DNA from: a virus
Strand: one strand, 5' to 3'
Length of the DNA stretch: 64,000 bases
IMG/VR virus record: IMGVR_UViG_3300046008_000478
Location: 15,246-79,245 of that record
A program made the translations under genes and the position numbers. Shown here piece after piece: positions 1 to 64,000 of this stretch (positions are counted from its first letter, which is position 1; each line of letters opens with the position of its first letter). The notes under the pieces were generated by a model. It did no database searches. It saw only the letters and a program-made list of their open reading frames with translations, and was not told where the DNA came from.

Positions 1-400
1 CTGCCACCAAGTGGCGGATGACATGGGAGCGATGCTGCGCAAGTCAATGATGGGCCGCAATGGCGGGTATCTGCGAGGGTTTAAGCCTGGATGCATAGCG
101 TCCATCGAGGCGCGCGACCTGGCGCTGATGGTTTTGAAATGGTGGGCCTACCCAACGTGCCCGGCATGCCATGGGCGAGGTGGCCCGCTGATACCAGGCA
201 CCCCGGTGCTGGATGAGTCGATGGAGTGCGGCCCTTGCGGTGGCACTGGGCAGGTTCCGCTGGAGCGGCTGTTCAAGGCCACTGAGGTGGATGCTGCCAA
301 GTGGTTGGTTTCGGAGTTGGAAGGATTGAGCGCTGTGATCTTTGGGGATATGGCGCGGATCTTGGCTCCACGGATGGATTTGAATTTAACTAAGGAATGA
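1..400 (+). CDS. Antitermination protein Q-like (5'-truncated)
   Basis: Two CxxC-x-GxG zinc knuckles (CPACHGRG, CGPCGGTG) and position just upstream of the late region. Confidence 0.65.
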   Translation, partial: CHQVADDMGAMLRKSMMGRNGGYLRGFKPGCIASIEARDLALMVLKWWAYPTCPACHGRGGPLIPGTPVLDESMECGPCGGTGQVPLERLFKATEVDAAKWLVSELEGLSAVIFGDMARILAPRMDLNLTKE

Positions 401-401
401 C

Positions 402-701
402 ATGAGTAGATTTGGTTTATCACGCGAAGAACTTTTGAAAATGCTGGGCGCCTCAATTGCCACGGAGCAAGTAAAGCCGCAGGCAGCTGGCCAATCCAGT
501 CAGGAAGCACAACCCCAAGGTGAGTGCGAATGCGAGCAGTGCCAAGCCAATGTGTTGGACATTGCGCTGGCCGGGGCTTTGGATGAGGCGACTGAAGAGC
601 AACTGATTGGACTGATGTCCAAGGCCTTGATGTTCATGGCCAAGGACGCCGGATGGACTGAGACAAGCGTTGCAGCCCACGCAATCTGGCTGGAAAGTTA
701 A
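402..701 (+). CDS. Hypothetical protein
   Basis: RBS AAGGA upstream; CxCxxC motif. Confidence 0.6.
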   Translation: MSRFGLSREELLKMLGASIATEQVKPQAAGQSSQEAQPQGECECEQCQANVLDIALAGALDEATEEQLIGLMSKALMFMAKDAGWTETSVAAHAIWLES

Positions 702-895
702 CAGCCCTCATAACTGTCACTGCATGACAGCCACCCAGGGCTAAATGGGTGGGACCCTTTAACTGCCGCCGGCGCGGGTATGTAGAGCCGGCACCTCTCT
801 GAAAGCATTGCGTGCAGTGTTTCCAGAGTGGGGCTTTTTCACTTGCTTTTTGTGTGACTCAAACCCGGAGTATGGCGTTGAAAAATTCCACCGGA

Positions 896-1634
896 ACGCA
901 GAGCAAAGCAGGCGTGACTCAGAACACGGTCAAACAACTGAGCGTTTTAAGGCGGTACTGACGATACAGCTAGGTGTCCCCTGGACCTAAACAGGCGCGT
1001 TACCAAAGGCGATATGTAGGTGAGAGCTTCGGCTCCGACCGGGTGAAAGGCCCGGACCTTCAAGTATGGATCTGGTGTTGCACAAGTAAAACTGTTGCGG
1101 CTGAAGTTCCGGGTCCATTCTTGATGGTGTGCCGAAAGGCTGGGGCGAAGTTATATAGCTCGTATCGCGTTTACTGCCCGAGATACCCGTGTAACCCACG
1201 ACCGAGAGATACGCCGGGCGCAAGTGTGGGGACGCCATCAACCTATCCGCCAGTTCGCTGGCTACGCAGAAAGGGAACGCGCCTACTGCTTACGGTTTTG
1301 CTTGCGTGACGCCGACCAGAGGTCGGGCCATTACATAAGCGGCGGCGTTGAAGGAAACGCTACCGAGGAAACGAATCCTCTTCAGCGCTGAAGGCGAGGG
1401 GTAGGGATTGCAGGGGGCATTGTTTCAGACGCATGCCGCAATGCAAAGCCGGAATCAAGCCCGGCCCGCTTATGTGATGGTGGTTGCGAAAGCATGCGGA
1501 TTAGTCCAGCCCTGGCCAGGACCCATCTGACATTCGGGAAAGACCGGGGATATCAAGCGAGCCGCCTGGCTGCTTCGGACATTGGGATCTGATCCCTGGA
1601 CCGGCTCAGGCGACTAGACGGCTCACTTGATATT
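896..1634 (+). ncRNA. Cluster of structured non-coding RNA domains, some tRNA-like
   Basis: Long-range helices 896-909/1295-1307, 1328-1342/1466-1480 and 1549-1564/1619-1634; GNRA/UUCG hairpins; T-loop-like arms; no credible ORF. Confidence 0.6.
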
Positions 1635-1742
1635 TTGGAGTGGATATGAAACTTTATTGGCAGTCGCCGCTTTACTTCTGGCGCCCGGGGCTCTACCTGA
1701 AGATGGGCAATCGCCGCATTCGTTTATTCGCATGGCATTGAA

Positions 1743-1988
1743 ATGATCACCAAAGCACCACCACCAGCCACCGAGGTCCACGACCTGAAGCAGCGCATCC
1801 ACAGCCTGACCATGGCCGCGCGCCAGGCAGAGGCCTCGATTGCAGAGCTCAAGACGAATGCCCGCCGCTACATGCATGTGCGCCGCCTGAATGTGCGCCA
1901 GTTCTCGGATTTGTACGTCGCCAATCTGAATGGCAAGGGTCCGTTTGATGCGCTGGTGGATCGTGAAATTACAAAGGCTAGGTCATGA
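1743..1988 (+). CDS. Hypothetical phage protein
   Basis: Phage-like codon usage; ATGA overlap with the next ORF. Confidence 0.65.
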   Translation: MITKAPPPATEVHDLKQRIHSLTMAARQAEASIAELKTNARRYMHVRRLNVRQFSDLYVANLNGKGPFDALVDREITKARS

Positions 1989-2161
1989 GCCGCCTGGATG
2001 ACATCGTGCGCCAGGCCACAGAGGAGCTTGATGCCCTGGAGTACCGACTGGCAGTTGATGAGCTCAAGAGGCGCATGCTTGCCAAGCAAGGAAAACCCTG
2101 GTGGAGGCGCCTGCTGGCGCGCCTGCCATTCGCAATCACTTTTAACTGGAGAAAATCATGA
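1985..2161 (+). CDS. Small hypothetical protein (58 aa, MSRLDDIVRQ...PWWRRLL...)
   Basis: ATGA overlaps at both ends; below the ORF-track cutoff. Confidence 0.65.
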   Translation: MSRLDDIVRQATEELDALEYRLAVDELKRRMLAKQGKPWWRRLLARLPFAITFNWRKS

Positions 2162-2355
2162 ACGTAACGAAGATCGAGAAAACCCTGACCATCCGTGAGC
2201 AAGCCGAAGCCGAGGTCCGCAAGGAGCTGGCCGCCAAGGCGGTGGAGAAGATGAAGGCCAAGCTGCGCGAGCTGGCGGCGGCCCAGGCGGTGGTGAAGGG
2301 TATTGAGCTGCAAATCAACGACCTCGAACAGCAGATCGCTGATGGCACTCTGTAG
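2158..2355 (+). CDS. Small coiled-coil protein
   Basis: RBS GGAG; heptad pattern. Confidence 0.7.
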   Translation: MNVTKIEKTLTIREQAEAEVRKELAAKAVEKMKAKLRELAAAQAVVKGIELQINDLEQQIADGTL

Positions 2356-2911
2356 AGATGACAGTCGCCTGCTGAGTCGGCCCCACCGGGTCCACTTTGC
2401 GGGCTTCGAGAGCAGCACCTACCGGCTGCAGCAGGCCGGCTGGCAGTTGTCGGCAGAGCAGTCGCCCCGCGATGGCCGCCTGGGATTGGTCATGCGCCAC
2501 CAGGGTGCTGGGTGCTACATGATGGCCGATGAGGTGCGATTCAATTTCATGAGCTCGCTTCGCAGTGAGCAGGAATATGAGCTGGATTTTCAGGTGCGGC
2601 GGTGCTCTTCCGACATCACGGTGATCCAATCGAACATGGGTTTCGGTGGATTTGAACCGATTGACGCAACCCCACAGTTCGTCACCACTGAGCGCAAGTC
2701 AATCAAGGACTTCAACATCTTTGCCTCGCAGCTGGTGCGCACCGAGGAGATCATCATCGAGCCCCAGTCCGTGGCCGAGTGTCTGGACCTGATTCGCAAG
2801 ATGCAGGCGCCCGAGCTGGCCGCCGTGCGCAAGCGCAACCTGGACCGGGACCGCATGGATCCGATCAACCAGCAGAATTTTCACGCACAGATTGTGAGTT
2901 TGGCAGCATGA
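2342..2911 (+). CDS. Hypothetical phage protein (HFAGFESSTYRLQQAGWQLS motif)
   Basis: Overlap-coupled ORF; codon usage. Confidence 0.7.
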   Translation: MALCRDDSRLLSRPHRVHFAGFESSTYRLQQAGWQLSAEQSPRDGRLGLVMRHQGAGCYMMADEVRFNFMSSLRSEQEYELDFQVRRCSSDITVIQSNMGFGGFEPIDATPQFVTTERKSIKDFNIFASQLVRTEEIIIEPQSVAECLDLIRKMQAPELAAVRKRNLDRDRMDPINQQNFHAQIVSLAA

Positions 2912-3348
2912 CGGTAATCGCGTGGGATGGTCGCACCCTGGCGGCCGACAAAATGGCTGTCACCGGAATTACCAAAGGCTCGGTGAAGAAGATTTTTTAC
3001 CATGGTGGTGAATTGCTGGGGGTCACTGGGAACCTGTCCATCGGCATGGAAGTGATGCGGTGGTACACGGACGGGGCGGACCCGGGCAAGTTCCCCGCCT
3101 CCAACCGAAACCTCAATGAGGGATCCAGCCTGATTCGGATTGACAAGGATTGCAAGGTTTGGAAATACGAGAGCTCCCCGATCCCATTCAGGGTGGAGGG
3201 CGACCGATGCGCCTTTGGATCTGGAGATGAGGCAGCCCTGGTTGCCATGGAGATGGGTGCGGATGCGCGCCGGGCAGTGGAGCTGGCGTCCATGTTCAAC
3301 ACCACCTGCGGCGGCGGGTGCGACGCAATTGATTGGCCTTTGAAGTGA
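2908..3348 (+). CDS. Ntn-hydrolase / proteasome-beta (HslV-like) peptidase
   Basis: N-terminal MTVIAWDG-x-LAAD with Thr2 nucleophile; AFGSG motif. Confidence 0.75.
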   Translation: MTVIAWDGRTLAADKMAVTGITKGSVKKIFYHGGELLGVTGNLSIGMEVMRWYTDGADPGKFPASNRNLNEGSSLIRIDKDCKVWKYESSPIPFRVEGDRCAFGSGDEAALVAMEMGADARRAVELASMFNTTCGGGCDAIDWPLK

Positions 3349-3355
3349 GTACAGC

Positions 3356-3805
3356 ATGACCGAAGAAATGATGAATGCGGAGTTCGTCCGTATTTTGGCT
3401 GGTACGCAGGGCGACGTCGTAGGGGGAGCTTTGAAAGAGTGCCTGTTATCCGGGTTCGCAGCCGTCAGCTACACGATGACGGATGACGGGGTTAAGGTCT
3501 CACGCATCGACCCAGCCAGTATACAGGCTGAGACTCCACCTGCTACAAAAACGATAGCTGCAACCTCACATCCCACATGGGCTAGACACCCATTGGTGCG
3601 TAGCGACCGGTATGGCTGCTTCAATCGAAGCGCGTTCGCTCAGGATCACGCCATGACCAAGGATGGCCCACCGATCTACCTTCCAGCTTTTGGCCAGCCG
3701 ACGTGCCAGTTCACCAAGACCGACCTTGGCCAGGTGGATCCACGCTGCACCGAATGCAAGCACAAGACAAAACCCAACGGAGAAAAGCATGATGAAGTTC
3801 ATTGA
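3356..3805 (+). CDS. Hypothetical protein with C-terminal Cys cluster
   Basis: ORF in operon. Confidence 0.55.
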   Translation: MTEEMMNAEFVRILAGTQGDVVGGALKECLLSGFAAVSYTMTDDGVKVSRIDPASIQAETPPATKTIAATSHPTWARHPLVRSDRYGCFNRSAFAQDHAMTKDGPPIYLPAFGQPTCQFTKTDLGQVDPRCTECKHKTKPNGEKHDEVH

Positions 3806-4391
3806 TGGGGCGCTGGCCCTGGTGGGGTTGGGCCGGATGGCTGACATGGTGGCTTGGACAAAGCTGATGCGATCGCGGGTGGCAAGGCTGACCGAGCAGC
3901 GCGACGCCTTCGAGGAAAAGGCCTATGACCTCCATTTCCGCTGCGAGCACAGCAAGGAAGTCATGAAGGCGGAGTGCGAGATGGCCATGCAGGCTGCGCG
4001 CGACATGCATCTCCAGACCCTGGATAGCCTCCGGATCCATGCGACCTCAGAGATGCTGCGAATCCATAATGAGTACGCCAAGCGCGGGTTGGACAAGCGG
4101 TCCATGGATGTGCAGGCGGCCGTGCAGCTGGAGATGGATGGTCTCCGGGTGGACCTGGAGCGGGAGCTGGCGGAGCACAGGGCGTCAAATGATCGAGTGA
4201 AGATCAAGCTGCTGGAGACCGAGAAGAGCTACAGCCAGCTCCGGGAGTCCTATCAAACAGCGCGCAAGAAGGCTGACATGCTTGAGGCGCGAGAGGGGTC
4301 TTGGCAGAAACTGCACGGGGAAGCGGTGCGAGAGCGCAATACAGCAATGAGCGCCCTGGAAAATAGTTTGAAAAATACTGCAAATACTTGA
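3789..4391 (+). CDS. Coiled-coil protein
   Basis: RBS GGAG; long helical heptads. Confidence 0.65.
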   Translation: MMKFIDGALALVGLGRMADMVAWTKLMRSRVARLTEQRDAFEEKAYDLHFRCEHSKEVMKAECEMAMQAARDMHLQTLDSLRIHATSEMLRIHNEYAKRGLDKRSMDVQAAVQLEMDGLRVDLERELAEHRASNDRVKIKLLETEKSYSQLRESYQTARKKADMLEAREGSWQKLHGEAVRERNTAMSALENSLKNTANT

Positions 4392-4418
4392 CACAAATCT
4401 TTTGCGCACCGTTATATT
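4388..4418 (+). promoter_or_regulatory. Putative late promoter (TTGACA...TATATT)
   Basis: Consensus -35; 19-bp spacer is long; followed by the repeated leader motif. Confidence 0.4.
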
Positions 4419-4423
4419 CAATG

Positions 4424-4468
4424 CAGCAATAAAGCCGGAGAGACACCACCGGCACAACAAATAGCGGC
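4424..4468 (+). repeat. 45-nt structured leader motif, copy 1
   Basis: 38/45 identical to 28841-28885, with compensatory changes. Confidence 0.8.
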
Positions 4469-4537
4469 ACCTTTGATGGAAAGCCGCCTTTGAAATTTAT
4501 TGCTGTCCATCCGCATGGTATTCACAAGATGCCAGCC

Positions 4538-4609
4538 GAATGGGTAGCTCAACCGGTAGAGCAGCTGAGGAAACTTGGCCTGTTGCGGGATCGTACCCCG
4601 CTCCATTGG
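4538..4609 (+). ncRNA. tRNA-like RNA with a GAAA-capped arm in place of the anticodon loop
   Basis: Acceptor GAATGGG/TCCATTG; D-arm GCTC-AACCGGTA-GAGC; arm GCTGAG-GAAA-CTTGGC; T-arm GCGGG-ATCGTAC-CCCGC. Confidence 0.65.
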
Positions 4610-5060
4610 TCGGTCGTCAAGGGGAGTTGCAGGAAACTGTAATACGACACCCACCGGGTTGCTTAAAACGCATATCCGGCCACTCTGGGCCTAGACCGGG
4701 CGGTTAGATCCGACCAGCAGCACCCCTGAAAGCGGGGAGCACCAATTTCGACTCTGGAGATACCGCCTACAGCCGGTGAAAGTCCCGGCAATCAGAGTCA
4801 GTCAGTTTGGGTTAAGCGCAAAGGATGCCGCCGTAAAGGAGGTCACACTGGCGCAGGGTTGGGGTCACCCGGCCGCCCGAAGACATTTACCCAGTGCTGC
4901 AGCATGTGGGTGGACGAGCCGCCATCGTAAGGGCGGAGTAGGGGCCGACAGTCGAAACTTGAACTTAACAGATGCCAGCTTGGGGCATGGTCGGAAACAC
5001 AAGACGCGCAGGGGGTAGCCCTGACAAACATCTGGGTGTAAGCCCCGGAGCCAAATACCA
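4610..5060 (+). ncRNA. Structured RNA array with T-loop-like arms and ACCA ends
   Basis: CCCC-TGAAAGC-GGGG-AGC-ACCA (4723-4744); GCCGG-TGAAAGTC-CCGGC (4772-4789); TCTGGG-TGTAAGC-CCCGGA...ACCA (5031-5060). Confidence 0.5.
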
Positions 5061-5088
5061 AAAGCCACCCTAACCCGGTGGCTTTTTT
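5061..5088 (+). terminator. Intrinsic terminator
   Basis: AAAGCCACC-loop-GGTGGCTTTTTT. Confidence 0.8.
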
Positions 5089-5182
5089 GTTTCAGCCGTC
5101 CGTAGAGTAGTCCAACCACTTTGTGATCACACAAGGGACTTGATCTCGGGCGGCGATTTTTCTCCCTGGTCGCAAGACCTTT

Positions 5183-5207
5183 GCCTCGCTGCACGCGGGG
5201 CTTTTTT
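5183..5207 (+). terminator. Second intrinsic terminator
   Basis: GCCTCGC/GCGGGGC stem followed by a T-run. Confidence 0.55.
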
Positions 5208-5218
5208 ACATCTGAACC

Positions 5219-5425
5219 ATGAACATCACACAAACTTGGGAGGAGCTTGGCGTCAAGCGCCCAGAGCGAGGTGATCACCCACACATGGATCCGCGCCAGG
5301 CAGCCGAAGAGTCAATGAAGAACTGCAGAGCATTGATTGTGGATTTGATCCACGCCGGGCGACTTCCTGCTCCTCCAATGGGCAAGAGCTACATCCCAGG
5401 AGCAGACGGGGTGAGGCTGGCATGA
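5219..5425 (+). CDS. Hypothetical protein
   Basis: ATGA overlap with terS. Confidence 0.55.
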   Translation: MNITQTWEELGVKRPERGDHPHMDPRQAAEESMKNCRALIVDLIHAGRLPAPPMGKSYIPGADGVRLA

Positions 5426-6054
5426 GCGACGTAAAGAAGACTGCAGACTGGGAGCTGATCGAGCGGCATTACCGCGCCGGCATCCTTTCACTGCGCCAGA
5501 CAGCCACAGAGGGCGGAGTCACTGAGAGTGCTATTCGCAAGCGAGCCAAGCGTGATGGATGGTCTCGCAACCTCAAGGCGAAGATCCAGAATCGCGCCGA
5601 AGAGCTGGTGCGCAAATCAGAGGTGCGCAAAGTTAGTGCGCAAGCCCGCGCACTTCCGGAAAAAGAGATCATTGAGGTCAATGCCCAGGCAGTTGCCACG
5701 GTTCTGATCGTGCAGAAGGGCAGCATCAAGCGCATGCACTCATTGGCTGAGAAGCTGATGGATGAGCTGGAAGCCACGACTGACAACAAGGAGCTGTTCA
5801 TCCAACTGGGTGAGCTGCTTGATACGTCGGGTCCGGATGAGAATGGCAAGGACCGCAAGGACTTGATGAATGAGATCTACCGCAAGGTCATCTCGATGGG
5901 CGGACGCATTGACTCTGCCAAGAAGCTGGCCGAGATCCTGGAGAAGGTCGTCAAGCTGGAGCGCGAGGCGTTCGGCATTGAGAACACTGAGAAGCAGGCC
6001 AGCCCAATTGATGAGCTGCTGCTGAGAATTGCCCGTGAGCGAAGCGGCCCGTGA
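5422..6054 (+). CDS. terS: Terminase small subunit
   Basis: N-terminal HTH (DWELIERHYRAG...SAIRKRAKRDGW); upstream of terL. Confidence 0.85.
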   Translation: MSDVKKTADWELIERHYRAGILSLRQTATEGGVTESAIRKRAKRDGWSRNLKAKIQNRAEELVRKSEVRKVSAQARALPEKEIIEVNAQAVATVLIVQKGSIKRMHSLAEKLMDELEATTDNKELFIQLGELLDTSGPDENGKDRKDLMNEIYRKVISMGGRIDSAKKLAEILEKVVKLEREAFGIENTEKQASPIDELLLRIARERSGP

Positions 6055-7558
6055 GTTCGCCATCCAGGAGGTCATGGACTCCCTGGAGGTCCACGCTGCG
6101 TACTGCGCGAAGATCAAGGACAAAGGAGGGAAGCTAGTCCCCTTCCTGTTCAACAAGGCGCAGCACTACGTGCATGAGCGACTTGAGGCGCAGTGCAAGG
6201 AGACCGGCAAGGTTCGCGCGCTGATCCTGAAGGGCCGCCAGCAAGGTATCTCCACTTACATCAGTGAGCGGTTCTACCAACGTGTGAGCACCAGGATCGG
6301 CCAGAGCGCGTTCATCGTGGCGCACGAGGACAAGGCCACCAAGAATCTGTTTGAGATGGCCAAGCGGTACAACGACCACAACCCGTTGGCACCGAGCACC
6401 AAGGCATCGAACGCGCTGGAGCTGGTCTTTGGCGCACTGGATGCAGGCTATAAGACGGCGACCGCGGGATCCAAGGACGTTGGCCGGTCCAACACGGCGC
6501 AGCTGCTGCACGGCTCTGAGTTCGCCTTTTGGGCCAACGCACAGAGTCACCTGGCTGGATTGGGTAACACGATTGCGGACATGCCTGGCACGGAGATCGT
6601 GCTGGAGTCCACTGGTAACGGAGTAGGTAACGCCTTCCACTTGATGTGGCAGGAGGCCGAAGCGGGCCGCGGCGAGTTCATTGCGATCTTTGTGCCGTGG
6701 TACTGGCAAGAGGAGTACACCGCACCGATCAAGCCGGACTTGATGCTGACGGCGGAAGACCAGAAGTACCAGCTTGCATACAGCCTGACGCTTGGCCAGA
6801 TGCAGTGGCGAGCCAACAAGATTGCGACGTACGGCCAGGGATTCGAGTGGCTATTCGATCAGGAGTATCCAGCGACCGCCGCTTTGGCGTTCCAGAGCTC
6901 CACGGTGAATCCGTTGATCAGCCCGCACGATGTGATGGCCGCGGTCAACAGCAAGTACCTGGAGATGAATGCGCCGCTGGTGATCGGTTGCGACCCAGCA
7001 GGCGACGGTGTCAATGATGCCGACCGCACAGCAATTGCTTTCCGTCGTGGCCGCGTGTGCTTCCGCTTGGAGTACCACCAGGGCCTGAACACGATGCAGA
7101 TTGCCGGCAAGCTGGCTGAATACTGGCGCGACTTTGAGCCTGATGGGCTGTTCGTGGACAAGGGCGGCCTTGGTGCTGGCATCTACGACCGGTTGATCGA
7201 GCTGAACATCCCGGCGCTTGGCATCAACAGCGCGACTGTGGCCAATGACCCAGAGCGCTACGAGAACAAGCGCGCCGAGATGTGGTGGACGATGAAGGAG
7301 TGGTTTGAGGATTCACCTTGCCGCATCCCGAATGACGCCGCATTGATCAGTGATGTGACCGCTCCGCAGCCCAAGGTGAGCTCCAACGGTCGCAAGCTGC
7401 TGGAGAAAAAAGAAGACATGAAGAAGCGCCAGGTTCGCTCACCAGATGGTGGCGATGCACTGGCCTTGACGTTCGCCGTGCCTGTTGCTTACCGCGACAA
7501 CCACACCGGTGGGCCTGTGCAAACAAGCAAATCGGCTGCCACCAGCGCAGGATATTGA
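6035..7558 (+). CDS. terL: Terminase large subunit
   Basis: LKGRQQGIST Walker A; LLHGSEFAFW Walker B; EST coupling motif; GCDPA and SPDGGDA RNase H-like nuclease motifs. Confidence 0.95.
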   Translation: MSEAAREFAIQEVMDSLEVHAAYCAKIKDKGGKLVPFLFNKAQHYVHERLEAQCKETGKVRALILKGRQQGISTYISERFYQRVSTRIGQSAFIVAHEDKATKNLFEMAKRYNDHNPLAPSTKASNALELVFGALDAGYKTATAGSKDVGRSNTAQLLHGSEFAFWANAQSHLAGLGNTIADMPGTEIVLESTGNGVGNAFHLMWQEAEAGRGEFIAIFVPWYWQEEYTAPIKPDLMLTAEDQKYQLAYSLTLGQMQWRANKIATYGQGFEWLFDQEYPATAALAFQSSTVNPLISPHDVMAAVNSKYLEMNAPLVIGCDPAGDGVNDADRTAIAFRRGRVCFRLEYHQGLNTMQIAGKLAEYWRDFEPDGLFVDKGGLGAGIYDRLIELNIPALGINSATVANDPERYENKRAEMWWTMKEWFEDSPCRIPNDAALISDVTAPQPKVSSNGRKLLEKKEDMKKRQVRSPDGGDALALTFAVPVAYRDNHTGGPVQTSKSAATSAGY

Positions 7559-7559
7559 T

Positions 7560-7718
7560 ATGGACGGACCAGTTACCGCGGACATGATGAAAAGCCAAGC
7601 CGATGAATACGCAAACGCACACGCCAGCATGGATGCCCATGAAGGCGACAGCGCGCAACTGATGGCCCTTCAGCAACAGCTCCAGCAAGTCGAGTCACAA
7701 CTGGCAGGCATGCAATGA
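7560..7718 (+). CDS. Small hypothetical protein
   Basis: Fills the gap; ATGA overlap with the next gene. Confidence 0.5.
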   Translation: MDGPVTADMMKSQADEYANAHASMDAHEGDSAQLMALQQQLQQVESQLAGMQ

Positions 7719-8368
7719 GCGGGTTCCTGGATGAGTTGTTCTCTGCGAAGCACATTGGATCGGGCGGCCTCACGCTTATCAATGACCAGGCGCTGCGTGC
7801 ACTTGGGCAAGACGAGAACACAACGCTTGGCGCATTGAACGAAGGCATGAAGCACGGTCCGCTAGAGGAAAGCATTACAAAGGGTCGTCCGGTTACCACC
7901 AACGAAGCCCTCAACGAGCGGAACAAAAACCTGGACCGAGACAAGAGCGGGAACGCAAAGACCGTTGCAGGTATCGCTGGCATTGTTGGTGCAGCTTTCG
8001 GTGGCGCAGCACTTGCTGGAGGTTCTGCTGGAGGTGCAGGCGCTGCGGGCGGCAGTGAGGCTGGAGCTGGGTCCGTCGCTGCTGAGGGATCTGCCGATGC
8101 ATTCGCTGCTGAAGCAGCTGGCGGCGCGGATGTCAGTGGTGCAGCAAGCGGCGCTCCAGCTGAGGGATCTGCCGATGCATTCGCAGAGACCGCCAAAGGC
8201 GCCAAGTCTGGCAATTCTTTGGGTGACTGGGGTGACCTGATGTCGCAAGGCAGTCCGTCAAGCAACAAGCCCGACAACAGCGCGCAAAAGCAATCACTTC
8301 AAGCGCAGGCAGATTCCCTGCGTTCGCAAATAGCTGCATTACAGGCCCGCATGTCCGGGTCGAATTAA
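7715..8368 (+). CDS. Gly/Ala-rich protein with a hydrophobic helix (possible internal virion protein)
   Basis: Hydrophobic segment; internal AEGSADAFA repeat. Confidence 0.6.
   Translation: MSGFLDELFSAKHIGSGGLTLINDQALRALGQDENTTLGALNEGMKHGPLEESITKGRPVTTNEALNERNKNLDRDKSGNAKTVAGIAGIVGAAFGGAALAGGSAGGAGAAGGSEAGAGSVAAEGSADAFAAEAAGGADVSGAASGAPAEGSADAFAETAKGAKSGNSLGDWGDLMSQGSPSSNKPDNSAQKQSLQAQADSLRSQIAALQARMSGSN
8081..8184 (+). repeat. 26-bp direct repeat x2
   Basis: gctgagggatctgccgatgcattcgc at 8081-8106 and 8159-8184. Confidence 0.9.
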
Positions 8369-8377
8369 GGAAACAAC

Positions 8378-8956
8378 ATGGCTACCACGCAAGAACAATT
8401 GGACCAGGATAAGGCTGAGTTTGACGCTGAGTTCGCAAATGACGCACTGGAAGAGGCGAACAACCGCGAGCAAGACGACCAGGAAGATGCCGAGGATGAT
8501 GCGGAAGACGGCCGTGTCGCAGCCAAGGATTCCATGGGTGGAGGCGAGTCGATCGAAGGATCTGATGACGCCGCAGATAGTGATGAGGTCGCGCAGCCAG
8601 CAGTGAATGCTGTGATTGCTTCGGCCCGCATGGCAGGCGATGAGCAGTCCAAAGCTTTCACCGAGGCATTCAAGTCTGAGGCCCCAATGCTGCCTGAGCC
8701 CAAGGCGCCAACATTCAAAGAGGCCTTTGCTTCAGCACGCAAGGGCGGCGAGAAGGTTTTCGAGTGGCAAGGCAAGAAGTACACCACCGAGATGGCCAAG
8801 CCCAAAGCTGCGCCAGTAGTGGCCGCCAAGATGGATGGCCCGGCGCATGAGACTGCAGCCGTTGTTGCTAAGCCCGCTCAAGGCGACCTCAAAGGTGCAT
8901 CAAGCCTGGCTGAAGCCATGGCCGGCGCCAAGCACACGGGCATGGGCAGCAAATGA
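8378..8956 (+). CDS. Acidic protein with FKEAFASARK...FEWQGKKYTT motif
   Basis: RBS AAGGA; motif familiar from phage virion-associated proteins. Confidence 0.7.
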   Translation: MATTQEQLDQDKAEFDAEFANDALEEANNREQDDQEDAEDDAEDGRVAAKDSMGGGESIEGSDDAADSDEVAQPAVNAVIASARMAGDEQSKAFTEAFKSEAPMLPEPKAPTFKEAFASARKGGEKVFEWQGKKYTTEMAKPKAAPVVAAKMDGPAHETAAVVAKPAQGDLKGASSLAEAMAGAKHTGMGSK

Positions 8957-11280
8957 GCGAAGATCTGCAGTACGCGCTGGCAGCCAAGGAGGCGTTCGCC
9001 AATGATGGGGAGCAAGTCGTCCTGGGCGCCTTGGGAGCGCGGCTGCTGATGGAGTTCGCCAAGGCGGAGTCTGACCGCCGGTTGACCGAGGAGCGCTGGC
9101 TCAGCGACTTGCGTCAGTACCGCGGCCAATATGACCCCGAAGTGCTCGCCGCTATCGGCTTGAAGCGCTCGCGTGCGTTTGTTCGCAAGACCCGCGTCAA
9201 GGTCAAGACAGTCAACAGCCGGGTGGAGGACTTGTTGTTCCCATCGGGCAGCGAAAAGAACTGGGAAATCGGCAGCAGCCCCGTGCCAAGCGTGTCCAAA
9301 GAGGAGCGCAACGCAGTAGGGCGCAACTTGATGCAGATGGCCGAGCAGGCCGCGCAACAGGCTATTGCCCAGGCGCAAGCCCAGGGTCAGCAGTTGCCAC
9401 CACAACAGCCCGCCAAGATCACCAAAGACATGGTGGACAAGGCTGTGGCTGCGATCTGCAAAGAGTCCGCCAAGAAGATGGCCAAGGTCATCGATGACCA
9501 GCTGACTGAGGTGCGTTACAAGGCGACTTGCAAGCAGGCGATTCACTCCGCCCACCTGTACGGCACTGGGATCATCAAGGGCCCGCTGGTCGAGCGCCGG
9601 GTGCGCTCCAAGTACCAGAACGTGAATGGCAAGTGGGTTGAGAAGAGTGAGACCTACGTGGTCCCGTTCGTGGACTACGTGCCAATCTGGCGCTTCTACC
9701 CTGACATGTCAGCAGACACGCTGGACAAGTGCCGCTACGTTTACGAGCGCCACCAGATGACGCATGCCGATCTGGCTGAGTTGGCTGAGCGCAAGTCGTT
9801 CAACAAGACGCAGATCATTGAGTACCTGAAGTCCAATCCCAATGGTCAGGTGACGATCAAGTACATCGACAACCAGCTCAAGATCATTGGCGATCGCAAT
9901 GCCAACCAGGGCGCAGTGGATGGCCGCTACGAGGTGCTGGAGCGATGGGGTTGGCTGACTGGCAAGGATCTGCACGATGTTGGCGTGAAGGTCGATGAGG
10001 CTCGCCACCATGAGAGTTTCTTTGGTAACGTGTGGATCCTGCCCAATGGCTCCGTGATCAAGGCTGTCTTGCAGCCTATCAATGGCGTGACCTGGCCGTA
10101 CCACATGTACTACTTCGACAAGGATGAGACGAACATCTTTGGCGATGGCTTGGGTACTGTGCTGCGTGACGACCAGACCATGCTGAATGCAGCGACCCGG
10201 CTGATGCTGGACAACGCGGCGATCTCCTCCGGTCCCATGATCGAGGTGGCCACCGGGCTGCTGAGCCGCCTGGATTCCGGCACTGAGATTGAGCCATGGA
10301 AAGTGTTCTACCGCAACGCAACTGCACCCGGAACACCCGCGGTGCGCGCCATCGAGCTGCCCACGCGGCTGGGTGACTTGTCTGGCCTGGCTGACCGCTT
10401 CGAGAACAATGCCGATGAGGTGTCGGCTGTGCCGCGCTACATGTCAGGCGAGAACATGAACAATGGCGCCGCGGCGACCAAGGGCGGCCTGTCCATGCTG
10501 ATGGGTGCTGCCAACATCATGATCAAGGATTTGATCAGCTCCTGGGATGAGGGTGTGACCCGGCCGTTCATTGCGGCGCTGTACCGCTGGAACATGCAGT
10601 TCAACCCGGACAATTCGATCAAGGGTGACTACGACGTGAAGGCGCGTGGATCTGCAAGCCTGGTGGCGCGCGAGGTGCGTGCAGCCCAGCTGGATAACTT
10701 CTCCCAAATGACGGCCAATCCATTGGATGCGCCATTCATCAAGCGTGATGCATTGCTGCGCCAGCGGGCTGAAGCCAATGAGCTGAGCGACGTGGTGAAG
10801 ACCGAAGACGAGGTCATGGCCGAGCAAAATAACCAACTGGCAGCAGCTCAGTCGCAGCTCCAGCAGGCGCAGCAAAAACTGATGCTTGATGAGCTGACGC
10901 AAAAGGTAGCCTTGCTGACCGCCAACGCAGCCAAGGCCATGGCCGAGGTCGAACTGATTCGTGCCAAAGTGGTCGAGACCAAGGTGGCCGGCGTCTACGC
11001 TGCGCTGCAGGCAGGCGGTGTTGCCACTGGCAGCCCACACATTGCTCCAGCCGGTGATGAGATTCTGCGCAGCTCAGGCTGGGTGGATGCAACACCGGAC
11101 CCAACGATTGCCCAGCTGGCTGGTCCACAGGTGCAAGGTCAACAGATGCCGCAGGATGGAAACCCCATGCTGCCTGACCAGGCCAATGTACCAGCCATGG
11201 AGCAACCTCAAACGCCCAACCTGCAGCCGCAGACTGGTGGAGTTGGCTTGCATGCCGGCATTGAGACGCAGGAAGTCTGA
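8953..11280 (+). CDS. Portal protein
   Basis: 775 aa after terL; GTGIIKGP, FYPD and FGDGL motifs; Gln-rich C-terminal barrel. Confidence 0.9.
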   Translation: MSEDLQYALAAKEAFANDGEQVVLGALGARLLMEFAKAESDRRLTEERWLSDLRQYRGQYDPEVLAAIGLKRSRAFVRKTRVKVKTVNSRVEDLLFPSGSEKNWEIGSSPVPSVSKEERNAVGRNLMQMAEQAAQQAIAQAQAQGQQLPPQQPAKITKDMVDKAVAAICKESAKKMAKVIDDQLTEVRYKATCKQAIHSAHLYGTGIIKGPLVERRVRSKYQNVNGKWVEKSETYVVPFVDYVPIWRFYPDMSADTLDKCRYVYERHQMTHADLAELAERKSFNKTQIIEYLKSNPNGQVTIKYIDNQLKIIGDRNANQGAVDGRYEVLERWGWLTGKDLHDVGVKVDEARHHESFFGNVWILPNGSVIKAVLQPINGVTWPYHMYYFDKDETNIFGDGLGTVLRDDQTMLNAATRLMLDNAAISSGPMIEVATGLLSRLDSGTEIEPWKVFYRNATAPGTPAVRAIELPTRLGDLSGLADRFENNADEVSAVPRYMSGENMNNGAAATKGGLSMLMGAANIMIKDLISSWDEGVTRPFIAALYRWNMQFNPDNSIKGDYDVKARGSASLVAREVRAAQLDNFSQMTANPLDAPFIKRDALLRQRAEANELSDVVKTEDEVMAEQNNQLAAAQSQLQQAQQKLMLDELTQKVALLTANAAKAMAEVELIRAKVVETKVAGVYAALQAGGVATGSPHIAPAGDEILRSSGWVDATPDPTIAQLAGPQVQGQQMPQDGNPMLPDQANVPAMEQPQTPNLQPQTGGVGLHAGIETQEV

Positions 11281-11531
11281 TGTCCCACCTTGATATTTCC
11301 CAGCGTGCCCACGCCTCCTTGCTTGATTCCTGCAAGGCGGTTCGAGCCTATGCGGATTCTGAATTGTCCAAGCATGCCATTGACATGCTGGACGCCCTGG
11401 CCGCCGGCTACTGCGTGGACTTGATCCATGTGCAGCCCGAAGGACTAGTGAGATTGCAATCAGCGCTACAGCAGGTGTCTGCGCTGCGCGACGTATTTGC
11501 CAATGATGGCGCCGATATTCCAAAGATTTAA
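11280..11531 (+). CDS. Small portal-adjacent protein
   Basis: TGATG coupling; typical position. Confidence 0.7.
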   Translation: MSHLDISQRAHASLLDSCKAVRAYADSELSKHAIDMLDALAAGYCVDLIHVQPEGLVRLQSALQQVSALRDVFANDGADIPKI

Positions 11532-11540
11532 GGACTCACC

Positions 11541-11774
11541 ATGAGCGACGCAACACTGATTCCATCCAACTACGCCAACGTGACACCTAGCAATACAACA
11601 CCCGTGAGCGCGAGCCTGGGCTTATACATCGGGGTCTCTGGATCGGTTGTGGTGATGGGTGCTAATGGCGTCCAGGCGACCTTCCAGGCGCTTGCTGGGC
11701 AATACCTGAGTGGCAAGTTCTACAAGGTAATGGCGGCCACCACGGCGTCATCCATCGTGGCTCTTTACGCCTGA
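11541..11774 (+). CDS. Head spike base protein (RcGTA rcc01079-like)
   Basis: VTPS...LYIGVSGSVVV...KVMAATTASSIVAL pattern; 77 aa. Confidence 0.7.
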   Translation: MSDATLIPSNYANVTPSNTTPVSASLGLYIGVSGSVVVMGANGVQATFQALAGQYLSGKFYKVMAATTASSIVALYA

Positions 11775-11776
11775 TC

Positions 11777-13441
11777 ATGCGCGGACTCGGACTCTCTGTT
11801 GCTGGGTTGGCATCTCGGTCATTGACCCAGATCCAGCAAGCCATCTCCCTCCTACGCACCTACGGCACCAACGCCAATGCATTCGTACCGGGCGTTGGCT
11901 GGCTGAACGGCCTCCAAGCTGCTAACTACCTAGACAGCGCAGGCACAACGCCCGGCACAGTGGATCAGCCTGTTGGGTTGGTGCTGGATGCGGAGGGGGT
12001 GATGGGGGTGGAGTTGGTTACGAATGGTGACTTTAGTGCGGGGGCTACGGGGTGGACTGCTGGCGGTTCTGATAGCAGTTTTACTGGCGGTGTGGCTACC
12101 TTGCCCACAGGCAACACAAGCAAAGCGCAGACATCGGCGGGAATTACAGTAGCCGGGAAAACATACCGAGTTCGGTACGATGTCTTAACTACGAATGGTG
12201 GGTCACTGGCTCCTTATTTTGGAGGAGTAACACAAAACCCTTACTGGGATGCAACCAGCCCCGCAGGAACGCGAGAGTTCACAGCGTTGTGTACGGCAAC
12301 CGGGCAATTCTCTATGGTGTCGTTTGGTTTCGTAGGCACCATCGACAACGTCAGCGTCCGCGAGATCACCGGCATCCACGCAAGTCAGAGTACGACGCCA
12401 TCGAAACCCGTGCTGCGGCGCGGGGCTGTGAATCTGCTGCCGTATTCACAGGCTAATTCAAACTGGGTTTCTGACGCTGCATCTACTGTTGTTACGGACA
12501 ATAGCGCGGTGGGCGTACAAGGTGCGGCAACAGCATCTACTTTCACAATTACAGGCGCTGGATATAAGTACGGGGCAGCAGCAGCAAACACAAGCCTAGT
12601 TATGACGGGGTGCGCTTGGATTAAAGGCGCATCAGGGACAGTTGCTTTGCGACTCGCCTCAAACGGCTCTGCGGAAACCGCAAGCACAGTGGTGACGCTA
12701 ACTGGGGAATGGCAGTTTGTGGTGGTACAGCTAACATCAACAGGTGCCCCCGGCAGTTACAAACTTGGGATAGACAATCGCGCACTCGCCGGGGCAGACA
12801 CAATTACTAAAGCGGTAATGCTGGACGGCGCAGCCCTATTCCAAGGCACCTACACATCCTCCCAAATCCAAGCCCTCGGAGGCATCCCGCTGACCACCAC
12901 AGCACCAGCAAGCACGGCACTTGGCCCGTATTTCTGGCAGTTCGACGGTGTAGACGATTCGCTGGCAAACCTATCGACTGCTATTTGCCAGCTTTCTGAT
13001 GACCACTGCTTCGGCGTGGCGGGTCAGGCTGATTCATCGGCTACAGGGGTATTTCTCAGTCAGAACGGATCAGCCAACTCTCGATTGCAGCTTTATCAAT
13101 CCGGCACAAACCTCGTTATGGATTGGGCTGATGATGCGGCGGTGACGGTAAACAAGACAATTGCAAATGCTGTTGGCTCTAAATTCGTCGCATCCGTTCG
13201 GTCTATTGGCGGGAATAAGACGCTTTCCTTGGATTCTGTTGTTAGCGGGATAACGTCCACAGCGCAAGGCACCGGAACTTTCACCGACTTTAAGTTGGGT
13301 GCAAACGGTGTTGGCGTGTCGAGTGCAAACTTCCAGAAAGGAAGAACATTTGCAGCCTACGCAATAAAGGGTTCTGTCAGTGATGCTGACCGATTGGTCT
13401 TTGACCGACTCCTAGCGTCCCTGCAAGGTCGCACGATATGA
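11777..13441 (+). CDS. Head spike/fibre with carbohydrate-binding and LamG-like domains
   Basis: MRGLGLS N-terminal anchor; ELVTNGDF and NLLPYS CBM-like starts; FDGVDD LamG-like motif. Confidence 0.7.
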   Translation: MRGLGLSVAGLASRSLTQIQQAISLLRTYGTNANAFVPGVGWLNGLQAANYLDSAGTTPGTVDQPVGLVLDAEGVMGVELVTNGDFSAGATGWTAGGSDSSFTGGVATLPTGNTSKAQTSAGITVAGKTYRVRYDVLTTNGGSLAPYFGGVTQNPYWDATSPAGTREFTALCTATGQFSMVSFGFVGTIDNVSVREITGIHASQSTTPSKPVLRRGAVNLLPYSQANSNWVSDAASTVVTDNSAVGVQGAATASTFTITGAGYKYGAAAANTSLVMTGCAWIKGASGTVALRLASNGSAETASTVVTLTGEWQFVVVQLTSTGAPGSYKLGIDNRALAGADTITKAVMLDGAALFQGTYTSSQIQALGGIPLTTTAPASTALGPYFWQFDGVDDSLANLSTAICQLSDDHCFGVAGQADSSATGVFLSQNGSANSRLQLYQSGTNLVMDWADDAAVTVNKTIANAVGSKFVASVRSIGGNKTLSLDSVVSGITSTAQGTGTFTDFKLGANGVGVSSANFQKGRTFAAYAIKGSVSDADRLVFDRLLASLQGRTI

Positions 13442-13563
13442 CCTACCTAACCCACTTCCTAGCCTACACCGTGGGCCTCCTTTGCGGGGTCTGTGGGGTC
13501 TTGATGGCAATGGCAAACACCGGGCGCTGCGATAACTGCCCACAGCACAAGGATGCCCAATGA
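13438..13563 (+). CDS. 41-aa membrane peptide
   Basis: ATGA overlaps at both ends; hydrophobic N-terminus. Confidence 0.45.
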   Translation: MTYLTHFLAYTVGLLCGVCGVLMAMANTGRCDNCPQHKDAQ

Positions 13564-14198
13564 GCTACGACAACACCCTGACAATCAAGCTGCCTTTCGC
13601 ACTGGCTGACATTGCTTCGCGCATTGGACCGAAAGGCGGGAAGGTACACGTCAAAACCGGACATATTGGAACGAAAGGCCATTCTGGTCCCGTGATTAAT
13701 GGGCCTAGTGACATTACGGCAGAGCTTGCCAGTAAGGTGTTTTCATACAACCAAGATACCGGTGTCATCACCAGAGTAATAGCCATCGGCGGGAAGACGC
13801 CCGGAGAAATAACGCAAGTGGACCGCTCTGGCTACATAAAAACATCTTTCATGGGAGTCCAGTTGCGTGGGCACAGGCTCGCTTGGCTGCTGCACTATGG
13901 AGAGTTCCCTGCGGTTGGAATGGAGATTGACCATATCAATCATGACAAGACAGACAACAGAATCAAAAACCTGAGGTCTGTCACGAAATCCACAAACCAG
14001 CACAACCTATACAAATCAAGACCCCAGAGTAAAACAGGGTTGCTTGGGGTATCGAAAGCTAACCAGAAGTTTCAAGCGGAGATCGTTGCGCCGGGTAGCA
14101 AGAGGAAGTACCTAGGGGTGTTCGATACGCCAGAGCTTGCGCATGAAGCCTATATGCAAGCCAAAACAAAATACTACCCCGGAGTGATGACACCATGA
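13560..14198 (+). CDS. HNH homing endonuclease with AP2 domain, fused to a captured host-gene N-terminus
   Basis: HRLAW..., IDHINHDKTDNRIKNLR, LGVFDTPELAHEAY. Confidence 0.9.
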   Translation: MSYDNTLTIKLPFALADIASRIGPKGGKVHVKTGHIGTKGHSGPVINGPSDITAELASKVFSYNQDTGVITRVIAIGGKTPGEITQVDRSGYIKTSFMGVQLRGHRLAWLLHYGEFPAVGMEIDHINHDKTDNRIKNLRSVTKSTNQHNLYKSRPQSKTGLLGVSKANQKFQAEIVAPGSKRKYLGVFDTPELAHEAYMQAKTKYYPGVMTP

Positions 14199-14551
14199 GC
14201 GGCTACGACCAAAAATTATCAATAACTCTCCCTGCGGAATTAGCAGATATTGCATCCCGTATAGGTAGGGCAATGGATAGTGACGTTGGCGGCGATAAGA
14301 GCTTCACCCGCATCGTGACAGGCTATGCGGACGGCAAGCCCGTGTACGGCGACACGATCAGCATGACCACGCCGTGCACCAGCACATTCAAAGAGCAAGC
14401 CATTGCAATGCTGGCCGACCCTGTGCTGCTGCACTTGGCAGTTGAAGCTGACTACGCGGTGCGTTGGGTTGATCTTGTTGCGCCTACGCTTGCTGAGTGC
14501 CGAGCGTTTTGTGATGGGGTGATTCCTGAGCCCGTACCAATCAAGCTGTAA
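14195..14551 (+). CDS. Fibre-associated hypothetical protein
   Basis: N-terminus duplicates that of the upstream HNH. Confidence 0.75.
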   Translation: MSGYDQKLSITLPAELADIASRIGRAMDSDVGGDKSFTRIVTGYADGKPVYGDTISMTTPCTSTFKEQAIAMLADPVLLHLAVEADYAVRWVDLVAPTLAECRAFCDGVIPEPVPIKL

Positions 14552-14569
14552 CCAGCCACACAACAACAC

Positions 14570-14592
14570 AAGCAGCTTCGGCTGCTTTTTTT
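14570..14592 (+). terminator. Intrinsic terminator
   Basis: AAGCAGC-TTCG-GCTGCTTTTTTT. Confidence 0.85.
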
Positions 14593-14676
14593 ACGTCCAG
14601 ATTCTTAGCCCCTGGGAAACCAGGACAGTTCAGAGCCCAGTTCGCTGGCTCTTCAAAGCCCGTGAAGGAAAACACC

Positions 14677-15660
14677 ATGGCAACGTCCCCCGAAAAAGCA
14701 CAACAAGACCAGCAAGACTTCGCGTCTGCTTACAACGAGGAGCAGTCCGCTGCACCGCAACAGACCGAGGACGAAGCATTCGGCATTGAGCCTGAAGCGC
14801 ATGAGACCCTGGTCGAAGAGGAGGCAGAGCCAATGGACGCGTCTGCCGCAGAAGGCGGAGCTGAAGGCCAGGCCGGCAACGACGACCAGGGATCTGCGCC
14901 AGCATTGGTGGTGATCGAGCCAGGCGCCACCGATAGCAGTGATGTGCAGGAAGAAGATCCCAAAGACATCCAGCGCCAGAAGTCCTGGGAAGGCCGCTTG
15001 AAGGCCAAAGAGGCTGAGCTCAAGGCGCGCGAGGAGGCTTTGAACGCCCCAGCAGAATCCACGCAAGAGCCAATGGAGGCGGGCGAGACCGCATCAGAAG
15101 AGTCCGCCGAGCCAGCCGTCACCGAAAAGATCGAGGAGACCGTGGAGAAGGTTGCATCCGGAGAGATGACGGCCGACGAGGCTATGGCCTCACTGAGCCA
15201 GGACTTTGGCGAGGACTTCACCAAGATGCTAAGCCTGTTGATCGAATCCAAGGCCAGTGAGATCGCCGGCAAGACCGCCGACGAGCGCGTCTCCAAAGTG
15301 GGAGGCCAGCTGGACAGCATCGTTAGTGAGATCGTGGACGACAAGTCACGCATGCATTACGAGTCCATCGCAGAAGCCCACCCTGACTTCGAGGAAGTAG
15401 CCGGTAGCCCCGAGTTCAAAGAGTACATCGACGCTATGGATGAGACGGCCAAAGATGCCGCCATGCAAGTCATCGAGCAGGGCAGCTGGCGCCAGATCGT
15501 GAAGTTGCTCAACAGCTTCAAGGAAGCCGGCAAGCAACCAGAGCAACAAGACGAGTCCGGCATGGACGCGGCTGAAGGCGTGCGCTCCAAGGGCGCCCTA
15601 CAGATCCCTAACAAGCCATCGAACTCCAAGGATTACGAAGAATCCTGGAACGATTTCTGA
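14677..15660 (+). CDS. Capsid scaffolding protein
   Basis: Very acidic; KSWEGRLK and IAEAHPDF motifs; directly upstream of the MCP. Confidence 0.8.
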   Translation: MATSPEKAQQDQQDFASAYNEEQSAAPQQTEDEAFGIEPEAHETLVEEEAEPMDASAAEGGAEGQAGNDDQGSAPALVVIEPGATDSSDVQEEDPKDIQRQKSWEGRLKAKEAELKAREEALNAPAESTQEPMEAGETASEESAEPAVTEKIEETVEKVASGEMTADEAMASLSQDFGEDFTKMLSLLIESKASEIAGKTADERVSKVGGQLDSIVSEIVDDKSRMHYESIAEAHPDFEEVAGSPEFKEYIDAMDETAKDAAMQVIEQGSWRQIVKLLNSFKEAGKQPEQQDESGMDAAEGVRSKGALQIPNKPSNSKDYEESWNDF

Positions 15661-15907
15661 TCTGAAAAGAATCCGCGGCTCACAAGGCCGCAACCCCGTG
15701 TTGGTGGGTTACCTCACCGCCTTGCCTAGTGGGCGTAATCACTAGGCAATTTTCGGAGCACGACATCAGTCGCGCTGACAGCACGCTCGGGACAAGGCAT
15801 CACGCCTCCCCATAAAGAGCGTCGTTGGTCTGCATACGGCAAACGAGTCAAGTCGCTCCTTTTGATGGCCTCCGGGCCTTGTTTTTTTAGTCTCAAAAGG
15901 AAACCAC

Positions 15908-16891
15908 ATGTCCACAGTAAATTATGGCGATATCTCGCCACGTACCGCCGCTTATGCAGAAAAAGAATTGCTCAAGCGCGGCCTGCCCTACCTGGTGCTG
16001 GAGAAGTTCGGTCAAGCCAAGGCTTTGCCAAGCAACTCCACCAAGGTGGAAAAGTTCCGTCGCTACAACGCACTGAGCAACACGCCCGTCTCCCTGACTG
16101 AAGGCGTGACACCCGCATCGCAGACTCTGTCTGTGACCGACATCACTGCGACTCTGCAGCAGTACGGTGGCCTGGTCCAGATCACTGACGTGATTTTGGA
16201 TACCCATGAAGACAACACGCTGAATGAAGCGGTTATCTTGCTGGGCGAGCAAGCTGCCCAGATGATCGAGAAGATGCGCTACGGCGTGGTCAAGGCCGGC
16301 ACCAACGTGCAGTACGCCAATGGCGCATTGCGCACCGCAGTGAACACTGCTTTGACGACTGCTATGCAGCGTAAGGCTGTGCGCGCTTTGAAGCGTCAGA
16401 ACGCTCGCCCCATCACCACCATCGTTCGCTCCACGCCATCGTTTGGAACAGAGAACGTGGCCCCTGGATTCGTTGGTCTGATTCACCCCGACTTGGAAGG
16501 TGATGTCCGCACTATGACTGGCTTCACGCCAGCTGAGAAGTACGGATCGATCTCTCATTGGGAGAACGAAATCGGCAAGGTTGATGACGTGCGCTACGTG
16601 TCCAGCACGATCTTTGAGCCCTTCGTTGATGCAGGCGGTGCCAAAGGCTTGATGTTGTCCACCTCCGGCACCAGTGCTGACGTGTACCCCGTGATCTACC
16701 TGGGCCGCGATGCCTACGGTTTGATCGCGTTGAAGGGTCAGTACGCATTGACACCAATGGTTGTCAACCCCAAGCCAAGCGATTCCGATCCATTGGCGCA
16801 GCGCGGCTCCGTGAGCTGGAAGGCTTACCAGACTGCAGTCATCTTGCAAGATGCTTTCATGGTAAGGGTTGAGGTAGCAGTCACTGCATAA
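15908..16891 (+). CDS. Major capsid protein, N4-gp56 family
   Basis: YGDISPRTAAYA, LTEGVTP, DPLAQRGSVSWK. Confidence 0.95.
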   Translation: MSTVNYGDISPRTAAYAEKELLKRGLPYLVLEKFGQAKALPSNSTKVEKFRRYNALSNTPVSLTEGVTPASQTLSVTDITATLQQYGGLVQITDVILDTHEDNTLNEAVILLGEQAAQMIEKMRYGVVKAGTNVQYANGALRTAVNTALTTAMQRKAVRALKRQNARPITTIVRSTPSFGTENVAPGFVGLIHPDLEGDVRTMTGFTPAEKYGSISHWENEIGKVDDVRYVSSTIFEPFVDAGGAKGLMLSTSGTSADVYPVIYLGRDAYGLIALKGQYALTPMVVNPKPSDSDPLAQRGSVSWKAYQTAVILQDAFMVRVEVAVTA

Positions 16892-16953
16892 CGTGAAAAT
16901 GATTGACCTCTGATGCGTACTCCATGGCACAATGTGCCAAAGGAGTGCGCACC

Positions 16954-17763
16954 ATGCCAATCAAGAAATGCGAGACATGCGGGTCTGAGTTTCAGGCCCG
17001 TCTTTCCAAGATCAGAACCTGCAGCACGAAGTGCAGAAACCAACTGATCTCGTCGGAGCGAGAGCAACGACACAAGGCCACCAAGCAGTGCGTGGTCTGC
17101 GAAAAGGAATTTGAAGTTGGTGCCAGTGACTCGAAGAGGCTGACATGCTCAGATGAATGCGGATACAAACTGCGCGGTTCAAAGACCAGTAGAAGCGTCC
17201 GACTTCAGTGTGCTACGTGCAACAAGAGCTTCTTGACAAAACTCTCCCAGCTATCCCAACCAGGTGGCGGAAAGTATTGTTCTAAGGAATGCATGTACCA
17301 GCGCAACTCTAGCGAGACAAATCGAGAGTGCGTGTGCTGCGGGAAGATGTTTACATCACCGCCAAGCCAAATGCATGTTGTGACGTGCTCCACAGAGTGT
17401 GGGTATGAGTGGTTTTCTGGACCGAGACGTGTTAACTACATAGGCGCCACCAAGCGAATCATTCGTAAGGATGGGACCAATGGGGTGACATTTACCAGAT
17501 GGTACTCAGCCAAGAAGAATACGGAACGCCGCGTTAAGACACAAATGGCCACGCCGCCATGGGCAAATCTTGACGCGATTCGGACTGTGTATGACTTGGC
17601 CGCAAAGATGGAGTCCCTAACAGGTCAGCGCTACCACGTTGATCACATCGTTCCGCTTAACAGTAGGACGGTTTCGGGGCTGCATGTGCACCATAACCTT
17701 CAAGTTCTTCCAGCAGTAGACAACCTGCGAAAAGGCAACCGACACTGGCCTGATATGCCATAG
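16954..17763 (+). CDS. HNH endonuclease with tandem Zn-finger repeats
   Basis: Four CxxC...CSxxC repeats; TPPWA...HVDHIVPL...LHVHHNLQVL; RBS AAGGAG. Confidence 0.9.
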   Translation: MPIKKCETCGSEFQARLSKIRTCSTKCRNQLISSEREQRHKATKQCVVCEKEFEVGASDSKRLTCSDECGYKLRGSKTSRSVRLQCATCNKSFLTKLSQLSQPGGGKYCSKECMYQRNSSETNRECVCCGKMFTSPPSQMHVVTCSTECGYEWFSGPRRVNYIGATKRIIRKDGTNGVTFTRWYSAKKNTERRVKTQMATPPWANLDAIRTVYDLAAKMESLTGQRYHVDHIVPLNSRTVSGLHVHHNLQVLPAVDNLRKGNRHWPDMP

Positions 17764-17790
17764 AAATTTCCACCCCCGTGTGGAAAACCA

Positions 17791-17822
17791 AAAGCCTGCA
17801 TCTCCGCGCTGCAGGCTTTTTT
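17791..17822 (+). terminator. Intrinsic terminator
   Basis: AAAGCCTGCA/TGCAGGCTTTT. Confidence 0.75.
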
Positions 17823-17859
17823 CATTACTGCGCGGGATTCAATCCAAAAGGAAAACATC

Positions 17860-18384
17860 ATGTCCAAACTCTCCGATATCACCAACCAGGCCATCAAGGA
17901 TCTGCTGGGAAATATGTGCTTCAGCAAGATCGCTCTGGCGGCTACCGGCGGTGCAACTGCCACTGTTGCAAGCACCGGCGCAATCCTGTTCTCTAACGGC
18001 GGCCTGGCTTTGACCAAAGCTGCCTTGTCGGCCCAGTCAATCACAGCCACCCACTTCCTAAATGGAAAGCTGGCAGCCACCGCCAGCCAGGCGCTGCCTA
18101 CTGGCAAGACCGCTTACTTTGTCCTGGGCTTGAGTGCCGCGGGTGCAGTGTGCGTCTCCCAGGGTGACTACGCCGGCCAGAACCTGAGCCAATTCAACAT
18201 GGGCACCTCTGCCATGGGTGACGGCTCCGTGCCTGACGTTCCTGCGGGCTACACGCCCATCGGCGCCATCAAGATTGTCAACACCTCGGTGGGCGACTTC
18301 ATTGCTGGCACGACCCTGCTGAACGTGGCTGGCATCACCGCCACCTACACCGACTTGTCTTTGATGCCTGTCGCCCTGGCTTAA
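17860..18384 (+). CDS. Capsid decoration/cement-like protein
   Basis: Follows the MCP; strong RBS; PDVPAGYTPIGAIKI. Confidence 0.7.
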   Translation: MSKLSDITNQAIKDLLGNMCFSKIALAATGGATATVASTGAILFSNGGLALTKAALSAQSITATHFLNGKLAATASQALPTGKTAYFVLGLSAAGAVCVSQGDYAGQNLSQFNMGTSAMGDGSVPDVPAGYTPIGAIKIVNTSVGDFIAGTTLLNVAGITATYTDLSLMPVALA

Positions 18385-18402
18385 CCAGTAGCCAACCCGA
18401 AT

Positions 18403-18435
18403 GAGCCCCTGCGCAGAAATGCCAGGGGCTTTTTT
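18403..18435 (+). terminator. Intrinsic terminator
   Basis: AGCCCCTG/CAGGGGCT followed by a T-run. Confidence 0.75.
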
Positions 18436-18464
18436 CATGTCTGTTTCAAACCCGAGGTAACCAA

Positions 18465-18824
18465 ATGTCCGATCCAAAAACAAAATCCCAGTCCCAGATT
18501 ACAACCCTGGACAACGAGCCAAGCCAGGCGGAGATCCAAGCCAAGGTGGCCAACGTCGCCATGGCAACTCCTGGCGAAGGCATGTCTGGAAAGATGGAGA
18601 TCGTCACGATCCACTCTTCCAGCGAAGACGGCGGCTCTGATGCGGTGTTCTTGTCGCACAACGGCTATGCCTACCAGGTGCCGCGTGACCAGCCATTCAA
18701 GATGCCAACCGAGGTGGTGCAGATCCTGCGCGATGCCAAGGTGACGTCGTACAAGCCGGGCCCTGGCGGCGCAGTGACTGAAAAGCAAATGCCACGTTTC
18801 GCGTTCTCCGCGCAACCTGCGTAA
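18465..18824 (+). CDS. Conserved virion-module protein
   Basis: VFLSHNG..Y.VPR motif; position. Confidence 0.7.
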   Translation: MSDPKTKSQSQITTLDNEPSQAEIQAKVANVAMATPGEGMSGKMEIVTIHSSSEDGGSDAVFLSHNGYAYQVPRDQPFKMPTEVVQILRDAKVTSYKPGPGGAVTEKQMPRFAFSAQPA

Positions 18825-18842
18825 TAGAGTGGGCAGCCCATC

Positions 18843-19484
18843 ATGAAGCTGGAAGATTTTTTCCCTTACATACTGGTGGAAACACCGGGCTGCCCCGATC
18901 CATTGGCGCGCCAGGCCCTGGTGTCTGCCGCCATTGAGTTCTGCAAGGAAACCATGGCCTGGACCGAGTCGCAAGACCCAGTCACCCTGGTTGATGGCGT
19001 GTCGGACTACGAGCTGGAGGCGCCGCCACAAGCGATTGCTCTCACGGTTCGCGATGTCTGGGTGGGCGCACGACGCCTGAACCCCATCACGATGCGGGCA
19101 CTGCAGGATGTATTGCCCAACTGGGCCACCGCCGGCTCAAGCGACCCCGTTTACTACAACTCCGCCACAGAGCGGGGATCGATTCGGGTATTCCCAATCC
19201 CAACCAATACAAGCGGCCAGTCGCTGGTGATGCGCTCAGCGTTCATCCCGGTGGCTGGAGCCACCTCGTTGCCAGACTTCATGGGCCAACGCCACATGGA
19301 GTTGATCGCAGCCGGAGCCAAGTGCCGATTGATGCTAATGCCCGGCGGAGCTTGGTCAAACCCGCAGTTGGGCGCTTATTACAAGCAGGTATTTGCAGAG
19401 GGCTTGATCAGCGTGCGCATCGATGAAGACCATGACCGGGTTCCTGGATCCGTCACGGTGACGGCTCGCAGCTTTGGGTTCTGA
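18843..19484 (+). CDS. Head-tail adaptor protein
   Basis: PGCPDPL...AAIEFC...W; WSNPQL. Confidence 0.75.
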   Translation: MKLEDFFPYILVETPGCPDPLARQALVSAAIEFCKETMAWTESQDPVTLVDGVSDYELEAPPQAIALTVRDVWVGARRLNPITMRALQDVLPNWATAGSSDPVYYNSATERGSIRVFPIPTNTSGQSLVMRSAFIPVAGATSLPDFMGQRHMELIAAGAKCRLMLMPGGAWSNPQLGAYYKQVFAEGLISVRIDEDHDRVPGSVTVTARSFGF

Positions 19485-19500
19485 TTTCTAAAGGCAACAA

Positions 19501-20154
19501 ATGACCATTACCGCCCAATCCATTGTGAAAGAGGTGCAAGAACAGCTGCAGGATCTTGAAGGCATCCGATGGGGTGCTCCTGAGTTGGTGGCGCACCTGA
19601 ATGATGGTCAGCGCGAGATAGCGACTGTTCGGCCCGACCTCTACGCCACCATGATGGCATTGCCTCTTTCTGTAGGCGCCCGGCAGACCCTCCCGGCCCA
19701 ATGCATTGACCTGATCGAAATCATTCGCAATACAGATGGCCCAGCCGTGCAGGAGACCGATCGCAAGATATTGGATCTGCTCAATCCATCCTGGTACACC
19801 AAGTTGGGTGCTGCGCTGGCGGTCAATTACTGCTACGACATCCGGGATCCCTACGTGTTCTACGTCTACCCGCCAGTCCTGGCCGGCGCAAGCGTTGATG
19901 CCGTGTGCTCAGTAATGCCTGATGAGGTTGCACTGCCAGGTGGCCTGGCATACGGCGCAGTCACCGGAAATATCTCAGGCAAGGACACCTGTAAGAACCC
20001 ATTGATCCACTTTGTGCTGTTCCGCGCATTCTCCAAGGATGCAGAGTTTGGCGGAAATGTCAGCCTGAGCGCCGCGCATTACCAGATGTTCATGTCATTG
20101 CTGTCTACTGATTCGGGCGCCAAGCAAGCCGTCAAACCACAGGCGGGCGAATAG
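19501..20154 (+). CDS. Adaptor/tail tubular protein
   Basis: LQD..IRW...LNDGQREI...RPD; YVYPP; RAFSKDAE. Confidence 0.75.
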   Translation: MTITAQSIVKEVQEQLQDLEGIRWGAPELVAHLNDGQREIATVRPDLYATMMALPLSVGARQTLPAQCIDLIEIIRNTDGPAVQETDRKILDLLNPSWYTKLGAALAVNYCYDIRDPYVFYVYPPVLAGASVDAVCSVMPDEVALPGGLAYGAVTGNISGKDTCKNPLIHFVLFRAFSKDAEFGGNVSLSAAHYQMFMSLLSTDSGAKQAVKPQAGE

Positions 20155-20155
20155 C

Positions 20156-20563
20156 ATGCTGGATACCAAACTTTCTAATTTGAGCGTGAACACCCAGGCG
20201 GATGCTCTGGCTGCGCTGTGCAATGGCGGGTTCCTGCATGTCTTTGATGGCACCAGGCCTGCTAGTGCAGATGCTGCGATCTCTGGCAATACTCTGGGTG
20301 TTGTGCTGTCGTTGGCAAATCCAGCCTTTGGCTCCGCTGCGTCCGGCGTCCTGGTGGCAAACGCCATCTTGGCCGGGGTTGCGTCAGCGGGCATCACTGC
20401 TACGTTTGCGCGCCTTGTAAAAAGTGATGGCGTCACCGTGGTCATGGATATTTCTGCTGGACCGTCTGGAGCGAATCTAACCATCGGGTCATTCACAGCC
20501 GGAACACTGGTCGGCGCCACATCCTTCACGCATGACGTGCGCAATGAAACGGCAGGGTACTGA
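20156..20563 (+). CDS. Virion structural protein
   Basis: DGTRPASAD...ATFARL pattern. Confidence 0.65.
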   Translation: MLDTKLSNLSVNTQADALAALCNGGFLHVFDGTRPASADAAISGNTLGVVLSLANPAFGSAASGVLVANAILAGVASAGITATFARLVKSDGVTVVMDISAGPSGANLTIGSFTAGTLVGATSFTHDVRNETAGY

Positions 20564-20564
20564 C

Positions 20565-20888
20565 ATGCCGCTCAACGACTATGAGGCTGACGGTTGTTCG
20601 ATCAATGGGATTGATACGCCGGCCGTGTTGTCTACCTGCTCTGCGGGGCAGGCGCAAGGAATCTTGCCGACTGCGTTTTCGCGCTGGCTGTCCGGGGTAG
20701 TTCAGTCTGCCCAAGCCCAGTCCGTGGCGTCAGTCTTATTCAAGGGTCTTGCCCCCAGCAGCAACCCCTTGCAGTTGTATCTGCGCGCAGACAGTCTTTC
20801 TTGCGTTGTGCCCGCCGGCCGTAACCGCGTGTCTGTGCCTGCAACGCTGTTGCGCGTCGACATCACCCCTGAATTAATCACGGAGTAA
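20565..20888 (+). CDS. Hypothetical structural protein
   Basis: Tight operon spacing. Confidence 0.55.
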   Translation: MPLNDYEADGCSINGIDTPAVLSTCSAGQAQGILPTAFSRWLSGVVQSAQAQSVASVLFKGLAPSSNPLQLYLRADSLSCVVPAGRNRVSVPATLLRVDITPELITE

Positions 20889-20891
20889 CCC

Positions 20892-21182
20892 ATGTCGATC
20901 CTTGCCAAATACGAAAAACAACCAGTGGAGGCGCTGGACTACGAGGTGAACTATTCCGAGTGGCTGGCGTCCGTGGGCGACGCCGCAACTGGAAATGGAA
21001 ACCTGATCGTGGTTGCGGATGCCGGAATCACCATCGGCACGACGACCCTCCTGAATGGCTTGGCCAAAGCGCGCATCTCAGGCGGCGCGGATGGTGTTAC
21101 CTACAAAGTCACGTTCACCGTCACCACGGTGGGCGCCCTGGTCAAGCAAGCTGAAATCAAAATTAAGGTGAAGGAAATCTAA
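20892..21182 (+). CDS. Fibre-tail adaptor protein
   Basis: KQP.E.LDY.VNY..WL...ISGG.DG..YKV. Confidence 0.7.
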   Translation: MSILAKYEKQPVEALDYEVNYSEWLASVGDAATGNGNLIVVADAGITIGTTTLLNGLAKARISGGADGVTYKVTFTVTTVGALVKQAEIKIKVKEI

Positions 21183-21976
21183 TGGTCGCAAGAGCACTCC
21201 TGGCGAATAACGCCATCACGACACTCGCACTGGCAATCACTGGCGCGGGGGATGTCACGATGAATGTGACCTCGGCTGCAGCATTCCCAGCTTTGAGTGG
21301 CGGTAACTATTTCTATGCAACGATCCTCGATGGGTCAAATATCCCCGAAGTGGTGAAGGTGACCGGTGTTGCTGGGACCATATTTGCCATCGTAAGGGCT
21401 GCAGACAATACCATTGCACGCACTTTTGCGGTTGGGGCTAAGGTGTCTATGAATCTCAACGCGGCCGTTCTCAACGAGCTGCTGGGGAAAGATTTGGTTG
21501 GGTTGTCTGGAATAGTTGATGTTGCACACGGCGGCCACGGAGCAACAACCGCTGCAGGCGCAAGGACCGCTCTCGGCCTGGAGATTGGCGCTGACGTTGC
21601 TGCTCCGCTTGGCTTCACGCCAGCCAACGACACGCTCGCGCTGCACCTTGCTGGCACCGAGTCCGTGACGGGAATCAAGCGCACAAACGAAACCACCGAC
21701 AACGATGGCAGCTTCGACTTGAATGCCGCGATGGACTTCAAATGCACACCCTCTGCGGGTTTCACGCTGACGTTCACGAACATACCGGCAACGCCGCTGG
21801 TGCAAAAGGGCACGATCATGCTGGTCAACCCAAGCGCCTACTCAGTCGCGGCCCACGCCAATACAAAAGTTGGTGCGGCCACTCTCGCAGCACTTAGCGC
21901 CGCAGGCACCTACGAGTTGAGCTACCGCACCAGTAACGGCATTGCTTATGTCACGGCATCTGGAGCACTCGCATAA
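21182..21976 (+). CDS. Proximal tail fibre protein
   Basis: NNAITTL...EVVKVT...VRA.DNT.AR.F; GATTAAGARTALG. Confidence 0.7.
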   Translation: MVARALLANNAITTLALAITGAGDVTMNVTSAAAFPALSGGNYFYATILDGSNIPEVVKVTGVAGTIFAIVRAADNTIARTFAVGAKVSMNLNAAVLNELLGKDLVGLSGIVDVAHGGHGATTAAGARTALGLEIGADVAAPLGFTPANDTLALHLAGTESVTGIKRTNETTDNDGSFDLNAAMDFKCTPSAGFTLTFTNIPATPLVQKGTIMLVNPSAYSVAAHANTKVGAATLAALSAAGTYELSYRTSNGIAYVTASGALA

Positions 21977-24372
21977 TGACCGGCTTTCTTGATGCTTCGG
22001 TAATCGAAGAAGGTGGGGGCTACCAAATCCAGCGCAGCCTGCGGACGAGGGCTAGTGCTACGGCGTATTTGTCGAGGACGTTTGGAGTTCCAACGGATGC
22101 AAAGAAATACACGATAAGCGTGTGGTGCAAGCGTGGTGCACTCTCTAGTTTGCAGGGTTTGATTTCCGCATTTGACGGAGCGCTATCTCACCCCGGTGAA
22201 ATTACGTTTAACGCGAATGACACAGTAACCGCTAAGGCTGGTGGATCGGCGGTTAATGGCGTGACTACCACTGCGGTGTACCGTGACCCATCTGCACACA
22301 TGCACATCTGCTTTAGCATTGATGCAGCGAACACGACTTGCTCATTGTTTGTAAATAACGGCCCTGCACTCACGGCAACAATCGCAAACGTAGTTAGTCA
22401 GCTAAATGCGAACGGGCGCGTTGTTCGGATTGGGGCTTTCTACACGGCGGCAGCCCAGTTCTTAGACGGATACCTGTCAGAGTTCAACTTCATCGACGGC
22501 CAAGCCCTCACGCCCTCCAGCTTCGGCCAAACCGACCCGACCACAGGCCAGTGGTCAGCAAAGAAGTACGTCGGAACCTACGGCACAAACGGCTTCTACC
22601 TCGACTTCAGCGACCCAACCAGCGCCACAACGCTGTGCTACGACCGATCTGGCAACGGCAACAACTGGACGCCGAACAACATTTCAACGACTGCCGGTGC
22701 GACTTACGACAGCATGCTGGATGTGCCACTGGGTGGTGGAGGTGCTGAGCGGGGGAATTACTGCACGTTGAATCCGTTGGATAAGATAACAACGACTGTC
22801 ACAAACGGGAACCTAACTGCGAACCCGTCAGGGATGGGGCCTGTTCTGGGCACTATACAAATACCAGCAAGTGGCAAAATCTACGCTGAGTGCACAGCGG
22901 ATACGACTGGGGCCTCTGGAACATCATTGGCTATTTTCGGTGTCAAGAAAACTTCAGCACCGTTGGTTGGGGGCAACGCTGCGCCACCAAATGTTTGGGG
23001 TGTTAGCTGGGACGGAAGATTGATATTTTCCCTAAATGCAACGCAGACAATCGGAGCATCTGGCTTCGGTGTTATTGGGCGTGTGTTTCAGTTTGCAATT
23101 GACACGGCTACGGGTAGCATTTGGCTCGGTACTAATAACGTGTGGTATTCGGCTGTAGGTACTGTCACCAGTGCACCCGATGCAGGCGGCACTCCCGCAG
23201 CAACCGGGCTACCCGCAGACCTAATACCATTCTTTTCCGCAGACCTTGCGACTGCCTCCGTCAACTTCGGCCAACGTGGTTTCACCTACACCCCACCCGC
23301 AGGCTTCAAAGCATTGCACACCGGCAACCTGCCAATCCCTGTTGGTGCTGCGCTGGAGCCTAAGAAGCATTTTGATGTGGTGACGTACCTTGGAAATGGG
23401 GGCGCAAAAGCCATAACAGGGTTAGGATTCCAGCCCGACTTGGTGTGGCCGAAGGATCGCGGTGTGGCTTTGAATCACCGCTTGGTAGATTCAGTGCGCG
23501 GCACAACCAAGGTTCTGTCGTCAAACACCACTGATGCGGAACGCACGATTCCAGACGCTAACGATACCTTCACATCCTTTGACTCTGGTGGCTTCACGCT
23601 TGGTGCTGGTCAGGGCATGAACTCCAATGGGGATAGCTATGTCGCATGGCTCTGGAAAGCAGGCGGCGCAGCAGTCACGAACACCACAGGAACGATCACC
23701 TCTCAGGTGAGTGCGAACGTGGCGGCTGGTTTTAGTGTCTTGACGTACACGGGCACGGGCGCGAACGCTACGGTAGCGCATGGTTTGGGTGTTGCGCCGA
23801 AGATGATGATCGTCAAGCAGCGCAGCGCTACGGGTGATTGGTTTGTATACCACGCAAACTCAAACGCAACCCCACAAAACGCGGCGCTGTTTCTCAACCT
23901 GACCACAGCGTACACAAACAACGTGTACTGGAACAACACGGCACCAACCTCAAGCGTATTCACAACAGGGGTGGCTGGCGGCTTGAATGCCAGCGGCGTC
24001 ACGCAAGTTGCCTACTGCTTTGCAGAGGTCGCAGGCTACAGCAAGATCGGTTCTTACACCGGCAATGGCAGTGCAGACGGCCCGATGGTGTGGTGTGGGT
24101 TTAGGCCACGGTTTGTGATGTACAAACGTGCGGACTCCGTTAGCGACTGGCAGATGGTTGATACGGCCCGTGACCCGTACAACCCGCAACACCTCGAATT
24201 GAATGCTAATCTGAGTGGTGTTGAGTTCGACAACACAGGTGTCCGTCCATTTGACCTTGTTGCCAATGGATTCAAGATTCGAGGCACGAATGGTGGGGCA
24301 AACGCATCAGGCGGCACCTACATCTTCTACGCCATTTCCGAAGCCAATTTTAAATACGCACTAGGACGCTAA
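21976..24372 (+). CDS. Distal tail fibre/receptor-binding protein (LamG, SPRY-like and repeat domains)
   Basis: FIDGQALTPSSFG, NFGQRGF.YTPPAGF, GFQPDLVW, YTGNGS. Confidence 0.8.
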   Translation: MTGFLDASVIEEGGGYQIQRSLRTRASATAYLSRTFGVPTDAKKYTISVWCKRGALSSLQGLISAFDGALSHPGEITFNANDTVTAKAGGSAVNGVTTTAVYRDPSAHMHICFSIDAANTTCSLFVNNGPALTATIANVVSQLNANGRVVRIGAFYTAAAQFLDGYLSEFNFIDGQALTPSSFGQTDPTTGQWSAKKYVGTYGTNGFYLDFSDPTSATTLCYDRSGNGNNWTPNNISTTAGATYDSMLDVPLGGGGAERGNYCTLNPLDKITTTVTNGNLTANPSGMGPVLGTIQIPASGKIYAECTADTTGASGTSLAIFGVKKTSAPLVGGNAAPPNVWGVSWDGRLIFSLNATQTIGASGFGVIGRVFQFAIDTATGSIWLGTNNVWYSAVGTVTSAPDAGGTPAATGLPADLIPFFSADLATASVNFGQRGFTYTPPAGFKALHTGNLPIPVGAALEPKKHFDVVTYLGNGGAKAITGLGFQPDLVWPKDRGVALNHRLVDSVRGTTKVLSSNTTDAERTIPDANDTFTSFDSGGFTLGAGQGMNSNGDSYVAWLWKAGGAAVTNTTGTITSQVSANVAAGFSVLTYTGTGANATVAHGLGVAPKMMIVKQRSATGDWFVYHANSNATPQNAALFLNLTTAYTNNVYWNNTAPTSSVFTTGVAGGLNASGVTQVAYCFAEVAGYSKIGSYTGNGSADGPMVWCGFRPRFVMYKRADSVSDWQMVDTARDPYNPQHLELNANLSGVEFDNTGVRPFDLVANGFKIRGTNGGANASGGTYIFYAISEANFKYALGR

Positions 24373-24374
24373 TC

Positions 24375-24791
24375 ATGCAATACCACCCTGAATCAAACAT
24401 TTACGTCCGTGATGGCGAGGCATTCACCCATGAGGGTACTCAGTACCCATCGACATGGGACAAGGCCAGCCTTGGATTTATCGAAGTAACCACGGTAGGA
24501 ACCCGCGAGAACGATGCTTACTACTGGGTCAGCGAGGAAGTGCTGGACGGTGTTCGCACTATCACCAACACGCCCAAAGACCCCGAGCAAATCAAGACGA
24601 TGGAGTCGGCAAAGAAGCTGGCCGAGATTGACGCACTGGAGCGCAACGCATTGATGCCCCGTGCAACCCGAGAATTCATGCTGCTGAGTATGCAGTCGAT
24701 GGCAACACCCGAGCAGCTTGAAGCAAACTTTGGGTACAAAGCGGTCAAAGCATTTGACGAGCAGATCAACGCACTGAGGGCTGCGCTGTGA
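24375..24791 (+). CDS. Tail fibre assembly-like protein
   Basis: Follows the fibre; GTQYPSTW. Confidence 0.55.
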   Translation: MQYHPESNIYVRDGEAFTHEGTQYPSTWDKASLGFIEVTTVGTRENDAYYWVSEEVLDGVRTITNTPKDPEQIKTMESAKKLAEIDALERNALMPRATREFMLLSMQSMATPEQLEANFGYKAVKAFDEQINALRAAL

Positions 24792-25069
24792 CGCTACTCC
24801 TAATCCTCCTGTACCCAGTTGCTGTGCAGTATGAGCGCGGTGGCTGGTGGCGTTTGCTTGCCCCGGTCACGGTGTTTGCTTTGCTGATCGACGTCATTGC
24901 CAACTACACGGAGTTGGCAATGCTGACGTGGGACTTCCCACGCAAGGGAGAGTTGACATTCAGCACTAGGTTACTTCGTCTGCGCCATGACACCGGCCAC
25001 ATGCGGTACGCCTACAGCAATGTGATTGACTACCTAAACTTCTTTGCACCCAACGGGAAGCATGTATGA
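24788..25069 (+). CDS. Small membrane protein
   Basis: Hydrophobic segments; ETFS-like motif. Confidence 0.55.
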   Translation: MTLLLILLYPVAVQYERGGWWRLLAPVTVFALLIDVIANYTELAMLTWDFPRKGELTFSTRLLRLRHDTGHMRYAYSNVIDYLNFFAPNGKHV

Positions 25070-25518
25070 AAGACCGCTTCATCCGATCCCTATCCCGCGT
25101 TCTGTGGGACTCTGACCTGATTGCAACGCGGGTGTGGCTTGCGCTTGCGGAACTGTTCTGGGCGTTGATGCTGCTGATACCTGCGGATGGTCTGTTCTCT
25201 CGCCCGACATACAAGCACATGGCGACCGTCATGGGGCAGGATCAATGGGGTGTTGTGATGTTGCTGTCGGCAATCACTCAGATCAGCATCGTCTTGCAGA
25301 ACGATTTGTACGGCAGGTTTTCGCGGTACTTTGCTGGCTACAACGCGGTACTGTGGTGCTACATAGGGGTCTACTCTCCGCTGGTGTCAGTAAGCCCACC
25401 GCCCGCAGCAATGGGGGCTGAAATGGCCGCGGCCTGCGCTGCTGTTTTCATCTTTATCCAGCCTATCGTGCTGTGTGCAATCTACCGAAAGGGGTACGGC
25501 AATGGCAGGCTCCGATGA
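25066..25518 (+). CDS. Multi-TM membrane protein (lysis module)
   Basis: About four hydrophobic helices. Confidence 0.6.
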   Translation: MKDRFIRSLSRVLWDSDLIATRVWLALAELFWALMLLIPADGLFSRPTYKHMATVMGQDQWGVVMLLSAITQISIVLQNDLYGRFSRYFAGYNAVLWCYIGVYSPLVSVSPPPAAMGAEMAAACAAVFIFIQPIVLCAIYRKGYGNGRLR

Positions 25519-25843
25519 GAAATACCAGCGCAGGGCATCTGACTTGGTTGGCGGGGCGCCATCTGGTGAGCCACTTCTGGACTTGCTACGCGATGTGCTT
25601 AAACGCCTTGAGACTCTTGAGTTGTGCTGCGCGGAAATACAAACGGCCTTTGTGCAAAACGACTTGAAGAAACCAGACTTTGACGGCCACCGCAAGGCGC
25701 ACATCATCATGATTAAAGCGGCTGAAGTTGTGGATGGCTACAAGCAGGACGCCACAAAGACCGTGCTGCACTGGCTACTGGCGGGAGTGCTTGGCTTGCT
25801 GCTCACCGGCTTCGGTGCTTGGGTGTCGGGGCATATCAAATGA
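25502..25843 (+). CDS. Holin/antiholin-like protein
   Basis: RRASD motif; C-terminal TM helix. Confidence 0.55.
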   Translation: MAGSDEKYQRRASDLVGGAPSGEPLLDLLRDVLKRLETLELCCAEIQTAFVQNDLKKPDFDGHRKAHIIMIKAAEVVDGYKQDATKTVLHWLLAGVLGLLLTGFGAWVSGHIK

Positions 25844-25895
25844 TGGCGCTGACTGTTTGGTTTTACTGGTGGGAAAACGTCTGGAAGGATTTGAA

Positions 25896-26312
25896 ATGAT
25901 TAACTCCCGCGACATCAACGCCCTTAACCCGCGCACCTCCGCCAAGGCGCTGGACTTCCAAGTCCGATGCGCCAACGCCGGTATCGACATCATCTTCACC
26001 AGCACCTTCAGAGATGACGAGTCCCAGAACTCCTTATACGCTCAGGGTCGCACGACGCCGGGTAAACGAGTTACGAATGTGGCGGGCGGTGGATCATTCC
26101 ACAACTGGAGAGTGGCGTTTGATTTCGTGCCTATCGTCAATGGCAAAGCCATCTGGAATGACAACGATCTTTGGGAGCGCTGTGGCGTCATTGGCGAGCA
26201 GTGCGGGTTGGAATGGGGCGGACGCTGGAAAAAGTTTGTAGACCGTCCTCACATGCAGGACACGATGGGATTCTCCATTGCTCAATATCAACGAGATGAG
26301 GTTAACGTATGA
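25896..26312 (+). CDS. Endolysin, M15 family L-Ala-D-Glu peptidase
   Basis: LYAQGRT..G..VTN, SFHNW..AFD, WGGRW..D.PH. Confidence 0.9.
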   Translation: MINSRDINALNPRTSAKALDFQVRCANAGIDIIFTSTFRDDESQNSLYAQGRTTPGKRVTNVAGGGSFHNWRVAFDFVPIVNGKAIWNDNDLWERCGVIGEQCGLEWGGRWKKFVDRPHMQDTMGFSIAQYQRDEVNV

Positions 26313-26818
26313 ACGATTGGCTTAAAACACTTGCCCCTTTGTTGGGTACTGCACTGGGTGGTCCATTGGGCGGTGCGGCTGCAGCATTTCTTGCTGACAA
26401 ACTTGGTATTGAATCAAAAACAGTCGAGGCTGTAACCGAGGTTCTGAACTCCGGCAAGATGACACCCGACCAGATTGCCAATATCAAACTGGCCGAACTC
26501 GATTTCAAGAAGTTCACGGAAACCAACAAGATCGACGTGATGAAGGTTGAGGCTGCTGACCGCGCTGATGCTCGTGACACGTTCAAGGTGACTCGTTCCC
26601 GTGTACCGGCAGCCCTGACATTTCTAATCACCGTTGGATTCTTTGGCGTGTTGATCGCAATGTTTAAGTGGCCAGAGGTGAAAGAATCCGCACCGTTGAT
26701 GATCATGCTGGGCAGCCTCGGTACGGCTTGGACGGGGGCTTGCGCCTTTTGGTTCGGAACCACCAACTCCAGCGCCGACAAGAATCAGATGCTGGCCAAC
26801 AGCGCACCAGCGAAATAG
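26309..26818 (+). CDS. Holin-like membrane protein
   Basis: APLLGTALGGPLGG N-terminus; D.ADAR; two C-terminal TMs ending FWFG. Confidence 0.7.
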   Translation: MNDWLKTLAPLLGTALGGPLGGAAAAFLADKLGIESKTVEAVTEVLNSGKMTPDQIANIKLAELDFKKFTETNKIDVMKVEAADRADARDTFKVTRSRVPAALTFLITVGFFGVLIAMFKWPEVKESAPLMIMLGSLGTAWTGACAFWFGTTNSSADKNQMLANSAPAK

Positions 26819-26820
26819 AT

Positions 26821-28614
26821 ATGAAAATCTCGATAGATACCTTCACTGGCATGGCCCCAAAAGTGGGCCCGCACCTGCTTCCTGCTCAGGCGGCGCAGCG
26901 CGCTGTCAATGTGAAACTCGTTTCTGGCGCCATTCAGCCAGTGAACAAGCCGAAGCTGGTATTTACCGGGATTATTGGCAACGCAAAGTCTGTGTTCATG
27001 CTTGGGGTTGCCGGTTCGGCAGTCCCGATTTCCTGGGCGACTGATGTGGATGTGGCCAGTAGCCCTGTTCCAGATGATGAGTACCGCATCTACTACACCG
27101 GTGACGGGGCTCCAAAGAAAACAAGCGTGCTGCTTTGTGGCTCGCCTGTTGGCGGTCCCACTGCCTGGTACAACCTGGGGGTTCCTGCTCCTGCATCTGC
27201 TCCAAGCGCTGCAGCCACGACCGGTAGCGTTCCTGCCGGCACGTATGTCTACGTTTACACCTATGTAACCCAGTTCGGCGCCACGCTGCTGGAAGAGTCA
27301 GCCCCATCCAATCCCGTCACGATTACCCTGGGCGCCGCGGGAGGGGTGGCTTTGACTGGGCTGGCCAACCCAGTATCCAGCACCAACTACAATTTTGTCT
27401 ACAAGCGGATCTATCGCAGTACAGGGACAACCCTGCAGCTTGTTGCTCAGATCCCTGTGGCCACCACGACATACACCGACACGCTGAGTGCCACCAGTAT
27501 TCTTGGGGATGCGCTGGCCACTGCCGGGTGGCTACCACCTCCAGCAGACTTGAAGGGGATCACATCGCTGCCATCGTCCGTTCTGGTGGGGTTTCGCGGC
27601 AATGAGGTGTGGTTCAGTGAACCAGGCTTCCCGCACGCATGGCCACTCCAGTACATGCAGTCGCTGGATAGCCAGATCATTGGTCTGAAAGCGTTTGGCA
27701 ATAACATCGTGATTGCGACACAGATGTACCCCTATGCTGCAAGTGGCCTGCACCCTTCTGCGTTTACGCTCCAGAAGCTGCCGCTGCTTGAGCCATGCCT
27801 ATCCAAGCGGTCGCTGGTGAGTGACGAGTTTGGCGCCTTGTATGCGAGTGCAAATGGGCTAGTTTCCATCACCAGTGATGCAAGCGGCCTGGCATCCGCC
27901 CAGGTACTGAGTCGAGATACCTTTGCGCAGTTTTACCCAAGCACCATCACGGCCGCCGTGTTTGAACGCAGGTACTACGGGTTTTATGATTCGCCATCAG
28001 GCGGAGCGGGTGGGTTTATTTTCACCAGGGAGGATGCGGGGCCCATCACAGTCACGGATGTGCAGGCCACTGCCGTGCATGTGGACCAAGCGACGGCGCA
28101 GCTGCTCTTTGTCAATAAAGTGGATGGGGATTTGTACCAGTACGACCCCATAGATTCCGCTCCATTCCGATTTTTGTGGAAGTCCAAAGTGTTTATCTTG
28201 GAGTCTGCTGCGAATCTTGGGTGCTTTCGTATCAGTGGGCCCGAGCTCACTCACGCCGACAACCAGGCCAATGCCGCCATTGACGCCATCAACGCCGGGG
28301 TTATTGCCGCCAACAATGTGCTGTATGCGTCCGGAGACTTGGGCATCGGCACCAATGCACTGGTGACAAACTCCGATGTCAACGGCGTGAATGGCTCCAG
28401 CATGGAGGCCACCACTCCTTACCCGCTTTCCACTTTTGATGTGGTGGTGAGCGCCGGCGGCGTGGATGTGAGCTACCAGACATGCGTGGTCAACAAGTTG
28501 TATCGCCTGCCGTCTGGATTCCGAAATACTGGCTGGGAGATAGCTATCAGCGGCCAGCGTGAGGTCCGCGGGATTGACATGGCGATCTCGCCACAGGAGT
28601 TGCGCAATGGCTAG
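26821..28614 (+). CDS. Tail nozzle/stabilisation protein (beta-propeller)
   Basis: F.G.AP...LLP...AQ.A.N; FSEP..PHAWP; WKSKVF; RLPSG. Confidence 0.8.
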   Translation: MKISIDTFTGMAPKVGPHLLPAQAAQRAVNVKLVSGAIQPVNKPKLVFTGIIGNAKSVFMLGVAGSAVPISWATDVDVASSPVPDDEYRIYYTGDGAPKKTSVLLCGSPVGGPTAWYNLGVPAPASAPSAAATTGSVPAGTYVYVYTYVTQFGATLLEESAPSNPVTITLGAAGGVALTGLANPVSSTNYNFVYKRIYRSTGTTLQLVAQIPVATTTYTDTLSATSILGDALATAGWLPPPADLKGITSLPSSVLVGFRGNEVWFSEPGFPHAWPLQYMQSLDSQIIGLKAFGNNIVIATQMYPYAASGLHPSAFTLQKLPLLEPCLSKRSLVSDEFGALYASANGLVSITSDASGLASAQVLSRDTFAQFYPSTITAAVFERRYYGFYDSPSGGAGGFIFTREDAGPITVTDVQATAVHVDQATAQLLFVNKVDGDLYQYDPIDSAPFRFLWKSKVFILESAANLGCFRISGPELTHADNQANAAIDAINAGVIAANNVLYASGDLGIGTNALVTNSDVNGVNGSSMEATTPYPLSTFDVVVSAGGVDVSYQTCVVNKLYRLPSGFRNTGWEIAISGQREVRGIDMAISPQELRNG

Positions 28615-28804
28615 GAGATTTCAGAATATCCCGCCAATCACAGCCGGGAATTCACTTCCGGCACTTCGAGCCCTGGCGGACTCTGTTGGCTACATCACGG
28701 CACAGTCCCAGCCCGTGATTGCTCCTTTGCCGCCTGGCGCAACACTTGACCAGGTGGCAGCGAAGGTGAATGAGATTCTTTCCAGGCTGCAGGGCGTGGA
28801 TTAG
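28607..28804 (+). CDS. Small tail-associated protein
   Basis: Overlaps the nozzle stop; AKVNEIL..L. Confidence 0.6.
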   Translation: MARRFQNIPPITAGNSLPALRALADSVGYITAQSQPVIAPLPPGATLDQVAAKVNEILSRLQGVD

Positions 28805-28840
28805 TGTGACGGAATTCACTCGTCACTGATAGAATGGTTC

Positions 28841-28885
28841 CAGCAACAAAGCGGGACAGACAGCCCCCGCAAAACAAATAGCGGC
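28841..28885 (+). repeat. 45-nt structured leader motif, copy 2
   Basis: See 4424-4468; preceded by TAGAAT, a -10-like hexamer. Confidence 0.8.
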
Positions 28886-28925
28886 CACTTCTGGGCCGAC
28901 CTGTCTTCAAAATACCCAACAACCC

Positions 28926-28956
28926 AAGCCGCCTGGTTCTCAGTGCGGCTTTTTTT
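28926..28956 (+). terminator. Intrinsic terminator after the leader
   Basis: AAGCCGC...GCGGCTT followed by a T-run. Confidence 0.7.
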
Positions 28957-28990
28957 GCATTTGCAATTAGCAAAGCGCCATGCAAATCAC

Positions 28991-29413
28991 ATGCTGAACT
29001 ATCAATTCGACCCGGTATTTTCGTTTGTTCAATCGCGCATTCCAGGACTGGTGAGATCGCCAGGCATGTCCGCTATTGGCCTTGAGCGCAATGGATCGAT
29101 TGTTGCTGGCGCAGTCTACGAGGGCTTCAACGGGAAGAACATGTGGGTTCACCTTGCAGGCTTGCCTGGTCGGTCCTGGTTGAATCGCGAGTTTCTGCAT
29201 GCTGGGTTCTGCTACCCATTTATTCAATGCGGAGTCCAGCGACTGAGTGGCTATGTGAACGCCAGTAACACTGAGGCTAGGCGCTTTGATGAGCACGTCG
29301 GCTTCCGCGAGGAGGCGCGTTTGCGTGGCGCAGCCCCCGATGGTGGCGATGTGATTATTTATGTGATGCAAAAAGAGGATTGCCAGTTTCTCGGCAAGGT
29401 AAAAATATGTTAA
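28991..29413 (+). CDS. GNAT-fold virion assembly protein
   Basis: F.YPF.Q.G..RL...V.ASN......E..GF..E. Confidence 0.8.
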   Translation: MLNYQFDPVFSFVQSRIPGLVRSPGMSAIGLERNGSIVAGAVYEGFNGKNMWVHLAGLPGRSWLNREFLHAGFCYPFIQCGVQRLSGYVNASNTEARRFDEHVGFREEARLRGAAPDGGDVIIYVMQKEDCQFLGKVKIC

Positions 29414-30588
29414 TTCCAAGTAAGCACTGCGGCTACCAGGCTAGCATTCGTCTGTACCCCGGAAGCGGGAAGGGTGGCGGCGGAGGCTCCGCTCCAGCTC
29501 CAGACCCAGCCTTGATTGCGGCGCAAATTCGCTCCATGGGGATCCAGGACGAGGCGATCAAGACAGTGGTGGCCAACTCAAATGAGATGCTTCCTTTGCA
29601 AAAGGAGCAGACGAAGTTTGGCCTTGAATCTGCAAAGACCGCCTACCAGCAATCACAGGATGACCGCGGTTGGGCGCTTGCTCGCCGCGGAGAGATGACT
29701 GGCGTCCAAGATGGAATGATCAAGGATGCCGCCGACTTCAATGCGGATGGCCGCCAGGAGCAGTTGGCTCAGAAGGCCGGAGAAGATGTCGCTGGGGCAA
29801 TAAGTACATCCCAAGGGCAGTTGACACGGACACTGGCATCCCGCGGAATCAATGCCAATTCAGGTGCCGCGCTAACCGCCATGAATGGGTCTGCATTAAC
29901 CGGAGCAATGGCTGGCGCCAGTGCTGTAAACAACACCCGAGAGGCTGCGCGCAAAGAGGGTTACGGCCTATCCGACCGGGCGAACAGTGCCCTGGCTGGG
30001 TATTCCACCCAGGCATCCGCATCGTCCGGTGCAGGCGCTGGGTTCGGAGCTTCCGGCGTAGCTACGGCAAATGCAGGGGCGACCGGAATGAATGCTGGAT
30101 TTGGAACGGCCGGAGGAATGGCTGGGCAAATGGGATCCAATGCCGCTGGTATGTACGGAACCCAGGCCAACTACTCCATCGCACAGAATCAAGCGAACAA
30201 CCAGCCAGACCCCATGATGCAACTCATGGGTGGCGCGGCCATGAAGTACGCCATGTCCTCCGACGTCAACCAAAAGGAATCTATCTGCGCTACTGAGCCT
30301 GGATCAGCCCTGGAGGCGGTCAAAGCCCTGCCTGTGAGCGAGTGGCAGTACAAGGAAGATAGCCCAGCTAATGACGGAGGCAAGCGCCACACCGGACCCA
30401 TGGCCCAGGACGTGCAGCGCGTCGTTGGAGAGAAGGCAGCCCCGGGCGGCAAGATGATTGACTTGATCAGCCTGAATGGGCTGAACATGGCAGCCACCAA
30501 AGATCTGAACCAAAAAGTTGAGCAACTCACCCATCAGGTCAAGCGCCTGTCTGTAGGTGGCGTGCACCGAAAGGAATCCAATGTCTAG
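29407..30588 (+). CDS. Ejection/pilot protein with C-terminal Peptidase S74 (autocleaving chaperone) domain
   Basis: GKGGGG.AP.PDP N-terminus; SD...K..I, W.YK, GPMAQD. Confidence 0.8.
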   Translation: MLIPSKHCGYQASIRLYPGSGKGGGGGSAPAPDPALIAAQIRSMGIQDEAIKTVVANSNEMLPLQKEQTKFGLESAKTAYQQSQDDRGWALARRGEMTGVQDGMIKDAADFNADGRQEQLAQKAGEDVAGAISTSQGQLTRTLASRGINANSGAALTAMNGSALTGAMAGASAVNNTREAARKEGYGLSDRANSALAGYSTQASASSGAGAGFGASGVATANAGATGMNAGFGTAGGMAGQMGSNAAGMYGTQANYSIAQNQANNQPDPMMQLMGGAAMKYAMSSDVNQKESICATEPGSALEAVKALPVSEWQYKEDSPANDGGKRHTGPMAQDVQRVVGEKAAPGGKMIDLISLNGLNMAATKDLNQKVEQLTHQVKRLSVGGVHRKESNV

Positions 30589-31033
30589 GGCACTGTTGAA
30601 TATTGCCGGGATTACTGCAGCCATGATGGCTGGTCGCGGAGACCGAGAGCGACAAGCCAGCGACCGGGCCGCCTGGCGCGCGCGCATGGGTATGAAGCCC
30701 GAAGAAGAGCAAAAGGCACCCATCGACCGATTGACTGATTGGGTTGGGTCCAAGGCGAGCAGCATGCTCAAGCCAGCCGAGGCGGCCGCAAGCACGCCGC
30801 CATCACCTGCTGCTGTACAGGATGCGCCAACAGTCGAAAGCACCCGGCAGACCATTGATCAGCCTGCGGTAGATGACTTGGCTGAGTCGACTCGGCAGCA
30901 GTCCGAAGCCGCAAGCAACTCCCAATTCGAGAGTGATAAAGATATCCCGGCCGGCGGTGCATTTACGACTGACCAGTGGGACAAAGCCCCTGATATGTAC
31001 CCAAGTAGCCAAATGCTCGATGAGCAGCAATAG
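30581..31033 (+). CDS. Internal virion protein
   Basis: RBS AAGGA; Cys-free; position. Confidence 0.6.
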   Translation: MSRALLNIAGITAAMMAGRGDRERQASDRAAWRARMGMKPEEEQKAPIDRLTDWVGSKASSMLKPAEAAASTPPSPAAVQDAPTVESTRQTIDQPAVDDLAESTRQQSEAASNSQFESDKDIPAGGAFTTDQWDKAPDMYPSSQMLDEQQ

Positions 31034-31041
31034 GAAACACC

Positions 31042-32655
31042 ATGGCTGATGCACTGACAAGTTTTATGGGCGGCCTGGCCGGCGGCTACATCAATGAATC
31101 CAATCGCCGCGAGGACCGTGAGCGCACCGATCGGCTGGACGCCATGCGCGAGCAGGAGTTTATGCTGCGCAAGCAAGGCCTTGAGGGAGACCTCAAAGAC
31201 AAGGAGCAGGCCAGGTCTGATGCAGCCGATCTCCGCAAGGAGGGGCAGGATGTTGCTACAACCGATGTTTGGTCCAGCGATATGTCCGGCATGCCTCCAG
31301 AGGAAAGGCAGGCCATGGCTGAAAAGATGTCGAGCGGAGAGATGGGTCCGGCCAATGGAGTAGAGGTTGGGTCGGGCTCGGAGCGCAAGTCCTTCCTGAA
31401 AAACGAGGGAGGCATTGCAGATGCGAAGTCATACGCCTCCTCGCTCAATGACCCTGGCGCCAAGTCAGACCGCGTCACCAGGATGTTGCGTTTGCAAGGA
31501 AAGTACAAAGAAGCCGACGCCAACGAGCTTGGGATCCAGGACCATAAAAAAGCCATGTACAACGCTGGACGCGATGCTATTTGGCGCGGCATTTCTCCGT
31601 TCATCTTGAATGGCGATGATGCCAAACTGATTGATGCCTACGGCCATTACAAGGATGGCAACACAATCCAAATCAAGCGCAATGAAGCGGGTGGCGGCGA
31701 GTTGTTTCAACTCGGATCCAAAGGCGAGCCCATTGGATCTTACAAATTTGCAGACAACGCGGATCTTGCGGGCAAGGTGCGCGATGCTCTGTACCCAGAA
31801 GAGGCTCTTTCGCGCGTCAATGCGGGCAAGGTTGCTGGCGCCAAGCATGCCGCGGCTCTTGAGTTGCAAGGCGTCAAGAACCAAGGAACTCAGACTGCAG
31901 CTGCAATCAGGGCCAATGGGCAGATAGCGCTTGGTAGCCTGCGCGCAAGCAGCGGAGGATCATCTGGCGGGCGAGGCAAGGCTGCGGCAGGGCCGGAGAC
32001 TCCAGAGTCCATCATGTCAGGGATCATCACGACATCCAACAAAGATGCGGATGGGGCGTCCAAAATGTCGCCTGAGCAATCCGGATCTGCGATTGAGTTT
32101 GGGTCGCGGTTTTTAGCCAATAACCCAGGACTTCATCCATCACTGGCGGCTAGTGCAGCCATTGCGCAAGCCAGAAATCCGCAGCCACTGCTGCGTGCTT
32201 TTGATGCGGATACATGGACAATCAAACCCGCCATTCAGGAGCTCGTCAATGGCAAAAAGCTGTTTGCTGGTGGATCACTTGCTCCGCAAGAAGCTGACAA
32301 ATCCGTCTACGCAAATGGCATTCAGTCATCGCTGGATGCAATGAAGCCGGAAGACAGGGGGATGTACCTGCGAGCAGCCAATGGCGACAAGCCGACAGCC
32401 ACGCTCATGCACAACAGCTTGGTCAACAAAAAGGTTGCAGCCATCCAGGCGGACCCGAGGTTTACCAATACGCCGGCAGCAACCATTCGGGACTTGGCAA
32501 TCAGAGAGGTGGACAACCACCTGGAAGGCCGATATGCACTCATCCGCAGGTATCAGTCCGGGATGCTGCTGAAGCCGGCTGGCTACCAGGCCCCGGCCGC
32601 ACCTCCGATTAAGCACCAATTTACACCTGACGACATCCACCTTCCAAATGAGTGA
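31042..32655 (+). CDS. Ejection protein (Cys-free)
   Basis: SFMGGLAGGY N-terminus; helical; 537 aa with no Cys. Confidence 0.7.
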   Translation: MADALTSFMGGLAGGYINESNRREDRERTDRLDAMREQEFMLRKQGLEGDLKDKEQARSDAADLRKEGQDVATTDVWSSDMSGMPPEERQAMAEKMSSGEMGPANGVEVGSGSERKSFLKNEGGIADAKSYASSLNDPGAKSDRVTRMLRLQGKYKEADANELGIQDHKKAMYNAGRDAIWRGISPFILNGDDAKLIDAYGHYKDGNTIQIKRNEAGGGELFQLGSKGEPIGSYKFADNADLAGKVRDALYPEEALSRVNAGKVAGAKHAAALELQGVKNQGTQTAAAIRANGQIALGSLRASSGGSSGGRGKAAAGPETPESIMSGIITTSNKDADGASKMSPEQSGSAIEFGSRFLANNPGLHPSLAASAAIAQARNPQPLLRAFDADTWTIKPAIQELVNGKKLFAGGSLAPQEADKSVYANGIQSSLDAMKPEDRGMYLRAANGDKPTATLMHNSLVNKKVAAIQADPRFTNTPAATIRDLAIREVDNHLEGRYALIRRYQSGMLLKPAGYQAPAAPPIKHQFTPDDIHLPNE

Positions 32656-32738
32656 TGGCCGCAGGGCTGCCAGCCCTGTCTGCGGATTATTGTGGTTAAA
32701 GCCTGAATCCATTCAGCAATAAATATCAGAACCAAAAC

Positions 32739-35700
32739 ATGAGCATCCTCGACAACACTGCCATTGAACAACAGCTACTGGCCATGGGCGAGAAAAAGTC
32801 CGCCGGAGATGCGCCAGCCGCGCCCAGGTCCGACAGCGCAGCCAGCGGGCCACAAGCTTTTGTTCAGCGGTATGCAGACCTTGCCGCAACCACCGGGGCA
32901 AAGCTCGGTGTGGCGCCAGAAGTTCTGCTTGGTCAATGGGGGCTGGAGACAGGCTGGGGCAAGAGCATCATCCCGGGAACCAACAACCTGGGCAACATCA
33001 AGGGTAAGAATGGCCCCATGGCCACCGACAACCAAACTGGCTCGCGTGACTCCTACCGGGCGTATAAGGACGACGCTGATTTTGGCAATGGCTTCACTGC
33101 ATTTATCGGAAACTCAGAGCGCTACCAGGGCGCCCTGAATTCAGGCGCAGATGCTGGCGCGTACTTCTCTGCCCTCAAGAAAGGTGGCTACGCAGAAGAC
33201 CCCGCCTACGTGCAAAAGGGTGTAAGCGCAACTCGTCTTGCGTCACAATTCCTGGGTGGGCGTGCTCTACCTGCAGGGCAGGTGAGTGCAACGGAGGCGC
33301 CAACCGAGGCTCCGCAGTACCACTGGGGTGCACAAGATGGTCCAACGCGCACCGTTGCCACTAAGCCAGCCAGCTTCGCTGAAAAGGCGGCAGACACCGC
33401 TATTTCCCTGGGATCTGGGTTGCTTGGTGGCGCCAAGAGTTTGACGGATGTATTTGGCGCAGACAACTCCGCATCACAATTTCTTGGCGAGCAATCCAAG
33501 AATGTTGACGGTTACACATCGGATGAGCGCAAAGCGGAGCGCGCAGCCAGTCAGGAAAAGATCAAGCAAGCTGAGCTGTACGGTTCTGCATGGGATGAGA
33601 TCAAGGCCAACATCAGTGCATTTGCAGATGCCCCCATTGACATCGTAGTGGGCGCGGTTGGATCCAGTGCCCCAACCCTGTTGAGCATGTTCATTCCGGG
33701 GCTTGGTCAAACTGCTGCTGCACGCCTGGTGATGGGCGGGATTATGGGTGCCGCACAGGGGACTGGCGCTGGCAAAGGCAGCATCTACGAGGCTGTGGAA
33801 AATAAGCTGCTGGAGTCCGGCATCGACCAGGACACAGCAAAGAAAACAGCGGCGGCAGCGCAAGCATACGACGGCCAGAATGGCGGAATGATCGCAGCCA
33901 ACGGAATCATGGGCACCATCGCTGGACTGACTGGTGTCGAGGGCTCGCTCGCCAAAATACTGGGAAAGAAGGTCGCAGAAGGCGCCGCAGAAAAAGCAGC
34001 CCCTGGACTGATTAAAACTTTTGCTAAGGGTATTGCGCAGGAGTCCCCAATAGAAGGTGCCCAAGGCGGCCTTGAGCGAGTCTCTGGGAATGTTGCTCTG
34101 CAAAACCAAGGGTACGACACTCCAACATTCCAAGGGGCTGCCGGACAGGCGGCTATGGAAAGCTTGGCATCCGCACCAATGGGTGGCGGCTTTGCTTTGC
34201 TGAGTCGCAACGGCCAGCCAGCCGGCCCAATCACACCACCCAATCCACTGGAGGAGGCAGCCAAGGCGCCTGGCGCTGTACTGTCGCGCGCAGCCATTGC
34301 GCCGGATGACATCGCCCAGCGCGCCCATGAGATTGAAGGCGAACTCAAAGACAGCGGCGGCATGCAGGCCCTGCGCTCCATTGGTGCACAACACGTTGCC
34401 CCATTCCTAGAGGCCCTGTCGATTGCCAAGGACAAGCGCCTGCCGGCAGCCGCGCGCCAGGAAGCACTGGACACCATCAACCTGGGCATGCAGTGGATGG
34501 CTGACGGCAAGACCGCGGACCAGCCAGGCAATGGATCTCCATTCAGCACCAGCTTGGTGACGCAGTCAGCACCCACTCAGCCGGGCACGGACCTAGCCAC
34601 CACAGCGGGCGGAGCCCTGACCAATCCTGGCATGCCGCAGGCTTTCGATCCCAACACGATCGATGGCGAGGTCACGCGCGTGGACAACATGCTGGATGGC
34701 CCCAAGGCATTGCCGGCGCCACCAGGCCCAGCACTCACCAATCAAACAACTCAGACGCCTGCACCCGCAGGCGTTTCTACTTCTGCACCACAGGAAATCA
34801 CCAATGTCACTCAAGCCCCTCAGTCCAAGCAAGCAGCGCAAGAAGGACAAGAAGCACCCGCAGCTGCCACCCCAGCAGTAGACACTGCGCGCACGCAGGT
34901 TTCGGCGCCCAAGGTATCTATACCCACTGGCAAGGGAACAGCTCAGTCACGAAAGCGCCGGGCCCAGCTCGATGCCATGGTTGTCAGCGGATTCGACACG
35001 GTGGAGCGCCGCGACGATGGCTTCTACCTGATCAACCACAAGTCCAACGAAGAGATGCGCCTGGATGGCATGGGTGACGCGCAGACTGCCCGGGTAGCCA
35101 TTAAATTCAAGATGGATGCGGACTCGCACGTAGCGCCATCATCCCCTCTGAATGACAAGAAGGCGCCTTCCGAGGCTCAGATTGAGGCCGGCAACTACCA
35201 CAAGCCAGTCACATCAATCAACGGCTTCAAGGTCCGTATTGAGAACCCCAATGGGTCAACCCGAAGCGGCACCTCGCCCGATGGCAAGAAGTGGTCCAGC
35301 ACCATGGCCGCCCACTATGGCGAGCTCGAAGGCACGCTGGGCGCAGATGGCGACAAGGTCGATGTGTTCATTGGCAGCCGCCCGGACAGCGACAAGATCT
35401 ATGTGATCGACCAGAAGAACAAGGACGGCAGCTTCGACGAGCACAAGGTGATGATGGGCTACCAAAGCCTGGAAGCCGCCAAGGCCGGCTACCTGGCCAA
35501 TTACGAAAAGGGCTGGACCGGGATGGGCGCCGTCACCGAGATGGGTGTGGCGGAGTTCAAGGCCTGGGTGAAGTCGCAAGAGGCGCTGAAGCCAGTGGCG
35601 TACACTGACCCCAAAACAACAGGGGTAGAGAATGACGAACGAGGATCTGACGCAGCAGGCGCTGGACTGGATACGCAATCGGAAGGAATCACTGGAGTCA

Positions 35701-38700
35701 GCAGCAGCACTGGAGAAGGAGTGCGGAATCCAGCTTCGACAAAGGGGGCTGGATCCACTGGATCTTCCGGAGCCACTCAGCTCGATGGTAATGAAGCTAC
35801 TGTCGCAAGAAACGCAGAGCTCCTAGCTCGGGTACGAAGCGCTATTGAGGGGCTGCGCGCTCGGTATCAGGCGCAGCTCTCCGTCGCAAGTACCGATGCG
35901 GAGCGTAAAAAACTCCTGCACGAAATATCTCGACTCCCCGATGTAAACGACCCTAGTGGAGAGTTGCTTCAGGGGTACTCAAATGTTGCCTCTGCATGGG
36001 AGCGCGCTTTTGGTCAATCCGTTGGTGCTTATGTAGACGGAAGGTCGTCGGCAGACGATGGCTTCCAGATGGGAAGCGATGCACTCGTAAACCTGCTTAA
36101 CCAACAGATGCCATTGCAGTGGACGATGGCCCATGAATTCAAGCACTTGAGCGAGTTTGTGCCGAGCCTGAAGAAGCTGTACGACAGAATTTTCAGCCTC
36201 ATCCCACAGGGTGCGCGGTCAGAATACCTTAGCTATCTGCACCGTACAGGCCAGGCGTCCACCAAATCTCTCGATGCGGCCACTGCCGCGGATATCGCCA
36301 AGCTGCGCCAAGAGATGGTTGCAGACTTCCTTGGGCAGCGCTTTACCGACAAGGCTTGGCTTGAGCAGCTTGCAAAGCAAAAGCCAAATCTTTTTGGTGA
36401 GTTTGTCCGCGACTGGTTGAGCATACTCAACAACGCCATACACGAGCTTATTTCCGCACTGTCAAAGGGGAATAACCCAAAAGACATTGACCGACTGATG
36501 CTGGGTCATCTGAAGCAGCTCCAGGAGATGAAACTACTGGCGGTTGATGTGGCTACAGAGTGGGCAGAGCGCAACCCAAGGATGTCAAAGAGCACAGGCG
36601 CAAGCGAAATACTGCATAGCTCCCGCATCGACTCCATCAACGAGCTCGGCAACCTCAACCTGGACGCCATGTCTATCGATGAAGACCTGGACATGGTCGA
36701 GTTCCTGAAGGCGCAGGCGGAGTTTGATGCACAGCGGCCAGCAGCCAAGGTCGATCCCAAGCGCGGCGGGCCGGTGCAGCCGCGCGCGGATATTGCCGAT
36801 GCCGAGATCCAGGCGCATGGCCTGGCGGCCGAGGATGCTTATGGCGACGCGACCTGGGTGCATACCCACAAGTCAGCCGTCATGCTGAACACCACGGCCC
36901 GCAACCTGTACAAGCAGGGCGACGAGTCCCGCATCGATCTGCTGCAAGAGCAAGACGGCAAGTGGGGCACCGAGGGTGGCATCCGCGGCACCTGGGTCGG
37001 CAATGACGGCATGTCTACCGGCGGAACTACCAGCCTGAAGATGGCTCAGAAATTCGTCAGCCGATTCATTGCGTCCAAGGATTTATTCGCACGCAAATTT
37101 GACATTGCGCAGACTTACTCCAGCGCATCCAGGGCCAACCTGCTGAATGCCTGGAATGCCTTGAACAAGATGGATGGCGTGCGCAAGTATGCCAAGGCCG
37201 ACAAGACAGCCATGTCCATGAAGGACATCGCGACCCAGTTGGGTGTGACGAAGTTCTATGACGTGTCCACCTTCACTGAGCGCCAAAGCCCAACCGAATC
37301 ATTCCTGATGGTTGAATTCACCAACAAGGAGACGAGCGAAACCCAAGAAGCCAACCTGACCATCGAGAAGGATGGCGACCAGCGCTTTGCCACCGCCCAC
37401 ACCGGAGCATTGAACCGCAACGGACTGGGCGGCGCCTTCTACCAGATGGCTGTGGAGTACGCTGCACGCAACCGGCTGGTGATTCGGCCTGATGATTCGC
37501 TGTCTGGCGTGAACACCTACCGGCGCACCGAGCAGATGCTGGCGTCCGCTATGCGCTCGGGAAAGTCCAACATCATGGTTCCGCATTCGGTGCAGCGGGT
37601 CTACGGATTCCAGAACGATGCCAAGACGCAAGATGAGCACGATGACAACGTAGTGCGCTTGCTGCTGGCCGGGCTGCGCAACGCACGCGAGCTGGCGCCT
37701 GAGATGGGGCTGCTGAACTACCACCCTGAAACCGACACCTTCACCCTGAAGAATGGGAAAGATGCGACCGGAATTGTGGATCGCATGCTGGCCAACGAGG
37801 ATGCTCGTGCATTTGGCCTGGGCCGCAGTACCCTGGCGCGCGCCGTGCTGACAGAGATGGCATTGCTTGGGCAGTTGGACGTCAAGTCCATCCAGTCCAT
37901 CGGAACCCCGCTCTTGTACAGCGCCCGCGAGGATGCTGAGCTGGAATACAAGCTGGTCGAGGACCAGTACAAGGGCACGCCTCAGTGGATGAAGGCGCCA
38001 GATGGCAGCCAGACACAGCTCACCCAGCGCCAATGGGTGCAGGTGCGCACGCCTCAATTCAAGGAATGGTTTGGCGACTGGGAAAAAGCCCATGCTACCG
38101 GCGGCGTCTGGGCAACAAAAGAAGATGTGTCCAAGGTCGTGGGCTCAGATGGTGAGCCTCTGGTGGTTTACCACGGGACCGACAAGGGCGGATTCATGGC
38201 GTTCAACCAGCCCGGCGGCACCAAGCGCGGCGACCTGGGAGTCTTCACGACCAGCAATGAAGGCATGGCTCGCAGCTATGTCCGCAAGGGTCGGCCGCAG
38301 GATATGACGCCACCAGTTGGGCTAGGCGACCTGGAGGAAATTGGCTACGCTTTTGAGCAAGGATTCCGGATCGATGGTGACTTCTACGATAGCGAAGAGG
38401 AGGCTCGCGATGCGGCGCAAGAGGGGGATGTGATTGCTCCAGCTGTGCGCGCCATGGATATTGATGGCTATTTTATAGATGGGCCACGGGAGACTGGTCA
38501 TTTCTTTGCAACCATGGACGATGCGGTGGAAGAGGCGCTTGGCTTGTACGACGGAGCAACCGGAATCTCCACAATTTACGCCGCCTTCGCCAACATCCGC
38601 CACCCAAATGAGACCAATTTTGAAGGCGCACTCTGGGGTGGCGAGCGACCAGAGCAGTACGTTGTATCGATTGATGGGGATCTGCAGTCGCGCGCGGATG

Positions 38701-41700
38701 GTAAGCAATACTTCACCCGAGAAGAGGCCGAGGCGTTCGCCAAAGAGCATCCCAACCCACTCTACCAGGATGACGATGGCAGTGACTACATCGAGCCAGC
38801 TCAAGACCACTACCAAACCACCGACGACGCAGTGCGCGAAGGCCTGAAGCATGGCCACGACGGCACGATCATTCGCGAGGTTATTGATGACGGCGGCGGA
38901 ATTGGCTACGACGACATGCCTTCCGATGTGTTTGTGGCCAACAAGCCAGAGCAGTTGAAGTCGGCAGACTGGAACACGGGTGAGTTTGGATCGTCGGATG
39001 ACCTGCGGTACAGCGAGAGACTCATCGAAGCATCGTCAGCGCAGCACCAAATGGAGATCGAAAGGGAGGAGAGGGAGATTGCCGCCACCACTCGATTGTC
39101 TGCCGCAGAGCAGAGCTCCATCGCCATCGAGGCTGAACTCATTGGCATACCAAAAAGCAAGCTTGAGCTTGAGGTGCGTCGTATTAAGGCGCAGTTCCCA
39201 GCATCTGCGGGCTGGGCGCCCATGGAATTCGACAAGATCAATAAAGCCGAGTACGCCAAGAGGGGCGTCCTGATAATGCGCACTGTCGAGTTCAAGAAAC
39301 AGCCTTACGATTTCCATCTTGGGCGCGATGGAAAGGACGACACGTCTACACACAACAAGCGGGTGACGTCAGTTGCCAAAGGCATAAGTGACGAGATTAT
39401 TGGACTGTCCAACAAGGCTAAACAAGGTGACAAGAACGCGCAAATCACCATGGACCAGATTGGCTGGTACAGCAAGGTAGCCGCCATGTTGCACCATCAG
39501 TTTGGCGGCTTCGCAGACTTCCTTGCTCAGCTCATGGGGCCAACCAGCGCCAATACGCCAGTGGAGGGCAATGTCAAGTACGCTATGTCCGCACTCAAGT
39601 CGGCAATGTCTGGCAAGTGGGATGGCCTCATCGCGGACACAATACGCTGGAATGAAGGCGTCATGCAAGCGGCTGCCGGATTGGATGCGGTGATCGATGC
39701 TAATCGCGCAAAACCCAAGGCAGAGCGCCTGACCGGGAAAGCTTTAGCTCAGACCGTGGAGTTCAAGGATGCCATGGCAGTAGTTGCAGCGGCCGCACCC
39801 TATCAAGGAGAGGTGCCACAGCAAGATAGCGGAGCTAAATTCGGCATGGCCACCCAGGGTGTTGTAGAAATACTGGCTGGCATTTGGAGTGACTTCCAGC
39901 GCGGTGATGCACCCAAGACCAAGAACTACTACCAAAACCTGATTGGCCGCCAGTTCACCGGCGCCACCATCGACGTCTGGGCGGCGCGCACGCTGCGCAG
40001 AATGGCTGGATTGCTGCGCCTGCCAACGTCGGCAGAGAAGGGCGTCGCTGGCAACATTGGGGCCAAGCTAACCCCGGGCGCGGAGTTTGGCTTCGGGCAG
40101 GAGGCGTTTGTTAAGGCTGCTGAAAACCTGCGCAACTCAGGCATTGAGGAATTTGCCAACACCACGCCGGCTGATGTGCAGGCGATGATTTGGTTTAGCG
40201 AGAAAGAGAGTTGGGCTCGCAGCAACTGGACCACCAAAATTGGCGAAGGCGGCTCTGCTGAAGCAGAATTCAATCTCCAGGGCAATGCCGATCGAGATGG
40301 ACTGGAGGATGCGCGTAGGATGGCTCGCAAGGGACTGCCTCACACCGGAAGCACCAAGCCAAACAAGACGGAGGAGGGCGCCCAACAAGCATCCATCAAT
40401 GCTGGCGTGGGGCAATTCCCATCCGCCCGCGAAACCCCTCAGTACAAAGAACGCCTGGCGAAAATCATCGCCAAGGCGGTGCGCGCCCGCAATGAAGCCC
40501 GCGTGCAGTTTGAGTCCATGCGCGGCGCAGCCGACCGCTGGATTGCTGGGGTGACCCCGGCCACGGACTTCACGCCAACGGACGCCACCATGGCCGAGGT
40601 TGGCGCAGAGCTGGAGTCAAAGGTTGCCATGGGCGAAGATGCCCACAAGGTCTTGGCATTCAAAGCGCTGCCGACCATGGGTCGTTACGGCTATGACGAG
40701 CGCTCCATTGACTTCGAGGGCGTCACCCGCCAAGGCTACAACGGCGTCGATATGCTGAAGCCGCTGCTTGAATTAGCCAAGGACAAGGCGCAGGATGGCC
40801 TGCTGTTTGGACGCGTCTTGCGCGCGGATGAGGATATCGACTACCTGCGGCACCGCCCTGGCCTTGAACTCTATCTGGCTAAAGGCACAACGATGGAGAA
40901 GGCGCAGCCACTGCTGGACAAGCTCACGGAACTTGGCTTCCAGCAGTTCACATTCGTGGTGGATCCAGTGCGGACCCCGGGCGCCTTATCCGGCAAGATG
41001 GGGGATGTTGTTGGCCTGCGCTACATCTTCACTCCGGAATTTGCGTTGCGCGAACCCAACCCTGAGTACGGCGGCGACCAGACTTGGGCGCCTGGAGCCT
41101 TGACCGATGACCAGATCCGGGGCAGAATGTTAGCGAAGGCTGATGAGCTGCATGGCCTCTCTGATGACCTACAAATGATTGCAGGCGTTTCCTCTGTTGA
41201 GAGGCGCCATTACGAGGCTAATGTTTATTTTTGGGGTGATTATGACAACGCAATTGCAAGACTTGGAGCGAGGGCTGGAAATAGTGACTCGGAAAAATCA
41301 TGGAGCGGACAGCCCTTACGCTCAGGGCTTGAGGGCGCAGATCGCCGCCGCGAAATGGACTCAGGCTCAGAAGACGCAAAGTCCTTCGCAGCTCGAAGAG
41401 ACGTACTTCGGGGGGACTCGGAGCCAGCCTTCAGCCGCCGGGACGAGGGATATAGCGGACGGGATGGAGCGGATGGCTCGGTCTCGATTAAAGGAGCTGT
41501 CCACTACGGACGGCAAGCAGGCCTAAGCGTACTGTCCGGGTCCTCTAGTGGGACCGGAATCAAAGGCGCAGAGCAAGACCGCTTGAGTGCACCAGGAGTA
41601 GACCCCCGCATCAAGCGCCGGGTCTATTTTTACATCCCAACATCAGTCGGAATTCCCCAGTCAGAGATTGGACTTGGGGCGCACGTCTACATGGCAGACC

Positions 41701-42974
41701 TGGACGGCCTGTACAACCCGCACACCACCACCAAACCTATTGCCAAGTCCGGCAATGCGCTCGAAACGGCTGTGCTGGATGCTGGATACAAGGGATATGT
41801 AAACCCAGAGCAGGGATCCATTGTGGTGCTGGACCAGGATGTTCCAGTGAGGTACGCTGGCATTAGCTCGCAGCACGCCATTACTCCGCGCGTGGTGCAG
41901 CGGGTGCAGCAGCGCATCATGACTCGCCTGGAGCGCTCCGAGCTGGTGCGCAAGCCGGTCGGCAACGAGATGCTGCAAATCATCGGGGCACGCGCGGCCA
42001 TCGATGCCGCGGCCCCATCGTTCAAGCTGCAGTATGGGGATGCCCGGGTAAATCAGGATGAATCTGCTGCGGCAGATGGCGCCCTGGCCTCCGCCGGGTC
42101 GACCTTTCAGTTTGGCGAGGCGCGCTACAGTGCCCGCGACCTGGGCTTCTACTCTGAGCTGTCAGCCCAAATGGACAAGGCCACCATGAAGCAGGCCCCG
42201 GCCGGAGCATGGAAGTCGTTCATCGGCGCCCTGGCCCAGAAGGGTGTAAAGAAGGATGAGGTCGAGTGGACCGGCATCAATGACTTCCTGGATCTCCAGG
42301 AGGGCAAAGTGTCCAAGGAGCAGATCCAGGAATACCTGCGCGGCAATGGCGTACAGGTGGAGGAGGTTGTGCTCGGAGATGAGCCGGCAATCAAGACAGT
42401 TGAGGCTGCCAAGAAGTATCTGCTTGAAAGATTCAAGGAAGATCCGGAAGAGCGCTATGGGTACAGTGATGATGCGGACTACATCTCAATCGCCAATGAG
42501 TGGCAGCTTGGAGACACTGGCCCCAACAGCGTATCAAAGTACCACCAGTACACCCTGCCTGGTGGCGAGAACTACCGCGAGGTGTTGCTGACGCTGCCTC
42601 GTGAAGATGATAAGACCAAGTCCGCGAAGGCTGCATTTGAAGAAGCCAAAAAGAAATTTGATACAGATGGGTCGCAGCCCAACTACTTCAATCTGAAGAT
42701 GGCAGAGATGGATCTATCAAGCGCCCAGCGTAACGTTGGGGGAGCGTACAAATCAAGCCATTGGGACCAGAAGAACGTCCTTGCCCACATCCGCCTGAAT
42801 GACCGCACCGATTCGACAGGAGCTCGCGTACTTTTTGTAGAAGAAGCGCAGAGCGATTTTCAGCAGGACTACCGCAAGTCAAAAGAAGCAGTTTCCAAGG
42901 CTGTTGAAAGTGACTTCAATGGGATAATTGAGCGCATGAAAAAGGCTGGTGTTTTGGAGGTGAATTGTGATTAA
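32739..42974 (+). CDS. Giant polyvalent ejection protein, part 1 (glucosaminidase, membrane region, InPase, zincin, ART-like and other domains)
   Basis: LETGWG...NNLGNIK...GYAEDP; EAGNY.K...DGDKVDVF...FDEHK; AHEFKH; FKEWFGDW...VVYHGT; TIDVWAAR. Confidence 0.85.
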   Translation: MSILDNTAIEQQLLAMGEKKSAGDAPAAPRSDSAASGPQAFVQRYADLAATTGAKLGVAPEVLLGQWGLETGWGKSIIPGTNNLGNIKGKNGPMATDNQTGSRDSYRAYKDDADFGNGFTAFIGNSERYQGALNSGADAGAYFSALKKGGYAEDPAYVQKGVSATRLASQFLGGRALPAGQVSATEAPTEAPQYHWGAQDGPTRTVATKPASFAEKAADTAISLGSGLLGGAKSLTDVFGADNSASQFLGEQSKNVDGYTSDERKAERAASQEKIKQAELYGSAWDEIKANISAFADAPIDIVVGAVGSSAPTLLSMFIPGLGQTAAARLVMGGIMGAAQGTGAGKGSIYEAVENKLLESGIDQDTAKKTAAAAQAYDGQNGGMIAANGIMGTIAGLTGVEGSLAKILGKKVAEGAAEKAAPGLIKTFAKGIAQESPIEGAQGGLERVSGNVALQNQGYDTPTFQGAAGQAAMESLASAPMGGGFALLSRNGQPAGPITPPNPLEEAAKAPGAVLSRAAIAPDDIAQRAHEIEGELKDSGGMQALRSIGAQHVAPFLEALSIAKDKRLPAAARQEALDTINLGMQWMADGKTADQPGNGSPFSTSLVTQSAPTQPGTDLATTAGGALTNPGMPQAFDPNTIDGEVTRVDNMLDGPKALPAPPGPALTNQTTQTPAPAGVSTSAPQEITNVTQAPQSKQAAQEGQEAPAAATPAVDTARTQVSAPKVSIPTGKGTAQSRKRRAQLDAMVVSGFDTVERRDDGFYLINHKSNEEMRLDGMGDAQTARVAIKFKMDADSHVAPSSPLNDKKAPSEAQIEAGNYHKPVTSINGFKVRIENPNGSTRSGTSPDGKKWSSTMAAHYGELEGTLGADGDKVDVFIGSRPDSDKIYVIDQKNKDGSFDEHKVMMGYQSLEAAKAGYLANYEKGWTGMGAVTEMGVAEFKAWVKSQEALKPVAYTDPKTTGVENDERGSDAAGAGLDTQSEGITGVSSSTGEGVRNPASTKGAGSTGSSGATQLDGNEATVARNAELLARVRSAIEGLRARYQAQLSVASTDAERKKLLHEISRLPDVNDPSGELLQGYSNVASAWERAFGQSVGAYVDGRSSADDGFQMGSDALVNLLNQQMPLQWTMAHEFKHLSEFVPSLKKLYDRIFSLIPQGARSEYLSYLHRTGQASTKSLDAATAADIAKLRQEMVADFLGQRFTDKAWLEQLAKQKPNLFGEFVRDWLSILNNAIHELISALSKGNNPKDIDRLMLGHLKQLQEMKLLAVDVATEWAERNPRMSKSTGASEILHSSRIDSINELGNLNLDAMSIDEDLDMVEFLKAQAEFDAQRPAAKVDPKRGGPVQPRADIADAEIQAHGLAAEDAYGDATWVHTHKSAVMLNTTARNLYKQGDESRIDLLQEQDGKWGTEGGIRGTWVGNDGMSTGGTTSLKMAQKFVSRFIASKDLFARKFDIAQTYSSASRANLLNAWNALNKMDGVRKYAKADKTAMSMKDIATQLGVTKFYDVSTFTERQSPTESFLMVEFTNKETSETQEANLTIEKDGDQRFATAHTGALNRNGLGGAFYQMAVEYAARNRLVIRPDDSLSGVNTYRRTEQMLASAMRSGKSNIMVPHSVQRVYGFQNDAKTQDEHDDNVVRLLLAGLRNARELAPEMGLLNYHPETDTFTLKNGKDATGIVDRMLANEDARAFGLGRSTLARAVLTEMALLGQLDVKSIQSIGTPLLYSAREDAELEYKLVEDQYKGTPQWMKAPDGSQTQLTQRQWVQVRTPQFKEWFGDWEKAHATGGVWATKEDVSKVVGSDGEPLVVYHGTDKGGFMAFNQPGGTKRGDLGVFTTSNEGMARSYVRKGRPQDMTPPVGLGDLEEIGYAFEQGFRIDGDFYDSEEEARDAAQEGDVIAPAVRAMDIDGYFIDGPRETGHFFATMDDAVEEALGLYDGATGISTIYAAFANIRHPNETNFEGALWGGERPEQYVVSIDGDLQSRADGKQYFTREEAEAFAKEHPNPLYQDDDGSDYIEPAQDHYQTTDDAVREGLKHGHDGTIIREVIDDGGGIGYDDMPSDVFVANKPEQLKSADWNTGEFGSSDDLRYSERLIEASSAQHQMEIEREEREIAATTRLSAAEQSSIAIEAELIGIPKSKLELEVRRIKAQFPASAGWAPMEFDKINKAEYAKRGVLIMRTVEFKKQPYDFHLGRDGKDDTSTHNKRVTSVAKGISDEIIGLSNKAKQGDKNAQITMDQIGWYSKVAAMLHHQFGGFADFLAQLMGPTSANTPVEGNVKYAMSALKSAMSGKWDGLIADTIRWNEGVMQAAAGLDAVIDANRAKPKAERLTGKALAQTVEFKDAMAVVAAAAPYQGEVPQQDSGAKFGMATQGVVEILAGIWSDFQRGDAPKTKNYYQNLIGRQFTGATIDVWAARTLRRMAGLLRLPTSAEKGVAGNIGAKLTPGAEFGFGQEAFVKAAENLRNSGIEEFANTTPADVQAMIWFSEKESWARSNWTTKIGEGGSAEAEFNLQGNADRDGLEDARRMARKGLPHTGSTKPNKTEEGAQQASINAGVGQFPSARETPQYKERLAKIIAKAVRARNEARVQFESMRGAADRWIAGVTPATDFTPTDATMAEVGAELESKVAMGEDAHKVLAFKALPTMGRYGYDERSIDFEGVTRQGYNGVDMLKPLLELAKDKAQDGLLFGRVLRADEDIDYLRHRPGLELYLAKGTTMEKAQPLLDKLTELGFQQFTFVVDPVRTPGALSGKMGDVVGLRYIFTPEFALREPNPEYGGDQTWAPGALTDDQIRGRMLAKADELHGLSDDLQMIAGVSSVERRHYEANVYFWGDYDNAIARLGARAGNSDSEKSWSGQPLRSGLEGADRRREMDSGSEDAKSFAARRDVLRGDSEPAFSRRDEGYSGRDGADGSVSIKGAVHYGRQAGLSVLSGSSSGTGIKGAEQDRLSAPGVDPRIKRRVYFYIPTSVGIPQSEIGLGAHVYMADLDGLYNPHTTTKPIAKSGNALETAVLDAGYKGYVNPEQGSIVVLDQDVPVRYAGISSQHAITPRVVQRVQQRIMTRLERSELVRKPVGNEMLQIIGARAAIDAAAPSFKLQYGDARVNQDESAAADGALASAGSTFQFGEARYSARDLGFYSELSAQMDKATMKQAPAGAWKSFIGALAQKGVKKDEVEWTGINDFLDLQEGKVSKEQIQEYLRGNGVQVEEVVLGDEPAIKTVEAAKKYLLERFKEDPEERYGYSDDADYISIANEWQLGDTGPNSVSKYHQYTLPGGENYREVLLTLPREDDKTKSAKAAFEEAKKKFDTDGSQPNYFNLKMAEMDLSSAQRNVGGAYKSSHWDQKNVLAHIRLNDRTDSTGARVLFVEEAQSDFQQDYRKSKEAVSKAVESDFNGIIERMKKAGVLEVNCD

Positions 42975-43647
42975 AAAGTTCTTTGTCTACCAGCACAAAA
43001 CAGCAGACACCTTGACGGTTTTCTATATTGGGAAAGGGTCGCTAAAAAAAGGTGGCTTTGATAGGGCGTATGTTTCAAAGAAGCGCAGTAAATTCTGGCA
43101 GGCCATTGTTGCAAAGCATGGTCTTGTTGTTGAAATTCTTGATTCATTCGACACAGAGCAAGAGGCTTTTGAATCAGAGCGCCAGTTAATCTCCTTGCAC
43201 AAGCGCCGATCTGACGGAGGGACATTGTGCAATATGACTCTCGGCGGAGATGGTCACTTGGGATTAACAGCATCGCCAGAAGCAAGGGCCAAACTTAGCG
43301 CCGCATTGTCTGGCGAGAAGCATCCGAACTGGGGCAAGAAACTATCAGCAGAAACGTGCCGCAGAAAGTCCGAGTCGCTAAAGGCCAGTCCCCACAATCT
43401 CAAGGGAAAGAAGTTGCCTGATTGGTGGAAGTCTCGTATTGCTGCAACGAAGGTTGGCGAACTCAATCCTATGTATGGCAAGACCGGGTCTGCGAATCCA
43501 AACAGTCGCAAGGTGCGCGATGCTGGAACTGGCCGCATTTATGACAGTGTTCTTATTGCAGCTGATGCCAATGGCTACAAAATGAAAACACTTTACAACT
43601 GGCTATCAGGTCACCGACCAAACCCAACCTCACTGGAGTTCGCATAA
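42967..43647 (+). CDS. GIY-YIG-type homing endonuclease with NUMOD3 repeats
   Basis: FVYQH...FYIGKG..R; NMTLGGDG; HPNWGKK and NPMYGK; AT-richer than flanks. Confidence 0.85.
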   Translation: MIKKFFVYQHKTADTLTVFYIGKGSLKKGGFDRAYVSKKRSKFWQAIVAKHGLVVEILDSFDTEQEAFESERQLISLHKRRSDGGTLCNMTLGGDGHLGLTASPEARAKLSAALSGEKHPNWGKKLSAETCRRKSESLKASPHNLKGKKLPDWWKSRIAATKVGELNPMYGKTGSANPNSRKVRDAGTGRIYDSVLIAADANGYKMKTLYNWLSGHRPNPTSLEFA

Positions 43648-44702
43648 TGGCCTGCCAATACACCTACAAAGGAAGCACCTATGAAGCGTGGGAGTTTGAG
43701 GACGTCTTAAAGGCAATGTCACCATCTGAGGCCTCCGCCTTCATTCCTGGAGTGAAGTCAGTTCCAGATGCTCCATTCACCCAGAACACGCAAGGCTGGC
43801 TGAACCTGGCACTCAAGCGCGTCATGAAGCTGGCGGTGGATGGAGGCTACGACAAGGTGGCATTCGTGAATGGCGAGCAGTCTGCGGATCGGTACAGCCT
43901 ATCTAAGTCCGTCGCAAAAGTTGATTGGTACAAAGCGCAAAGCGAGTACGGCACAAGGATTGTCGAGATCGAAACCACGGCGGATGATACGGCCATGCTG
44001 TATGTTGATGATGCCGGATTGATTGTTAGGGTTGGCTCGCGTACCGCCGCCTTGAAGCAGCTTCAGGGTCGCCAGCTAGACGAGGCGCTCGGAAAGGACT
44101 TTGCTAACAAGGTCTTGTCAGAAGACGATGGCAGCTCCAGCGGGGATGGACTGAACATCGGCGGCGAAGGCATGAAGACCTTCTACAACTCCATCGTGCC
44201 CAATGCCGCCAAGGCCTTACTGAAGAAGCTGGGTGGCGGGCAGATGGAGTTCGTCAAAGGCATGACGGCCGACAAGCAAGGCTGGCACATCACCGACCCA
44301 TCCAACACCACCACCGGTAAGTGGATGCTCAAGAGCAGCGACTACAACTCAAAAGGTTTGCACTTTGACACTGAAGCCGCGGCCAAGGAGGCGCTTGCAG
44401 AAAAGCAAGTGAAGCTCAGTCAGCCAGGATTCACCATCACCGACGCCATGCGCGAGAAGGTGGGCAACGGAATGCCACTGTTCAGCATGCGTGACACCCA
44501 GGCGCTGGATGCGGAGCAAGCCCACCAGGACGACGCTCCGGCTACTCCAAAGGCCAGGAAGTACGCCGGCGCCAAGGTGGACATCCAGGTGAAAATTGAG
44601 GACACGGGCGAGGTGGCAACCCTTAGAATGGATGTACACCAAACGATTGACGACTTTGATAGCCGTCAAGCAAACATGCAGACGCTGCTGGATTGCCTGT
44701 AA
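43647..44702 (+). CDS. Giant ejection protein, part 2
   Basis: VPDAPF...W..LALKR...GYD.VA...GEQ.ADRY continues the domain ending part 1. Confidence 0.85.
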   Translation: MACQYTYKGSTYEAWEFEDVLKAMSPSEASAFIPGVKSVPDAPFTQNTQGWLNLALKRVMKLAVDGGYDKVAFVNGEQSADRYSLSKSVAKVDWYKAQSEYGTRIVEIETTADDTAMLYVDDAGLIVRVGSRTAALKQLQGRQLDEALGKDFANKVLSEDDGSSSGDGLNIGGEGMKTFYNSIVPNAAKALLKKLGGGQMEFVKGMTADKQGWHITDPSNTTTGKWMLKSSDYNSKGLHFDTEAAAKEALAEKQVKLSQPGFTITDAMREKVGNGMPLFSMRDTQALDAEQAHQDDAPATPKARKYAGAKVDIQVKIEDTGEVATLRMDVHQTIDDFDSRQANMQTLLDCL

Positions 44703-45151
44703 TGAAAATTGTCAAGTCGACCGAAGACCTCAAGCGCATGGCCCTCGCCCGGGGTGCTAGCGCCAGCTTCGGCGGTGCAAAGTTCAACAGCACCGAGGAC
44801 CGGGTGAGCTCCAGGCCCATCAAGCCTGAGCCCAAACCAGAGCCTGCCCCAGAGCCACCCAAGGAAAAGCCGCCAGAGCCACGCATTGAGCAACCCAAGG
44901 CAGTTGACCTGGCGCCCATCGTTCAGGCTGCTGTGGATGCTATGGCGGCCAGCGTGAGCGACATTGCCAAGGACAACGCCCGGGTGATGCAGGAAGTCAT
45001 GAAGGCGGTGGAGCGAATAACTGCAGCGCCTCCCGCAGCCACGACCATCACCTCTACCGTGCCAGAGATGACGGCCAAAGCCTGGCAGCTCAAAGTGAAT
45101 CGCGATACCCGCGGGTTCATGGACACAGTCGATATCAAACAAATCGGATAA
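44702..45151 (+). CDS. Pro-rich protein ending W.LKVNRD..G (first gene of the inserted cassette)
   Basis: TAATG coupling; PEP repeats. Confidence 0.7.
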   Translation: MKIVKSTEDLKRMALARGASASFGGAKFNSTEDRVSSRPIKPEPKPEPAPEPPKEKPPEPRIEQPKAVDLAPIVQAAVDAMAASVSDIAKDNARVMQEVMKAVERITAAPPAATTITSTVPEMTAKAWQLKVNRDTRGFMDTVDIKQIG

Positions 45152-45160
45152 GGAGCAACC

Positions 45161-45370
45161 ATGCAAACAGTTTCCGGGTCACTGACCCTACTCAACGCCC
45201 ACACGGACGCACCACAGGTTTACTGGAATGGAGCCAAGGTCGAAGGCATCACCGCCATCGCCATTGCAAACGGCGGGGGAATGCATCGTGTTGTACTGAC
45301 CCTGCCCGAAGACCCAATCCTTGCTGAGATGCAAGCGGCTGGTATCACCATCAAACGGAGTGCAGTATGA
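45161..45370 (+). CDS. Hypothetical protein
   Basis: RBS AAGGAG. Confidence 0.7.
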   Translation: MQTVSGSLTLLNAHTDAPQVYWNGAKVEGITAIAIANGGGMHRVVLTLPEDPILAEMQAAGITIKRSAV

Positions 45371-45597
45371 GCGGCGAATTCCTTTTCATCCTGCCTACGG
45401 GCTGGGAGCAGATTGTTCCTGCGGACGTTGACATGATTGAAGGCGGCTTGTCTACCTGTCGCGCTCACATCAGCGGCGGTCAGATGGGTGACTTGACCGC
45501 CTTGTTCATTGCCAGTGGACGCTTCACGGCCCCTACCTACATTGACGAGGCCAAGCTGCTGAATGACGATATTCTGGTTGTGCATACGGTGACGTAA
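45367..45597 (+). CDS. Hypothetical protein
   Basis: ATGA overlap. Confidence 0.65.
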   Translation: MSGEFLFILPTGWEQIVPADVDMIEGGLSTCRAHISGGQMGDLTALFIASGRFTAPTYIDEAKLLNDDILVVHTVT

Positions 45598-45600
45598 TCA

Positions 45601-48186
45601 GTGACTGCCTACACGATCAGCAACGGGGGGCTCAATTACTTTGATGCCCAAACTGCCCCAAGCCTTAACGCGACATTAGACACCTACACAATTTCTGCGG
45701 GTAGTACCCTTGTTTGTCGCACCGATACCTACGCCTGCGCCAATCACTCGATAGCGGGTGGTTCGCTGGACACGGTGACATTCACCGGGCAGGGTGGCGA
45801 ACTTCGCTTTGACCCCACCTATGTGCGCGAGATTGACTACACAGGCGGTAGCGGTAACTCGCCCGCCTACGGTGCGGCAGTCAGCCAAGGCGGTGTAAGC
45901 GGTGTGTTCTTGGGGTGCTGGGCCAACTGGCAGAGCGACCCCGCTGTGGCTGGTGTAGCCATTCCAGCTACCGGAAAAATGAAGATTGGCGGAGTGACTG
46001 GCGGGGCTTTTGCTGCCGGTGCGCTGACGGGCATCGCCGCAACTTGCTCCGGTGCAGACAAGCAATCGTGGATCGAAATCAAAGGCCCCGACACAGCCAC
46101 CATCACAGTGCCGCGTATCGGCAAGGTCACCAGTGTTGAGGCGTGGTACGAGCTTGGCACCACCACTGGTGTGCGCGGTCAGATCATCCCTTGCCCCACC
46201 ACCGTCACGGTTGCAGGCGTTTGGCCGGGTGTGTGGATTGAGACTGCGGCAGGCTCTGGGGTCTATGACCGCTATGCCGGTGTGGGTTCGCAGGCTGCTT
46301 TGGCGACTACCCGCACCACGGCTGAAATGAAGATCATTTGGCAGACCACCGCAGGCATTCGTATTGGCAACGATGGCACTAACGGTGTCGGCTACCTGCC
46401 TGTCACGGGCTGCAAGGTGCGCATTCCAGCCACTATCCTGACCAACTGCACCCGCGTGGTGGGTGGATCAGGGCCAAGGGTGCTACCCAATGCCACGATT
46501 GCCACACGGCAGGAGCTGGTGACTACCGGAGCGGGTTACTTTGATCTGCGCAATCTGGTGTGCCAGTGGTACATGAACTTCAGCCAACCGTTCTATGTCA
46601 AGTATTTGAACTGCGCGGTATCGGATTCGATGATCTTGTCGGAGGTGGCATCACCGCTGGATGTGGACAACTGCATCGTGGGTGTGACTCAGGCACAGAG
46701 CAACTTCGCCCTGAATGTGGCTTCATGCTTCGCTGGCGGGGCTATCAAGAACAGCCTGTTTGGTCGGTTTGCAATGGCGGCATCGGGCAACTACGTGGCT
46801 TCGTTGGCCTACATCACTGGTGTGGCTTTCAGCAGCAACACACTGTTGTCTGCTACCTTGCGCGGCAATGCCAGCACGGGTGTAATTAACTCAACCCAGT
46901 TGGTGAACTGCACGTTTACCAACGAGACTTGGATTGGTGGACGCGGTTACTTCGTTGGCCCGCAGCGTTGTACCTTCAACAACACGACATACTACGACCA
47001 CACGATAACCACCACGACAACGGCGACCAACCCAATGTACGCGCTGGACTTCGCCATCGGAGGCTCTGGTAATGTGGTGAACGGTTTTGCAATGCCGCAA
47101 CCCAACTTCGGCCCATACAGCGGCTTGGTGTCAGTCAATGCTTGCTACACCACGCTGATCAAGAACATCGGCACGGACTACGACACGCCGCTGGTGATGA
47201 ATGCTGCGGTGACAGGCGTAGGTGTAAACGGTGTTGGTAACAATGACGGCATCACGATCAAACGGATGTACCTGAGCAACACCCGGTCAGGGCCGTATGC
47301 GTTCGTCAACTCGGACACCAATGTGCTGATTGAGAACATTTCAGGCGATGCGGCTGACACTTCAGTGGTGGCTGGATTGAACGTGCTGGTGAAGAATGCA
47401 CAGCTCACCGGAGCAACAACGGGTCAAGTGTCGGTCTATGGGTCACACTGGCTGACACGCTACACCAGCGCCACGGCTGGTTTCACGGAGATTCTGTGCA
47501 ATGAGCCAACCAGCTCCAGTGCAGCGCAGTGCTTTGCATCCGGTGGATTGCCACAGTTCAACTCCAGCGGATCGGTGCTGCTGACCAAGGTGGGCGACTC
47601 GGTGACTTGGGAAATGCCGTTCTTCGCAGTGGGCTACACCGCGTTCACCAACGGCGCACCCACTATTACCGGCACGAACGTGACCTTTGGCACACGATGG
47701 GGAAATCACGACATTGAATTCCAAGTGGACACCGGCACAGGCTACGGTGGCACATGGCTGAACCTGACTGCTGCCAACCTGATTACCAAGACGTTCACCA
47801 GTACGGCAGGTTTCAAGCTCAAGGTGCGAGCCACTTGTGCGATTGCTGCGGCCACCAACGTCATTACGAATATGCGCGTAGCCATGACCACCACGGCCAG
47901 TGCCCGCAAGGGGACGCTGTACCCGCTGTCGGTCAACACCATCACGTTCACAGGCTTACCCACTGGCACGGATGCAGTGGTGCTGACTGCTGGGACTTCT
48001 ACGGTGCTGGCAAGTGTGGATGCAGGAGTAGGCACCACGTTCAGCTACCAGTACGAGGGAACACCAACCGTGGATGTTGGCTTTATTCAACCCGGCTATG
48101 TACCTCTGTACATCCGGGGACTTGCACTCACCAGTGTGGATTCGTCCATCCCTGTATCGCTTTCAATTGACAGAAATTACGTCTAG
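45601..48186 (+). CDS. Large beta-helix/fibre-like structural protein
   Basis: T/G/N-rich beta repeats; C-terminal DRNY. Confidence 0.7.
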   Translation: MTAYTISNGGLNYFDAQTAPSLNATLDTYTISAGSTLVCRTDTYACANHSIAGGSLDTVTFTGQGGELRFDPTYVREIDYTGGSGNSPAYGAAVSQGGVSGVFLGCWANWQSDPAVAGVAIPATGKMKIGGVTGGAFAAGALTGIAATCSGADKQSWIEIKGPDTATITVPRIGKVTSVEAWYELGTTTGVRGQIIPCPTTVTVAGVWPGVWIETAAGSGVYDRYAGVGSQAALATTRTTAEMKIIWQTTAGIRIGNDGTNGVGYLPVTGCKVRIPATILTNCTRVVGGSGPRVLPNATIATRQELVTTGAGYFDLRNLVCQWYMNFSQPFYVKYLNCAVSDSMILSEVASPLDVDNCIVGVTQAQSNFALNVASCFAGGAIKNSLFGRFAMAASGNYVASLAYITGVAFSSNTLLSATLRGNASTGVINSTQLVNCTFTNETWIGGRGYFVGPQRCTFNNTTYYDHTITTTTTATNPMYALDFAIGGSGNVVNGFAMPQPNFGPYSGLVSVNACYTTLIKNIGTDYDTPLVMNAAVTGVGVNGVGNNDGITIKRMYLSNTRSGPYAFVNSDTNVLIENISGDAADTSVVAGLNVLVKNAQLTGATTGQVSVYGSHWLTRYTSATAGFTEILCNEPTSSSAAQCFASGGLPQFNSSGSVLLTKVGDSVTWEMPFFAVGYTAFTNGAPTITGTNVTFGTRWGNHDIEFQVDTGTGYGGTWLNLTAANLITKTFTSTAGFKLKVRATCAIAAATNVITNMRVAMTTTASARKGTLYPLSVNTITFTGLPTGTDAVVLTAGTSTVLASVDAGVGTTFSYQYEGTPTVDVGFIQPGYVPLYIRGLALTSVDSSIPVSLSIDRNYV

Positions 48187-48194
48187 GAATCATC

Positions 48195-48950
48195 ATGGGC
48201 CACTTACTGCTTCCATCGTCTGAAACGCCTATGTGCGTATACACGGTAACCAATACTTTAAGCGGCAAGACGTATGTTGGTCAGACGACAAAGCTGGCTG
48301 GTGACCGCTGGTACAAGCACGTATGGAATAAAGAAGGGTCTGCAATAAGTGCAGCAATCAACAAATACGGGGTCGATAATTTTGAATTTGCAGTTATCGA
48401 CAACGCTGAAAATATTGACCAGTTAAATCACAAAGAGGACTTCTGGGTAAAGAGGCTGAACACGCTATCACCGTTTGGGTACAACTTGTTGCACGGCGGG
48501 AAAAACAGAATACCGTCTGAAGAAACACGGAAGAAGCAATCTGCATCAAAGCGTGGTAAGCCGTCAGTCCCTGAGCATGTTGAGAAGCGCACCATCGCAC
48601 TCCGCGCATATCACGCGGCGTTGCCAAAGACGCCAAAGCCTCCAAAGGTGTACGTTGACAGGAAGTCGCCTGAGTATCGCGCAAAGATGTCTGCCGCCAA
48701 GATGGGCACCCGCATAACTCATAGGTCAATCAATGCCACAAACCGGACAGGTAAGTCAGGCGTTTTCTTTAGAGAGAACCATGGGCCTTCTGGTGCATTC
48801 TCCGCCCACGCAATGGTGGACGGGGAACTGAAGTCTAAAACATTTGGTTGCATGAAGCGCGGAAAAGACGAGGCGTTTCGACTCGCCTGCCAGTGGCGAG
48901 TAGCAATGGAACAGATCAACGGATTAACTGTAATCGGAGAAGCTAAATGA
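48195..48950 (+). CDS. GIY-YIG homing endonuclease with NUMOD3 and AP2-like domains
   Basis: VYTVTN..SGKTYVGQT; AINKYG..NF; GYNL..GG; N.TG.SGV. Confidence 0.85.
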   Translation: MGHLLLPSSETPMCVYTVTNTLSGKTYVGQTTKLAGDRWYKHVWNKEGSAISAAINKYGVDNFEFAVIDNAENIDQLNHKEDFWVKRLNTLSPFGYNLLHGGKNRIPSEETRKKQSASKRGKPSVPEHVEKRTIALRAYHAALPKTPKPPKVYVDRKSPEYRAKMSAAKMGTRITHRSINATNRTGKSGVFFRENHGPSGAFSAHAMVDGELKSKTFGCMKRGKDEAFRLACQWRVAMEQINGLTVIGEAK

Positions 48951-50338
48951 AAATCACCTCACAAGCTGGCTTGATAGTCGGCACCAATCTGACTATTGAT
49001 GAGCCGGGGCGCATCATCACGTTGAACGCCGGAGGCTCGTTGGTAGCCAAGGATGGCGTGTCATGGCAGGCGCTGTACTCCAAGCTGGTGAGCTTGTGGG
49101 CCACCTCCACTTACCAAGACAGTCCATTCCCCGCTTATGCGATTGATGCGTTGTCGGGCCAGTTCCAAATTGGTACAGACGGAAGTTCGTACAGTGGCTG
49201 GAAGTTTTCCGATGTGGACTCGGACGCAACCCGAAATATGCTGCGTGACGGTGGCTGGTCTGAATACTCTGCTGCGGGTGTTTTGCTTCAGCAGTACGCT
49301 GGCTTCATCGGCTTGGGTGGCATCACCCCAGCAACGACTGTGCAGCCGTACTACCACTTGGGTGCAACCGACGCGCCCATCAACTTCCCATTCACTGACC
49401 AGTTCAATGTGGGTGTGCGGGTGTTTGGCGATGCGTCACATGGCAGCTTGGATAAGCGCACCTACGCCAAAGCCTTTGCCCGTGAGTACGGCAAGAAGTT
49501 CAAATCCTCCATCTTGGCTGATACGGGTGCGACAGCTACCGGCGCGAACAAGGTCAACTTCTTGGTGTCCAATGAGGATGACTTGAAGATCACCGGCTTG
49601 CTGGGTGCTGTGCAGGCGACAGCGGATACCGCCATGTCTGGCGCTCCTTACTCTGGCATCACAGTGGCCTACTACACGCTGAACCAGACGCGCAGCATTG
49701 CAGGCACGAACCGCGACTTCAAGATCATCATCAACGGCAATAGCGGGACGCTGGAGCAGATTTATGCCAAGGTGCAGTACATGCTGCGCCAAGGGACTGA
49801 CATCAATACAGGCGGTACGGCTGGCACAAAGACGGGCAAGATTCAGGATGAGCTGCTCAAGTTCGTGGGCGACACCTTGGTCACTTCGCAATCCGTATTT
49901 ATTGACAACGTACTCTCCGCGGACAGCAACCGGGTTGAATTCTACGACGACACAAACACCCTACGGGTCAACAACTACACCGCATCCGGTGAGATGACGT
50001 TCAATGGGGTGCTGGTGGGTGCTGGATCGAGCTACCGCCTGATGTTCACCTCGCCAACGGGCGCAGGCAACGACTACGGTGAGGCTGGTGCTGTCACGGT
50101 CAACAACGCCGCAGGAACACCCATTACGGGAACCATCAGCGCAGCGTCCATCGCGTTCGACTTCGATTGGAATGGCAACGTGCAGGCTGGCTACTCTGGC
50201 GCTACCACGCGACCCGTCACCTTGATAGGGATTCGACCAGGCTACGGCAAGTTTGCAGTTGGCACAGGGACTATCACGCAGTCCAAGGGCATTAGCTTGT
50301 CATTGGTGGCTGAGCAAGACCGTGTTTACGCCGCATAA
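48947..50338 (+). CDS. Structural protein (cassette)
   Basis: QALYS.L..LW N-terminal domain; C-terminal DRVY. Confidence 0.7.
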   Translation: MKITSQAGLIVGTNLTIDEPGRIITLNAGGSLVAKDGVSWQALYSKLVSLWATSTYQDSPFPAYAIDALSGQFQIGTDGSSYSGWKFSDVDSDATRNMLRDGGWSEYSAAGVLLQQYAGFIGLGGITPATTVQPYYHLGATDAPINFPFTDQFNVGVRVFGDASHGSLDKRTYAKAFAREYGKKFKSSILADTGATATGANKVNFLVSNEDDLKITGLLGAVQATADTAMSGAPYSGITVAYYTLNQTRSIAGTNRDFKIIINGNSGTLEQIYAKVQYMLRQGTDINTGGTAGTKTGKIQDELLKFVGDTLVTSQSVFIDNVLSADSNRVEFYDDTNTLRVNNYTASGEMTFNGVLVGAGSSYRLMFTSPTGAGNDYGEAGAVTVNNAAGTPITGTISAASIAFDFDWNGNVQAGYSGATTRPVTLIGIRPGYGKFAVGTGTITQSKGISLSLVAEQDRVYAA

Positions 50339-50341
50339 CCC

Positions 50342-50848
50342 ATGCCCATCGCGTTCGACCCCGCTACGCAGCGCGTCATTCTTGACAGCGCCAGCGTAAC
50401 CGCGACCCAGATTTACAGCCGGTGGGCTGATTGGATTGCCACCGGAGACAACGCCAAGTACCTGCCAGCCTTCCGCACTGCCGGGGGTGATGACTTGGGT
50501 TCTGGCTTGTCCATCCCGCCTTACTACTTTTTGGCAAACGGCTGGAAGGTTCGCCCAATGGAGTCCAGCCACAACCTCACGATCACGGGAAACCTGTTTG
50601 TGGACGGCGGCGGGGTTCCAGTGGTATCCACCCTTGGGGTGTATCAGGTCAATGTGAACTACACCGTGCCTGTGCAGGCGCAGGGCATCAGCACCAGCGG
50701 ATCGAGTGGCCCAACAGCGACCGAGATCGCAGCGGCGGTTATCGCGGGCCTCATGGCTACCACCATCCCAGTGAATATGGCCAAGGTCAACGGGCAGGCG
50801 CTGGCGGGCGCGGGAACAGAAGCCAGCCCATGGGGGCCGGGGGCTTAA
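50342..50848 (+). CDS. Structural protein, paralogous N-domain to the upstream gene
   Basis: QIYSRW.DW; C-terminal VN..KVNG....G.GTE.SPW.P. Confidence 0.7.
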   Translation: MPIAFDPATQRVILDSASVTATQIYSRWADWIATGDNAKYLPAFRTAGGDDLGSGLSIPPYYFLANGWKVRPMESSHNLTITGNLFVDGGGVPVVSTLGVYQVNVNYTVPVQAQGISTSGSSGPTATEIAAAVIAGLMATTIPVNMAKVNGQALAGAGTEASPWGPGA

Positions 50849-51088
50849 ATGGCAAGCGCATGGGGTAAGAGCTGGGGCGCGGCGTTTGGCGTTGCATTCG
50901 GCCTGGCAGTCGCAACTCCACCAACTCCGGCCCCTGCAGCCCCGGTCGCGCAGATTGGTGGCGGCGGAACCTCGCTGGCAGACTGGGAGCGCGAGCTTGA
51001 CCTGCAGCGCCATAAACAGATTCAGGCAGAAGACGAAATTATTGTCACCGCGATTGCACAGATGATCGCCAACGGAGCATTCGGATGA
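50849..51088 (+). CDS. Small protein (WG.SWG..FG N-terminus, EDEII C-terminus)
   Basis: ATGA overlap with the next gene. Confidence 0.65.
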   Translation: MASAWGKSWGAAFGVAFGLAVATPPTPAPAAPVAQIGGGGTSLADWERELDLQRHKQIQAEDEIIVTAIAQMIANGAFG

Positions 51089-54000
51089 CCACAAAATGTA
51101 TGGAAATCGTCAACAAGATGGCGGACGAGGACCAGGATTCCTTGCTGGCTAAGCTTGAGCAGTACCAAAAGATTGGCGTGCCCGCGAGCAAAGCTCAGAA
51201 GATGGCTGCCAAGGACATGCTGGAGGAGCTCAAGGGTGAGCGCGCTGATTTCATGAAGGCCGTGGAGGAGCAGCACCCGGAGCCAGATCCAGTTGCATCC
51301 AGCGGCCAGTTCGATGCCTCGAACCCAGACATCCGCCACAGTACCCGCGAGGAGATCGCCGCCGGGGCCGACGCCATCAAGGCAATGTCCGATTCGGTGC
51401 GTGACAACCTGGAGCCGGCCAAGGCCCCGGGCGGGTGGCACGCCTATGTACTGTACGAGGCGCGCAAGATCCTGCCTAAGCCATCGGACAAGCTGAAGAA
51501 GCTGACCGAGCGAAACTCATTCATTGCGCACCAGGACAATGAGTACCTGGCCAACGTCGATGGCTCCTACTACGGCGTCAACAAGTGGGAAGATCCGGAT
51601 GCAACCGGGCACGAGGAGGATGGTAAGGAGCCATTCGTGTTTGCGTTCCACTCGCTTGAGGACGGTGGGTATAACACCACAAACTCAATGGAGAGTGACG
51701 TCGGTGAGTTGATGGCCGCTATTCGCAAGAGCAAGCAGGGGCTGAAGCTTAGCGCGCGAGATGACGGACTAAACTCGAACAAGTCCAAGTCTTTTGATGT
51801 AGTTGTAGACCGTGGCGACCCCGACACCAAGGCTGATGCTAATGTCCATGGCGCTGGCGCCGCTCGCGAACATCTCAGGGAGTCCTTGCATTCTTTCGGC
51901 AACCTTCTTGTGAGCGAGTGGGAGGAGGCTTCGGTACTTGAGGGCGGTGTAGATGGACTGGTGAGTGACGCCAAGCTGCTTTCCGATATACACAATGCTC
52001 CGACCTTCATTAAGCATGGCTACAGCGGACTCAATGCTCCACTTCAGAGGATGGTGCTCCATGCGGTGGGTCGAGCTCTCCATAATGGCGAGGTTCTCGA
52101 TGCTGTTGTTCAGTCTATCCCCGTCGATGTGGTGGACATCCTCTCCAGGGAGAAGCTTACGACCAATGGATTGCTCCATGACATATCGATGCTCAAGTGG
52201 GTTCAATCCGTCGACGGCAATTTGGCGGTATCCACCCTTATTGATGTGGCCGCCAGTGCGGTATCCGGCGTTCCTGCACTCGAACGAGCAAAAAGTTCTG
52301 GCGCCAGGCTTGATGAGGGATCGGTATTTTTGAAAAATAATTCCGCAGGTGATGCAAGTGCAGGTGACTTTGGTGGACATGTTTTTGATTCCAGTGATGT
52401 TGAGTATTCCATGCGGAGCGGGACTTCTACATGGGATATGTATGAAAACACAGTTTTCGACAATGTTATCTACAAATTACAGAATCGTCAAATCGATGTG
52501 AAGCGCGTCATCGAGTCCATTGCCAAATTCACAGGCAAAGTCGCGGATGACCTGAATGTCTACCTGCAAGAGGAGTTGTTCCATGGCCGGGCCGCCAAGC
52601 GCGTAACGGACTTTGCCCGCATGGAACTGCAGCCGATGATCGAAGCCATCCGCAAGGCCGGCTACGAGCTCTCCGATGTGGAGGAATACCTGCACGCGCG
52701 CCACGCCAAAGAGGCCAATGCGGTTATCGCAACCCGCAACCCTGGAGATCCAGGCATGGCGGACGGTGGATCCGGCATGACCAACCAGGCGGCCGACGAT
52801 TACATGGCCAACCTGACTCCAGAGAATGCCCGCAAGCTGGGCGCCATTGCAGCCCAGGTTGACGCAATCACCAACACGACCCGCCAGATGTATGTGGACT
52901 ATGGCCTGGAGTCGCAAGACACGGTAGATAGCTGGAAGAGTTTGTTCCAGCACTACATCCCGCTGCAGCGCGAAGACAAGGATGGCAAGGGCGGAATGGG
53001 CATCGGCCAGGGCTTTAGCGTCAAGGGCAAAGAAACCCGCGGGCGCACCGGATCCAAGCGCAAGGTGGTGGATATCCTGGCCAACATTGCCATGCAGCGC
53101 GAGCGGCTGGTGGTGCGTGGCGAGAAGAACCGTGTCTCCAATGCATTGGTGGGCCTGGCCATTGCCAACCCCAACCCAGAGTTTTGGAGCGTTGGCTCGC
53201 CCCCGACTGAGCGGGTGTACGACCCCAAGACTGATACCGTGGTGGATCGGGTGGACCCTATGTTCAAGAGCCGCGAGAACGTCATGGTGGCCAAGGTGCT
53301 ACAGCCAGACGGGTCCGTCAAAGAGGTGGCTGTGATCTTCAACGAAGATGATGCGCGCGCGGTGCGCATGGCTGCAGCCCTGAAGAACCTGGATGCCGGC
53401 GACCTGGAGGGGCTCTGGGGTGTGAGCGCCAAAATCACGCGCTACTTCTCCGCCATCAACACCCAGTACAACCCAGTGTTCGGTGTTGTCAACTTGATCC
53501 GCGACGTGCAGGCGGCACTGATTAACCTGGACACCACCGTCTTGGCCAACAAGAAGGGGCGCATCGCCAAGGATACTGCGTCAGCACTGGCCGGCATCTA
53601 CCAGGATATGCGCGCCGAGCGTAAGGGTCAGCACCCAACTTCCAGGTGGTCCGTTCTATGGGAGGAGTTCCAGCACGAAGGTGGGCAGACCGGCTTCCGC
53701 CAGATGTTCGCAACTAGCGCCGACCGGGCGGACGAGCTCAAAGGAATTCTCAACCCTGACGCCTGGATGGATAGCAAGCTGGGCAAGATCTTCACCGCCA
53801 ACGGCGCACTGCGCGTACCGCTATCTAAAGCCAAAGAGGGCGCGGCCGTGATCTTTGATTGGCTGAGCGACTACAACGAATCGATGGAGAATGCGGTGCG
53901 CTTGGCATCTTACAAGGCAGCCACCGACCAGGGCATGAGCAAGCAAGAGGCCGCCAGCCTGGCCAAGAACCTGACCGTAAACTTCAACCGCAAAGGGCAG

Positions 54001-55122
54001 ATCGGCCAGCAGGCAGGCGCCGTTTACGCCTTCTTCAACGCAGCCATGCAGGGCACAGCCAGGATTGGCCAGACGTTGTTCACCATGGAAGGCGGAAATT
54101 ACAAGACCATGCGCCTGAGCTCCACCGGCAAGAAGGTGGTCTACGGCGGCATGCTGCTTGGCACCATGCAGGCCTTGGCGCTGGCGGCTGCGGGGTTTGG
54201 GGATGACGACCCGCCCGAGTTCCTGCGCGCGCGTAGCTTGATTATCCCAACGGGTGGCAAGACGTACATCAGCATCCCAATGCCGCTTGGCCTAAACGTC
54301 CTGCCAGGCATTGGGCGAAGCTTGACGGAGTTTGCACTGGGCGGGTTCCAGGCGCCGACCAAGCGCGCTATCGGGCTGTTCAGCCTGTTCGCTGACAACT
54401 TCAACCCGATCGGCAATGCAGGCGTCTCGATGCAGACCCTTACCCCAACCGTGTTCGATCCTCTGGTGGCCATCACTGAGAACCGGGACTTCACCGGCAA
54501 GCCGATTGCCCGGGTATCCAGCAACAAGGCGGTCCCCGGGTACACCCAGTACAAGGACAGCGCCACCGTGGTTGGAAAGCTGATTGCTGAAGCCATCAAT
54601 GGCGCCACCGGTGGAAACGCCTATGTGGCCGGAGCCCTTAGCCCCACACCTGACCAGATCGATTACCTGCTGGGCCAGGTGACTGGCGGCGTTGGGCGCG
54701 AGCTATCAAAGGTTGAGCAGACCACATTGAACCTTGCGCGCGGCGAGGACTTGCCGCTGTACAAGATCCCTCTGGTTGGTAGGTTCGTTGGCAACTCAGC
54801 CAGCCAGGCCAGCCAGGGTGGCCAGTTCTACGCCAACGCCCAAAGGCTCAACGAGCTGGAGACTGAGGTCAAAGGCATGATCAAGGACGGCAAGCGCGAG
54901 GAGGCTGGCGCCGTAATGAAAGAGCATCCAGAGGCCTACCTGATTGCCCAAGCCAATTCGGCTGAGCGCCAGGTGCAGCGCCTGAAGCGTGAGAAGCGGA
55001 TGATTGTAGAGAGTGGCGCAAGCCGTGAAGCGGTGGCCGCCAAGGAGGCTCAGATTACCCAGGTGATGACCCGGTTGAATCAATCCATGGAGCGGCTACG
55101 CGAAAAGAGCGCGGCCAATTGA
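51085..55122 (+). CDS. Giant ejection protein, part 3, with C-terminal LPD38-like domain
   Basis: HYIPL; N.IRD; TVNFNRKG...YAFFNA..QG; N.DF.GKPI; P.QIDYL. Confidence 0.85.
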   Translation: MTTKCMEIVNKMADEDQDSLLAKLEQYQKIGVPASKAQKMAAKDMLEELKGERADFMKAVEEQHPEPDPVASSGQFDASNPDIRHSTREEIAAGADAIKAMSDSVRDNLEPAKAPGGWHAYVLYEARKILPKPSDKLKKLTERNSFIAHQDNEYLANVDGSYYGVNKWEDPDATGHEEDGKEPFVFAFHSLEDGGYNTTNSMESDVGELMAAIRKSKQGLKLSARDDGLNSNKSKSFDVVVDRGDPDTKADANVHGAGAAREHLRESLHSFGNLLVSEWEEASVLEGGVDGLVSDAKLLSDIHNAPTFIKHGYSGLNAPLQRMVLHAVGRALHNGEVLDAVVQSIPVDVVDILSREKLTTNGLLHDISMLKWVQSVDGNLAVSTLIDVAASAVSGVPALERAKSSGARLDEGSVFLKNNSAGDASAGDFGGHVFDSSDVEYSMRSGTSTWDMYENTVFDNVIYKLQNRQIDVKRVIESIAKFTGKVADDLNVYLQEELFHGRAAKRVTDFARMELQPMIEAIRKAGYELSDVEEYLHARHAKEANAVIATRNPGDPGMADGGSGMTNQAADDYMANLTPENARKLGAIAAQVDAITNTTRQMYVDYGLESQDTVDSWKSLFQHYIPLQREDKDGKGGMGIGQGFSVKGKETRGRTGSKRKVVDILANIAMQRERLVVRGEKNRVSNALVGLAIANPNPEFWSVGSPPTERVYDPKTDTVVDRVDPMFKSRENVMVAKVLQPDGSVKEVAVIFNEDDARAVRMAAALKNLDAGDLEGLWGVSAKITRYFSAINTQYNPVFGVVNLIRDVQAALINLDTTVLANKKGRIAKDTASALAGIYQDMRAERKGQHPTSRWSVLWEEFQHEGGQTGFRQMFATSADRADELKGILNPDAWMDSKLGKIFTANGALRVPLSKAKEGAAVIFDWLSDYNESMENAVRLASYKAATDQGMSKQEAASLAKNLTVNFNRKGQIGQQAGAVYAFFNAAMQGTARIGQTLFTMEGGNYKTMRLSSTGKKVVYGGMLLGTMQALALAAAGFGDDDPPEFLRARSLIIPTGGKTYISIPMPLGLNVLPGIGRSLTEFALGGFQAPTKRAIGLFSLFADNFNPIGNAGVSMQTLTPTVFDPLVAITENRDFTGKPIARVSSNKAVPGYTQYKDSATVVGKLIAEAINGATGGNAYVAGALSPTPDQIDYLLGQVTGGVGRELSKVEQTTLNLARGEDLPLYKIPLVGRFVGNSASQASQGGQFYANAQRLNELETEVKGMIKDGKREEAGAVMKEHPEAYLIAQANSAERQVQRLKREKRMIVESGASREAVAAKEAQITQVMTRLNQSMERLREKSAAN
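51769..52380 (-). CDS. HNH homing endonuclease (Zn finger, HNH, HTH) nested antisense in part 3
   Basis: EHRYVMEQ.IGR.L..GE.VHHIDGDRLNN.IENL; CxxC..CS..C; tandem HTHs. Confidence 0.9.
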   Translation of the reverse strand: MSTKVTCTCITCGIIFQKYRSLIKPGARTFCSFECRNAGYRTGGHINKGGYRQIAVDGLNPLEHRYVMEQSIGRKLLPGEDVHHIDGDRLNNSIENLAIMESSTHRMEHHPLKWSIESAVAMLNEGRSIVYIGKQLGVTHQSIYTALKYRSLLPLAHKKVAERMQGLPEMFASGASAMDISISLGVGVATVYNYIKRLGLVRV

Positions 55123-55254
55123 CCAGAGCACAACTCCAATGACCCAGACCCCCATAAGGATCCAGACCATCATGATGACAAGCTTGGTCAGCTCCCGAGG
55201 GGCGTAGCCCACAAAGCAGATGAACCCAAGAAAAGCCAGAGCCATGATTTCCAT
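55096..55254 (-). CDS. 52-aa two-TM membrane protein (possible superinfection exclusion)
   Basis: MEIMALAFLGFICFVG...; convergent with the ejection gene. Confidence 0.5.
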   Translation of the reverse strand: MEIMALAFLGFICFVGYAPRELTKLVIMMVWILMGVWVIGVVLWSIGRALFA

Positions 55255-55317
55255 GGCGCCATGGTATTTCCTTGGGAGCTCAAAGGCAACTGACAGCTTG
55301 TCACATTGATAAAATAT

Positions 55318-55506
55318 TTACGACCCATCGTCCCGGACGGAGAGGATCATCTCCGCCTCATCTGAAATCCTGCTGCATAGGGTTGAGATGCTTGGCGCTG
55401 ACGACGCCATGCACAGGCCGCAGGAGGCGCTAAGAACAAATGATTGGATGGTGGCGCAGTGCGTTGTTATTTGTGCTGCATGCGCCATGATGAGATCGAT
55501 CGCCAT
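55318..55506 (-). CDS. Small hypothetical protein
   Basis: RBS AGGGA upstream of ATG. Confidence 0.35.
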   Translation of the reverse strand: MAIDLIMAHAAQITTHCATIQSFVLSASCGLCMASSAPSISTLCSRISDEAEMILSVRDDGS

Positions 55507-55583
55507 ATTTTTCCCTGATTGTTTTACAGCCCCCCCCGTAGAAATTTCAGAGAGCTGGGCTGCAGCGATCTTGTAACAACTTG

Positions 55584-56648
55584 TTACATTTGATCGGCGG
55601 ATAAGCGGGCACTTTCCGCATCTGCGAATTCCGTCAGCCTTGTGACGACATCTTTGGCGGTGAGGTGCGTGTACCTCTTGAGCGTGGACCACGACTGATG
55701 GCCGCTGATCATGGCCACGCGAGGTATGTCCAACCCCTCCTCAAAGAGCCTACTGATGCCCTCATGACGAAGGTCATGGAGGTGGAGATCTTCAATGCCG
55801 ACCATTTGGCAGGCTCGGTAGATGGCCGTGCCCACGCTGGCGGGATTGTGCGGCATGATGTAGCCCGACTTTGTTGGCGGAAGCTGTTCAATGATCAGCC
55901 TAGCCTTTGGCGGGATTGGCACCACTTCGTTGCGTATCTTCGTTGGGTCTTTGGTGTCCCAAAGCTTGATGGACTCGCCAGTGTAGTCAACCCAGCGCAT
56001 GCCACTGAAAAGTTCGCTCCTGCGGCGTGGCAGGGTAATGGCCAGGTTCATGGCGGCCCGCATTGGGATTGTGGTTCCATCCAGTTTTTCGTGGTACTTG
56101 CAGATTAGGTCGACCTCGGCGTCAGATACGCGCCGCTCGCGCTCAATACTTTTGCCAGCAAGACCCAGCCTTGACAAATGCTTCACCGCATCAGCCACCT
56201 CCTGAATGTCCGCTTTGATATTCATCTCTGATCTCGCGGTGGAGTAGCAGGTGCGCAGCGTCATCAAGGCATGCAACACGGTGGCCGGGCTTCGCGTGGC
56301 GCTGTACTCCTTGGCCCACTCAACAATGTCGCCGGATGTGGCGCGCAGGATTGGAATCCTACCCATGCGGGATGCAATCAGATGGTTGAATGAGTTACTC
56401 AGCCCGCGCACATCCTTGTCAGCATCAACCAGCGCCTGGCGGTGCGTCTCAACGACGGTTGCTATCGTGGTCAAGGATGGCGAGTCAGCAAGAGTTCCTT
56501 TGGCGAAGGCCTCCTCCACCCCATACCCCCAGGCCTTAGCCTGTGGCTTGGTTTCAAACGTGGCGGTCTTTTCGTAGACAATGACGCCTTGCTGCTTGAT
56601 TCTGACCTGCGCTTGAAAGCGGCCATTGCGCTCGCGTATGGTTGGCAT
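55584..56648 (-). CDS. int: Tyrosine integrase (resembles the Rci-like/dusA-associated group)
   Basis: RRRSEL; HDLRHEG.SRLFE; SGH..W..LKRYTHL. Confidence 0.95.
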   Translation of the reverse strand: MPTIRERNGRFQAQVRIKQQGVIVYEKTATFETKPQAKAWGYGVEEAFAKGTLADSPSLTTIATVVETHRQALVDADKDVRGLSNSFNHLIASRMGRIPILRATSGDIVEWAKEYSATRSPATVLHALMTLRTCYSTARSEMNIKADIQEVADAVKHLSRLGLAGKSIERERRVSDAEVDLICKYHEKLDGTTIPMRAAMNLAITLPRRRSELFSGMRWVDYTGESIKLWDTKDPTKIRNEVVPIPPKARLIIEQLPPTKSGYIMPHNPASVGTAIYRACQMVGIEDLHLHDLRHEGISRLFEEGLDIPRVAMISGHQSWSTLKRYTHLTAKDVVTRLTEFADAESARLSADQM

Positions 56649-56660
56649 AGTGATTCTCCG

Positions 56661-56883
56661 GTGTGACAGAGCATTTTGTCACACCATTTGTCACACTTTT
56701 GAAGTTATTTATAGTGCCGAGTAGTGTGACAAAGTGCTGTATAAAACATCACCATGTTGCGCAAAGACCCAGTATTCATGAGTATTGTGGCGAATAGTGC
56801 TCAATCGTTAAAGATGGTAAATAGAATTATAGATTTGCAAGACGCCCTCTGACAGAAGGCTTTTGTCACACTTTTTGTCACAC
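56661..56883. promoter_or_regulatory. attP-like region with six TGTCACAC arm-type sites
   Basis: TGTCACAC at 56677, 56689, 56864, 56876; reverse complement at 56661, 56724. Confidence 0.7.
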
Positions 56884-57111
56884 CAATCCGGCCTGACGCA
56901 TCTTTGAGTTTAGCTTCCTGGCTTTCTCGAATTGCGACTGAATGAATGCATCCAGGTCCAGCTGGCGAATATAAAGCGGCCCCTTCCTTGTCCCGGAAAC
57001 CCTGAATGCCGGGACGGGCAGCATCCCCAAGGACGCCTTGCGCTGCGCAATTCTTTCTGTGATGCAGAAGTATTCCTCGCAGATGTCACTCAATAGAAGT
57101 AGTCCATTCAT
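56878..57111 (-). CDS. Excisionase-like / PrtN-family DNA-binding protein
   Basis: L.DIC..YF......RKA..G.LP.PAFR...S.K.P...DL..FI. Confidence 0.75.
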   Translation of the reverse strand: MNGLLLLSDICEEYFCITERIAQRKASLGMLPVPAFRVSGTRKGPLYIRQLDLDAFIQSQFEKARKLNSKMRQAGLV

Positions 57112-57139
57112 TTTTTCTCTCCTTGTTTCTTTAATCGCA

Positions 57140-57946
57140 TCAGACAGCGACCGGCGCCTTGATTGCCGGGTGGTGCTGGTAGTTGAGGAATTCCACATCG
57201 TTTAACCAGTAGTCAAAGATCGACTCAGCGTGGTTTAGCTTCAGCGTGCACAAGGGCTTTGGCTGCCGGCTCAACTGCAAGTTGACCTGGTCGAAGTGGT
57301 TCTTGTAGATGTGGCAATCCCCACCGGCCCAGATGAACTCACCGACACCGAGCCCGCACTGCTGGGCCACCATGTGGGTGAGCAGGGAGTAGCTGGCAAT
57401 ATTGAAGGGAGCGCCCAGGAACATGTCCGCGCTGCGTTGGTACAGCTGGCAGGACAGCTGGCCGTCGGCCACGTAGAACTGGAATAGAGCGTGGCACGGC
57501 GCCAGGGCCATCTCGTCAAGCTGCCCTACGTTCCAGGCGCTGACGATGTGGCGGCGGCTCTCGGGGTTGGCCTTAATGCTGCGAACCACATTTGTGATTT
57601 GGTCAATGGTGTTCCCATAAGGATCCGCCCATGATCGCCATTGCGCGCCGTAGATGGGGCCGAGCTCCCCGGTCACTGGGTCCGCCCATTCCGACCATAT
57701 CTTCACATTCTTGTCGCGCAGCACATTGTTGTTCGTGCTGCCGCTCAAGATCCACAGCAGCTCCTCAATCATGGGCCGGGTGTAAACCTGCTTCGTGGTG
57801 ATCAGTGGGAAGCCTTCATTCAGATTCCAGCGCATCTGCAGCCCGAACAAGCCGCGAGTCCCAGTGCCGGTGCGGTCGCCTCGGTCCACGCCCTGCTGCA
57901 TGATCTTGGTCAGGGTGCCTTCGTAGGTGTAGTCAATTTGGGTCAT
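57140..57946 (-). CDS. thyA: Thymidylate synthase
   Basis: [45 protein letters not shown]. Confidence 0.97.
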
Positions 57947-58203
57947 GCTCGAATCCTCCATACCGTTGCTCGGTCTATCTTGTAAATTTTCGCGATTTGC
58001 ACATCAGTCATGCCGGCGGCATGGTAGGTCTTGATACGGCTGTCTCGCTGCCTCCTGGCGATCCCGCTTGCGCCCAGCTTCTTCAGTCTTGATCGAAGCC
58101 AGTCCGCCCCGCCCAACATATTGAATGCCTCAAAATCCGCATCTGACATGCGCACACCCCTCACGGAAAGCGGCTCGTCTGGCTTAGGTCTTGGCATTTG
58201 CAT
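57943..58203 (-). CDS. Small HTH DNA-binding protein
   Basis: MPRPK...GGADWLR; [16 protein letters not shown]. Confidence 0.65.
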
Positions 58204-58405
58204 TCCTATGCTCATCAATTGCAAGCATGTAGCCCGCGTAGTCATCAACAATTTGCATTGCGAACTTACCCGCTGATGATGGGTTCACGCAGTTATCTGA
58301 CCCAGCCACAGCCACGGCAACATCCCGCCACAATTGCAGCAGGTCATCTAGCCGGGTGCGTGGCTCCACCTGTGTTGCTCGGCGTTCAAAGTTCTTGCAC
58401 TTCAT
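58184..58405 (-). CDS. Hypothetical protein
   Basis: RBS AGGAG. Confidence 0.55.
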   Translation of the reverse strand: MKCKNFERRATQVEPRTRLDDLLQLWRDVAVAVAGSDNCVNPSSAGKFAMQIVDDYAGYMLAIDEHRNANAKT

Positions 58406-58406
58406 T

Positions 58407-58613
58407 TCAAACTCCTGATTTCTTGGGCGCATCCACAATCCCGCCTCTATATATCGACAATATTCGCACCGTGCCGCTATTGGGATTTAGATATGTTGTA
58501 CGCCTAACCCCGTCATGCGTCGGCTTCATTGGGATCGTCCTTGTGAAGCCATTGTCATGCAGTGATTTTTCCGCTGCTGCAATGCGATCTCGCTCAGTCG
58601 TTGCAAACATCAT
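58407..58613 (-). CDS. Hypothetical protein
   Basis: ATGA-coupled chain. Confidence 0.55.
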   Translation of the reverse strand: MMFATTERDRIAAAEKSLHDNGFTRTIPMKPTHDGVRRTTYLNPNSGTVRILSIYRGGIVDAPKKSGV

Positions 58614-58867
58614 TTCACACCCCTAATAACACCTGCGCAGGACTTAGCCCCACCGTACATGCCTTCCTGAATCGTCTGACCCACCGCTGTCATAAGTGCC
58701 AATCGCTTCGGTGCTACGGCATCCTCTGCTTGCGCGTCACACACCAGCGCGGCTTCCTCAAGCGCAGCCTCCCGGCACTGCTGGCCGTACTCTGTTGCCC
58801 ACGCGATCAGCGCATCTTCAAGCTGCACAAACGGCAGGGCTGGCAGGGGTGGTAGTTTGTTGGTCAT
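58610..58867 (-). CDS. Hypothetical protein (ALEEAA..C motif)
   Basis: ATGA-coupled chain. Confidence 0.6.
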   Translation of the reverse strand: MTNKLPPLPALPFVQLEDALIAWATEYGQQCREAALEEAALVCDAQAEDAVAPKRLALMTAVGQTIQEGMYGGAKSCAGVIRGVK

Positions 58868-59088
58868 TGCTCACCTCCGCCCTGCGCCCACTGCGCTGCT
58901 TTGCTTGCAAGGAAGAATGCCTCTGCACAGTTCATTTTTGATGACCGGATGTAGAGCGCGCCGCCCTCGGTGTAGCCGCAGATCAGTACATCCTTTAGGT
59001 GGTCGCTCTCGGTATCGACTAGCGCCGAATCAAGCGCCATCTGTGCTGTCATGCTGGTGCTTGCGGGTAGTCTGATTATGTTGGTCAT
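58864..59088 (-). CDS. Hypothetical protein
   Basis: ATGA-coupled chain; RBS GGAG. Confidence 0.6.
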   Translation of the reverse strand: MTNIIRLPASTSMTAQMALDSALVDTESDHLKDVLICGYTEGGALYIRSSKMNCAEAFFLASKAAQWAQGGGEQ

Positions 59089-59690
59089 TGCTGCTCTCCT
59101 TGTGTAATCCCATGCGCTGCTTCGATGGCTCGGGCAAAAGCTAGAGCCATTCTTTCGTCTTGTGGGCGTAGCGTTTGGTTAGCAGCTTCAAAGTATGCGG
59201 TGTGTATTTCCCCCTCCGTCAGTGGCTGCGCTTGTGGTGCTGCACCGGCTGCGTAGAGTGGTACAACCCGTGCTTCCATCTCGCCGCCGTCAGTTCGTTG
59301 CCTTGTGTCTTCTGCAATTACCACTGAGTCATAGACGTTGTATCGCTGCCAAGGGCCATTAGTGCGGCGAACCTCGACCAGTGCAGCCACCGGCCCCTGC
59401 CCCTCAAGGGCTGCGAGCTTTGCTCGGAGTGCGTCGTAGTCCTGCTTAATCTGATTGAAGTGGTCAACGCAATCTAGGTTTGCTCTCTGCAAAGCATCAC
59501 GCTCCACCTTGTGCGCCATCGCAGCGTCATCAGCAGCTTTGCGGTACTCGTCGCGCTCTACTTTCAGTGCTGCGATCTCGTCCATGAATAGCTCACGATC
59601 CGAGGGCACCCAGCCTTCGCACCCATCTTGCTCAGTCGCTTTGCAGTGGGTGCAAGTCCCGGCTTTAAATTCGCAGGGTTTGATTGTCAT
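59085..59690 (-). CDS. Mosaic early-region (Eaa/Ea22-like) protein
   Basis: PVA...PLYA and FARAIEAAHGI modules. Confidence 0.6.
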   Translation of the reverse strand: MTIKPCEFKAGTCTHCKATEQDGCEGWVPSDRELFMDEIAALKVERDEYRKAADDAAMAHKVERDALQRANLDCVDHFNQIKQDYDALRAKLAALEGQGPVAALVEVRRTNGPWQRYNVYDSVVIAEDTRQRTDGGEMEARVVPLYAAGAAPQAQPLTEGEIHTAYFEAANQTLRPQDERMALAFARAIEAAHGITQGEQQ

Positions 59691-60013
59691 GGTGTTTCCC
59701 CTTTCATTGCTGCATAAAGTTCAACATCAATTTCATCTCGGAGTTTCTTGATGTGCGTGTAAATCACGCCACCACTCATGCCGTAAACCTCTACGACTGC
59801 AAGTGCCATGTTCAGTCCGTCATACATGCCATGTCTTGCCTGCACTGCGCCATCTTTCTCAAGCTGTTCGATACGCTGGGCCAGTGCTGCTCGGGCTTCG
59901 ATTCGCGTGTTGATCTTGGGCACGTACTTTGCAGTTGGCTCAAAGTCGATGGAGTGCCTTTCCTCTGCCATCGCTCTCGCATACGCATCAGCCAGTTCCA
60001 TTGTTGTTTTCAT
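59687..60013 (-). CDS. Hypothetical protein
   Basis: ATGA-coupled chain. Confidence 0.55.
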   Translation of the reverse strand: MKTTMELADAYARAMAEERHSIDFEPTAKYVPKINTRIEARAALAQRIEQLEKDGAVQARHGMYDGLNMALAVVEVYGMSGGVIYTHIKKLRDEIDVELYAAMKGETP

Positions 60014-60228
60014 GAGAGTTCCTTTTTTATCTGCACCCGGACTCTTGATCCGTCCACATCGAACCAGAGGGAAGTGAGACACTCACGCAACAGCGCATCC
60101 TTGCGCTCGATAGCAGCGCGGAGGTCTGTGATTTCGGCGTCCATATGTTCGGAATCAAACGCCTCTGAATGCGGGAACTCTGCTAGGCACTCCGCTTTTC
60201 TGGTCTGCCAAGTTTTGATGGTGGTCAT
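60010..60228 (-). CDS. Hypothetical protein
   Basis: ATGA-coupled chain; RBS GGAG. Confidence 0.55.
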   Translation of the reverse strand: MTTIKTWQTRKAECLAEFPHSEAFDSEHMDAEITDLRAAIERKDALLRECLTSLWFDVDGSRVRVQIKKELS

Positions 60229-60527
60229 TTCACTTCTCCTTTGGCCTGCGCCCTCAATTCCATGATGGTCTGCACAAGCTGCGCATTTGCCAGTGCAGCC
60301 TGGGCTATTTGCTCAGCTTGTTTATCGAGTGTGCAAAGTAGAGATTTCCCGCGCTTGACTTCACATGCAAGTTGCTCTGTCAGCGCCTCAACCTTGTCGT
60401 CACACCGCTTGGGGTCGTATCGCTTAGAGACAAACTTCCCCTCCAGCATTGCCGCTGCCGCCATGCGAATCTTTGGGCGGATGCCACCGTTCTCTCGCAG
60501 CTCGGATGCCAATTCTTGGGCGGTCAT
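60225..60527 (-). CDS. Hypothetical coiled-coil protein
   Basis: ATGA-coupled chain. Confidence 0.55.
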   Translation of the reverse strand: MTAQELASELRENGGIRPKIRMAAAAMLEGKFVSKRYDPKRCDDKVEALTEQLACEVKRGKSLLCTLDKQAEQIAQAALANAQLVQTIMELRAQAKGEVK

Positions 60528-60979
60528 GCTATGTAGTACCGGTATGACCCAGCCACTCCGACATAAGTCAGCTGCCGGTTTGTCAGCATGCTGGATAGAG
60601 TCCGGCCTGGTGCATTTATGCGAAGCTCAGCAGACACCTCTCGGGCAGTGAGCCCGGGCTTTCTTGTCAGCAGGTCTTTGATTCGTGGGATCTGCCCAGA
60701 GCGAGATAAGGATGCATCACCCGCGTATGTGTAGCCGTACTTGCCGCCATGCCCACTCTTTAGCGATTGAAGTAAGAGCTTCTGCTTGTGCAGGCGAGCA
60801 ATGAACCGCGTAACCATGGCGGATGAAATGCCGAAATGCTTTGTCGCCTCATAGGTGGTGGAGACTCGGCCAATGTTTTTAAAGAAAAGGCAGACATCAT
60901 CTATCGATACCTCTGGCCTGACCACTGGCGCGACGAATGGGTTTATCCCATTGGCAAAAGTTGTTTTTGGCTCTGTCAT
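60524..60979 (-). CDS. Tandem winged-helix DNA-binding protein
   Basis: ATKHFGISSAMV and PGLTAREVSAEL wHTH patterns. Confidence 0.6.
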   Translation of the reverse strand: MTEPKTTFANGINPFVAPVVRPEVSIDDVCLFFKNIGRVSTTYEATKHFGISSAMVTRFIARLHKQKLLLQSLKSGHGGKYGYTYAGDASLSRSGQIPRIKDLLTRKPGLTAREVSAELRINAPGRTLSSMLTNRQLTYVGVAGSYRYYIA

Positions 60980-61002
60980 TGTTTCCCTCTTTGAATGACT
61001 GC

Positions 61003-61031
61003 AGTATGCCATACAGCATACAAAAAGTCAA
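61003..61031 (-). promoter_or_regulatory. Sigma70-type promoter TTGACT-17-CATACT
   Basis: Exact 17-bp spacer; upstream of the 60979 start. Confidence 0.7.
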
Positions 61032-61070
61032 GCGTTAAGAGTGACCCCGATTACGCTCGGGGTCTTGGCG

Positions 61071-61277
61071 TCACTTGTACCAGTCTGCAGCCTCTCCATA
61101 GACGCCAATCACCTGGGTCATGGTAGAGCGTGGCGCCTGGATAATCTTGGATGCCCTTGCGTACCACTTCTTGAAGCTGCGCGCAGTCTCGATGCCGCCG
61201 GTGTTTACCTTTGCAGGTACGCGCTTCAGCATAACGGAGACCTTGTCCACAAGTAGCTGTCGCTCATCGGTTGCCAT
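61071..61277 (-). CDS. Hypothetical protein
   Basis: Operon position. Confidence 0.55.
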   Translation of the reverse strand: MATDERQLLVDKVSVMLKRVPAKVNTGGIETARSFKKWYARASKIIQAPRSTMTQVIGVYGEAADWYK

Positions 61278-61281
61278 GGCG

Positions 61282-61521
61282 CTACTCGATGCAAGACTGC
61301 GCTACTGCTGAGCGCGTCTCATCACTGACATCCTGGTCGCCGGCGACCTCGATCTCCACGCCAGCCTTAGCCATGGCGAAGACCTCATGCTGCGCCGGGA
61401 TGTCGGCAGTGAACTCATTGCGCGCCACATAGGCTATGGCGCCGCGTGGTGTGGATGCCTCAATGAGGCGCTGCTTTCCGGAGTTATCCTTGACGCGGTA
61501 CAGACGTGTTTTTGAAGCCAT
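61282..61521 (-). CDS. Hypothetical phage protein
   Basis: RBS AAGGA; RLY.V...RLIEA...A..YVA. Confidence 0.65.
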   Translation of the reverse strand: MASKTRLYRVKDNSGKQRLIEASTPRGAIAYVARNEFTADIPAQHEVFAMAKAGVEIEVAGDQDVSDETRSAVAQSCIE

Positions 61522-61548
61522 GATTTTTCCTTTGAAAAGTTGTTGTTT

Positions 61549-62055
61549 CTATAAAGTGTTGAATGAATGGAGTGATCTTTTCTTGTCTAGGTATGCTTGG
61601 TGTGCATCCATTGGATTGGAAAAATCGCCAATTCTTATGCGTTTTTTATTTGCCTGAATTCCAGATACCCAAACCCCGCGCCTCTTGTCCCATGAGACAC
61701 CAAGCAGCCCGCAAGATTTGTTATTTACTTGGGCCTTTACCTTGTTTTCACCGTTTTGCCGACTGTTTGCCTCTCTTAAATTTGCGATGCTGTTATCTGT
61801 TTTAATGTGATTGATGTGGTCTATCTGGTCTAGTGGCCACTTTCCATGAGCCATTGCCCATGCAATGCGGTGTGCGTAATATGTCTTTGCGCCAATCGAG
61901 ATGAGCCAATATTTGCGACCCATCCATCCGGCCACATCACCAGCAACACCTCGCGGCGGACGACTTTGCTTCCATTTAAAAACTCCAGTCTCTTGGTCAT
62001 AAGACAGAATCTCATAAAGTCGCATCGGGTCGAGTGTTTCAATTCTTGGTCTCAT
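61549..62055 (-). CDS. HNH homing endonuclease with AP2 domain
   Basis: YD.ETG.F.W; AHRIAW; IDHINH.K.DN.I.NLR; GVSW. Confidence 0.9.
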   Translation of the reverse strand: MRPRIETLDPMRLYEILSYDQETGVFKWKQSRPPRGVAGDVAGWMGRKYWLISIGAKTYYAHRIAWAMAHGKWPLDQIDHINHIKTDNSIANLREANSRQNGENKVKAQVNNKSCGLLGVSWDKRRGVWVSGIQANKKRIRIGDFSNPMDAHQAYLDKKRSLHSFNTL

Positions 62056-62058
62056 GAT

Positions 62059-62331
62059 TTACCTCACAAGTCGACTGTCATTTACAAGCAACCGATACCG
62101 GTATAGGCCGTCACCCAGGTGGACCTTCTCCACCGTGTGGGCGCCGAACCTGGCCTTGCGGAGGTGGCGGAGTTGGGCGCTGACGCTTGCCTCCGGATCT
62201 CCGGTGGAACTGGCGATCTGGCCCAGCGTGCGCCACAACCCGTCATTGACGACGCGCCAGATGCGCAGGAGCTGACCCGTCAGGCGGATGTCATCTCGCA
62301 TTGCAACGTAATCTGATCCTGCGAACCGCAT
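62059..62331 (-). CDS. Small winged-helix protein
   Basis: WRTL.QI...TG.PEASVSAQLR.LRK..FG. Confidence 0.7.
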   Translation of the reverse strand: MRFAGSDYVAMRDDIRLTGQLLRIWRVVNDGLWRTLGQIASSTGDPEASVSAQLRHLRKARFGAHTVEKVHLGDGLYRYRLLVNDSRLVR

Positions 62332-62340
62332 GTCAACCCC

Positions 62341-62754
62341 TTAGAATTTTTTGCCACCGACCGCCTTGCGGTTCTCGGGCTTGTGGTCCGCGCGCTGGCC
62401 GTTGTACTGAAGCTTCTCAACGATCGCTCCAGCTACGTCCAGGTTCAGTCCTCCAGCCATATCGAAGATCCGGATAACAGCATCCGCGAGCTCCACCTCC
62501 AGCATGGTGCGACTTGGCAGCTTGTCGTCCATCAGCAGCTTGCGGTGACCCTCCATGGCCTCACTGATTTCGGAGTGCACCAGACACAGCAGCTCGCCCA
62601 CGTTCTTGACCGGCTGCAGTTTTGGGTAGCCTGTGCTGGTGGTGGTCAGGCCGGTCACAAGATCTGTCCACCATCCGTTCTCACGGGCCTGGCCATGGCA
62701 GAAGAAAGTGAGGTCGGCGCCAGCGCGCTTGATTGCCTTGGGGTCGAGTTTCAT
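62341..62754 (-). CDS. MazG-like nucleotide pyrophosphohydrolase
   Basis: LVHSEISEAMEG.RK...EVELAD.VIRIFD...EK..YN..R. Confidence 0.8.
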   Translation of the reverse strand: MKLDPKAIKRAGADLTFFCHGQARENGWWTDLVTGLTTTSTGYPKLQPVKNVGELLCLVHSEISEAMEGHRKLLMDDKLPSRTMLEVELADAVIRIFDMAGGLNLDVAGAIVEKLQYNGQRADHKPENRKAVGGKKF

Positions 62755-63140
62755 GCTGTAGCCGCTCCGCCAAAGGCCTTGCGAAGACTTGAAGATCCCG
62801 AGGCGAGGCCATCCAGCACATGCTTTGGCAAGGCGTTTGCATCACGCATGGATTTTGCATAGCCGCTTGTCAGGTCGCGAATGCTGGTTCCAGTGATTGC
62901 AATGTGGTGCTTGATGAAGCGCATTGGGTTCTGCACAATCACCGGGCAAGTGCGCGCCAGTCGGTAGCCTTGCGGTCCATTCACGCCAGATGCCTTACGC
63001 ACCCGGGTGACTAGGGGTTTGGGGCCTTTGCCAATCTTGGAGCTCTCCAGCGCCATGCGGCGGCTCAGGATGCCGACGTCGCGGATGTTGAGGGTCTCAG
63101 CTTTCAGGTGGCGCAGAGCGCGGGCGACTTTTCCGTTCAT
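62751..63140 (-). CDS. Hypothetical protein
   Basis: ATGA-coupled; MNGK.ARALR. Confidence 0.55.
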   Translation of the reverse strand: MNGKVARALRHLKAETLNIRDVGILSRRMALESSKIGKGPKPLVTRVRKASGVNGPQGYRLARTCPVIVQNPMRFIKHHIAITGTSIRDLTSGYAKSMRDANALPKHVLDGLASGSSSLRKAFGGAATA

Positions 63141-64000
63141 TTGGATTCTCCAGTGGTTGACAAATTGATCTCTCCGCCAAGGGCTGCGAGCAGGTCGGGG
63201 ATGAATTGCTCCATCTCACCGGTGAAGATTGCGACGTTTGCATCAAAGGCGTCAGCGCTGTCTTTTGGGCCGTCTTCAATGACAACATCCAGCAGCTCAA
63301 TCTTCTTGATGGCCATGGACTCGGTCAGCACAAACGACACGCGGTCGCTCCAGGTCATGGCGACGCGGGTTGGCACCTTGCCCATGGCGATGTGCTGGCG
63401 AATCTCGTCGGTGTCCAGGGCGTGGCGGGTATAACGCACCACCGCCTTGGATTCATCAGCAGCCTTGAGCTCGCACTCGCGGTCGACGCTGAAAAACTGA
63501 GGCGCCTCTTGGGAGGACAGCCAATGGGACATAGCGGCTGCCGGCGAAGCTTGGGTGTTGATCAGCTGGATGGCCAGGCCATCGATGGATCGCACCAGCG
63601 CCGTGACCACATCATCAATGCGCGCCTGGCTGGCAGAGTCAATGACCAGCAGCTTGTTTTTAGGATCGATCCACACCTGGGTAGTTGAGATCTTTGAGAA
63701 TGCATGAGGGAGGAGGGCGAGCTTTGCGTCTTCCGATATCTCACGCTTCTCTTTCTTGCCTGGCTTGCGTCCGGTGGTGGCTTCAATGTGGGCGCACTGC
63801 TCGTCCACCTTGCGCTTGATGACGTCGGCCGGCACTTGCTTGGACTCGATCATCAGCTTCAGGATGATCTGGCCGGCAACTTGCTCAACCAGTGGGCCAA
63901 ACATTTGGTCGCGTGGCGATGTCCAGCCCATGGATTTTTCTTGACTTGCGCCGCAGGGCACGAAGGCATGCGCCTGCAGTGCATCCTCAATGACAAGGCC
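63137..64000 (-). CDS. rdgC: Recombination-associated protein RdgC (5' end beyond the window)
   Basis: PCG..Q.KSMGW; GRKPGKKE; LLP.AFS; RECELK; AMTW.DRVSFVL; FDA...IFTGE; frame open to the window edge. Confidence 0.92.
   Translation of the reverse strand, partial: GLVIEDALQAHAFVPCGASQEKSMGWTSPRDQMFGPLVEQVAGQIILKLMIESKQVPADVIKRKVDEQCAHIEATTGRKPGKKEKREISEDAKLALLPHAFSKISTTQVWIDPKNKLLVIDSASQARIDDVVTALVRSIDGLAIQLINTQASPAAAMSHWLSSQEAPQFFSVDRECELKAADESKAVVRYTRHALDTDEIRQHIAMGKVPTRVAMTWSDRVSFVLTESMAIKKIELLDVVIEDGPKDSADAFDANVAIFTGEMEQFIPDLLAALGGEINLSTTGESK

Follow-up and report, generated by a model that had tools for sequence, protein, structure and literature searches.

Homing endonucleases are thought to survive in essential genes mainly inside introns or inteins, or between genes. 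Genes of the Seg and Mob type sit between genes that have their own starts, and in the Aeromonas phage Aeh1 a free-standing endonuclease splits a gene (nrdA-a / mobE / nrdA-b) whose protein consists of two assembling pieces. The closest described systems are the mobile ORFs (mORFs) of fungal mitochondria, endonuclease ORFs that come with a foreign C-terminus of the gene in which they lie and that have been reported in atp6 of Allomyces macrogynus and in atp6, atp9, cox2 and nad3 of Glomus sp.; the mobility of the Allomyces element was shown biochemically according to the same account (PMC3630166). In phages, free-standing homing endonucleases of T4-type phages (Seg, Mob) carry out 'intronless homing' (PMC2988022, PMC2790892, PMC2330249), and a family of homing endonucleases that combines HNH and AP2 occurs in phages, cyanobacteria and protists (PMC10448857).

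In the window, that is, the whole stretch of 64,000 nucleotides analysed here, which belongs to a 79,245-bp IMG/VR record of an uncultured lake phage, an HNH gene occupies the 5' end of a gene for a 118-aa protein (g118). As in the mORFs, a protein-coding gene harbours an endonuclease ORF with neither an intron nor an intein around it, and one end of the gene is doubled, with a native displaced copy and a divergent copy that is joined to the core and that has been attributed to a foreign donor in the mORFs. Even the divergence between the copies is alike, with a nucleotide identity of 63.5% in Glomus atp6 (PMC3630166) and of 65% (45/69) here. However, it is the 3' end that is replaced in the mORFs and the 5' end in the phage, so that the two are mirror images, and only in the phage would the displaced native piece give the nuclease its ribosome-binding site, start codon and N-terminus. 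Moreover, the phage gene is part of an operon with translational coupling and not of an organelle genome, its nuclease is of the HNH_3 type whereas those of the mORFs are LAGLIDADG or GIY-YIG enzymes, and its mobility is presumed whereas that of the Allomyces element was shown biochemically. The phage cassette is one that works like an mORF and stands outside the described mORF set.

With the Seg and Mob systems the locus shares a nuclease gene that neighbours a conserved gene of the phage and occurs sporadically in related phages, a presumed spread through a double-strand break in the nuclease-free allele and conversion of the flanks, and the presence of different nucleases at the same site in different phages. 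It differs from them in that the HNH gene lies inside its target ORF, is fused to the first codons of it and is accompanied by a duplicated gene start; a search of PMC2988022 found no mention of duplication or fusion. Like mobE of Aeh1, it is an HNH-type nuclease inside a coding gene without a splicing element, but here g118 is complete and its spare start comes with the nuclease. Finally, the protein shows the HNH_3 core and the AP2-like C-terminal region of the HNH and AP2 family, from which it is set apart by an N-terminal extension of 45-50 residues made of captured host codons and a linker and by an AP2 match that stays under the Pfam cut-off. In the literature searched, which left most subscription journals and supplements outside, we found no case of a phage nuclease fused to a displaced gene start next to a replacement start.

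Layout of the locus and start of the nuclease gene

Flanked by the portal and major head genes, the locus belongs to the structural operon for head and tail, and all of its features are on the forward strand. It begins with a 41-aa ORF (13438..13563) that is hydrophobic with a Cys-rich C-terminus, followed by the HNH gene (13560-14198, 212 aa, beginning MSYDNTLTIKLPFALADIASRIG), by the intact g118 (14195-14551, 118 aa, beginning MSGYDQKLSITLPAELADIASRIG) and by an intrinsic-terminator-like hairpin (14570..14594, with its stem at 14570-14587 and then a T run) that would close the operon. Both gene junctions are ATGA overlaps of stop and start. The coordinates and sequences quoted in a first-pass annotation of this DNA proved correct, including the codons that differ between the two gene starts (gct gac att gct tcg cgc att gga versus gca gat att gca tcc cgt ata ggt).

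The 41-aa ORF was found in 11 loci at 62-93% amino acid identity and adjoins g118 directly in eight nuclease-free loci. Upstream of the HNH gene there is an AAGGA motif (13549..13553), Shine-Dalgarno-like in our own reading, 6 nt 5' of the ATG at 13560, and the same context was found upstream of g118 in the nuclease-free loci. This region is presumably the native translation start region of g118, now serving the HNH gene. For the restored g118 the ribosome-binding site is likely a GGAG motif (14181..14184) within the 3' end of the HNH gene, 10 nt before the g118 ATG, which has its counterpart (AGAGG) at a similar distance in L005, the only other close locus that bears a nuclease.

The nuclease matched Pfam HNH_3 (PF13392) with 65.3 bits against a cut-off of 24.8 over residues 105-147 (13872-14000), and phrog_99, an HNH endonuclease family, at 8e-48. 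D124, H125, N133, N137, N146 and N149 are invariant columns of a 10-sequence alignment, and we take them to be catalytic or metal-binding residues of the D-H...N...N core. The C-terminal region (residues 168-205, 14061-14174) is AP2-like, with a match of 17.9 bits that is below the Pfam cut-off of 33.3, and PF00847 is present in the precomputed annotation of many relatives. Proteins of this HNH_3 and AP2-like type are annotated as homing endonucleases in thousands of phage records. The GC3 of the nuclease's own body (13629..14198) is 0.56, versus 0.68-0.71 in the neighbouring structural genes.

Typical relatives are 160-170 aa long, with an alignment that begins near residue 50 of the window protein, and P0031, a relative with 74% identity, has its own Met where the junction of the window's nuclease lies. 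No in-frame ATG, GTG or TTG occurs between HNH codons 1 and 45, so the captured ATG is the sole canonical start before codon 45, and residues 33-44 are conserved among four members of the lineage. We infer on good grounds, as the first-pass annotation had proposed, that the nuclease is translated from the captured g118 start. As there is no other usable start before the conserved nuclease residues, either in the window or, by the argument from its Cys motifs, in L005, the fusion would be needed for expression and not be incidental.

Splicing elements were also considered. An Rfam search of 13000-15000 (E<=1) for group I or II intron RNA returned only a chance snoRNA match (E 0.55), and an intron-borne nuclease was rejected. 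An intein was rejected as well, because the HNH stop overlaps a fresh g118 start codon and g118 is complete by itself; the Pfam output held no intein family.

The two copies of the g118 start

The N-terminal peptides of the HNH protein and of g118 agree at 17 of 23 positions in an alignment that contains a gap of one residue (manual count), and the two direct copies of the gene start are 635 nt apart. In a six-frame search of the 79,245-bp record the upstream copy was the only second match of the 118-aa protein (residues 3-25, 65% identity, E 0.0025). Furthermore, a profile built from columns 1-31 of the alignment of the g118 family (27 members) found the HNH N-terminus among 239 HNH proteins at E 3.4e-15. 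A chance similarity of the two gene starts is rejected by both searches.

We compared the locus with nuclease-free alleles in a close set of 13 loci, composed of the window and 12 IMG/VR loci, of which all but the window and L005 lack the HNH gene (11/13). The first 69 nt of the HNH gene (13560..13628, the start codon and 22 further codons, in frame with the nuclease) are identical to the 11 nuclease-free g118 starts at 52-65 of 69 positions, and the encoded peptide is identical (23/23 aa) to those of L007, L008, L009 and L036; just past this relic the similarity falls to 7-10 of 42 nt. In blastn alignments the window is homologous to the nuclease-free loci from the 41-aa ORF up to nt 69 of g118; the homology ends at 13627-13629 and is back at 14243, with a 15-nt direct repeat exactly at the junction. 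These alignments support the view that the relic is the native g118 start, matching the present nuclease-free alleles. The insertion about 23 codons into the gene that had been put forward from the window alone is supported, and the outcome that would have spoken against it, an empty allele resembling the downstream copy, was not what we observed, since that copy has only 53-63% identity to the nuclease-free alleles.

The downstream copy (14195..14302, about the first 30-36 codons of g118) is the divergent one and goes with the nuclease. The values of 53-63% apply to codons 1-24, in which nuclease-free alleles are 72-100% identical among themselves and the window is 81-82% identical to L005 (83/108 nt over the longer segment). 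The variant start, of the MS[GN]YDQK type, is defined by 12 fixed differences, all within nt 13-84, and is present in 2/2 nuclease-bearing and 0/11 nuclease-free alleles (Fisher p 0.013, relatedness ignored). It had been called a recoded replacement; its codons do differ, but the term is too strong for a segment that has six amino acid changes and one extra codon in its first 24 codons (manual count) and that looks like a divergent allele. That the gene is restored, as also claimed, agrees with the 18 of 18 invariant family columns kept by the window's g118.

Several comparisons bear on the origin of this segment. In the window the GC3 of the replacement start is 0.42 versus 0.66 in the rest of g118, with 0.50 versus 0.63 in L005 and 0.57 versus 0.60 in the nuclease-free L007. 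The first 37 residues of the window's g118 are 73-76% identical to P0020, P0022 and P0026 of a distant clade, whose remainder has 44-49% identity, and 64-72% identical to members of the close clade, whose remainder has 63-83%. Against L007, the g118 of L005 is a clean chimera, as read from its identities of 60, 75 and 67% along codons 1-36 and then of 97, 94, 78, 92, 92 and 89%. In AU tests, for which the clades were chosen after the trees had been viewed, a clade of the window and L005 was rejected for the 3' part (p 0.006), whereas the two are nearest neighbours in the 5' part, for which L005 with L007 and L009 (p 0.013) and the window with L006 (p 0.002) were rejected; a position of the variant 5' ends beyond the close clade did not reach significance (p-AU 0.06). 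The replacement start has the look of a divergent allele of probably foreign origin, and no donor lineage was found among the members of the g118 family compared. However, g118 is mosaic even among nuclease-free alleles (L007 versus L004: 100, 92 and 92%, then 58-89%), so tree incongruence alone is not specific to the nuclease.

The g118 gene has 26 metagenomic homologues, and related phages conserve it on the downstream side of a tail-fibre-like gene. It has no Pfam or PHROG family, the 27-member profile gave no PDB sequence match at E<=1, and the ESM Atlas offered no usable feature match, its own model of the protein being poor (pLDDT 0.41). When 50,697 phage records were searched for close cultured relatives, by megablast with 12500-15500 and by tblastn with g118, there was no match.

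Nuclease-bearing relatives

The HNH protein of L005 is only 36% identical to that of the window, has an N-terminal pair of Cys motifs and begins with 10 native g118 codons; the frame is kept open at both loci. No DNA similarity is detectable between the two nucleases, yet similar replacement starts adjoin both, so a single ancestor of the cassette would require a nuclease swap or a long divergence. The full DNA context of the arrangement comes from these two loci, and the further relatives P0029, P0030, P0031, P0149, P0152 and P0011 were compared as proteins. Relatives of both nucleases in metagenomes carry g118-like N-terminal peptides of about 4-26 residues: P0149, a relative of the L005 protein, has 26 of them (profile E 7.7e-14), and P0029, P0030 and P0152 matched more weakly and in the correct register. 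A start of its own is present in P0151, as in P0031, which makes one such relative per nuclease lineage.

Among 52 g118 loci, a forward-strand HNH gene at the site was found only in L005, and L041 and L042 have one on the reverse strand; none was found on the forward strand at the site among the 16 g118 loci of one metagenome scan. Searches of IMG/VR with profiles of the two lineages gave nothing closer than 45% and 43%, respectively, among the 80 loci listed for each, the record of L005 itself aside.

A possible mechanism and its rivals

We think it probable, taking the whole scheme with its deduced steps, that a mobile HNH cassette has entered the 5' end of g118, composed of the nuclease body and a divergent copy of about the first 30 codons of the gene. 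The sequence itself shows that the occupied allele has kept, in front of the nuclease body and in frame with it, the ribosome-binding site, start codon and first 23 codons of the resident gene, and that the g118 start of the cassette is joined to the remainder of the gene, so that a complete g118 continues to be encoded from the ATGA overlap. The nuclease, translated from the captured start, would cut nuclease-free alleles at a site that spans the junction, around the ADIASRIG/RALDPD codons, and the occupied genome would escape cutting with this site split in the relic and altered at many positions of the replacement copy. The left arm in homing would be formed by the 41-aa ORF and the relic and the right arm by the part of g118 past about codon 30, so that each recipient would supply a fresh relic. 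A chimeric g118 and the tie of the variant start to the nuclease would be indirect signs of such cleavage and gene conversion. Divergence of 35% between the direct copies could also hinder the loss of the nuclease by recombination between repeats. The arrangement thereby predicts the cut position and the differences that might confer immunity. Within a single nuclease lineage, however, between about 4 and 26 codons have been captured, so the junction is no simple marker of the cut site. The immunity of the replacement start to cleavage is a step that we purely infer. Some HNH intron nucleases of the I-HmuI type nick their own genome too, and immunity may therefore not be needed at all.

An alternative that we regard as unlikely is a free-standing homing endonuclease whose illegitimate insertion duplicated the gene start and left a neutral scar, with an incidental or tolerated fusion and with a downstream start that is donor flank acquired through co-conversion and does not protect against cleavage. 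As a rule, free-standing phage nucleases co-convert the markers around them (PMC2790892), the g118 family is mosaic in any case, and the 15-nt repeat at the junction is what a recombination footprint should look like. In addition, the peptide seems dispensable, given that the relic varies so much in length and that residues nearly invariant in g118 have been lost from those of P0029 and P0030. Against this stand the lack of another usable start before the conserved residues of either nuclease, the open frame at both nuclease-bearing loci and the strict tie of the variant start to the presence of the nuclease (2/2 versus 0/11). It is mainly over the putative immunity that this account departs from the cassette.

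It is very improbable that a tandem duplication of g118 came first and that the nuclease entered the first copy, most of which then decayed, without any foreign 5' end. The two direct copies of the gene start would fit such a history, but both should then be equally close to the relatives, whereas the truncated copy matches the present nuclease-free alleles (up to 65/69 nt) and the start of the intact copy is the outlier (45/69 between copies); the variant start is, besides, shared with L005, whose 3' part is of another sub-lineage. Hardest of all to credit is a domesticated, immobile HNH protein with a role in the phage life cycle, such as a packaging helper near the head genes, as terminase-assisting HNH proteins are known in other phages and the gene does lie between the portal and major head genes, but it is missing from 11 of the 13 close loci and, on the forward strand, from all of the 52 g118 loci except L005, it belongs to a type annotated as homing endonuclease, and a second HNH protein with only 36% identity occupies the same site in L005.

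If the mobile cassette is the right reading, the locus is a concrete splicing-free alternative in a phage, in which a gene start is duplicated and replaced and the displaced start is taken over for translation of the nuclease. We would go on to suggest, tentatively and with somewhat more doubt than confidence, that there is a phage class of 'gene-start replacement' homing elements, whose portable spare 5' end rebuilds and shields the target and for which the ribosome-binding site, start and first codons of the victim serve as nuclease start and left arm, renewed in each host. Such elements, used by at least two HNH lineages, would have evolved independently in phages, as the mirror of the C-terminus replacement by mORFs. 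Introns and inteins would then be joined by gene-start replacement as a third means of living within an ORF, and phage elements and mitochondrial mobile ORFs would share a convergent logic.

Annotators can use short stretches of identity between the N-termini of a nuclease and of its neighbour as a signature. When 124 distinct HNH ORFs were compared with their downstream neighbours, only the window pair (score 69, next best 32) exceeded the null, whose maximum was 46 in 5000 random pairs; among the HNH_3 genes sampled, sharing of an N-terminus is thus uncommon. The L005 pair, with its 10-codon relic, was outside the top 15, which indicates that short relics escape this screen. Chimeric 5' ends of this kind can also mislead phylogenies and, with regard to phage mosaicism, the segment of about 90 nt that goes with the nuclease shows where a recombination boundary lies within the gene.

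Native and replacement starts of g118

The insertion lies in the head and tail operon of a 79,245-bp IMG/VR virus record (~96% complete by CheckV), of which the window spans bases 15246-79245. A portal-like gene (8953-11280), two small genes, a 554-aa gene without family match (11777-13441) and a 41-aa ORF (13438-13563) precede the HNH gene (13560-14198), which is followed by the 118-aa phage gene g118 (14195-14551), a terminator-like hairpin with a T run (14570-14587), a 332-aa gene and the major head protein gene (15908-16891). Both HNH junctions, with the 41-aa ORF and with g118, are ATGA overlaps. The HNH assignment is firm according to its profile matches (Pfam HNH_3, 65.3 bits; phrog_99, 8e-48), and an AP2-like C-terminus scores under the Pfam cut-off. 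The HNH ORF begins MSYDNTLTIKLPFALADIASRIG and g118 begins MSGYDQKLSITLPAELADIASRIG; the codons quoted for both in the first-pass annotation, which had proposed that the HNH gene captured the g118 start and supplied a recoded replacement, were exact. The two DNA copies are identical at 45 of 69 nt, and when the complete record was searched with g118 in all six frames, the upstream one was the sole second match (65%, residues 3-25, E 0.0025).

We collected 26 metagenomic homologues of g118 and retrieved 36 IMG/VR and 16 metagenome loci encoding it (two of the 16 being repeats of known contigs). In the close clade, 11 of the 12 IMG/VR loci lack an HNH gene, and in eight of these 11 (L003, L006, L007, L008, L009, L010, L012, and L036) the 41-aa ORF adjoins g118 directly, mirroring its contact with the HNH gene in the window. 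Aligned over their first 69 nt, the HNH ORF and the nuclease-free g118 alleles agree at 52-65 positions, the 23 residues encoded there being identical in L007, L008, L009, and L036, and the following 42 nt match at just 7-10. According to blastn against the nuclease-free loci, the left homology ends at 13627-13629 and homology restarts at 14243. Empty alleles thus match the upstream copy, contrary to the condition that the annotation had named for its own refutation, a match with the downstream one.

The downstream start is, in turn, a nuclease-linked outlier. In 12-codon blocks, codons 1-24 of the window g118 are 53-63% identical to nuclease-free alleles, which share 72-100% among themselves; past the start, its identity to varying members of this set rises to 80-94%. 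Only L005 resembles the window start (82, 81, and 75% in blocks 1-3; 83/108 nt), and among the fetched loci it is also the only other one with a forward-strand HNH gene between the upstream genes and g118. Its g118 is a clean chimera relative to L007 (60, 75, and 67% over codons 1-36; 97, 94, 78, 92, 92, and 89% thereafter). At 12 positions, all within nt 13-84, the two nuclease-bearing alleles share a base absent from nine distinct nuclease-free alleles. GC3 is 0.42 in the replaced segment of the window g118 and 0.66 in the remainder, compared with 0.50 and 0.63 in L005 and 0.57 and 0.60 in nuclease-free L007. The first 37 residues are 73-76% identical to distant-clade members, whose remainder is 44-49%, and 64-72% to close-clade members, whose remainder is 63-83%; no donor lineage was found among the g118 relatives compared.

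Maximum-likelihood trees of the 5' and 3' partitions conflict: the window and L005 lie closest to each other in the former, and in the latter the window groups with L006, and L005 with L007 and L009. AU tests rejected the swapped groupings (p 0.006, 0.013, and 0.002, for groups picked after the trees were known), a placement of the variant starts outside that close clade was not significant (p 0.06), and the conflict should be read with caution as the g118 family is mosaic even without nucleases. Alleles L003-L013, nuclease-free ones included, show 92-100% blocks beside 58-67% blocks (L007 against L004, for example), an alternation that points to frequent recombination inside this 350-nt gene.

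Probable start capture in two nuclease lineages

The annotation had also held that the native start serves for HNH expression, and this agrees with the reading frame. After codon 1 the frame has no ATG, GTG, or TTG until the GTG at codon 45, and all four lineage members conserve residues 33-44, so translation must start upstream of them; we infer that the nuclease uses the captured g118 start. P0031 (74% identical, 188 aa) opens with a Met of its own that aligns with the window's junction. P0029 and P0030 (70 and 67% identical) share this junction and have g118-like, diverged N-termini; near-invariant g118 residues are gone from them, so the captured peptide is probably dispensable and the translation start is probably the part retained.

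The L005 nuclease (230 aa, paired Cys motifs near the N-terminus) is only 36% identical to that of the window, and no DNA similarity was found between the two nuclease bodies, although the adjoining g118 starts are similar. It opens with 10 native g118 codons, ending two residues ahead of the first Cys pair. Among its relatives, P0149 has 26 g118-like N-terminal residues, P0152, P0154, P0156, and P0150 have ~4-10, and P0151 has its own start immediately ahead of the Cys pair; captured length therefore varies inside one lineage. When a g118 N-terminus profile was run against all 239 collected HNH proteins, the six best matches were P0028, the window nuclease (E 3.4e-15), P0149 (7.7e-14), P0148, the L005 nuclease (0.0017), P0029 (0.068), P0030 (0.19), and P0152 (0.67), all in register at the exact N-terminus. 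P0154, P0156, and P0150 also matched N-terminally (E 5.6-17), the remaining hits with E >4 being scattered. By these comparisons a second HNH lineage performs the same capture, an arrangement seen with full DNA context at two loci only. N-terminus sharing is a rare trait, since among 124 HNH ORFs screened against their downstream neighbours the window pair alone stood out.

Proposed mechanism and related elements

The reading of a captured start with a replacement is thus supported, cleavage resistance being putative. The element would combine the body of the nuclease with a spare g118 start. The captured native piece (the relic) would give the nuclease its ribosome-binding site (AAGGA, 13549-13553) and start codon, and GGAG (14181-14184) in the nuclease 3' end, 10 nt ahead of the g118 ATG, would act on the other side, so that coupling appears to be kept on both. 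Because native nt 1-69 persist in the relic, a self-sparing nuclease should need sequence flanking nt 69 both ways. Certain HNH enzymes also nick the genome that encodes them. The predicted recognition region lies around the ADIASRIG/RALDPD codons, where the replacement differs at many positions, and the 35% divergence of the direct copies should also impede nuclease loss via repeat recombination.

Free-standing T4-type homing endonucleases are not known to lie inside an ORF, which sets the window element apart. Otherwise it would work like them (PMC2988022, PMC2790892, PMC2330249). Going by the account of mobile ORFs in PMC3630166, the nearest described system is that of fungal mitochondria (Allomyces, Glomus), where such an ORF supplies atp6, atp9, cox2, or nad3 with a C-terminus of foreign origin and the native one is displaced. 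The logic of gene-end replacement is the same, but the phage element is mirrored to the 5' end and its displaced native piece would drive nuclease translation. No phage precedent was found in the mainly open-access literature searched.

The 41-aa ORF is conserved and unannotated, combines a hydrophobic stretch with a tail that contains CxxC, and occurs in 11 related loci (62-93% identity), invariably just upstream of the g118 site. Its junction with g118 is a general insertion hot spot, since optional inserts of 200-370 nt occur there in L005 (4118-4315, a 65-aa ORF likewise ATGA-overlapped), L004 (~4790-4994), and L013 (~149-518). In a more distant g118 clade, L041 (2084-2860) and L042 (same coordinates) carry an opposite-strand HNH gene between g118 and a shortened upstream gene of the 554-aa type, of which only residues 1-234 match; their g118 N-terminus is of the YSETLTI type usual for that clade, and the case looks like an insertion of a different sort at this hot spot.

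Within the last relic codons begins a 15-nt direct repeat (13623-13637; ATTGGAnCGAAAGGC, 14/15 identical), whose second copy (13665-13679) lies 42 nt further downstream, in the conserved IGTKG motif of the nuclease. We estimate that 1.4 kb should contain ~0.04 repeats of this kind, and the repeat may have been left as a footprint by the recombination that produced the fusion. Directly after the major head gene lies a second nuclease-like gene (16903-17763, 286 aa), matching phrog_1271 HNH endonuclease (4.7e-20) and phrog_1035 endonuclease VII (4.7e-06). Finally, an HNH_3 paralogue lies on the minus strand at 61573-62013 (record coordinates 76818-77258), in a 169-aa open frame with 34% identity over residues 59-204.

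Follow-up and report, generated by a model that had tools for sequence, protein, structure and literature searches.

Cysteine-tipped terminal adaptors of matching type at the breaks of a split LPD38-type polyvalent protein suggest a route for rejoining its pieces

We describe a viral locus in which a giant protein, encoded as a single Cys-free chain in related viruses, is divided into three ORFs, and in which the only cysteines of the three pieces lie in short adaptors at the termini that face the breaks. Across related viral contigs these adaptors form two families that pair strictly with their own kind, and cysteines flank the breaks of split genes and are missing from the termini of unsplit ones. 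In our judgement it is fairly likely that a single giant Cys-free LPD38-type polyvalent virion protein is made here as three pieces, translated separately from ORF1, ORF2 and ORF3, and that these pieces dock through cognate adaptors and are then joined by interchain disulfides.

The window, i.e., the whole stretch of 64,000 nucleotides that was analysed, is taken from an uncultured IMG/VR record (IMGVR_UViG_3300046008_000478), and the locus is known here from its genes alone. Its features are listed in Table 1.

Table 1. Features of the split locus, numbered from the first nucleotide of the window
Feature	Position	Strand	Description
ORF1	32739-42974	+	3411 aa, first piece; sole Cys is 3410 (...LEVNCD and stop, codon 42966-42968)
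Tail-A adaptor	42882-42971	+	last ~30 aa of ORF1 (..AVESDFNGIIERMKKAGVLEVNCD); Cys codon TGT 42966-42968
HEG1	42967-43647	+	free-standing GIY-YIG/NUMOD3 homing endonuclease, 226 aa; NUMOD3 and phrog_314 matches
ORF2	43647-44702	+	351 aa, middle piece; Cys 3 (MAC) and Cys 350 (...LLDCL and stop)
Head-A adaptor	43647-43757	+	ORF2 aa 1-37 (MACQYTYKGSTYEAWEFEDVLKAM...); Cys3 codon 43653-43655
Tail-B adaptor	44574-44699	+	ORF2 aa ~310-351 (..VDIQVKIEDTGEVATLRMDVHQTIDDFDSRQANMQTLLDCL); Cys350 codon 44694-44696
Intervening block	44702-51088	+	six ORFs between tail-B and head-B; not chain pieces
g149	44702-45151	+	intervening block
g861	45601-48186	+	intervening block; 17 Cys
HEG2	48195-48950	+	GIY-YIG endonuclease, intervening block
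g463	48947-50338	+	intervening block
g168	50342-50848	+	intervening block
g79	50849-51088	+	intervening block, directly 5' of ORF3
ORF3	51085-55122	+	1345 aa, last piece; sole Cys is 5 (MTTKC, codon 51097-51099)
Head-B adaptor	51085-51264	+	ORF3 aa 1-~60 (MTTKCMEIVNKMADEDQDSLLAKLEQYQKIGVPASKAQKMAAKDMLEEL); Cys5 codon 51097-51099

Retranslation of the three ORFs yielded 5107 residues with exactly the four cysteines of the original prediction, and none at the outer ends, namely the N-terminus of ORF1 and the C-terminus of ORF3. The background in the window is 51 Cys in 6518 residues (0.78%, 12 other ORFs), and the probability that four cysteines placed at random in 5107 residues would all fall within 5 residues of the break-facing ends is ~2e-10. 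The start of ORF3 at 51085 is supported by its ATGA overlap with the 79-aa ORF that precedes it, by a GGAG located 7 nt 5' of it and by the residues preceding the Cys, which are kept among homologues. The statement that N4 vRNAP lacks cysteine proved correct too (0 Cys in 3500 aa). While the cysteine layout of the earlier three-piece account stood, that account had left out the endonuclease gene in the gap between ORF1 and ORF2, as well as the 6.4 kb that separate ORF2 from ORF3.

Pfam searches placed glucosaminidase (47-161), InPase (812-945), LPD37 (1471-1706) and ART-PolyVal (from 1804) domains in ORF1, and ORF3 carries a conserved C-terminal module (438-1342) with LPD38 at 1041-1231 (54205-54777); its residues 445-1340 match 337 phage records, including Stx, Ralstonia, Vibrio and Burkholderia phages. 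The genes that precede the locus in the same orientation encode terminase, portal/adaptor, an internal virion protein (phrog_511) and virion structural proteins. The locus therefore has two marks of LPD38-class polyvalent proteins, several unrelated effector/LPD domains and a gene located in a virion/morphogenesis module. A giant LPD38 protein of Stx phage phi24B, gp47, was detected in virions by proteomics and proposed to be an ejection protein (bioRxiv 10.64898/2026.04.10.717836), and by analogy the giant protein described here is probably packed in the capsid and then injected.

Single-chain, Cys-free homologues of 4342-5553 aa match the three ORFs in collinear order: P0129 (4342 aa), P0173 (4389 aa) and P0141 (5553 aa) each contain, in this order, ORF1, residues 39-288 of ORF2 and residues 438-1342 of ORF3, with zero Cys. 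In the closest relative, P0124 (3988 aa, 77% identity), ORF1 and ORF2 are fused and both cysteines of the A junction are absent, its sole Cys being that of tail-B. Residues 39-288 of ORF2 constitute the second half of a domain that begins in ORF1 (3100-3380), and the type-A adaptors stand in place of a variable loop of the fused homologues, which are without tail-A.

The two junctions carry adaptors of different sequence, as had been claimed, and these turned out to be two conserved, portable families. Type A has the consensus ERMKKAGVLEVxCD (followed by the stop codon) in its tail and MACRYTYKGKTYEAxEF in its head; more than 25 proteins end in a tail-A of the form [IV][VI]ERMKKAGVL[EQ]VxCD, and head-A starts ~30 homologues, with Cys3 as their sole Cys. 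In the ORF2 model head-A is predicted to fold into a beta-hairpin (4-13) followed by helices (14-32). Type B has the consensus LLxCL(KK), again at the very C-terminus, in its tail and xxxC[LM]xIVxxMxxxDQDALL in its head, and the same model predicts tail-B to be a hairpin and a C-terminal helix (337-350), at low pLDDT. An unbiased search with a profile, run over 1.84 billion representatives, returned 299 head-B proteins. Among the best 150 of these, 148 have the motif starting at residues 1-10; the Cys is retained in 133 of 141 newly found proteins, and it is the sole Cys in 66 of 79 long proteins.

The original prediction proposed that split homologues would carry pairs of C-terminal and N-terminal cysteines and that unsplit ones would lack them, and this rule was borne out. 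In related viral contigs each of the 14 split junctions is flanked by cysteines, the upstream piece having one 2-4 residues from its C-terminus and the downstream piece one 3-9 residues from its N-terminus, whereas terminal Cys was found in none of the 49 unsplit ORFs of at least 2000 aa from the same contigs, 47 of which are wholly Cys-free. Tail type equalled head type at every one of the 14 junctions (5 A and 9 B; a perfect match is expected by chance 1 time in 2002). The 233 homologues found by sequence contain 0.05% Cys, and in the 107 with a single Cys this residue lies within the first 12 residues (78), the last 5 residues (17) or elsewhere (12). Middle pieces in this family occur in two combinations, head-B with tail-A and head-A with tail-B.

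The pairing of ORF2 with ORF3, encoded 6.4 kb apart, is assigned from the adaptor type and from ORF3 being the sole head-B gene of the 79-kb virus record. For the B pair, the one pair covered by a comparison of cognate and non-cognate complexes, we predicted the complex of tail-B with head-B alongside three controls, using author-made alignments. The pair obtained a fold score of 0.46 (a predicted complex, given without contacts), as opposed to 0.01 for the best control, and its runs agreed in at least 95% of contacts, with partner pLDDT of at least 76. In a benchmark, 58 of the 80 solved complexes and 2 of the 110 mismatched pairs attained the mark, of which 7 solved complexes and both passing mismatches did so at scores of 0.60 or below, counts that are only rough on account of the author-made alignments; the prediction argues weakly for cognate docking.

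From these data we infer docking, disulfide formation, threading as a single chain and release by reduction, as follows. In the reducing cytoplasm in which particles assemble, the adaptors would dock non-covalently, tail-A of ORF1 meeting head-A of ORF2 (a C-terminal helix and strand against an N-terminal beta-hairpin and helix) and tail-B of ORF2 meeting head-B of ORF3 (a C-terminal helix against a small N-terminal helical module). Since assembly occurs in a reducing environment, the disulfides would form only afterwards, when the particle is in an oxidising medium and the single Cys of each adaptor could bond its counterpart. The product would be ORF1-SS-ORF2-SS-ORF3 with 1:1:1 stoichiometry, almost linear as the cysteines are 2-9 residues away from the chain ends, so that the linked chain could exit the particle as one thread and have its links reduced once inside the host.

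The adaptor pairing data also fit non-covalent docking in which the Cys pair forms a shared-metal bridge, or acts as a redox or thiol switch timing the separation of the pieces. This reading, which we consider unlikely but worth keeping in mind, agrees with the reducing state of the assembly cytoplasm and with a natural head-B variant, P0309, that has Ser instead of Cys and whose sequence suggests that docking alone may be enough without a bond. However, each adaptor offers one strong ligand, with no conserved His, second Cys or other second metal ligand beside the Cys in the aligned homologues; the Asp that follows the tail-A Cys is not invariant, being Glu or Lys in some proteins (NCE, NCK); inter-chain metal sites with two ligands are unusual; and the sole solved analogue contains a disulfide.

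It is improbable that the cysteines do not pair at all and instead tether each piece to the portal, the capsid interior or other cargo, or that the motifs serve independently as signals for packaging or processing. Such a reading draws on the pairing being known from sequence rather than by direct observation, and on the distance of kilobases between tail-B and head-B genes, seen in the window and four related contigs (L008, L011, L014 and L018). Against it, tails and heads co-occur or are jointly missing exactly at chain breaks, with types that match at every junction; first pieces have no head, last pieces have no tail, and proteins of 100-120 aa made solely of a head and a tail exist; and in the fold prediction the B pair far outscored its controls.

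A covalent peptide chemistry, be it thioester-based ligation or a trans-splicing-like rejoining into one polypeptide, is very improbable. The cysteines flank the break exactly and Asn often precedes the tail-A Cys (NCD), reminiscent of intein chemistry, but the residue preceding the tail Cys varies overall (N, V, E, D, A, Q), the cysteines lie at -2 and at +3 to +9 rather than at the start of an N-intein or directly after a C-intein, and native-ligation chemistry would need an N-terminal Cys, a position that the head Cys does not occupy. Moreover, Pfam gave no HINT/intein match, and tail and head add up to ~68 aa, which is too small for an intein. Finally, the notion that the terminal cysteines are by-products of nucleotide signals at the junction (starts, ribosome-binding sites, endonuclease targets), suggested by the tail-A TGT GAT, which holds the GTG start of the endonuclease gene, and by its SD within the LEVN codons in the window and in L003, or that they arose by chance (estimate above), is contradicted by the alternation of TGT and TGC at the Cys codons, by variation at nearby synonymous sites, by the persistence of the Cys where no endonuclease gene overlaps it and by conservation of the motifs as protein in hundreds of sequences, the codon variation and persistence indicating that the constraint acts on the protein.

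In the window, the gap between ORF1 and ORF2 is filled by HEG1, whose SD (GGAGG, 42956) and GTG start lie within the last codons of ORF1 and whose stop overlaps the ATG of ORF2 (TAATG). HEG1 thus adjoins two ORFs that form one ORF in P0124, the arrangement that defines a split by a free-standing endonuclease. L003 has a HEG1 homologue of the same endonuclease family at the same junction, and L030 has an HNH_3 endonuclease at the equivalent junction, while type-A junctions without an endonuclease have gaps of 11 nt in L009 and 3 nt in L046, with TGC as the Cys codon. L030 and L046 also have A-type pairs at a site that is not homologous. A group I or II intron, which would place structured ribozyme RNA around the endonuclease gene, was rejected: no Rfam match was found in 42000-52000 at E up to 0.1, HEG1 overlaps both flanking genes, and at the same junction L009 and L046 have just the gaps given above. 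The claim that the arrangement is neither intron nor intein held. The related view of the system as gene repair suits the endonuclease-filled A junction, and fits the B junction less well because the arrangement there is conserved with or without intervening genes; a g149-like gene lies 3' of tail-B in L008 and L014, and L018 has an ORF in the same overlapping position.

Tail-A, the homing endonuclease and head-A may possibly constitute one mobile 'split-and-staple' cassette, an idea we put forward tentatively and hold to be rather doubtful. An endonuclease homing into an unsplit Cys-free ejection-protein gene would then bring both Cys-tipped peptides along by co-conversion, and the broken protein would be rejoined post-translationally. 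If true, this would be a third route, beside introns and inteins, by which a selfish endonuclease could invade coding sequence harmlessly, and the same adaptors would allow phages to split, reshuffle and relink the cargo they inject, with reduction in the host undoing the links.

Several known systems resemble parts of this arrangement. Splits by free-standing endonucleases are known from Aeromonas phage Aeh1 (nrdA-a/nrdA-b with mobE) and T4 (gene 39/60 with mobA), where, as here, a free-standing GIY-YIG or HNH gene lies between halves that are contiguous in relatives, no intron or intein is involved and the halves reassemble as protein. The Aeh1 nrdA and T4 39/60 halves reassociate via their native fold, whereas here portable Cys-tipped adaptors are added at the break, also at breaks without an endonuclease. 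Split inteins, or 'fractured genes', share with this locus an endonuclease gene between the halves, a protein-level remedy and a junction Cys. They comprise an N-intein of ~100 aa starting with Cys/Ser and a C-intein of ~35 aa ending in HN and followed by Cys/Ser/Thr; a split intein was rejected here given the absence of a HINT match, a tail of ~30 aa with Cys at -2 and a head of ~37 aa with Cys at +3. The docking domains of polyketide and non-ribosomal peptide synthases are short orthogonal C- and N-terminal modules that order giant polypeptides, one beta-hairpin type binding a C-terminal peptide; unlike the adaptors, they belong to unrelated proteins, have no conserved Cys pair and serve substrate channelling.

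Phage-type polyvalent proteins were described as carrying many effector/LPD domains per polypeptide, encoded in the virion module, and proteolytic processing was proposed for them (Iyer, Burroughs, Anand, de Souza, Aravind 2017, PMC5512222), in a text that makes no mention of cysteine, disulfide, split, intein or homing endonuclease. That proposal concerns one chain that is cut, whereas here the chain is encoded in pieces with joining adaptors. The sole published precedent that we found, which may serve as an analogy for this locus, is the pre-ejectosome of the Anabaena cyanopodophage A4, in which, as cryo-EM showed, a cleft of gp26 holds the gp27 C-terminal helix and a Cys1715-Cys5 disulfide fixes it there (PNAS 2025, PMC12002296; PDB 9K2V, 9K3A). 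There, a Cys 2-3 residues from the gp27 C-terminus bonds Cys5 of gp26, a geometry like that of tail-B, with Cys350 at the end of its predicted helix, and head-B with Cys5; the cysteines of both junctions are placed in this manner (3410 of 3411 with 3, and 350 of 351 with 5). The likeness is one of placement, as no PDB sequence match was found for ORF2 or ORF3 by phmmer or for the head-B profile, and no Foldseek match for the ORF2 model. The A4 paper reports a single bond, with no family-wide rule linked to gene splitting, and the counterpart of the head is a three-domain protein; here, the head is a portable module of ~60 aa, and in place of one link two orthogonal adaptor types would join three pieces.

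The window, the final 64 kb of a record from an uncultured virus (79,245 bp, rated 96% complete), carries on one strand the terminase, portal/adaptor, structural and internal-virion genes, followed by a series of very large ORFs. ORF1 (glucosaminidase, InPase, LPD37 and ART-PolyVal domains in Pfam), ORF2 and ORF3 (LPD38) encode collinear parts of a polyvalent giant protein that is presumed to be packed and injected. The original prediction held that the only four cysteines of these three products sit at the ends facing the breaks, and translation agrees. The window's other ORFs have a Cys content of 0.78%. For four randomly placed cysteines, the probability of all lying no more than five residues from an end that faces a break is ~2e-10, so the pattern lies far beyond chance. 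Immediately past ORF3, on the opposite strand, lies a tyrosine integrase gene (phrog_1, E 1e-37), and thus the phage is probably temperate.

Coordinates of the features discussed, each in its own sequence; cysteine positions of ORF1 to ORF3 are from translation
Feature	Sequence	Position	Strand	Remarks
ORF1	window	32739-42974	+	3411 aa; sole Cys at 3410
ORF2	window	43647-44702	+	351 aa; Cys at 3 and 350
Gene after tail-B	window	44702-45151	+	begins on tail-B stop codon
g861	window	45601-48186	+	861 aa; 17 Cys
HEG2	window	48195-48950	+	free-standing GIY-YIG endonuclease
ORF3	window	51085-55122	+	1345 aa; sole Cys at 5
Tyrosine integrase	window	55584-56648	-	phrog_1
Gene after tail-B	L008	1629-1742		begins on tail-B stop codon
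Gene after tail-B	L014	2921-3034		begins on tail-B stop codon
Gene after tail-B	L018	5296-5808		begins on tail-B stop codon
In-frame adjacent tail-B/head-B	L003	5795-5812		
In-frame adjacent tail-B/head-B	L017	8204-8215		
In-frame adjacent tail-B/head-B	L052	8309-8320		
Bacillus phage Dartukuta protein	MW749009.1	52574-55204		53% identity to ORF3 445-1340
Methanosarcina virus MetMV protein	MK170447.1	40096-42681		42% identity to ORF3 445-1340

Judged by alignment with unsplit homologues, ORF1, ORF2 and ORF3 are pieces of one protein. In the database, the single-chain homologues P0129 (4342 aa), P0173 (4389 aa) and P0141 (5553 aa) extend from ORF1 through ORF2 residues 39-288 to ORF3 residues 438-1342, and contain no cysteine. 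In the closest relative, P0124 (3988 aa, 77% identity to ORF1), the two correspond to a single fused chain of ORF1 and ORF2 with a helical loop at the site of the window's break, and the sole Cys of P0124, its second-last residue, lies in a tail that matches ORF2's in type. In the cultured-phage records of Dolichospermum phage Dfl-JY45 and MW202675, one annotated CDS matches both the ORF1 end and the ORF2 start. A DNA-level query with positions 41500-45200 against the phage collection and a single-protein locus scan for relatives returned no match, and the relatives' loci were obtained by an alignment-based scan. The C-terminal module of ORF3, which includes LPD38, has relatives in a Bacillus phage and an archaeal virus, and by these matches its host range is unusually wide.

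We examined 80 viral contigs encoding relatives of the ORF2 domain and found 14 split junctions, five of type A or the related A' (window, L003, L009, L030 and L046) and nine of type B (window, L003, L008, L011, L014, L017, L018, L034 and L052). At all 14, a single Cys lies 2-4 residues from the end of the upstream product and a single Cys 3-9 residues from the start of the downstream product, whereas among the unsplit ORFs of 2000-5055 aa on the same contigs none of 49 had a terminal Cys and 47 had no Cys at all. Moreover, at every junction the tail was of the same type as the head encoded by the next gene that bears one (14/14; chance 1 in 2002 given the marginals). That split genes should show such pairs and unsplit ones lack them was the check originally proposed, and its outcome supports, at the level of sequence comparison, the interpretation that the pieces dock and are linked through their ends. 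One seemingly orphan tail-B, on L018, was only apparent: the downstream ORF, read from its ATG, begins MATYSKC... and runs for 985 aa with no further Cys. Across 233 database homologues (545,834 residues) the Cys frequency was 0.05%, and the 107 with exactly one Cys had it in the first 12 residues (78), in the last five (17) or elsewhere (12).

The adaptors fall into sequence-defined families. In fused homologues, ..FVEExQSDWGQ.. is connected to ..APFVTKTEGWLNLALKR.. by a variable loop, and in split forms this loop is replaced by tail-A at the upstream C-terminus (..DFxGI[IV]ERMKKAGVLEVxCD*) and head-A at the downstream N-terminus (MACRYTYKGKTYEAxEFDDVLRAM..). The A' pair (tail ..LxINC[DK]*, head MxxC.Y[TS]F.G.DG..) occupies a different, non-homologous site in L030 and L046, and the A-type module is therefore portable. 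Tail-B, at the end of ORF2, reads ..Y[ND]QRIxxxxxLLxCL(KK)*, and head-B, at the start of ORF3, is a module of ~60 aa (xxxC[LM]xIVxxMxxxDQDALLxRLDxxQxxG....AQ..). For ORF2, AlphaFold2 (mean pLDDT 71) gives a predicted beta-hairpin (residues 4-13) with two helices in head-A, and in tail-B a predicted hairpin with a C-terminal helix (337-350) running up to the Cys. The layout of the pieces is consistent: a first piece bears just a tail, a middle piece has a head as well as a tail, and a last piece bears just a head.

Searching 1.84 billion representative proteins with a profile built from head-B only gave 299 matches (E up to 0.001). Among the best 150 of these, the match began at residues 1-10 in 148. 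The Cys was kept in 133 of the 141 proteins not previously seen; the eight exceptions comprised five that begin just past the Cys position, consistent with miscalled starts, two spurious repeats and one with Ser instead. The head Cys was the only Cys in 66 of 79 long head-B proteins. Middle pieces joining head-B to tail-A were present among the matches. Four proteins of 100-120 aa (P0289, P0285, P0291 and P0264) contain nothing but head-B and a tail of type B or A, and the last 24 residues of P0289 are identical to those of ORF2; such mini-proteins may be chain extenders, or remnants after cargo loss. ORF3 bears the only head-B in the whole virus record, which makes it the sole candidate partner for the tail-B of ORF2.

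In the simplest reading, cognate adaptors would dock while the particle assembles, both cysteines would oxidise to an interchain disulfide after the particle leaves the cell, and the product would be a nearly linear chain of three pieces. The adaptor sequences argue for a disulfide over a metal site, since every adaptor bears just one Cys, with no further Cys or conserved His in its vicinity, and the Asp following the tail-A Cys is not invariant. A predicted complex of tail-B with head-B weakly supports their pairing, scoring 0.46 where the highest of three control scores was 0.01, with runs sharing at least 95% of contacts and a partner pLDDT of at least 76; no contacts are reported. Of the 80 solved complexes, 58 reached the score mark, as did 2 of the 110 mismatched pairs; only seven of the 80, and both passing mismatches, did so with scores of 0.60 or less. 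These counts hold only roughly here, as the alignments were made for this analysis (for head-B, from the loci only). In three of the four cases with neighbouring tail-B and head-B genes, the head lies in the tail's frame, with just the stop and 2-4 codons between them (n = 4, not significant); occasional read-through there would yield a fused chain.

The ORF1/ORF2 gap is wholly occupied by HEG1, a 226-aa GIY-YIG/NUMOD3 homing endonuclease gene whose Shine-Dalgarno sequence and GTG start fall within the last codons of ORF1 and whose stop overlaps the ATG of ORF2. Endonuclease genes were found at three of the five A-type junctions: those of the window and L003 belong to the same family (38% identity), and that of L030 is an HNH_3 enzyme. 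The junctions of L009 and L046 have none, with gaps of 11 nt and 3 nt. In both the window and L003, the GTG start lies within the Cys-Asp codons (TGT GAT), and the final endonuclease codons supply the GGAG of the head-A gene. The cysteine could then be a by-product of this start; yet Cys codons and adjacent synonymous sites vary, and the Cys is kept where no endonuclease overlaps, which rules this out and places the constraint on the protein rather than on a nucleotide signal. An intron was dropped because no RNA family (Rfam) matched in 42000-52000 and junction gaps are only 3-11 nt in relatives, and an intein because no intein domain (Pfam) is present. Compared with the unsplit P0124, the window has the loop swapped for tail-A, endonuclease and head-A together, which fits, but does not prove, transfer of these elements as one unit through co-conversion.

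ORF2 and ORF3 lie 6.4 kb apart, separated by genes for a 149-aa acidic protein, an 861-aa protein (g861), a second GIY-YIG endonuclease (HEG2) and ORFs of 463, 168 and 79 aa. HEG2 (Pfam GIY-YIG, weak NUMOD3 and AP2; phrog_314) sits between g861 and the 463-aa ORF, so that two homing endonucleases of one family occur in a short region. The g861 product, without a Pfam or PHROG match and among cysteine-free neighbours, is probably an external fibre or spike protein; against its many cysteines, the avoidance of Cys in the proteins presumed to be injected stands out. Within this lineage, a gene begins on the tail-B stop codon, and its first 38 aa are conserved among the window, L008 and L014, the same-position ORF of L018 being unmatched; the remainder of the block up to head-B shows no conservation. 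The tail-B/head-B junction may be a preferred site for gene-block swapping.

If true, this arrangement would explain how very large injected phage proteins stay functional despite gene splitting, shuffling and homing-endonuclease invasion, and how several cargo proteins are packed in a fixed ratio and pass through the tail as one thread. It also offers two short, orthogonal, sequence-defined docking tags, which might serve as protein-joining tools.

The founding paper on polyvalent proteins (PMC5512222) makes no mention of cysteine, disulfides, split genes, inteins or homing endonucleases, and our literature searches found no paper describing, in general terms, how ejected proteins might be chained through terminal cysteines. 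In the Stx phage phi24B, an LPD38 giant protein is present in virions, and its ejection has been proposed (bioRxiv 10.64898/2026.04.10.717836). The one direct precedent found is the cyanopodophage A4, in which cryo-EM showed the C-terminal helix of gp27 inserted into gp26 and fixed by a Cys1715-Cys5 disulfide (PMC12002296). PDB sequence searches with ORF2, ORF3 and the head-B profile returned no A4 chain and no similarity, and Foldseek with the ORF2 model found no match among PDB entries at E up to 0.001; A4 is therefore an analogy and not a member of the same family. Whereas A4 is a single published case, the adaptors described here form two orthogonal and portable families defined by sequence, and the locus and its relatives add a three-piece chain, head-plus-tail mini-proteins and one junction type associated with homing endonucleases. 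What was a single cryo-EM observation would thereby become a general predictive rule, that a chain-end Cys occurs exactly where the chain is broken.

Follow-up and report, generated by a model that had tools for sequence, protein, structure and literature searches.

A short peptide motif, [YFHL]-S-x-R, is the conserved C-terminal end of effector modules in a phage polyvalent ejection protein encoded in the window, by which we mean the whole 64,000-nucleotide stretch of viral DNA analysed here. The motif is real, enriched and conserved; it stands at module junctions, mostly in predicted flexible linkers, is restricted to giant proteins, and is co-distributed with one family of zincin-like metallopeptidases, the HEFKH type, a member of which is predicted within the same protein. 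On balance we lean towards the view that the motif is the recognition and cleavage site of this embedded zincin, inherited with each module; zincin binding, cleavage, the scissile bond and its timing are what we infer beyond the observed distribution.

A split polyvalent protein and its motif copies

Three open reading frames, A, C and I, hold the motif copies described below (window coordinates).

32739..42974, + strand: ORF A, 3411 aa, the first part of the split polyvalent ejection protein, comprising glucosaminidase (47-161), InPase (812-945), HEFKH zincin (~1040-1290), LPD37 (1471-1706), ART-PolyVal (from 1804) and a second ART-like domain (~2920-3100)
35856..36608, + strand: zincin-like metallopeptidase domain, A residues ~1040-1290
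42967..43647, + strand: GIY-YIG homing-endonuclease gene between A and C (phrog_314, 8.6e-26)
43647..44702, + strand: ORF C, 351 aa, polyvalent protein part 2
51085..55122, + strand: ORF I, 1345 aa, polyvalent protein part 3, with LPD38 at 1041-1231

Pfam matches in A were to Glucosaminidase (4e-18), InPase (3e-54), LPD37 (2e-12) and ART-PolyVal (8e-12), and in I to LPD38 (1e-41), while NCBIfam returned FlgJ-like matches only, for the N-terminal muramidase. The product is thus a very large protein that joins several enzymatic domains, unrelated to one another, of the kinds that characterise the polyvalent class (LPD, ART-PolyVal, InPase, lysozyme). The sequence-only reading had called it a polyprotein. 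That description needs qualifying: in this genome a 6.4-kb block and the GIY-YIG gene divide the array among three ORFs, although in the homologs P0007 and P0009 a single chain spans it in full, glucosaminidase through LPD38. Within the 79-kb single-contig genome the genes lie downstream of those for terminase, portal, virion structural and internal virion proteins, the setting of a virion module, and, judged by sequence, A, C and I are likely delivered into the host. Polyvalent proteins are regarded as the earliest-acting phage proteins in the infected cell and would bring anti-restriction, ADP-ribosylating and wall-degrading activities into it in one chain. Megablast of gene A against phage and plasmid collections gave no match, and tblastn of the InPase-to-ART region against phages gave single-domain matches only.

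The motif copies, with the residues they occupy, are as follows.

36615..36626, + strand: HSSR, A 1293-1296; 9 aa past the end of the zincin domain, predicted helical
37917..37928, + strand: YSAR, A 1727-1730; tail of the LPD37 module
39009..39020, + strand: YSER, A 2091-2094; tail of the ART-PolyVal module
41430..41441, + strand: FSRR, A 2898-2901; disordered linker, pLDDT <50
41451..41462, + strand: YSGR, A 2905-2908; final residues of the disordered linker preceding the second ART-like domain
42126..42137, + strand: YSAR, A 3130-3133; coil that joins the second ART-like domain to the module after it
44481..44492, + strand: FSMR, C 279-282
51337..51348, + strand: HSTR, ORF I (I85)
51748..51759, + strand: LSAR, ORF I (I222)
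52405..52416, + strand: YSMR, ORF I (I441)

Nine of these had been listed by the sequence-only reading (five in A, one in C and three in I), and all nine strings translate exactly where it had placed them; the tenth, YSGR at 41451 (A residue 2905), had been overlooked. Two of the three ORFs share a reading frame and the third is in another. The local consensus is [D/P]-[I/V]-[R/L]-[Y/F/H/L]-S-x-R-[D/E], and over the wider family it becomes [F/Y]-S-x-[R/K]-[Q/D/E].

Conservation of the motif at module ends

Because the pattern comprises four loosely defined residues, and the class [YFHL] was set post hoc, its recurrence might be chance or a by-product of composition, and indeed random expectation would cover two or three of the ten, LSAR at I222 for example. 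Comparison with shuffled sequence, which had been named as one way to refute the motif, nonetheless came out in its favour: A, C and I together hold 10 copies, where 3000 shuffles made protein by protein predict 2.63 (p = 3e-4), and the extended form [YFHL]SxR[DE] occurs 7 times against 0.35 expected, a count that none of the 3000 shuffles reached. The other ORFs of the window (15,611 aa) show no enrichment, with 10 copies against 11.3 expected. In an alignment of homologs of 38-42% identity, four sites keep Ser and Arg almost without exception while their flanks vary, so that the same positions are conserved in relatives, and a scan of tri-residue patterns in zincin-bearing relatives, made with no motif predefined, returned YS.R, FS.R and SAR among the most enriched. 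Since the enrichment is also repeated in two independent sequence sets in which control patterns are flat (see below), the chance explanation is already refuted, and we give it a negligible probability.

The suggestion that each copy lies between recognisable domains is borne out at most sites. Homology blocks, defined by BLAST against more than 200 relatives, start or end at A residues 1727, 2091, 2898/2905 and 3130, at C279 and at I441, and 272 of 1038 HSP endpoints (26%, against 3.8% expected) fall within 10 aa of a motif Ser. At A 1727 the residues P1724, L1726, Y1727, S1728 and R1730 are nearly invariant in relatives and HSP starts cluster; at A 2091 HSP ends accumulate at +1 to +4, and by analogy with P0007 this YSER tail probably lies past the stretch that the Pfam ART-PolyVal model covers. 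The 'GMPLFS' tail in ORF C is kept in more than 40 relatives, with HSP ends at +0 to +3. AlphaFold places 2898 and 2905 in a stretch of pLDDT <50 that ends at R2908, and 3130 in a coil between two domains, so that these three sites occupy low-confidence or coil linkers adjoining folded domains. The recurrent consensus thus falls in accessible inter-domain linkers, as expected of a cleavage site; the exception is site 1293, which lies inside a confidently predicted helix. Domain boundaries at about 950, 2140 and 2870 lack the motif, and no copy occurs in the first 1290 residues of A.

The serine codon bears on how the modules spread. The reported preference for AGY was borne out: it encodes Ser at 8 of the 9 listed sites, or 9 of 10 with YSGR, against 37% of Ser codons in the A, C and I genes (p = 0.002). 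Beyond the window, a test on viral-contig loci found AGY at 79 of 89 unique sites (89%) in distant loci against a background of 42% (p = 5e-20). Phe at the motif is encoded by TTC in 78% of cases compared with 53%, the codons of the basic and Q/D/E positions match background usage, and the x position is variable; the DNA common to the motif copies is accordingly about TTC-AGC, roughly 6 nt. In P0007 a GNAT module is flanked by two motif copies where P0009 has one. We regard the AGY bias at non-orthologous sites as an unusual sign of junctions copied along with modules.

The proposal that the motif is a short homology used for cassette-like domain shuffling therefore survives in part: block ends, the GNAT module and the 89% AGY usage suggest that modules are inherited and exchanged together with their C-terminal motif, but the shared DNA is too short to be a recombination substrate in itself. 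A stronger version would make the motif mainly a DNA-level element, in which a short shared sequence (about TTC-AGC plus the Arg/Lys codons) promotes illegitimate recombination and the peptide is a by-product. The AGY and TTC biases and the coincidence of the motif with the ends of homology blocks, including the bracketed GNAT module, would suit this account; some 6 nt of identical DNA would be insufficient for homology-driven exchange, however, and strict purifying selection on Ser among copies of common descent predicts AGY retention too. Moreover, the peptide is kept at the same positions in proteins of 25-45% identity although synonymous sites are saturated, which argues for selection on the protein, and we consider an origin at the DNA level quite improbable.

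The embedded zincin and its distribution with the motif

The domain at A ~1040-1290 has the conserved features of a zincin, namely an HExxH motif and a downstream Glu as third zinc ligand: alignments of 17, 41 and 63 sequences show no variation at H1132, E1133, H1136 and E1192. Its AF2 model (pLDDT 86.6) begins with a three-stranded sheet (strands 90-93, 102-105 and 108-112), followed by the HExxH helix (120-132). Foldseek with this model returned nothing at E <= 0.001, its weak rows including BepA, PPEP-1 and M61, and the VIA-align list was dominated by the C-terminal helical bundle; Pfam and PDB sequence and profile searches gave no match, the family having no Pfam model. The zincin assignment is therefore a prediction, based on HExxH, the downstream Glu and the predicted topology. 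No carrier was found among cultured phages by tblastn of the zincin segment against a 50,697-record collection, and a related-locus search seeded by the zincin protein alone retrieved no relatives, whereas alignment-based scans did. Many aligned relatives, some two in five, have a motif copy 5-18 aa downstream of the zincin domain.

Across about 150 uncultured relatives the motif co-occurs with the HEFKH-type zincin. In 99 representative proteins forming an independent set, picked by the zincin domain alone, [YF]S.[RK][DEQN] occurred 24, 35 and 52 times in three divergence tiers, against 3.5, 6.4 and 7.5 expected (5.5-6.9-fold), and control patterns in the same set (reversed, S-to-T and S-to-A) occurred at about the expected frequency. 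Polyvalent proteins lacking the HEFKH zincin held 68 copies of this pattern against 52.5 expected, and viral loci picked by the 2100-2870 module, most of which lack the HEFKH zincin and so serve as a negative control, showed no enrichment of [YFHL]S.R (55 against 71, 0.77x). In 50 distant viral loci the motif occurred 44 times in the zincin ORF (7.9 expected), 70 times in the neighbouring giant ORF (5.2 expected) and 3 times in all other ORFs (3.7 expected). It is thus confined to the two giant ORFs, the second of which, zincin-less, bears the motif in 35 of these loci, a distribution that fits a zincin acting in trans on partner proteins.

The form of the motif also changes with the protease. 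Relatives in which a VFGHExxHxLR zincin occupies the equivalent place carry [ILV]R[KR][ST] instead (109 against 24.4 expected), including a D-I-R-[KR]-S flavour. In homologous module tails, the residue before Ser is aromatic in 32 cases and basic in none in the HEFKH group, and in the VFGHExxHxLR group, among 65 aligned tails, it is basic (Lys/Arg) in 35 and aromatic in 15. The site consensus thus co-varies with the protease, with one or two independent zincin switches resolved. Because an InPase tree from a quick search needs only one or two switches between the families, the association of zincin and motif is confounded by phylogeny, and the Fisher p-value treats the cases as more independent than they are. 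The 'PLFS' tail of part C persists in relatives whichever zincin they have, and at least this copy may therefore be structural.

Readings of the motif and related systems

Of the two functions that the sequence-only reading had offered, a protease site releasing effector domains after packaging or injection gains indirect support from these observations, as the motif tracks one zincin family, the residue before Ser switches from aromatic to Lys/Arg with the other, and the tested sites lie in predicted flexible linkers. Under this reading the HEFKH zincin (A ~1040-1290) would recognise and cut the motif in the giant chain, and would cut the zincin-less partners C and I in trans, yielding separate domains either inside the capsid or after ejection. 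The aromatic or Leu position followed by the small Ser might fit a hydrophobic S1'-type pocket typical of zincins. Each module would be inherited and shuffled with its own copy of the site, which would account both for the ends of homology blocks falling at the motif and for the almost constant use of AGY for Ser. Going further, the two zincin families and their motifs may form interchangeable protease-site pairs, with the HEFKH zincin reading aromatic-Ser-x-Arg/Lys and the VFGHExxHxLR zincin reading Arg-Lys/Arg-Ser at the same module tails, and the modules being portable cassettes that carry their own release site with its Ser codon frozen as AGC; this extension we advance tentatively, as a possibility.

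A peptide that is never cut could also recur once per module if it served in docking or handling, for instance in capsid packing, threading through the portal and tail, or binding of a shared partner. The motif does occur in zincin-less giant proteins (C, I and the second giant ORF of the distant loci), all probably packaged, and the persistence of 'PLFS' across zincin families and the predicted order at site 1293 also accord with such a role. A targeting signal, however, is needed once per protein rather than at every module end, docking gives no obvious reason for the aromatic-to-basic switch with zincin family, and the three tested sites lie in predicted disordered linkers instead of on a domain surface; we therefore judge docking unlikely. 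That the invariant Ser, with a basic residue close by, is a modification site regulating the modules, through phosphorylation or through ADP-ribosylation by the ART-PolyVal domains that most of these proteins contain, seems to us hardly probable, since the flanking residue follows zincin family and not ART content, and the motif sits at module ends rather than domain surfaces. Autoproteolysis at Ser by an N-O acyl shift, the mechanism known from HFS motifs in Nup98 and ZU5, was rejected because the upstream domains are mutually unrelated and the flanking residue tracks zincin type.

Processing of the kind proposed for the zincin has counterparts elsewhere. In MARTX and large clostridial toxins, an embedded InsP6-activated cysteine protease autoprocesses the chain at inter-domain Leu residues, an experimentally established cleavage, and effectors are released after delivery by cutting at linker sites. 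The phage proteins resemble these toxins as a single delivered chain of several effectors with its own protease and short degenerate sites in flexible linkers; they differ in the predicted zincin in place of a cysteine protease, in the sites themselves, in phage ejection rather than secretion, and in that cleavage is here a proposal. Prohead proteases likewise act at short consensus sites in capsid-packaged, ejected proteins, T4 gp21 at L/I-x-E and the phiKZ and SPN3US enzymes at A/S/G-x-E in head-internal and ejection proteins. Unlike the embedded zincin, however, these are dedicated serine proteases that also mature the capsid; no prohead protease was found in the part of the ORFs that was scanned, and the motif is not enriched in ORFs outside the giant proteins.

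We found no published description of the motif in the literature, and no proteomics in which its cleavage could be seen. A close parallel is the polyvalent proteins of Iyer et al. (2017; PMC5512222), in whose main text a giant virion-delivered chain likewise assembles lysozyme, InPase, LPD37, ART-PolyVal and LPD38 around an HExxH metallopeptidase, and MPTase domains are predicted to process polyvalent proteins into units; neither a cleavage site nor a motif between domains is named there. What the present analysis adds is the motif itself, the finding that it is confined to one zincin family, and the other flavour that accompanies a second family; a defined motif together with a defined zincin family makes the 2017 processing prediction testable by a simple cleavage assay. 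If zincin cleavage at the motif is correct, the mature products of hundreds of giant proteins of uncultured phages would become predictable; if, further, the protease-site pairs are interchangeable as suggested, sequence would reveal the cleavage code of a whole class of anti-defence proteins injected by phages, together with the boundaries of their cargo. The two zincin-motif pairs would also provide a natural test of protease-substrate co-evolution.

A split polyvalent protein and its junction peptide

The phage genome, a single contig of 79,245 bp, has its virion module in the window, which encodes terminase, portal, several homing endonucleases and both structural and internal virion proteins. 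The [YFHL]-S-x-R motif lies in three giant-protein ORFs of this module, of which A and C are separated by a GIY-YIG gene and C and I by a 6.4-kb block:

ORF A: 32739-42974, 3411 aa
GIY-YIG gene: 42967-43647, between A and C
ORF C: 43647-44702, 351 aa
ORF I: 51085-55122, 1345 aa

Pfam matches to Glucosaminidase, InPase, LPD37 and ART-PolyVal in A and to LPD38 in I represent the phage-type polyvalent domain set (Iyer et al. 2017, PMC5512222). Since two homologs, P0007 with 4793 aa and P0009 with 4183 aa, unite the complete glucosaminidase-to-LPD38 array within a single chain, A, C and I are pieces of one split polyvalent protein. The single polyprotein of the sequence-only reading thus holds for these homologs, but not for the window, where the motif is spread over three ORFs. 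The first giant ORF has a conserved C-terminus, ...[VI]x[IV]NC[DK]* (...GVLEVNCD in the window, region 42940-43700), and the next a conserved N-terminus, M..C[TQ]Y[RT][FY]... (MACQYTYKG in the window). This A/C-type gene boundary recurs in about 30 distant loci (L084, L087-L092, L097, L101-L128). Instead of a homing endonuclease, the gap there contains a ferritin-like gene of 163 aa (Pfam Ferritin, 4e-15), and in some homologs (P0001, for example) a fusion bridges this point. The split is therefore an old one, and the window's GIY-YIG gene sits in a pre-existing junction. The structural module carries four homing-endonuclease genes in all (13560-14198, 16903-17763, 42967-43647 and 48195-48950; two HNH and two GIY-YIG), an unusually high density. 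The ORFs between C and I (861, 463 and 168 aa; 45601-50848) had no Pfam or PHROG match and contain zero motif copies.

All nine motif copies listed by the sequence-only reading were found at their positions, and a tenth, YSGR, lies at 41451, so that the observation is both confirmed and extended. The motif is commoner than in shuffled sequence: A, C and I together hold 10 copies against 2.63 expected (per-protein shuffles, p = 3e-4), and 7 against 0.35 when Asp or Glu is required after the Arg, while the remaining ORFs of the window (15.6 kaa) show no enrichment (10 versus 11.3 expected). The extended consensus is [D/P]-[I/V]-[R/L]-[Y/F/H/L]-S-A-R-[D/E]; when ten sequences of 38-42% identity are aligned, Ser and Arg are near-invariant at A 1294/1296, 1727-1730, 2090-2092 and 3131/3133 amid variable flanks, and a tri-residue scan with no preset motif placed YS.R, FS.R and SAR among the top enriched patterns in these relatives.

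Position of the motif at module ends

BLAST homology blocks (HSPs) to subjects below 70% identity have 1038 endpoints on A, C and I, of which 26% lie no more than 10 aa from a motif Ser, compared with 3.8% expected; upstream homology usually stops 1 to 4 residues after the aromatic residue, and the following block begins 5-10 residues on. This pattern indicates that conservation in each module ends with the motif. The tail of ART-PolyVal, QIKSA..GN.G.FD..NPDIR[FY]S.R, extends past the end of the Pfam model, and in P0007 two motif copies flank a GNAT module at a place where P0009 has a single copy. In the AlphaFold model of A 2860-3170 (pLDDT 81.7), the copies at 2898 and 2905 lie within a stretch of pLDDT <50 whose last residue is R2908, and the copy at 3130 lies in a predicted inter-domain coil. 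The claim that the motif marks domain boundaries stands for most of the sites, with exceptions: the copy at 1293 falls within a confident predicted helix, and no copy is present at the boundaries near 950, 2140 and 2870. ORF I opens (residues 1-88; 51085-51350) with a helical N-terminal module of ~60 aa followed by G-Q-F-D-A-S-N-P-D-I-R-H-S-T-R, a tail that normally follows ART-PolyVal; no ART domain is present there, which suggests that the tail is portable. The same N-terminal module opens the giant ORF of three viral loci (L024, L007 and L026).

A putative embedded zincin and a candidate role for the motif

A also contains a HExxH module (MAHEFKH, residue 1132) in which H1132, E1133, H1136 and E1192 are invariant among relatives and whose predicted model (pLDDT 86.6) places a three-stranded sheet ahead of the HExxH helix. 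This putative zincin matched neither a Pfam model nor a PDB sequence, its fold searches gave nothing decisive, and tblastn found it absent from cultured phages in a 50,697-record collection; HMMER with the zincin segment alone against 1.84 billion representatives returned only 107 proteins.

The motif is co-distributed with this domain. Of the first 120 homologs, the ones that carry a counterpart of the HExxH domain of A hold 108 copies versus 32.8 expected, compared with 287 versus 259 in the remainder, and polyvalent ORFs of 78 viral loci picked by another module, most without this zincin, show no enrichment (55 versus 71). In the 99 of these 107 HMMER proteins that were new, [YF]S.[RK][DEQN] was observed/expected 24/3.5, 35/6.4 and 52/7.5 times across three tiers of divergence (close, middle and far, respectively), and reversed, Thr and Ala control patterns were flat. 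Across 50 viral loci retrieved via the zincin (25-34% identity), zincin ORFs contain 44 copies versus 7.9 expected and the second giant ORF directly downstream 70 versus 5.2, compared with 3 versus 3.7 in all remaining ORFs of at least 200 aa. In roughly two-fifths of aligned relatives, a copy lies 5-18 aa past the zincin domain; in A the distance is 9 aa.

Ser is encoded by AGY at 9 of the 10 window sites against a background of 37%, and at 79 of 89 unique sites in distant loci against 42% (p = 5e-20); a [KR]-S flavour follows the same trend (8 of 11 sites). Phe is TTC in 78% versus 53% in the background, and Lys, Arg and Gln codons match background usage. A change between AGY and TCN requires two substitutions via a non-Ser codon, so that the most parsimonious interpretation is common descent of the copies under unbroken selection for Ser; modules would accordingly appear to travel with their junction.

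Judged from these sequence patterns, the motif is, on balance, probably the site that the embedded zincin recognizes and cleaves, inherited with each module. Processing of polyvalent proteins by MPTase domains has been predicted in a study whose main text names no site (Iyer et al. 2017, PMC5512222), and we found no description of the motif in the published literature. That the motif is instead a docking handle which is never cleaved seems unlikely. Both a recombination signal acting in DNA and a modification site on the Ser seem decidedly improbable; the DNA shared between copies is too short to serve as a recombination substrate. Chance, set beside the shuffled expectations, is scarcely credible, and a small share of the probability is given to none of these readings.

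A second zincin family and a basic junction

Relatives without the HEFKH-type domain (P0015-P0057; L001, L007, L019, L020 and L024) carry a different HExxH family, VFGHE[FL]xHxLR, in its place, and this group is enriched for [ILV]R[KR][ST] (109 versus 24.4 expected) rather than the aromatic form, its junction reading D-[IL]-R-[KR]-S-x-x-R. At homologous tails (A 1727, 2091 and 3130; I 441), junctions of the HEFKH group are aromatic in 32 cases and basic in none, compared with 35 basic, 15 aromatic and 15 of other kinds in the other-zincin group (Fisher 1e-11, although these are not independent observations). On an InPase tree, only 1-2 switches between zincin families are required. In many polyvalent proteins without the HEFKH zincin, TPE, TP.F, PEF, FDP and G.FD recur at least three times, TPE occurring 356 times against 79 expected, with 61 proteins holding at least three copies; such patterns (..TDTPEFK.WFG..) may mark where modules start, as the motif marks where they end.
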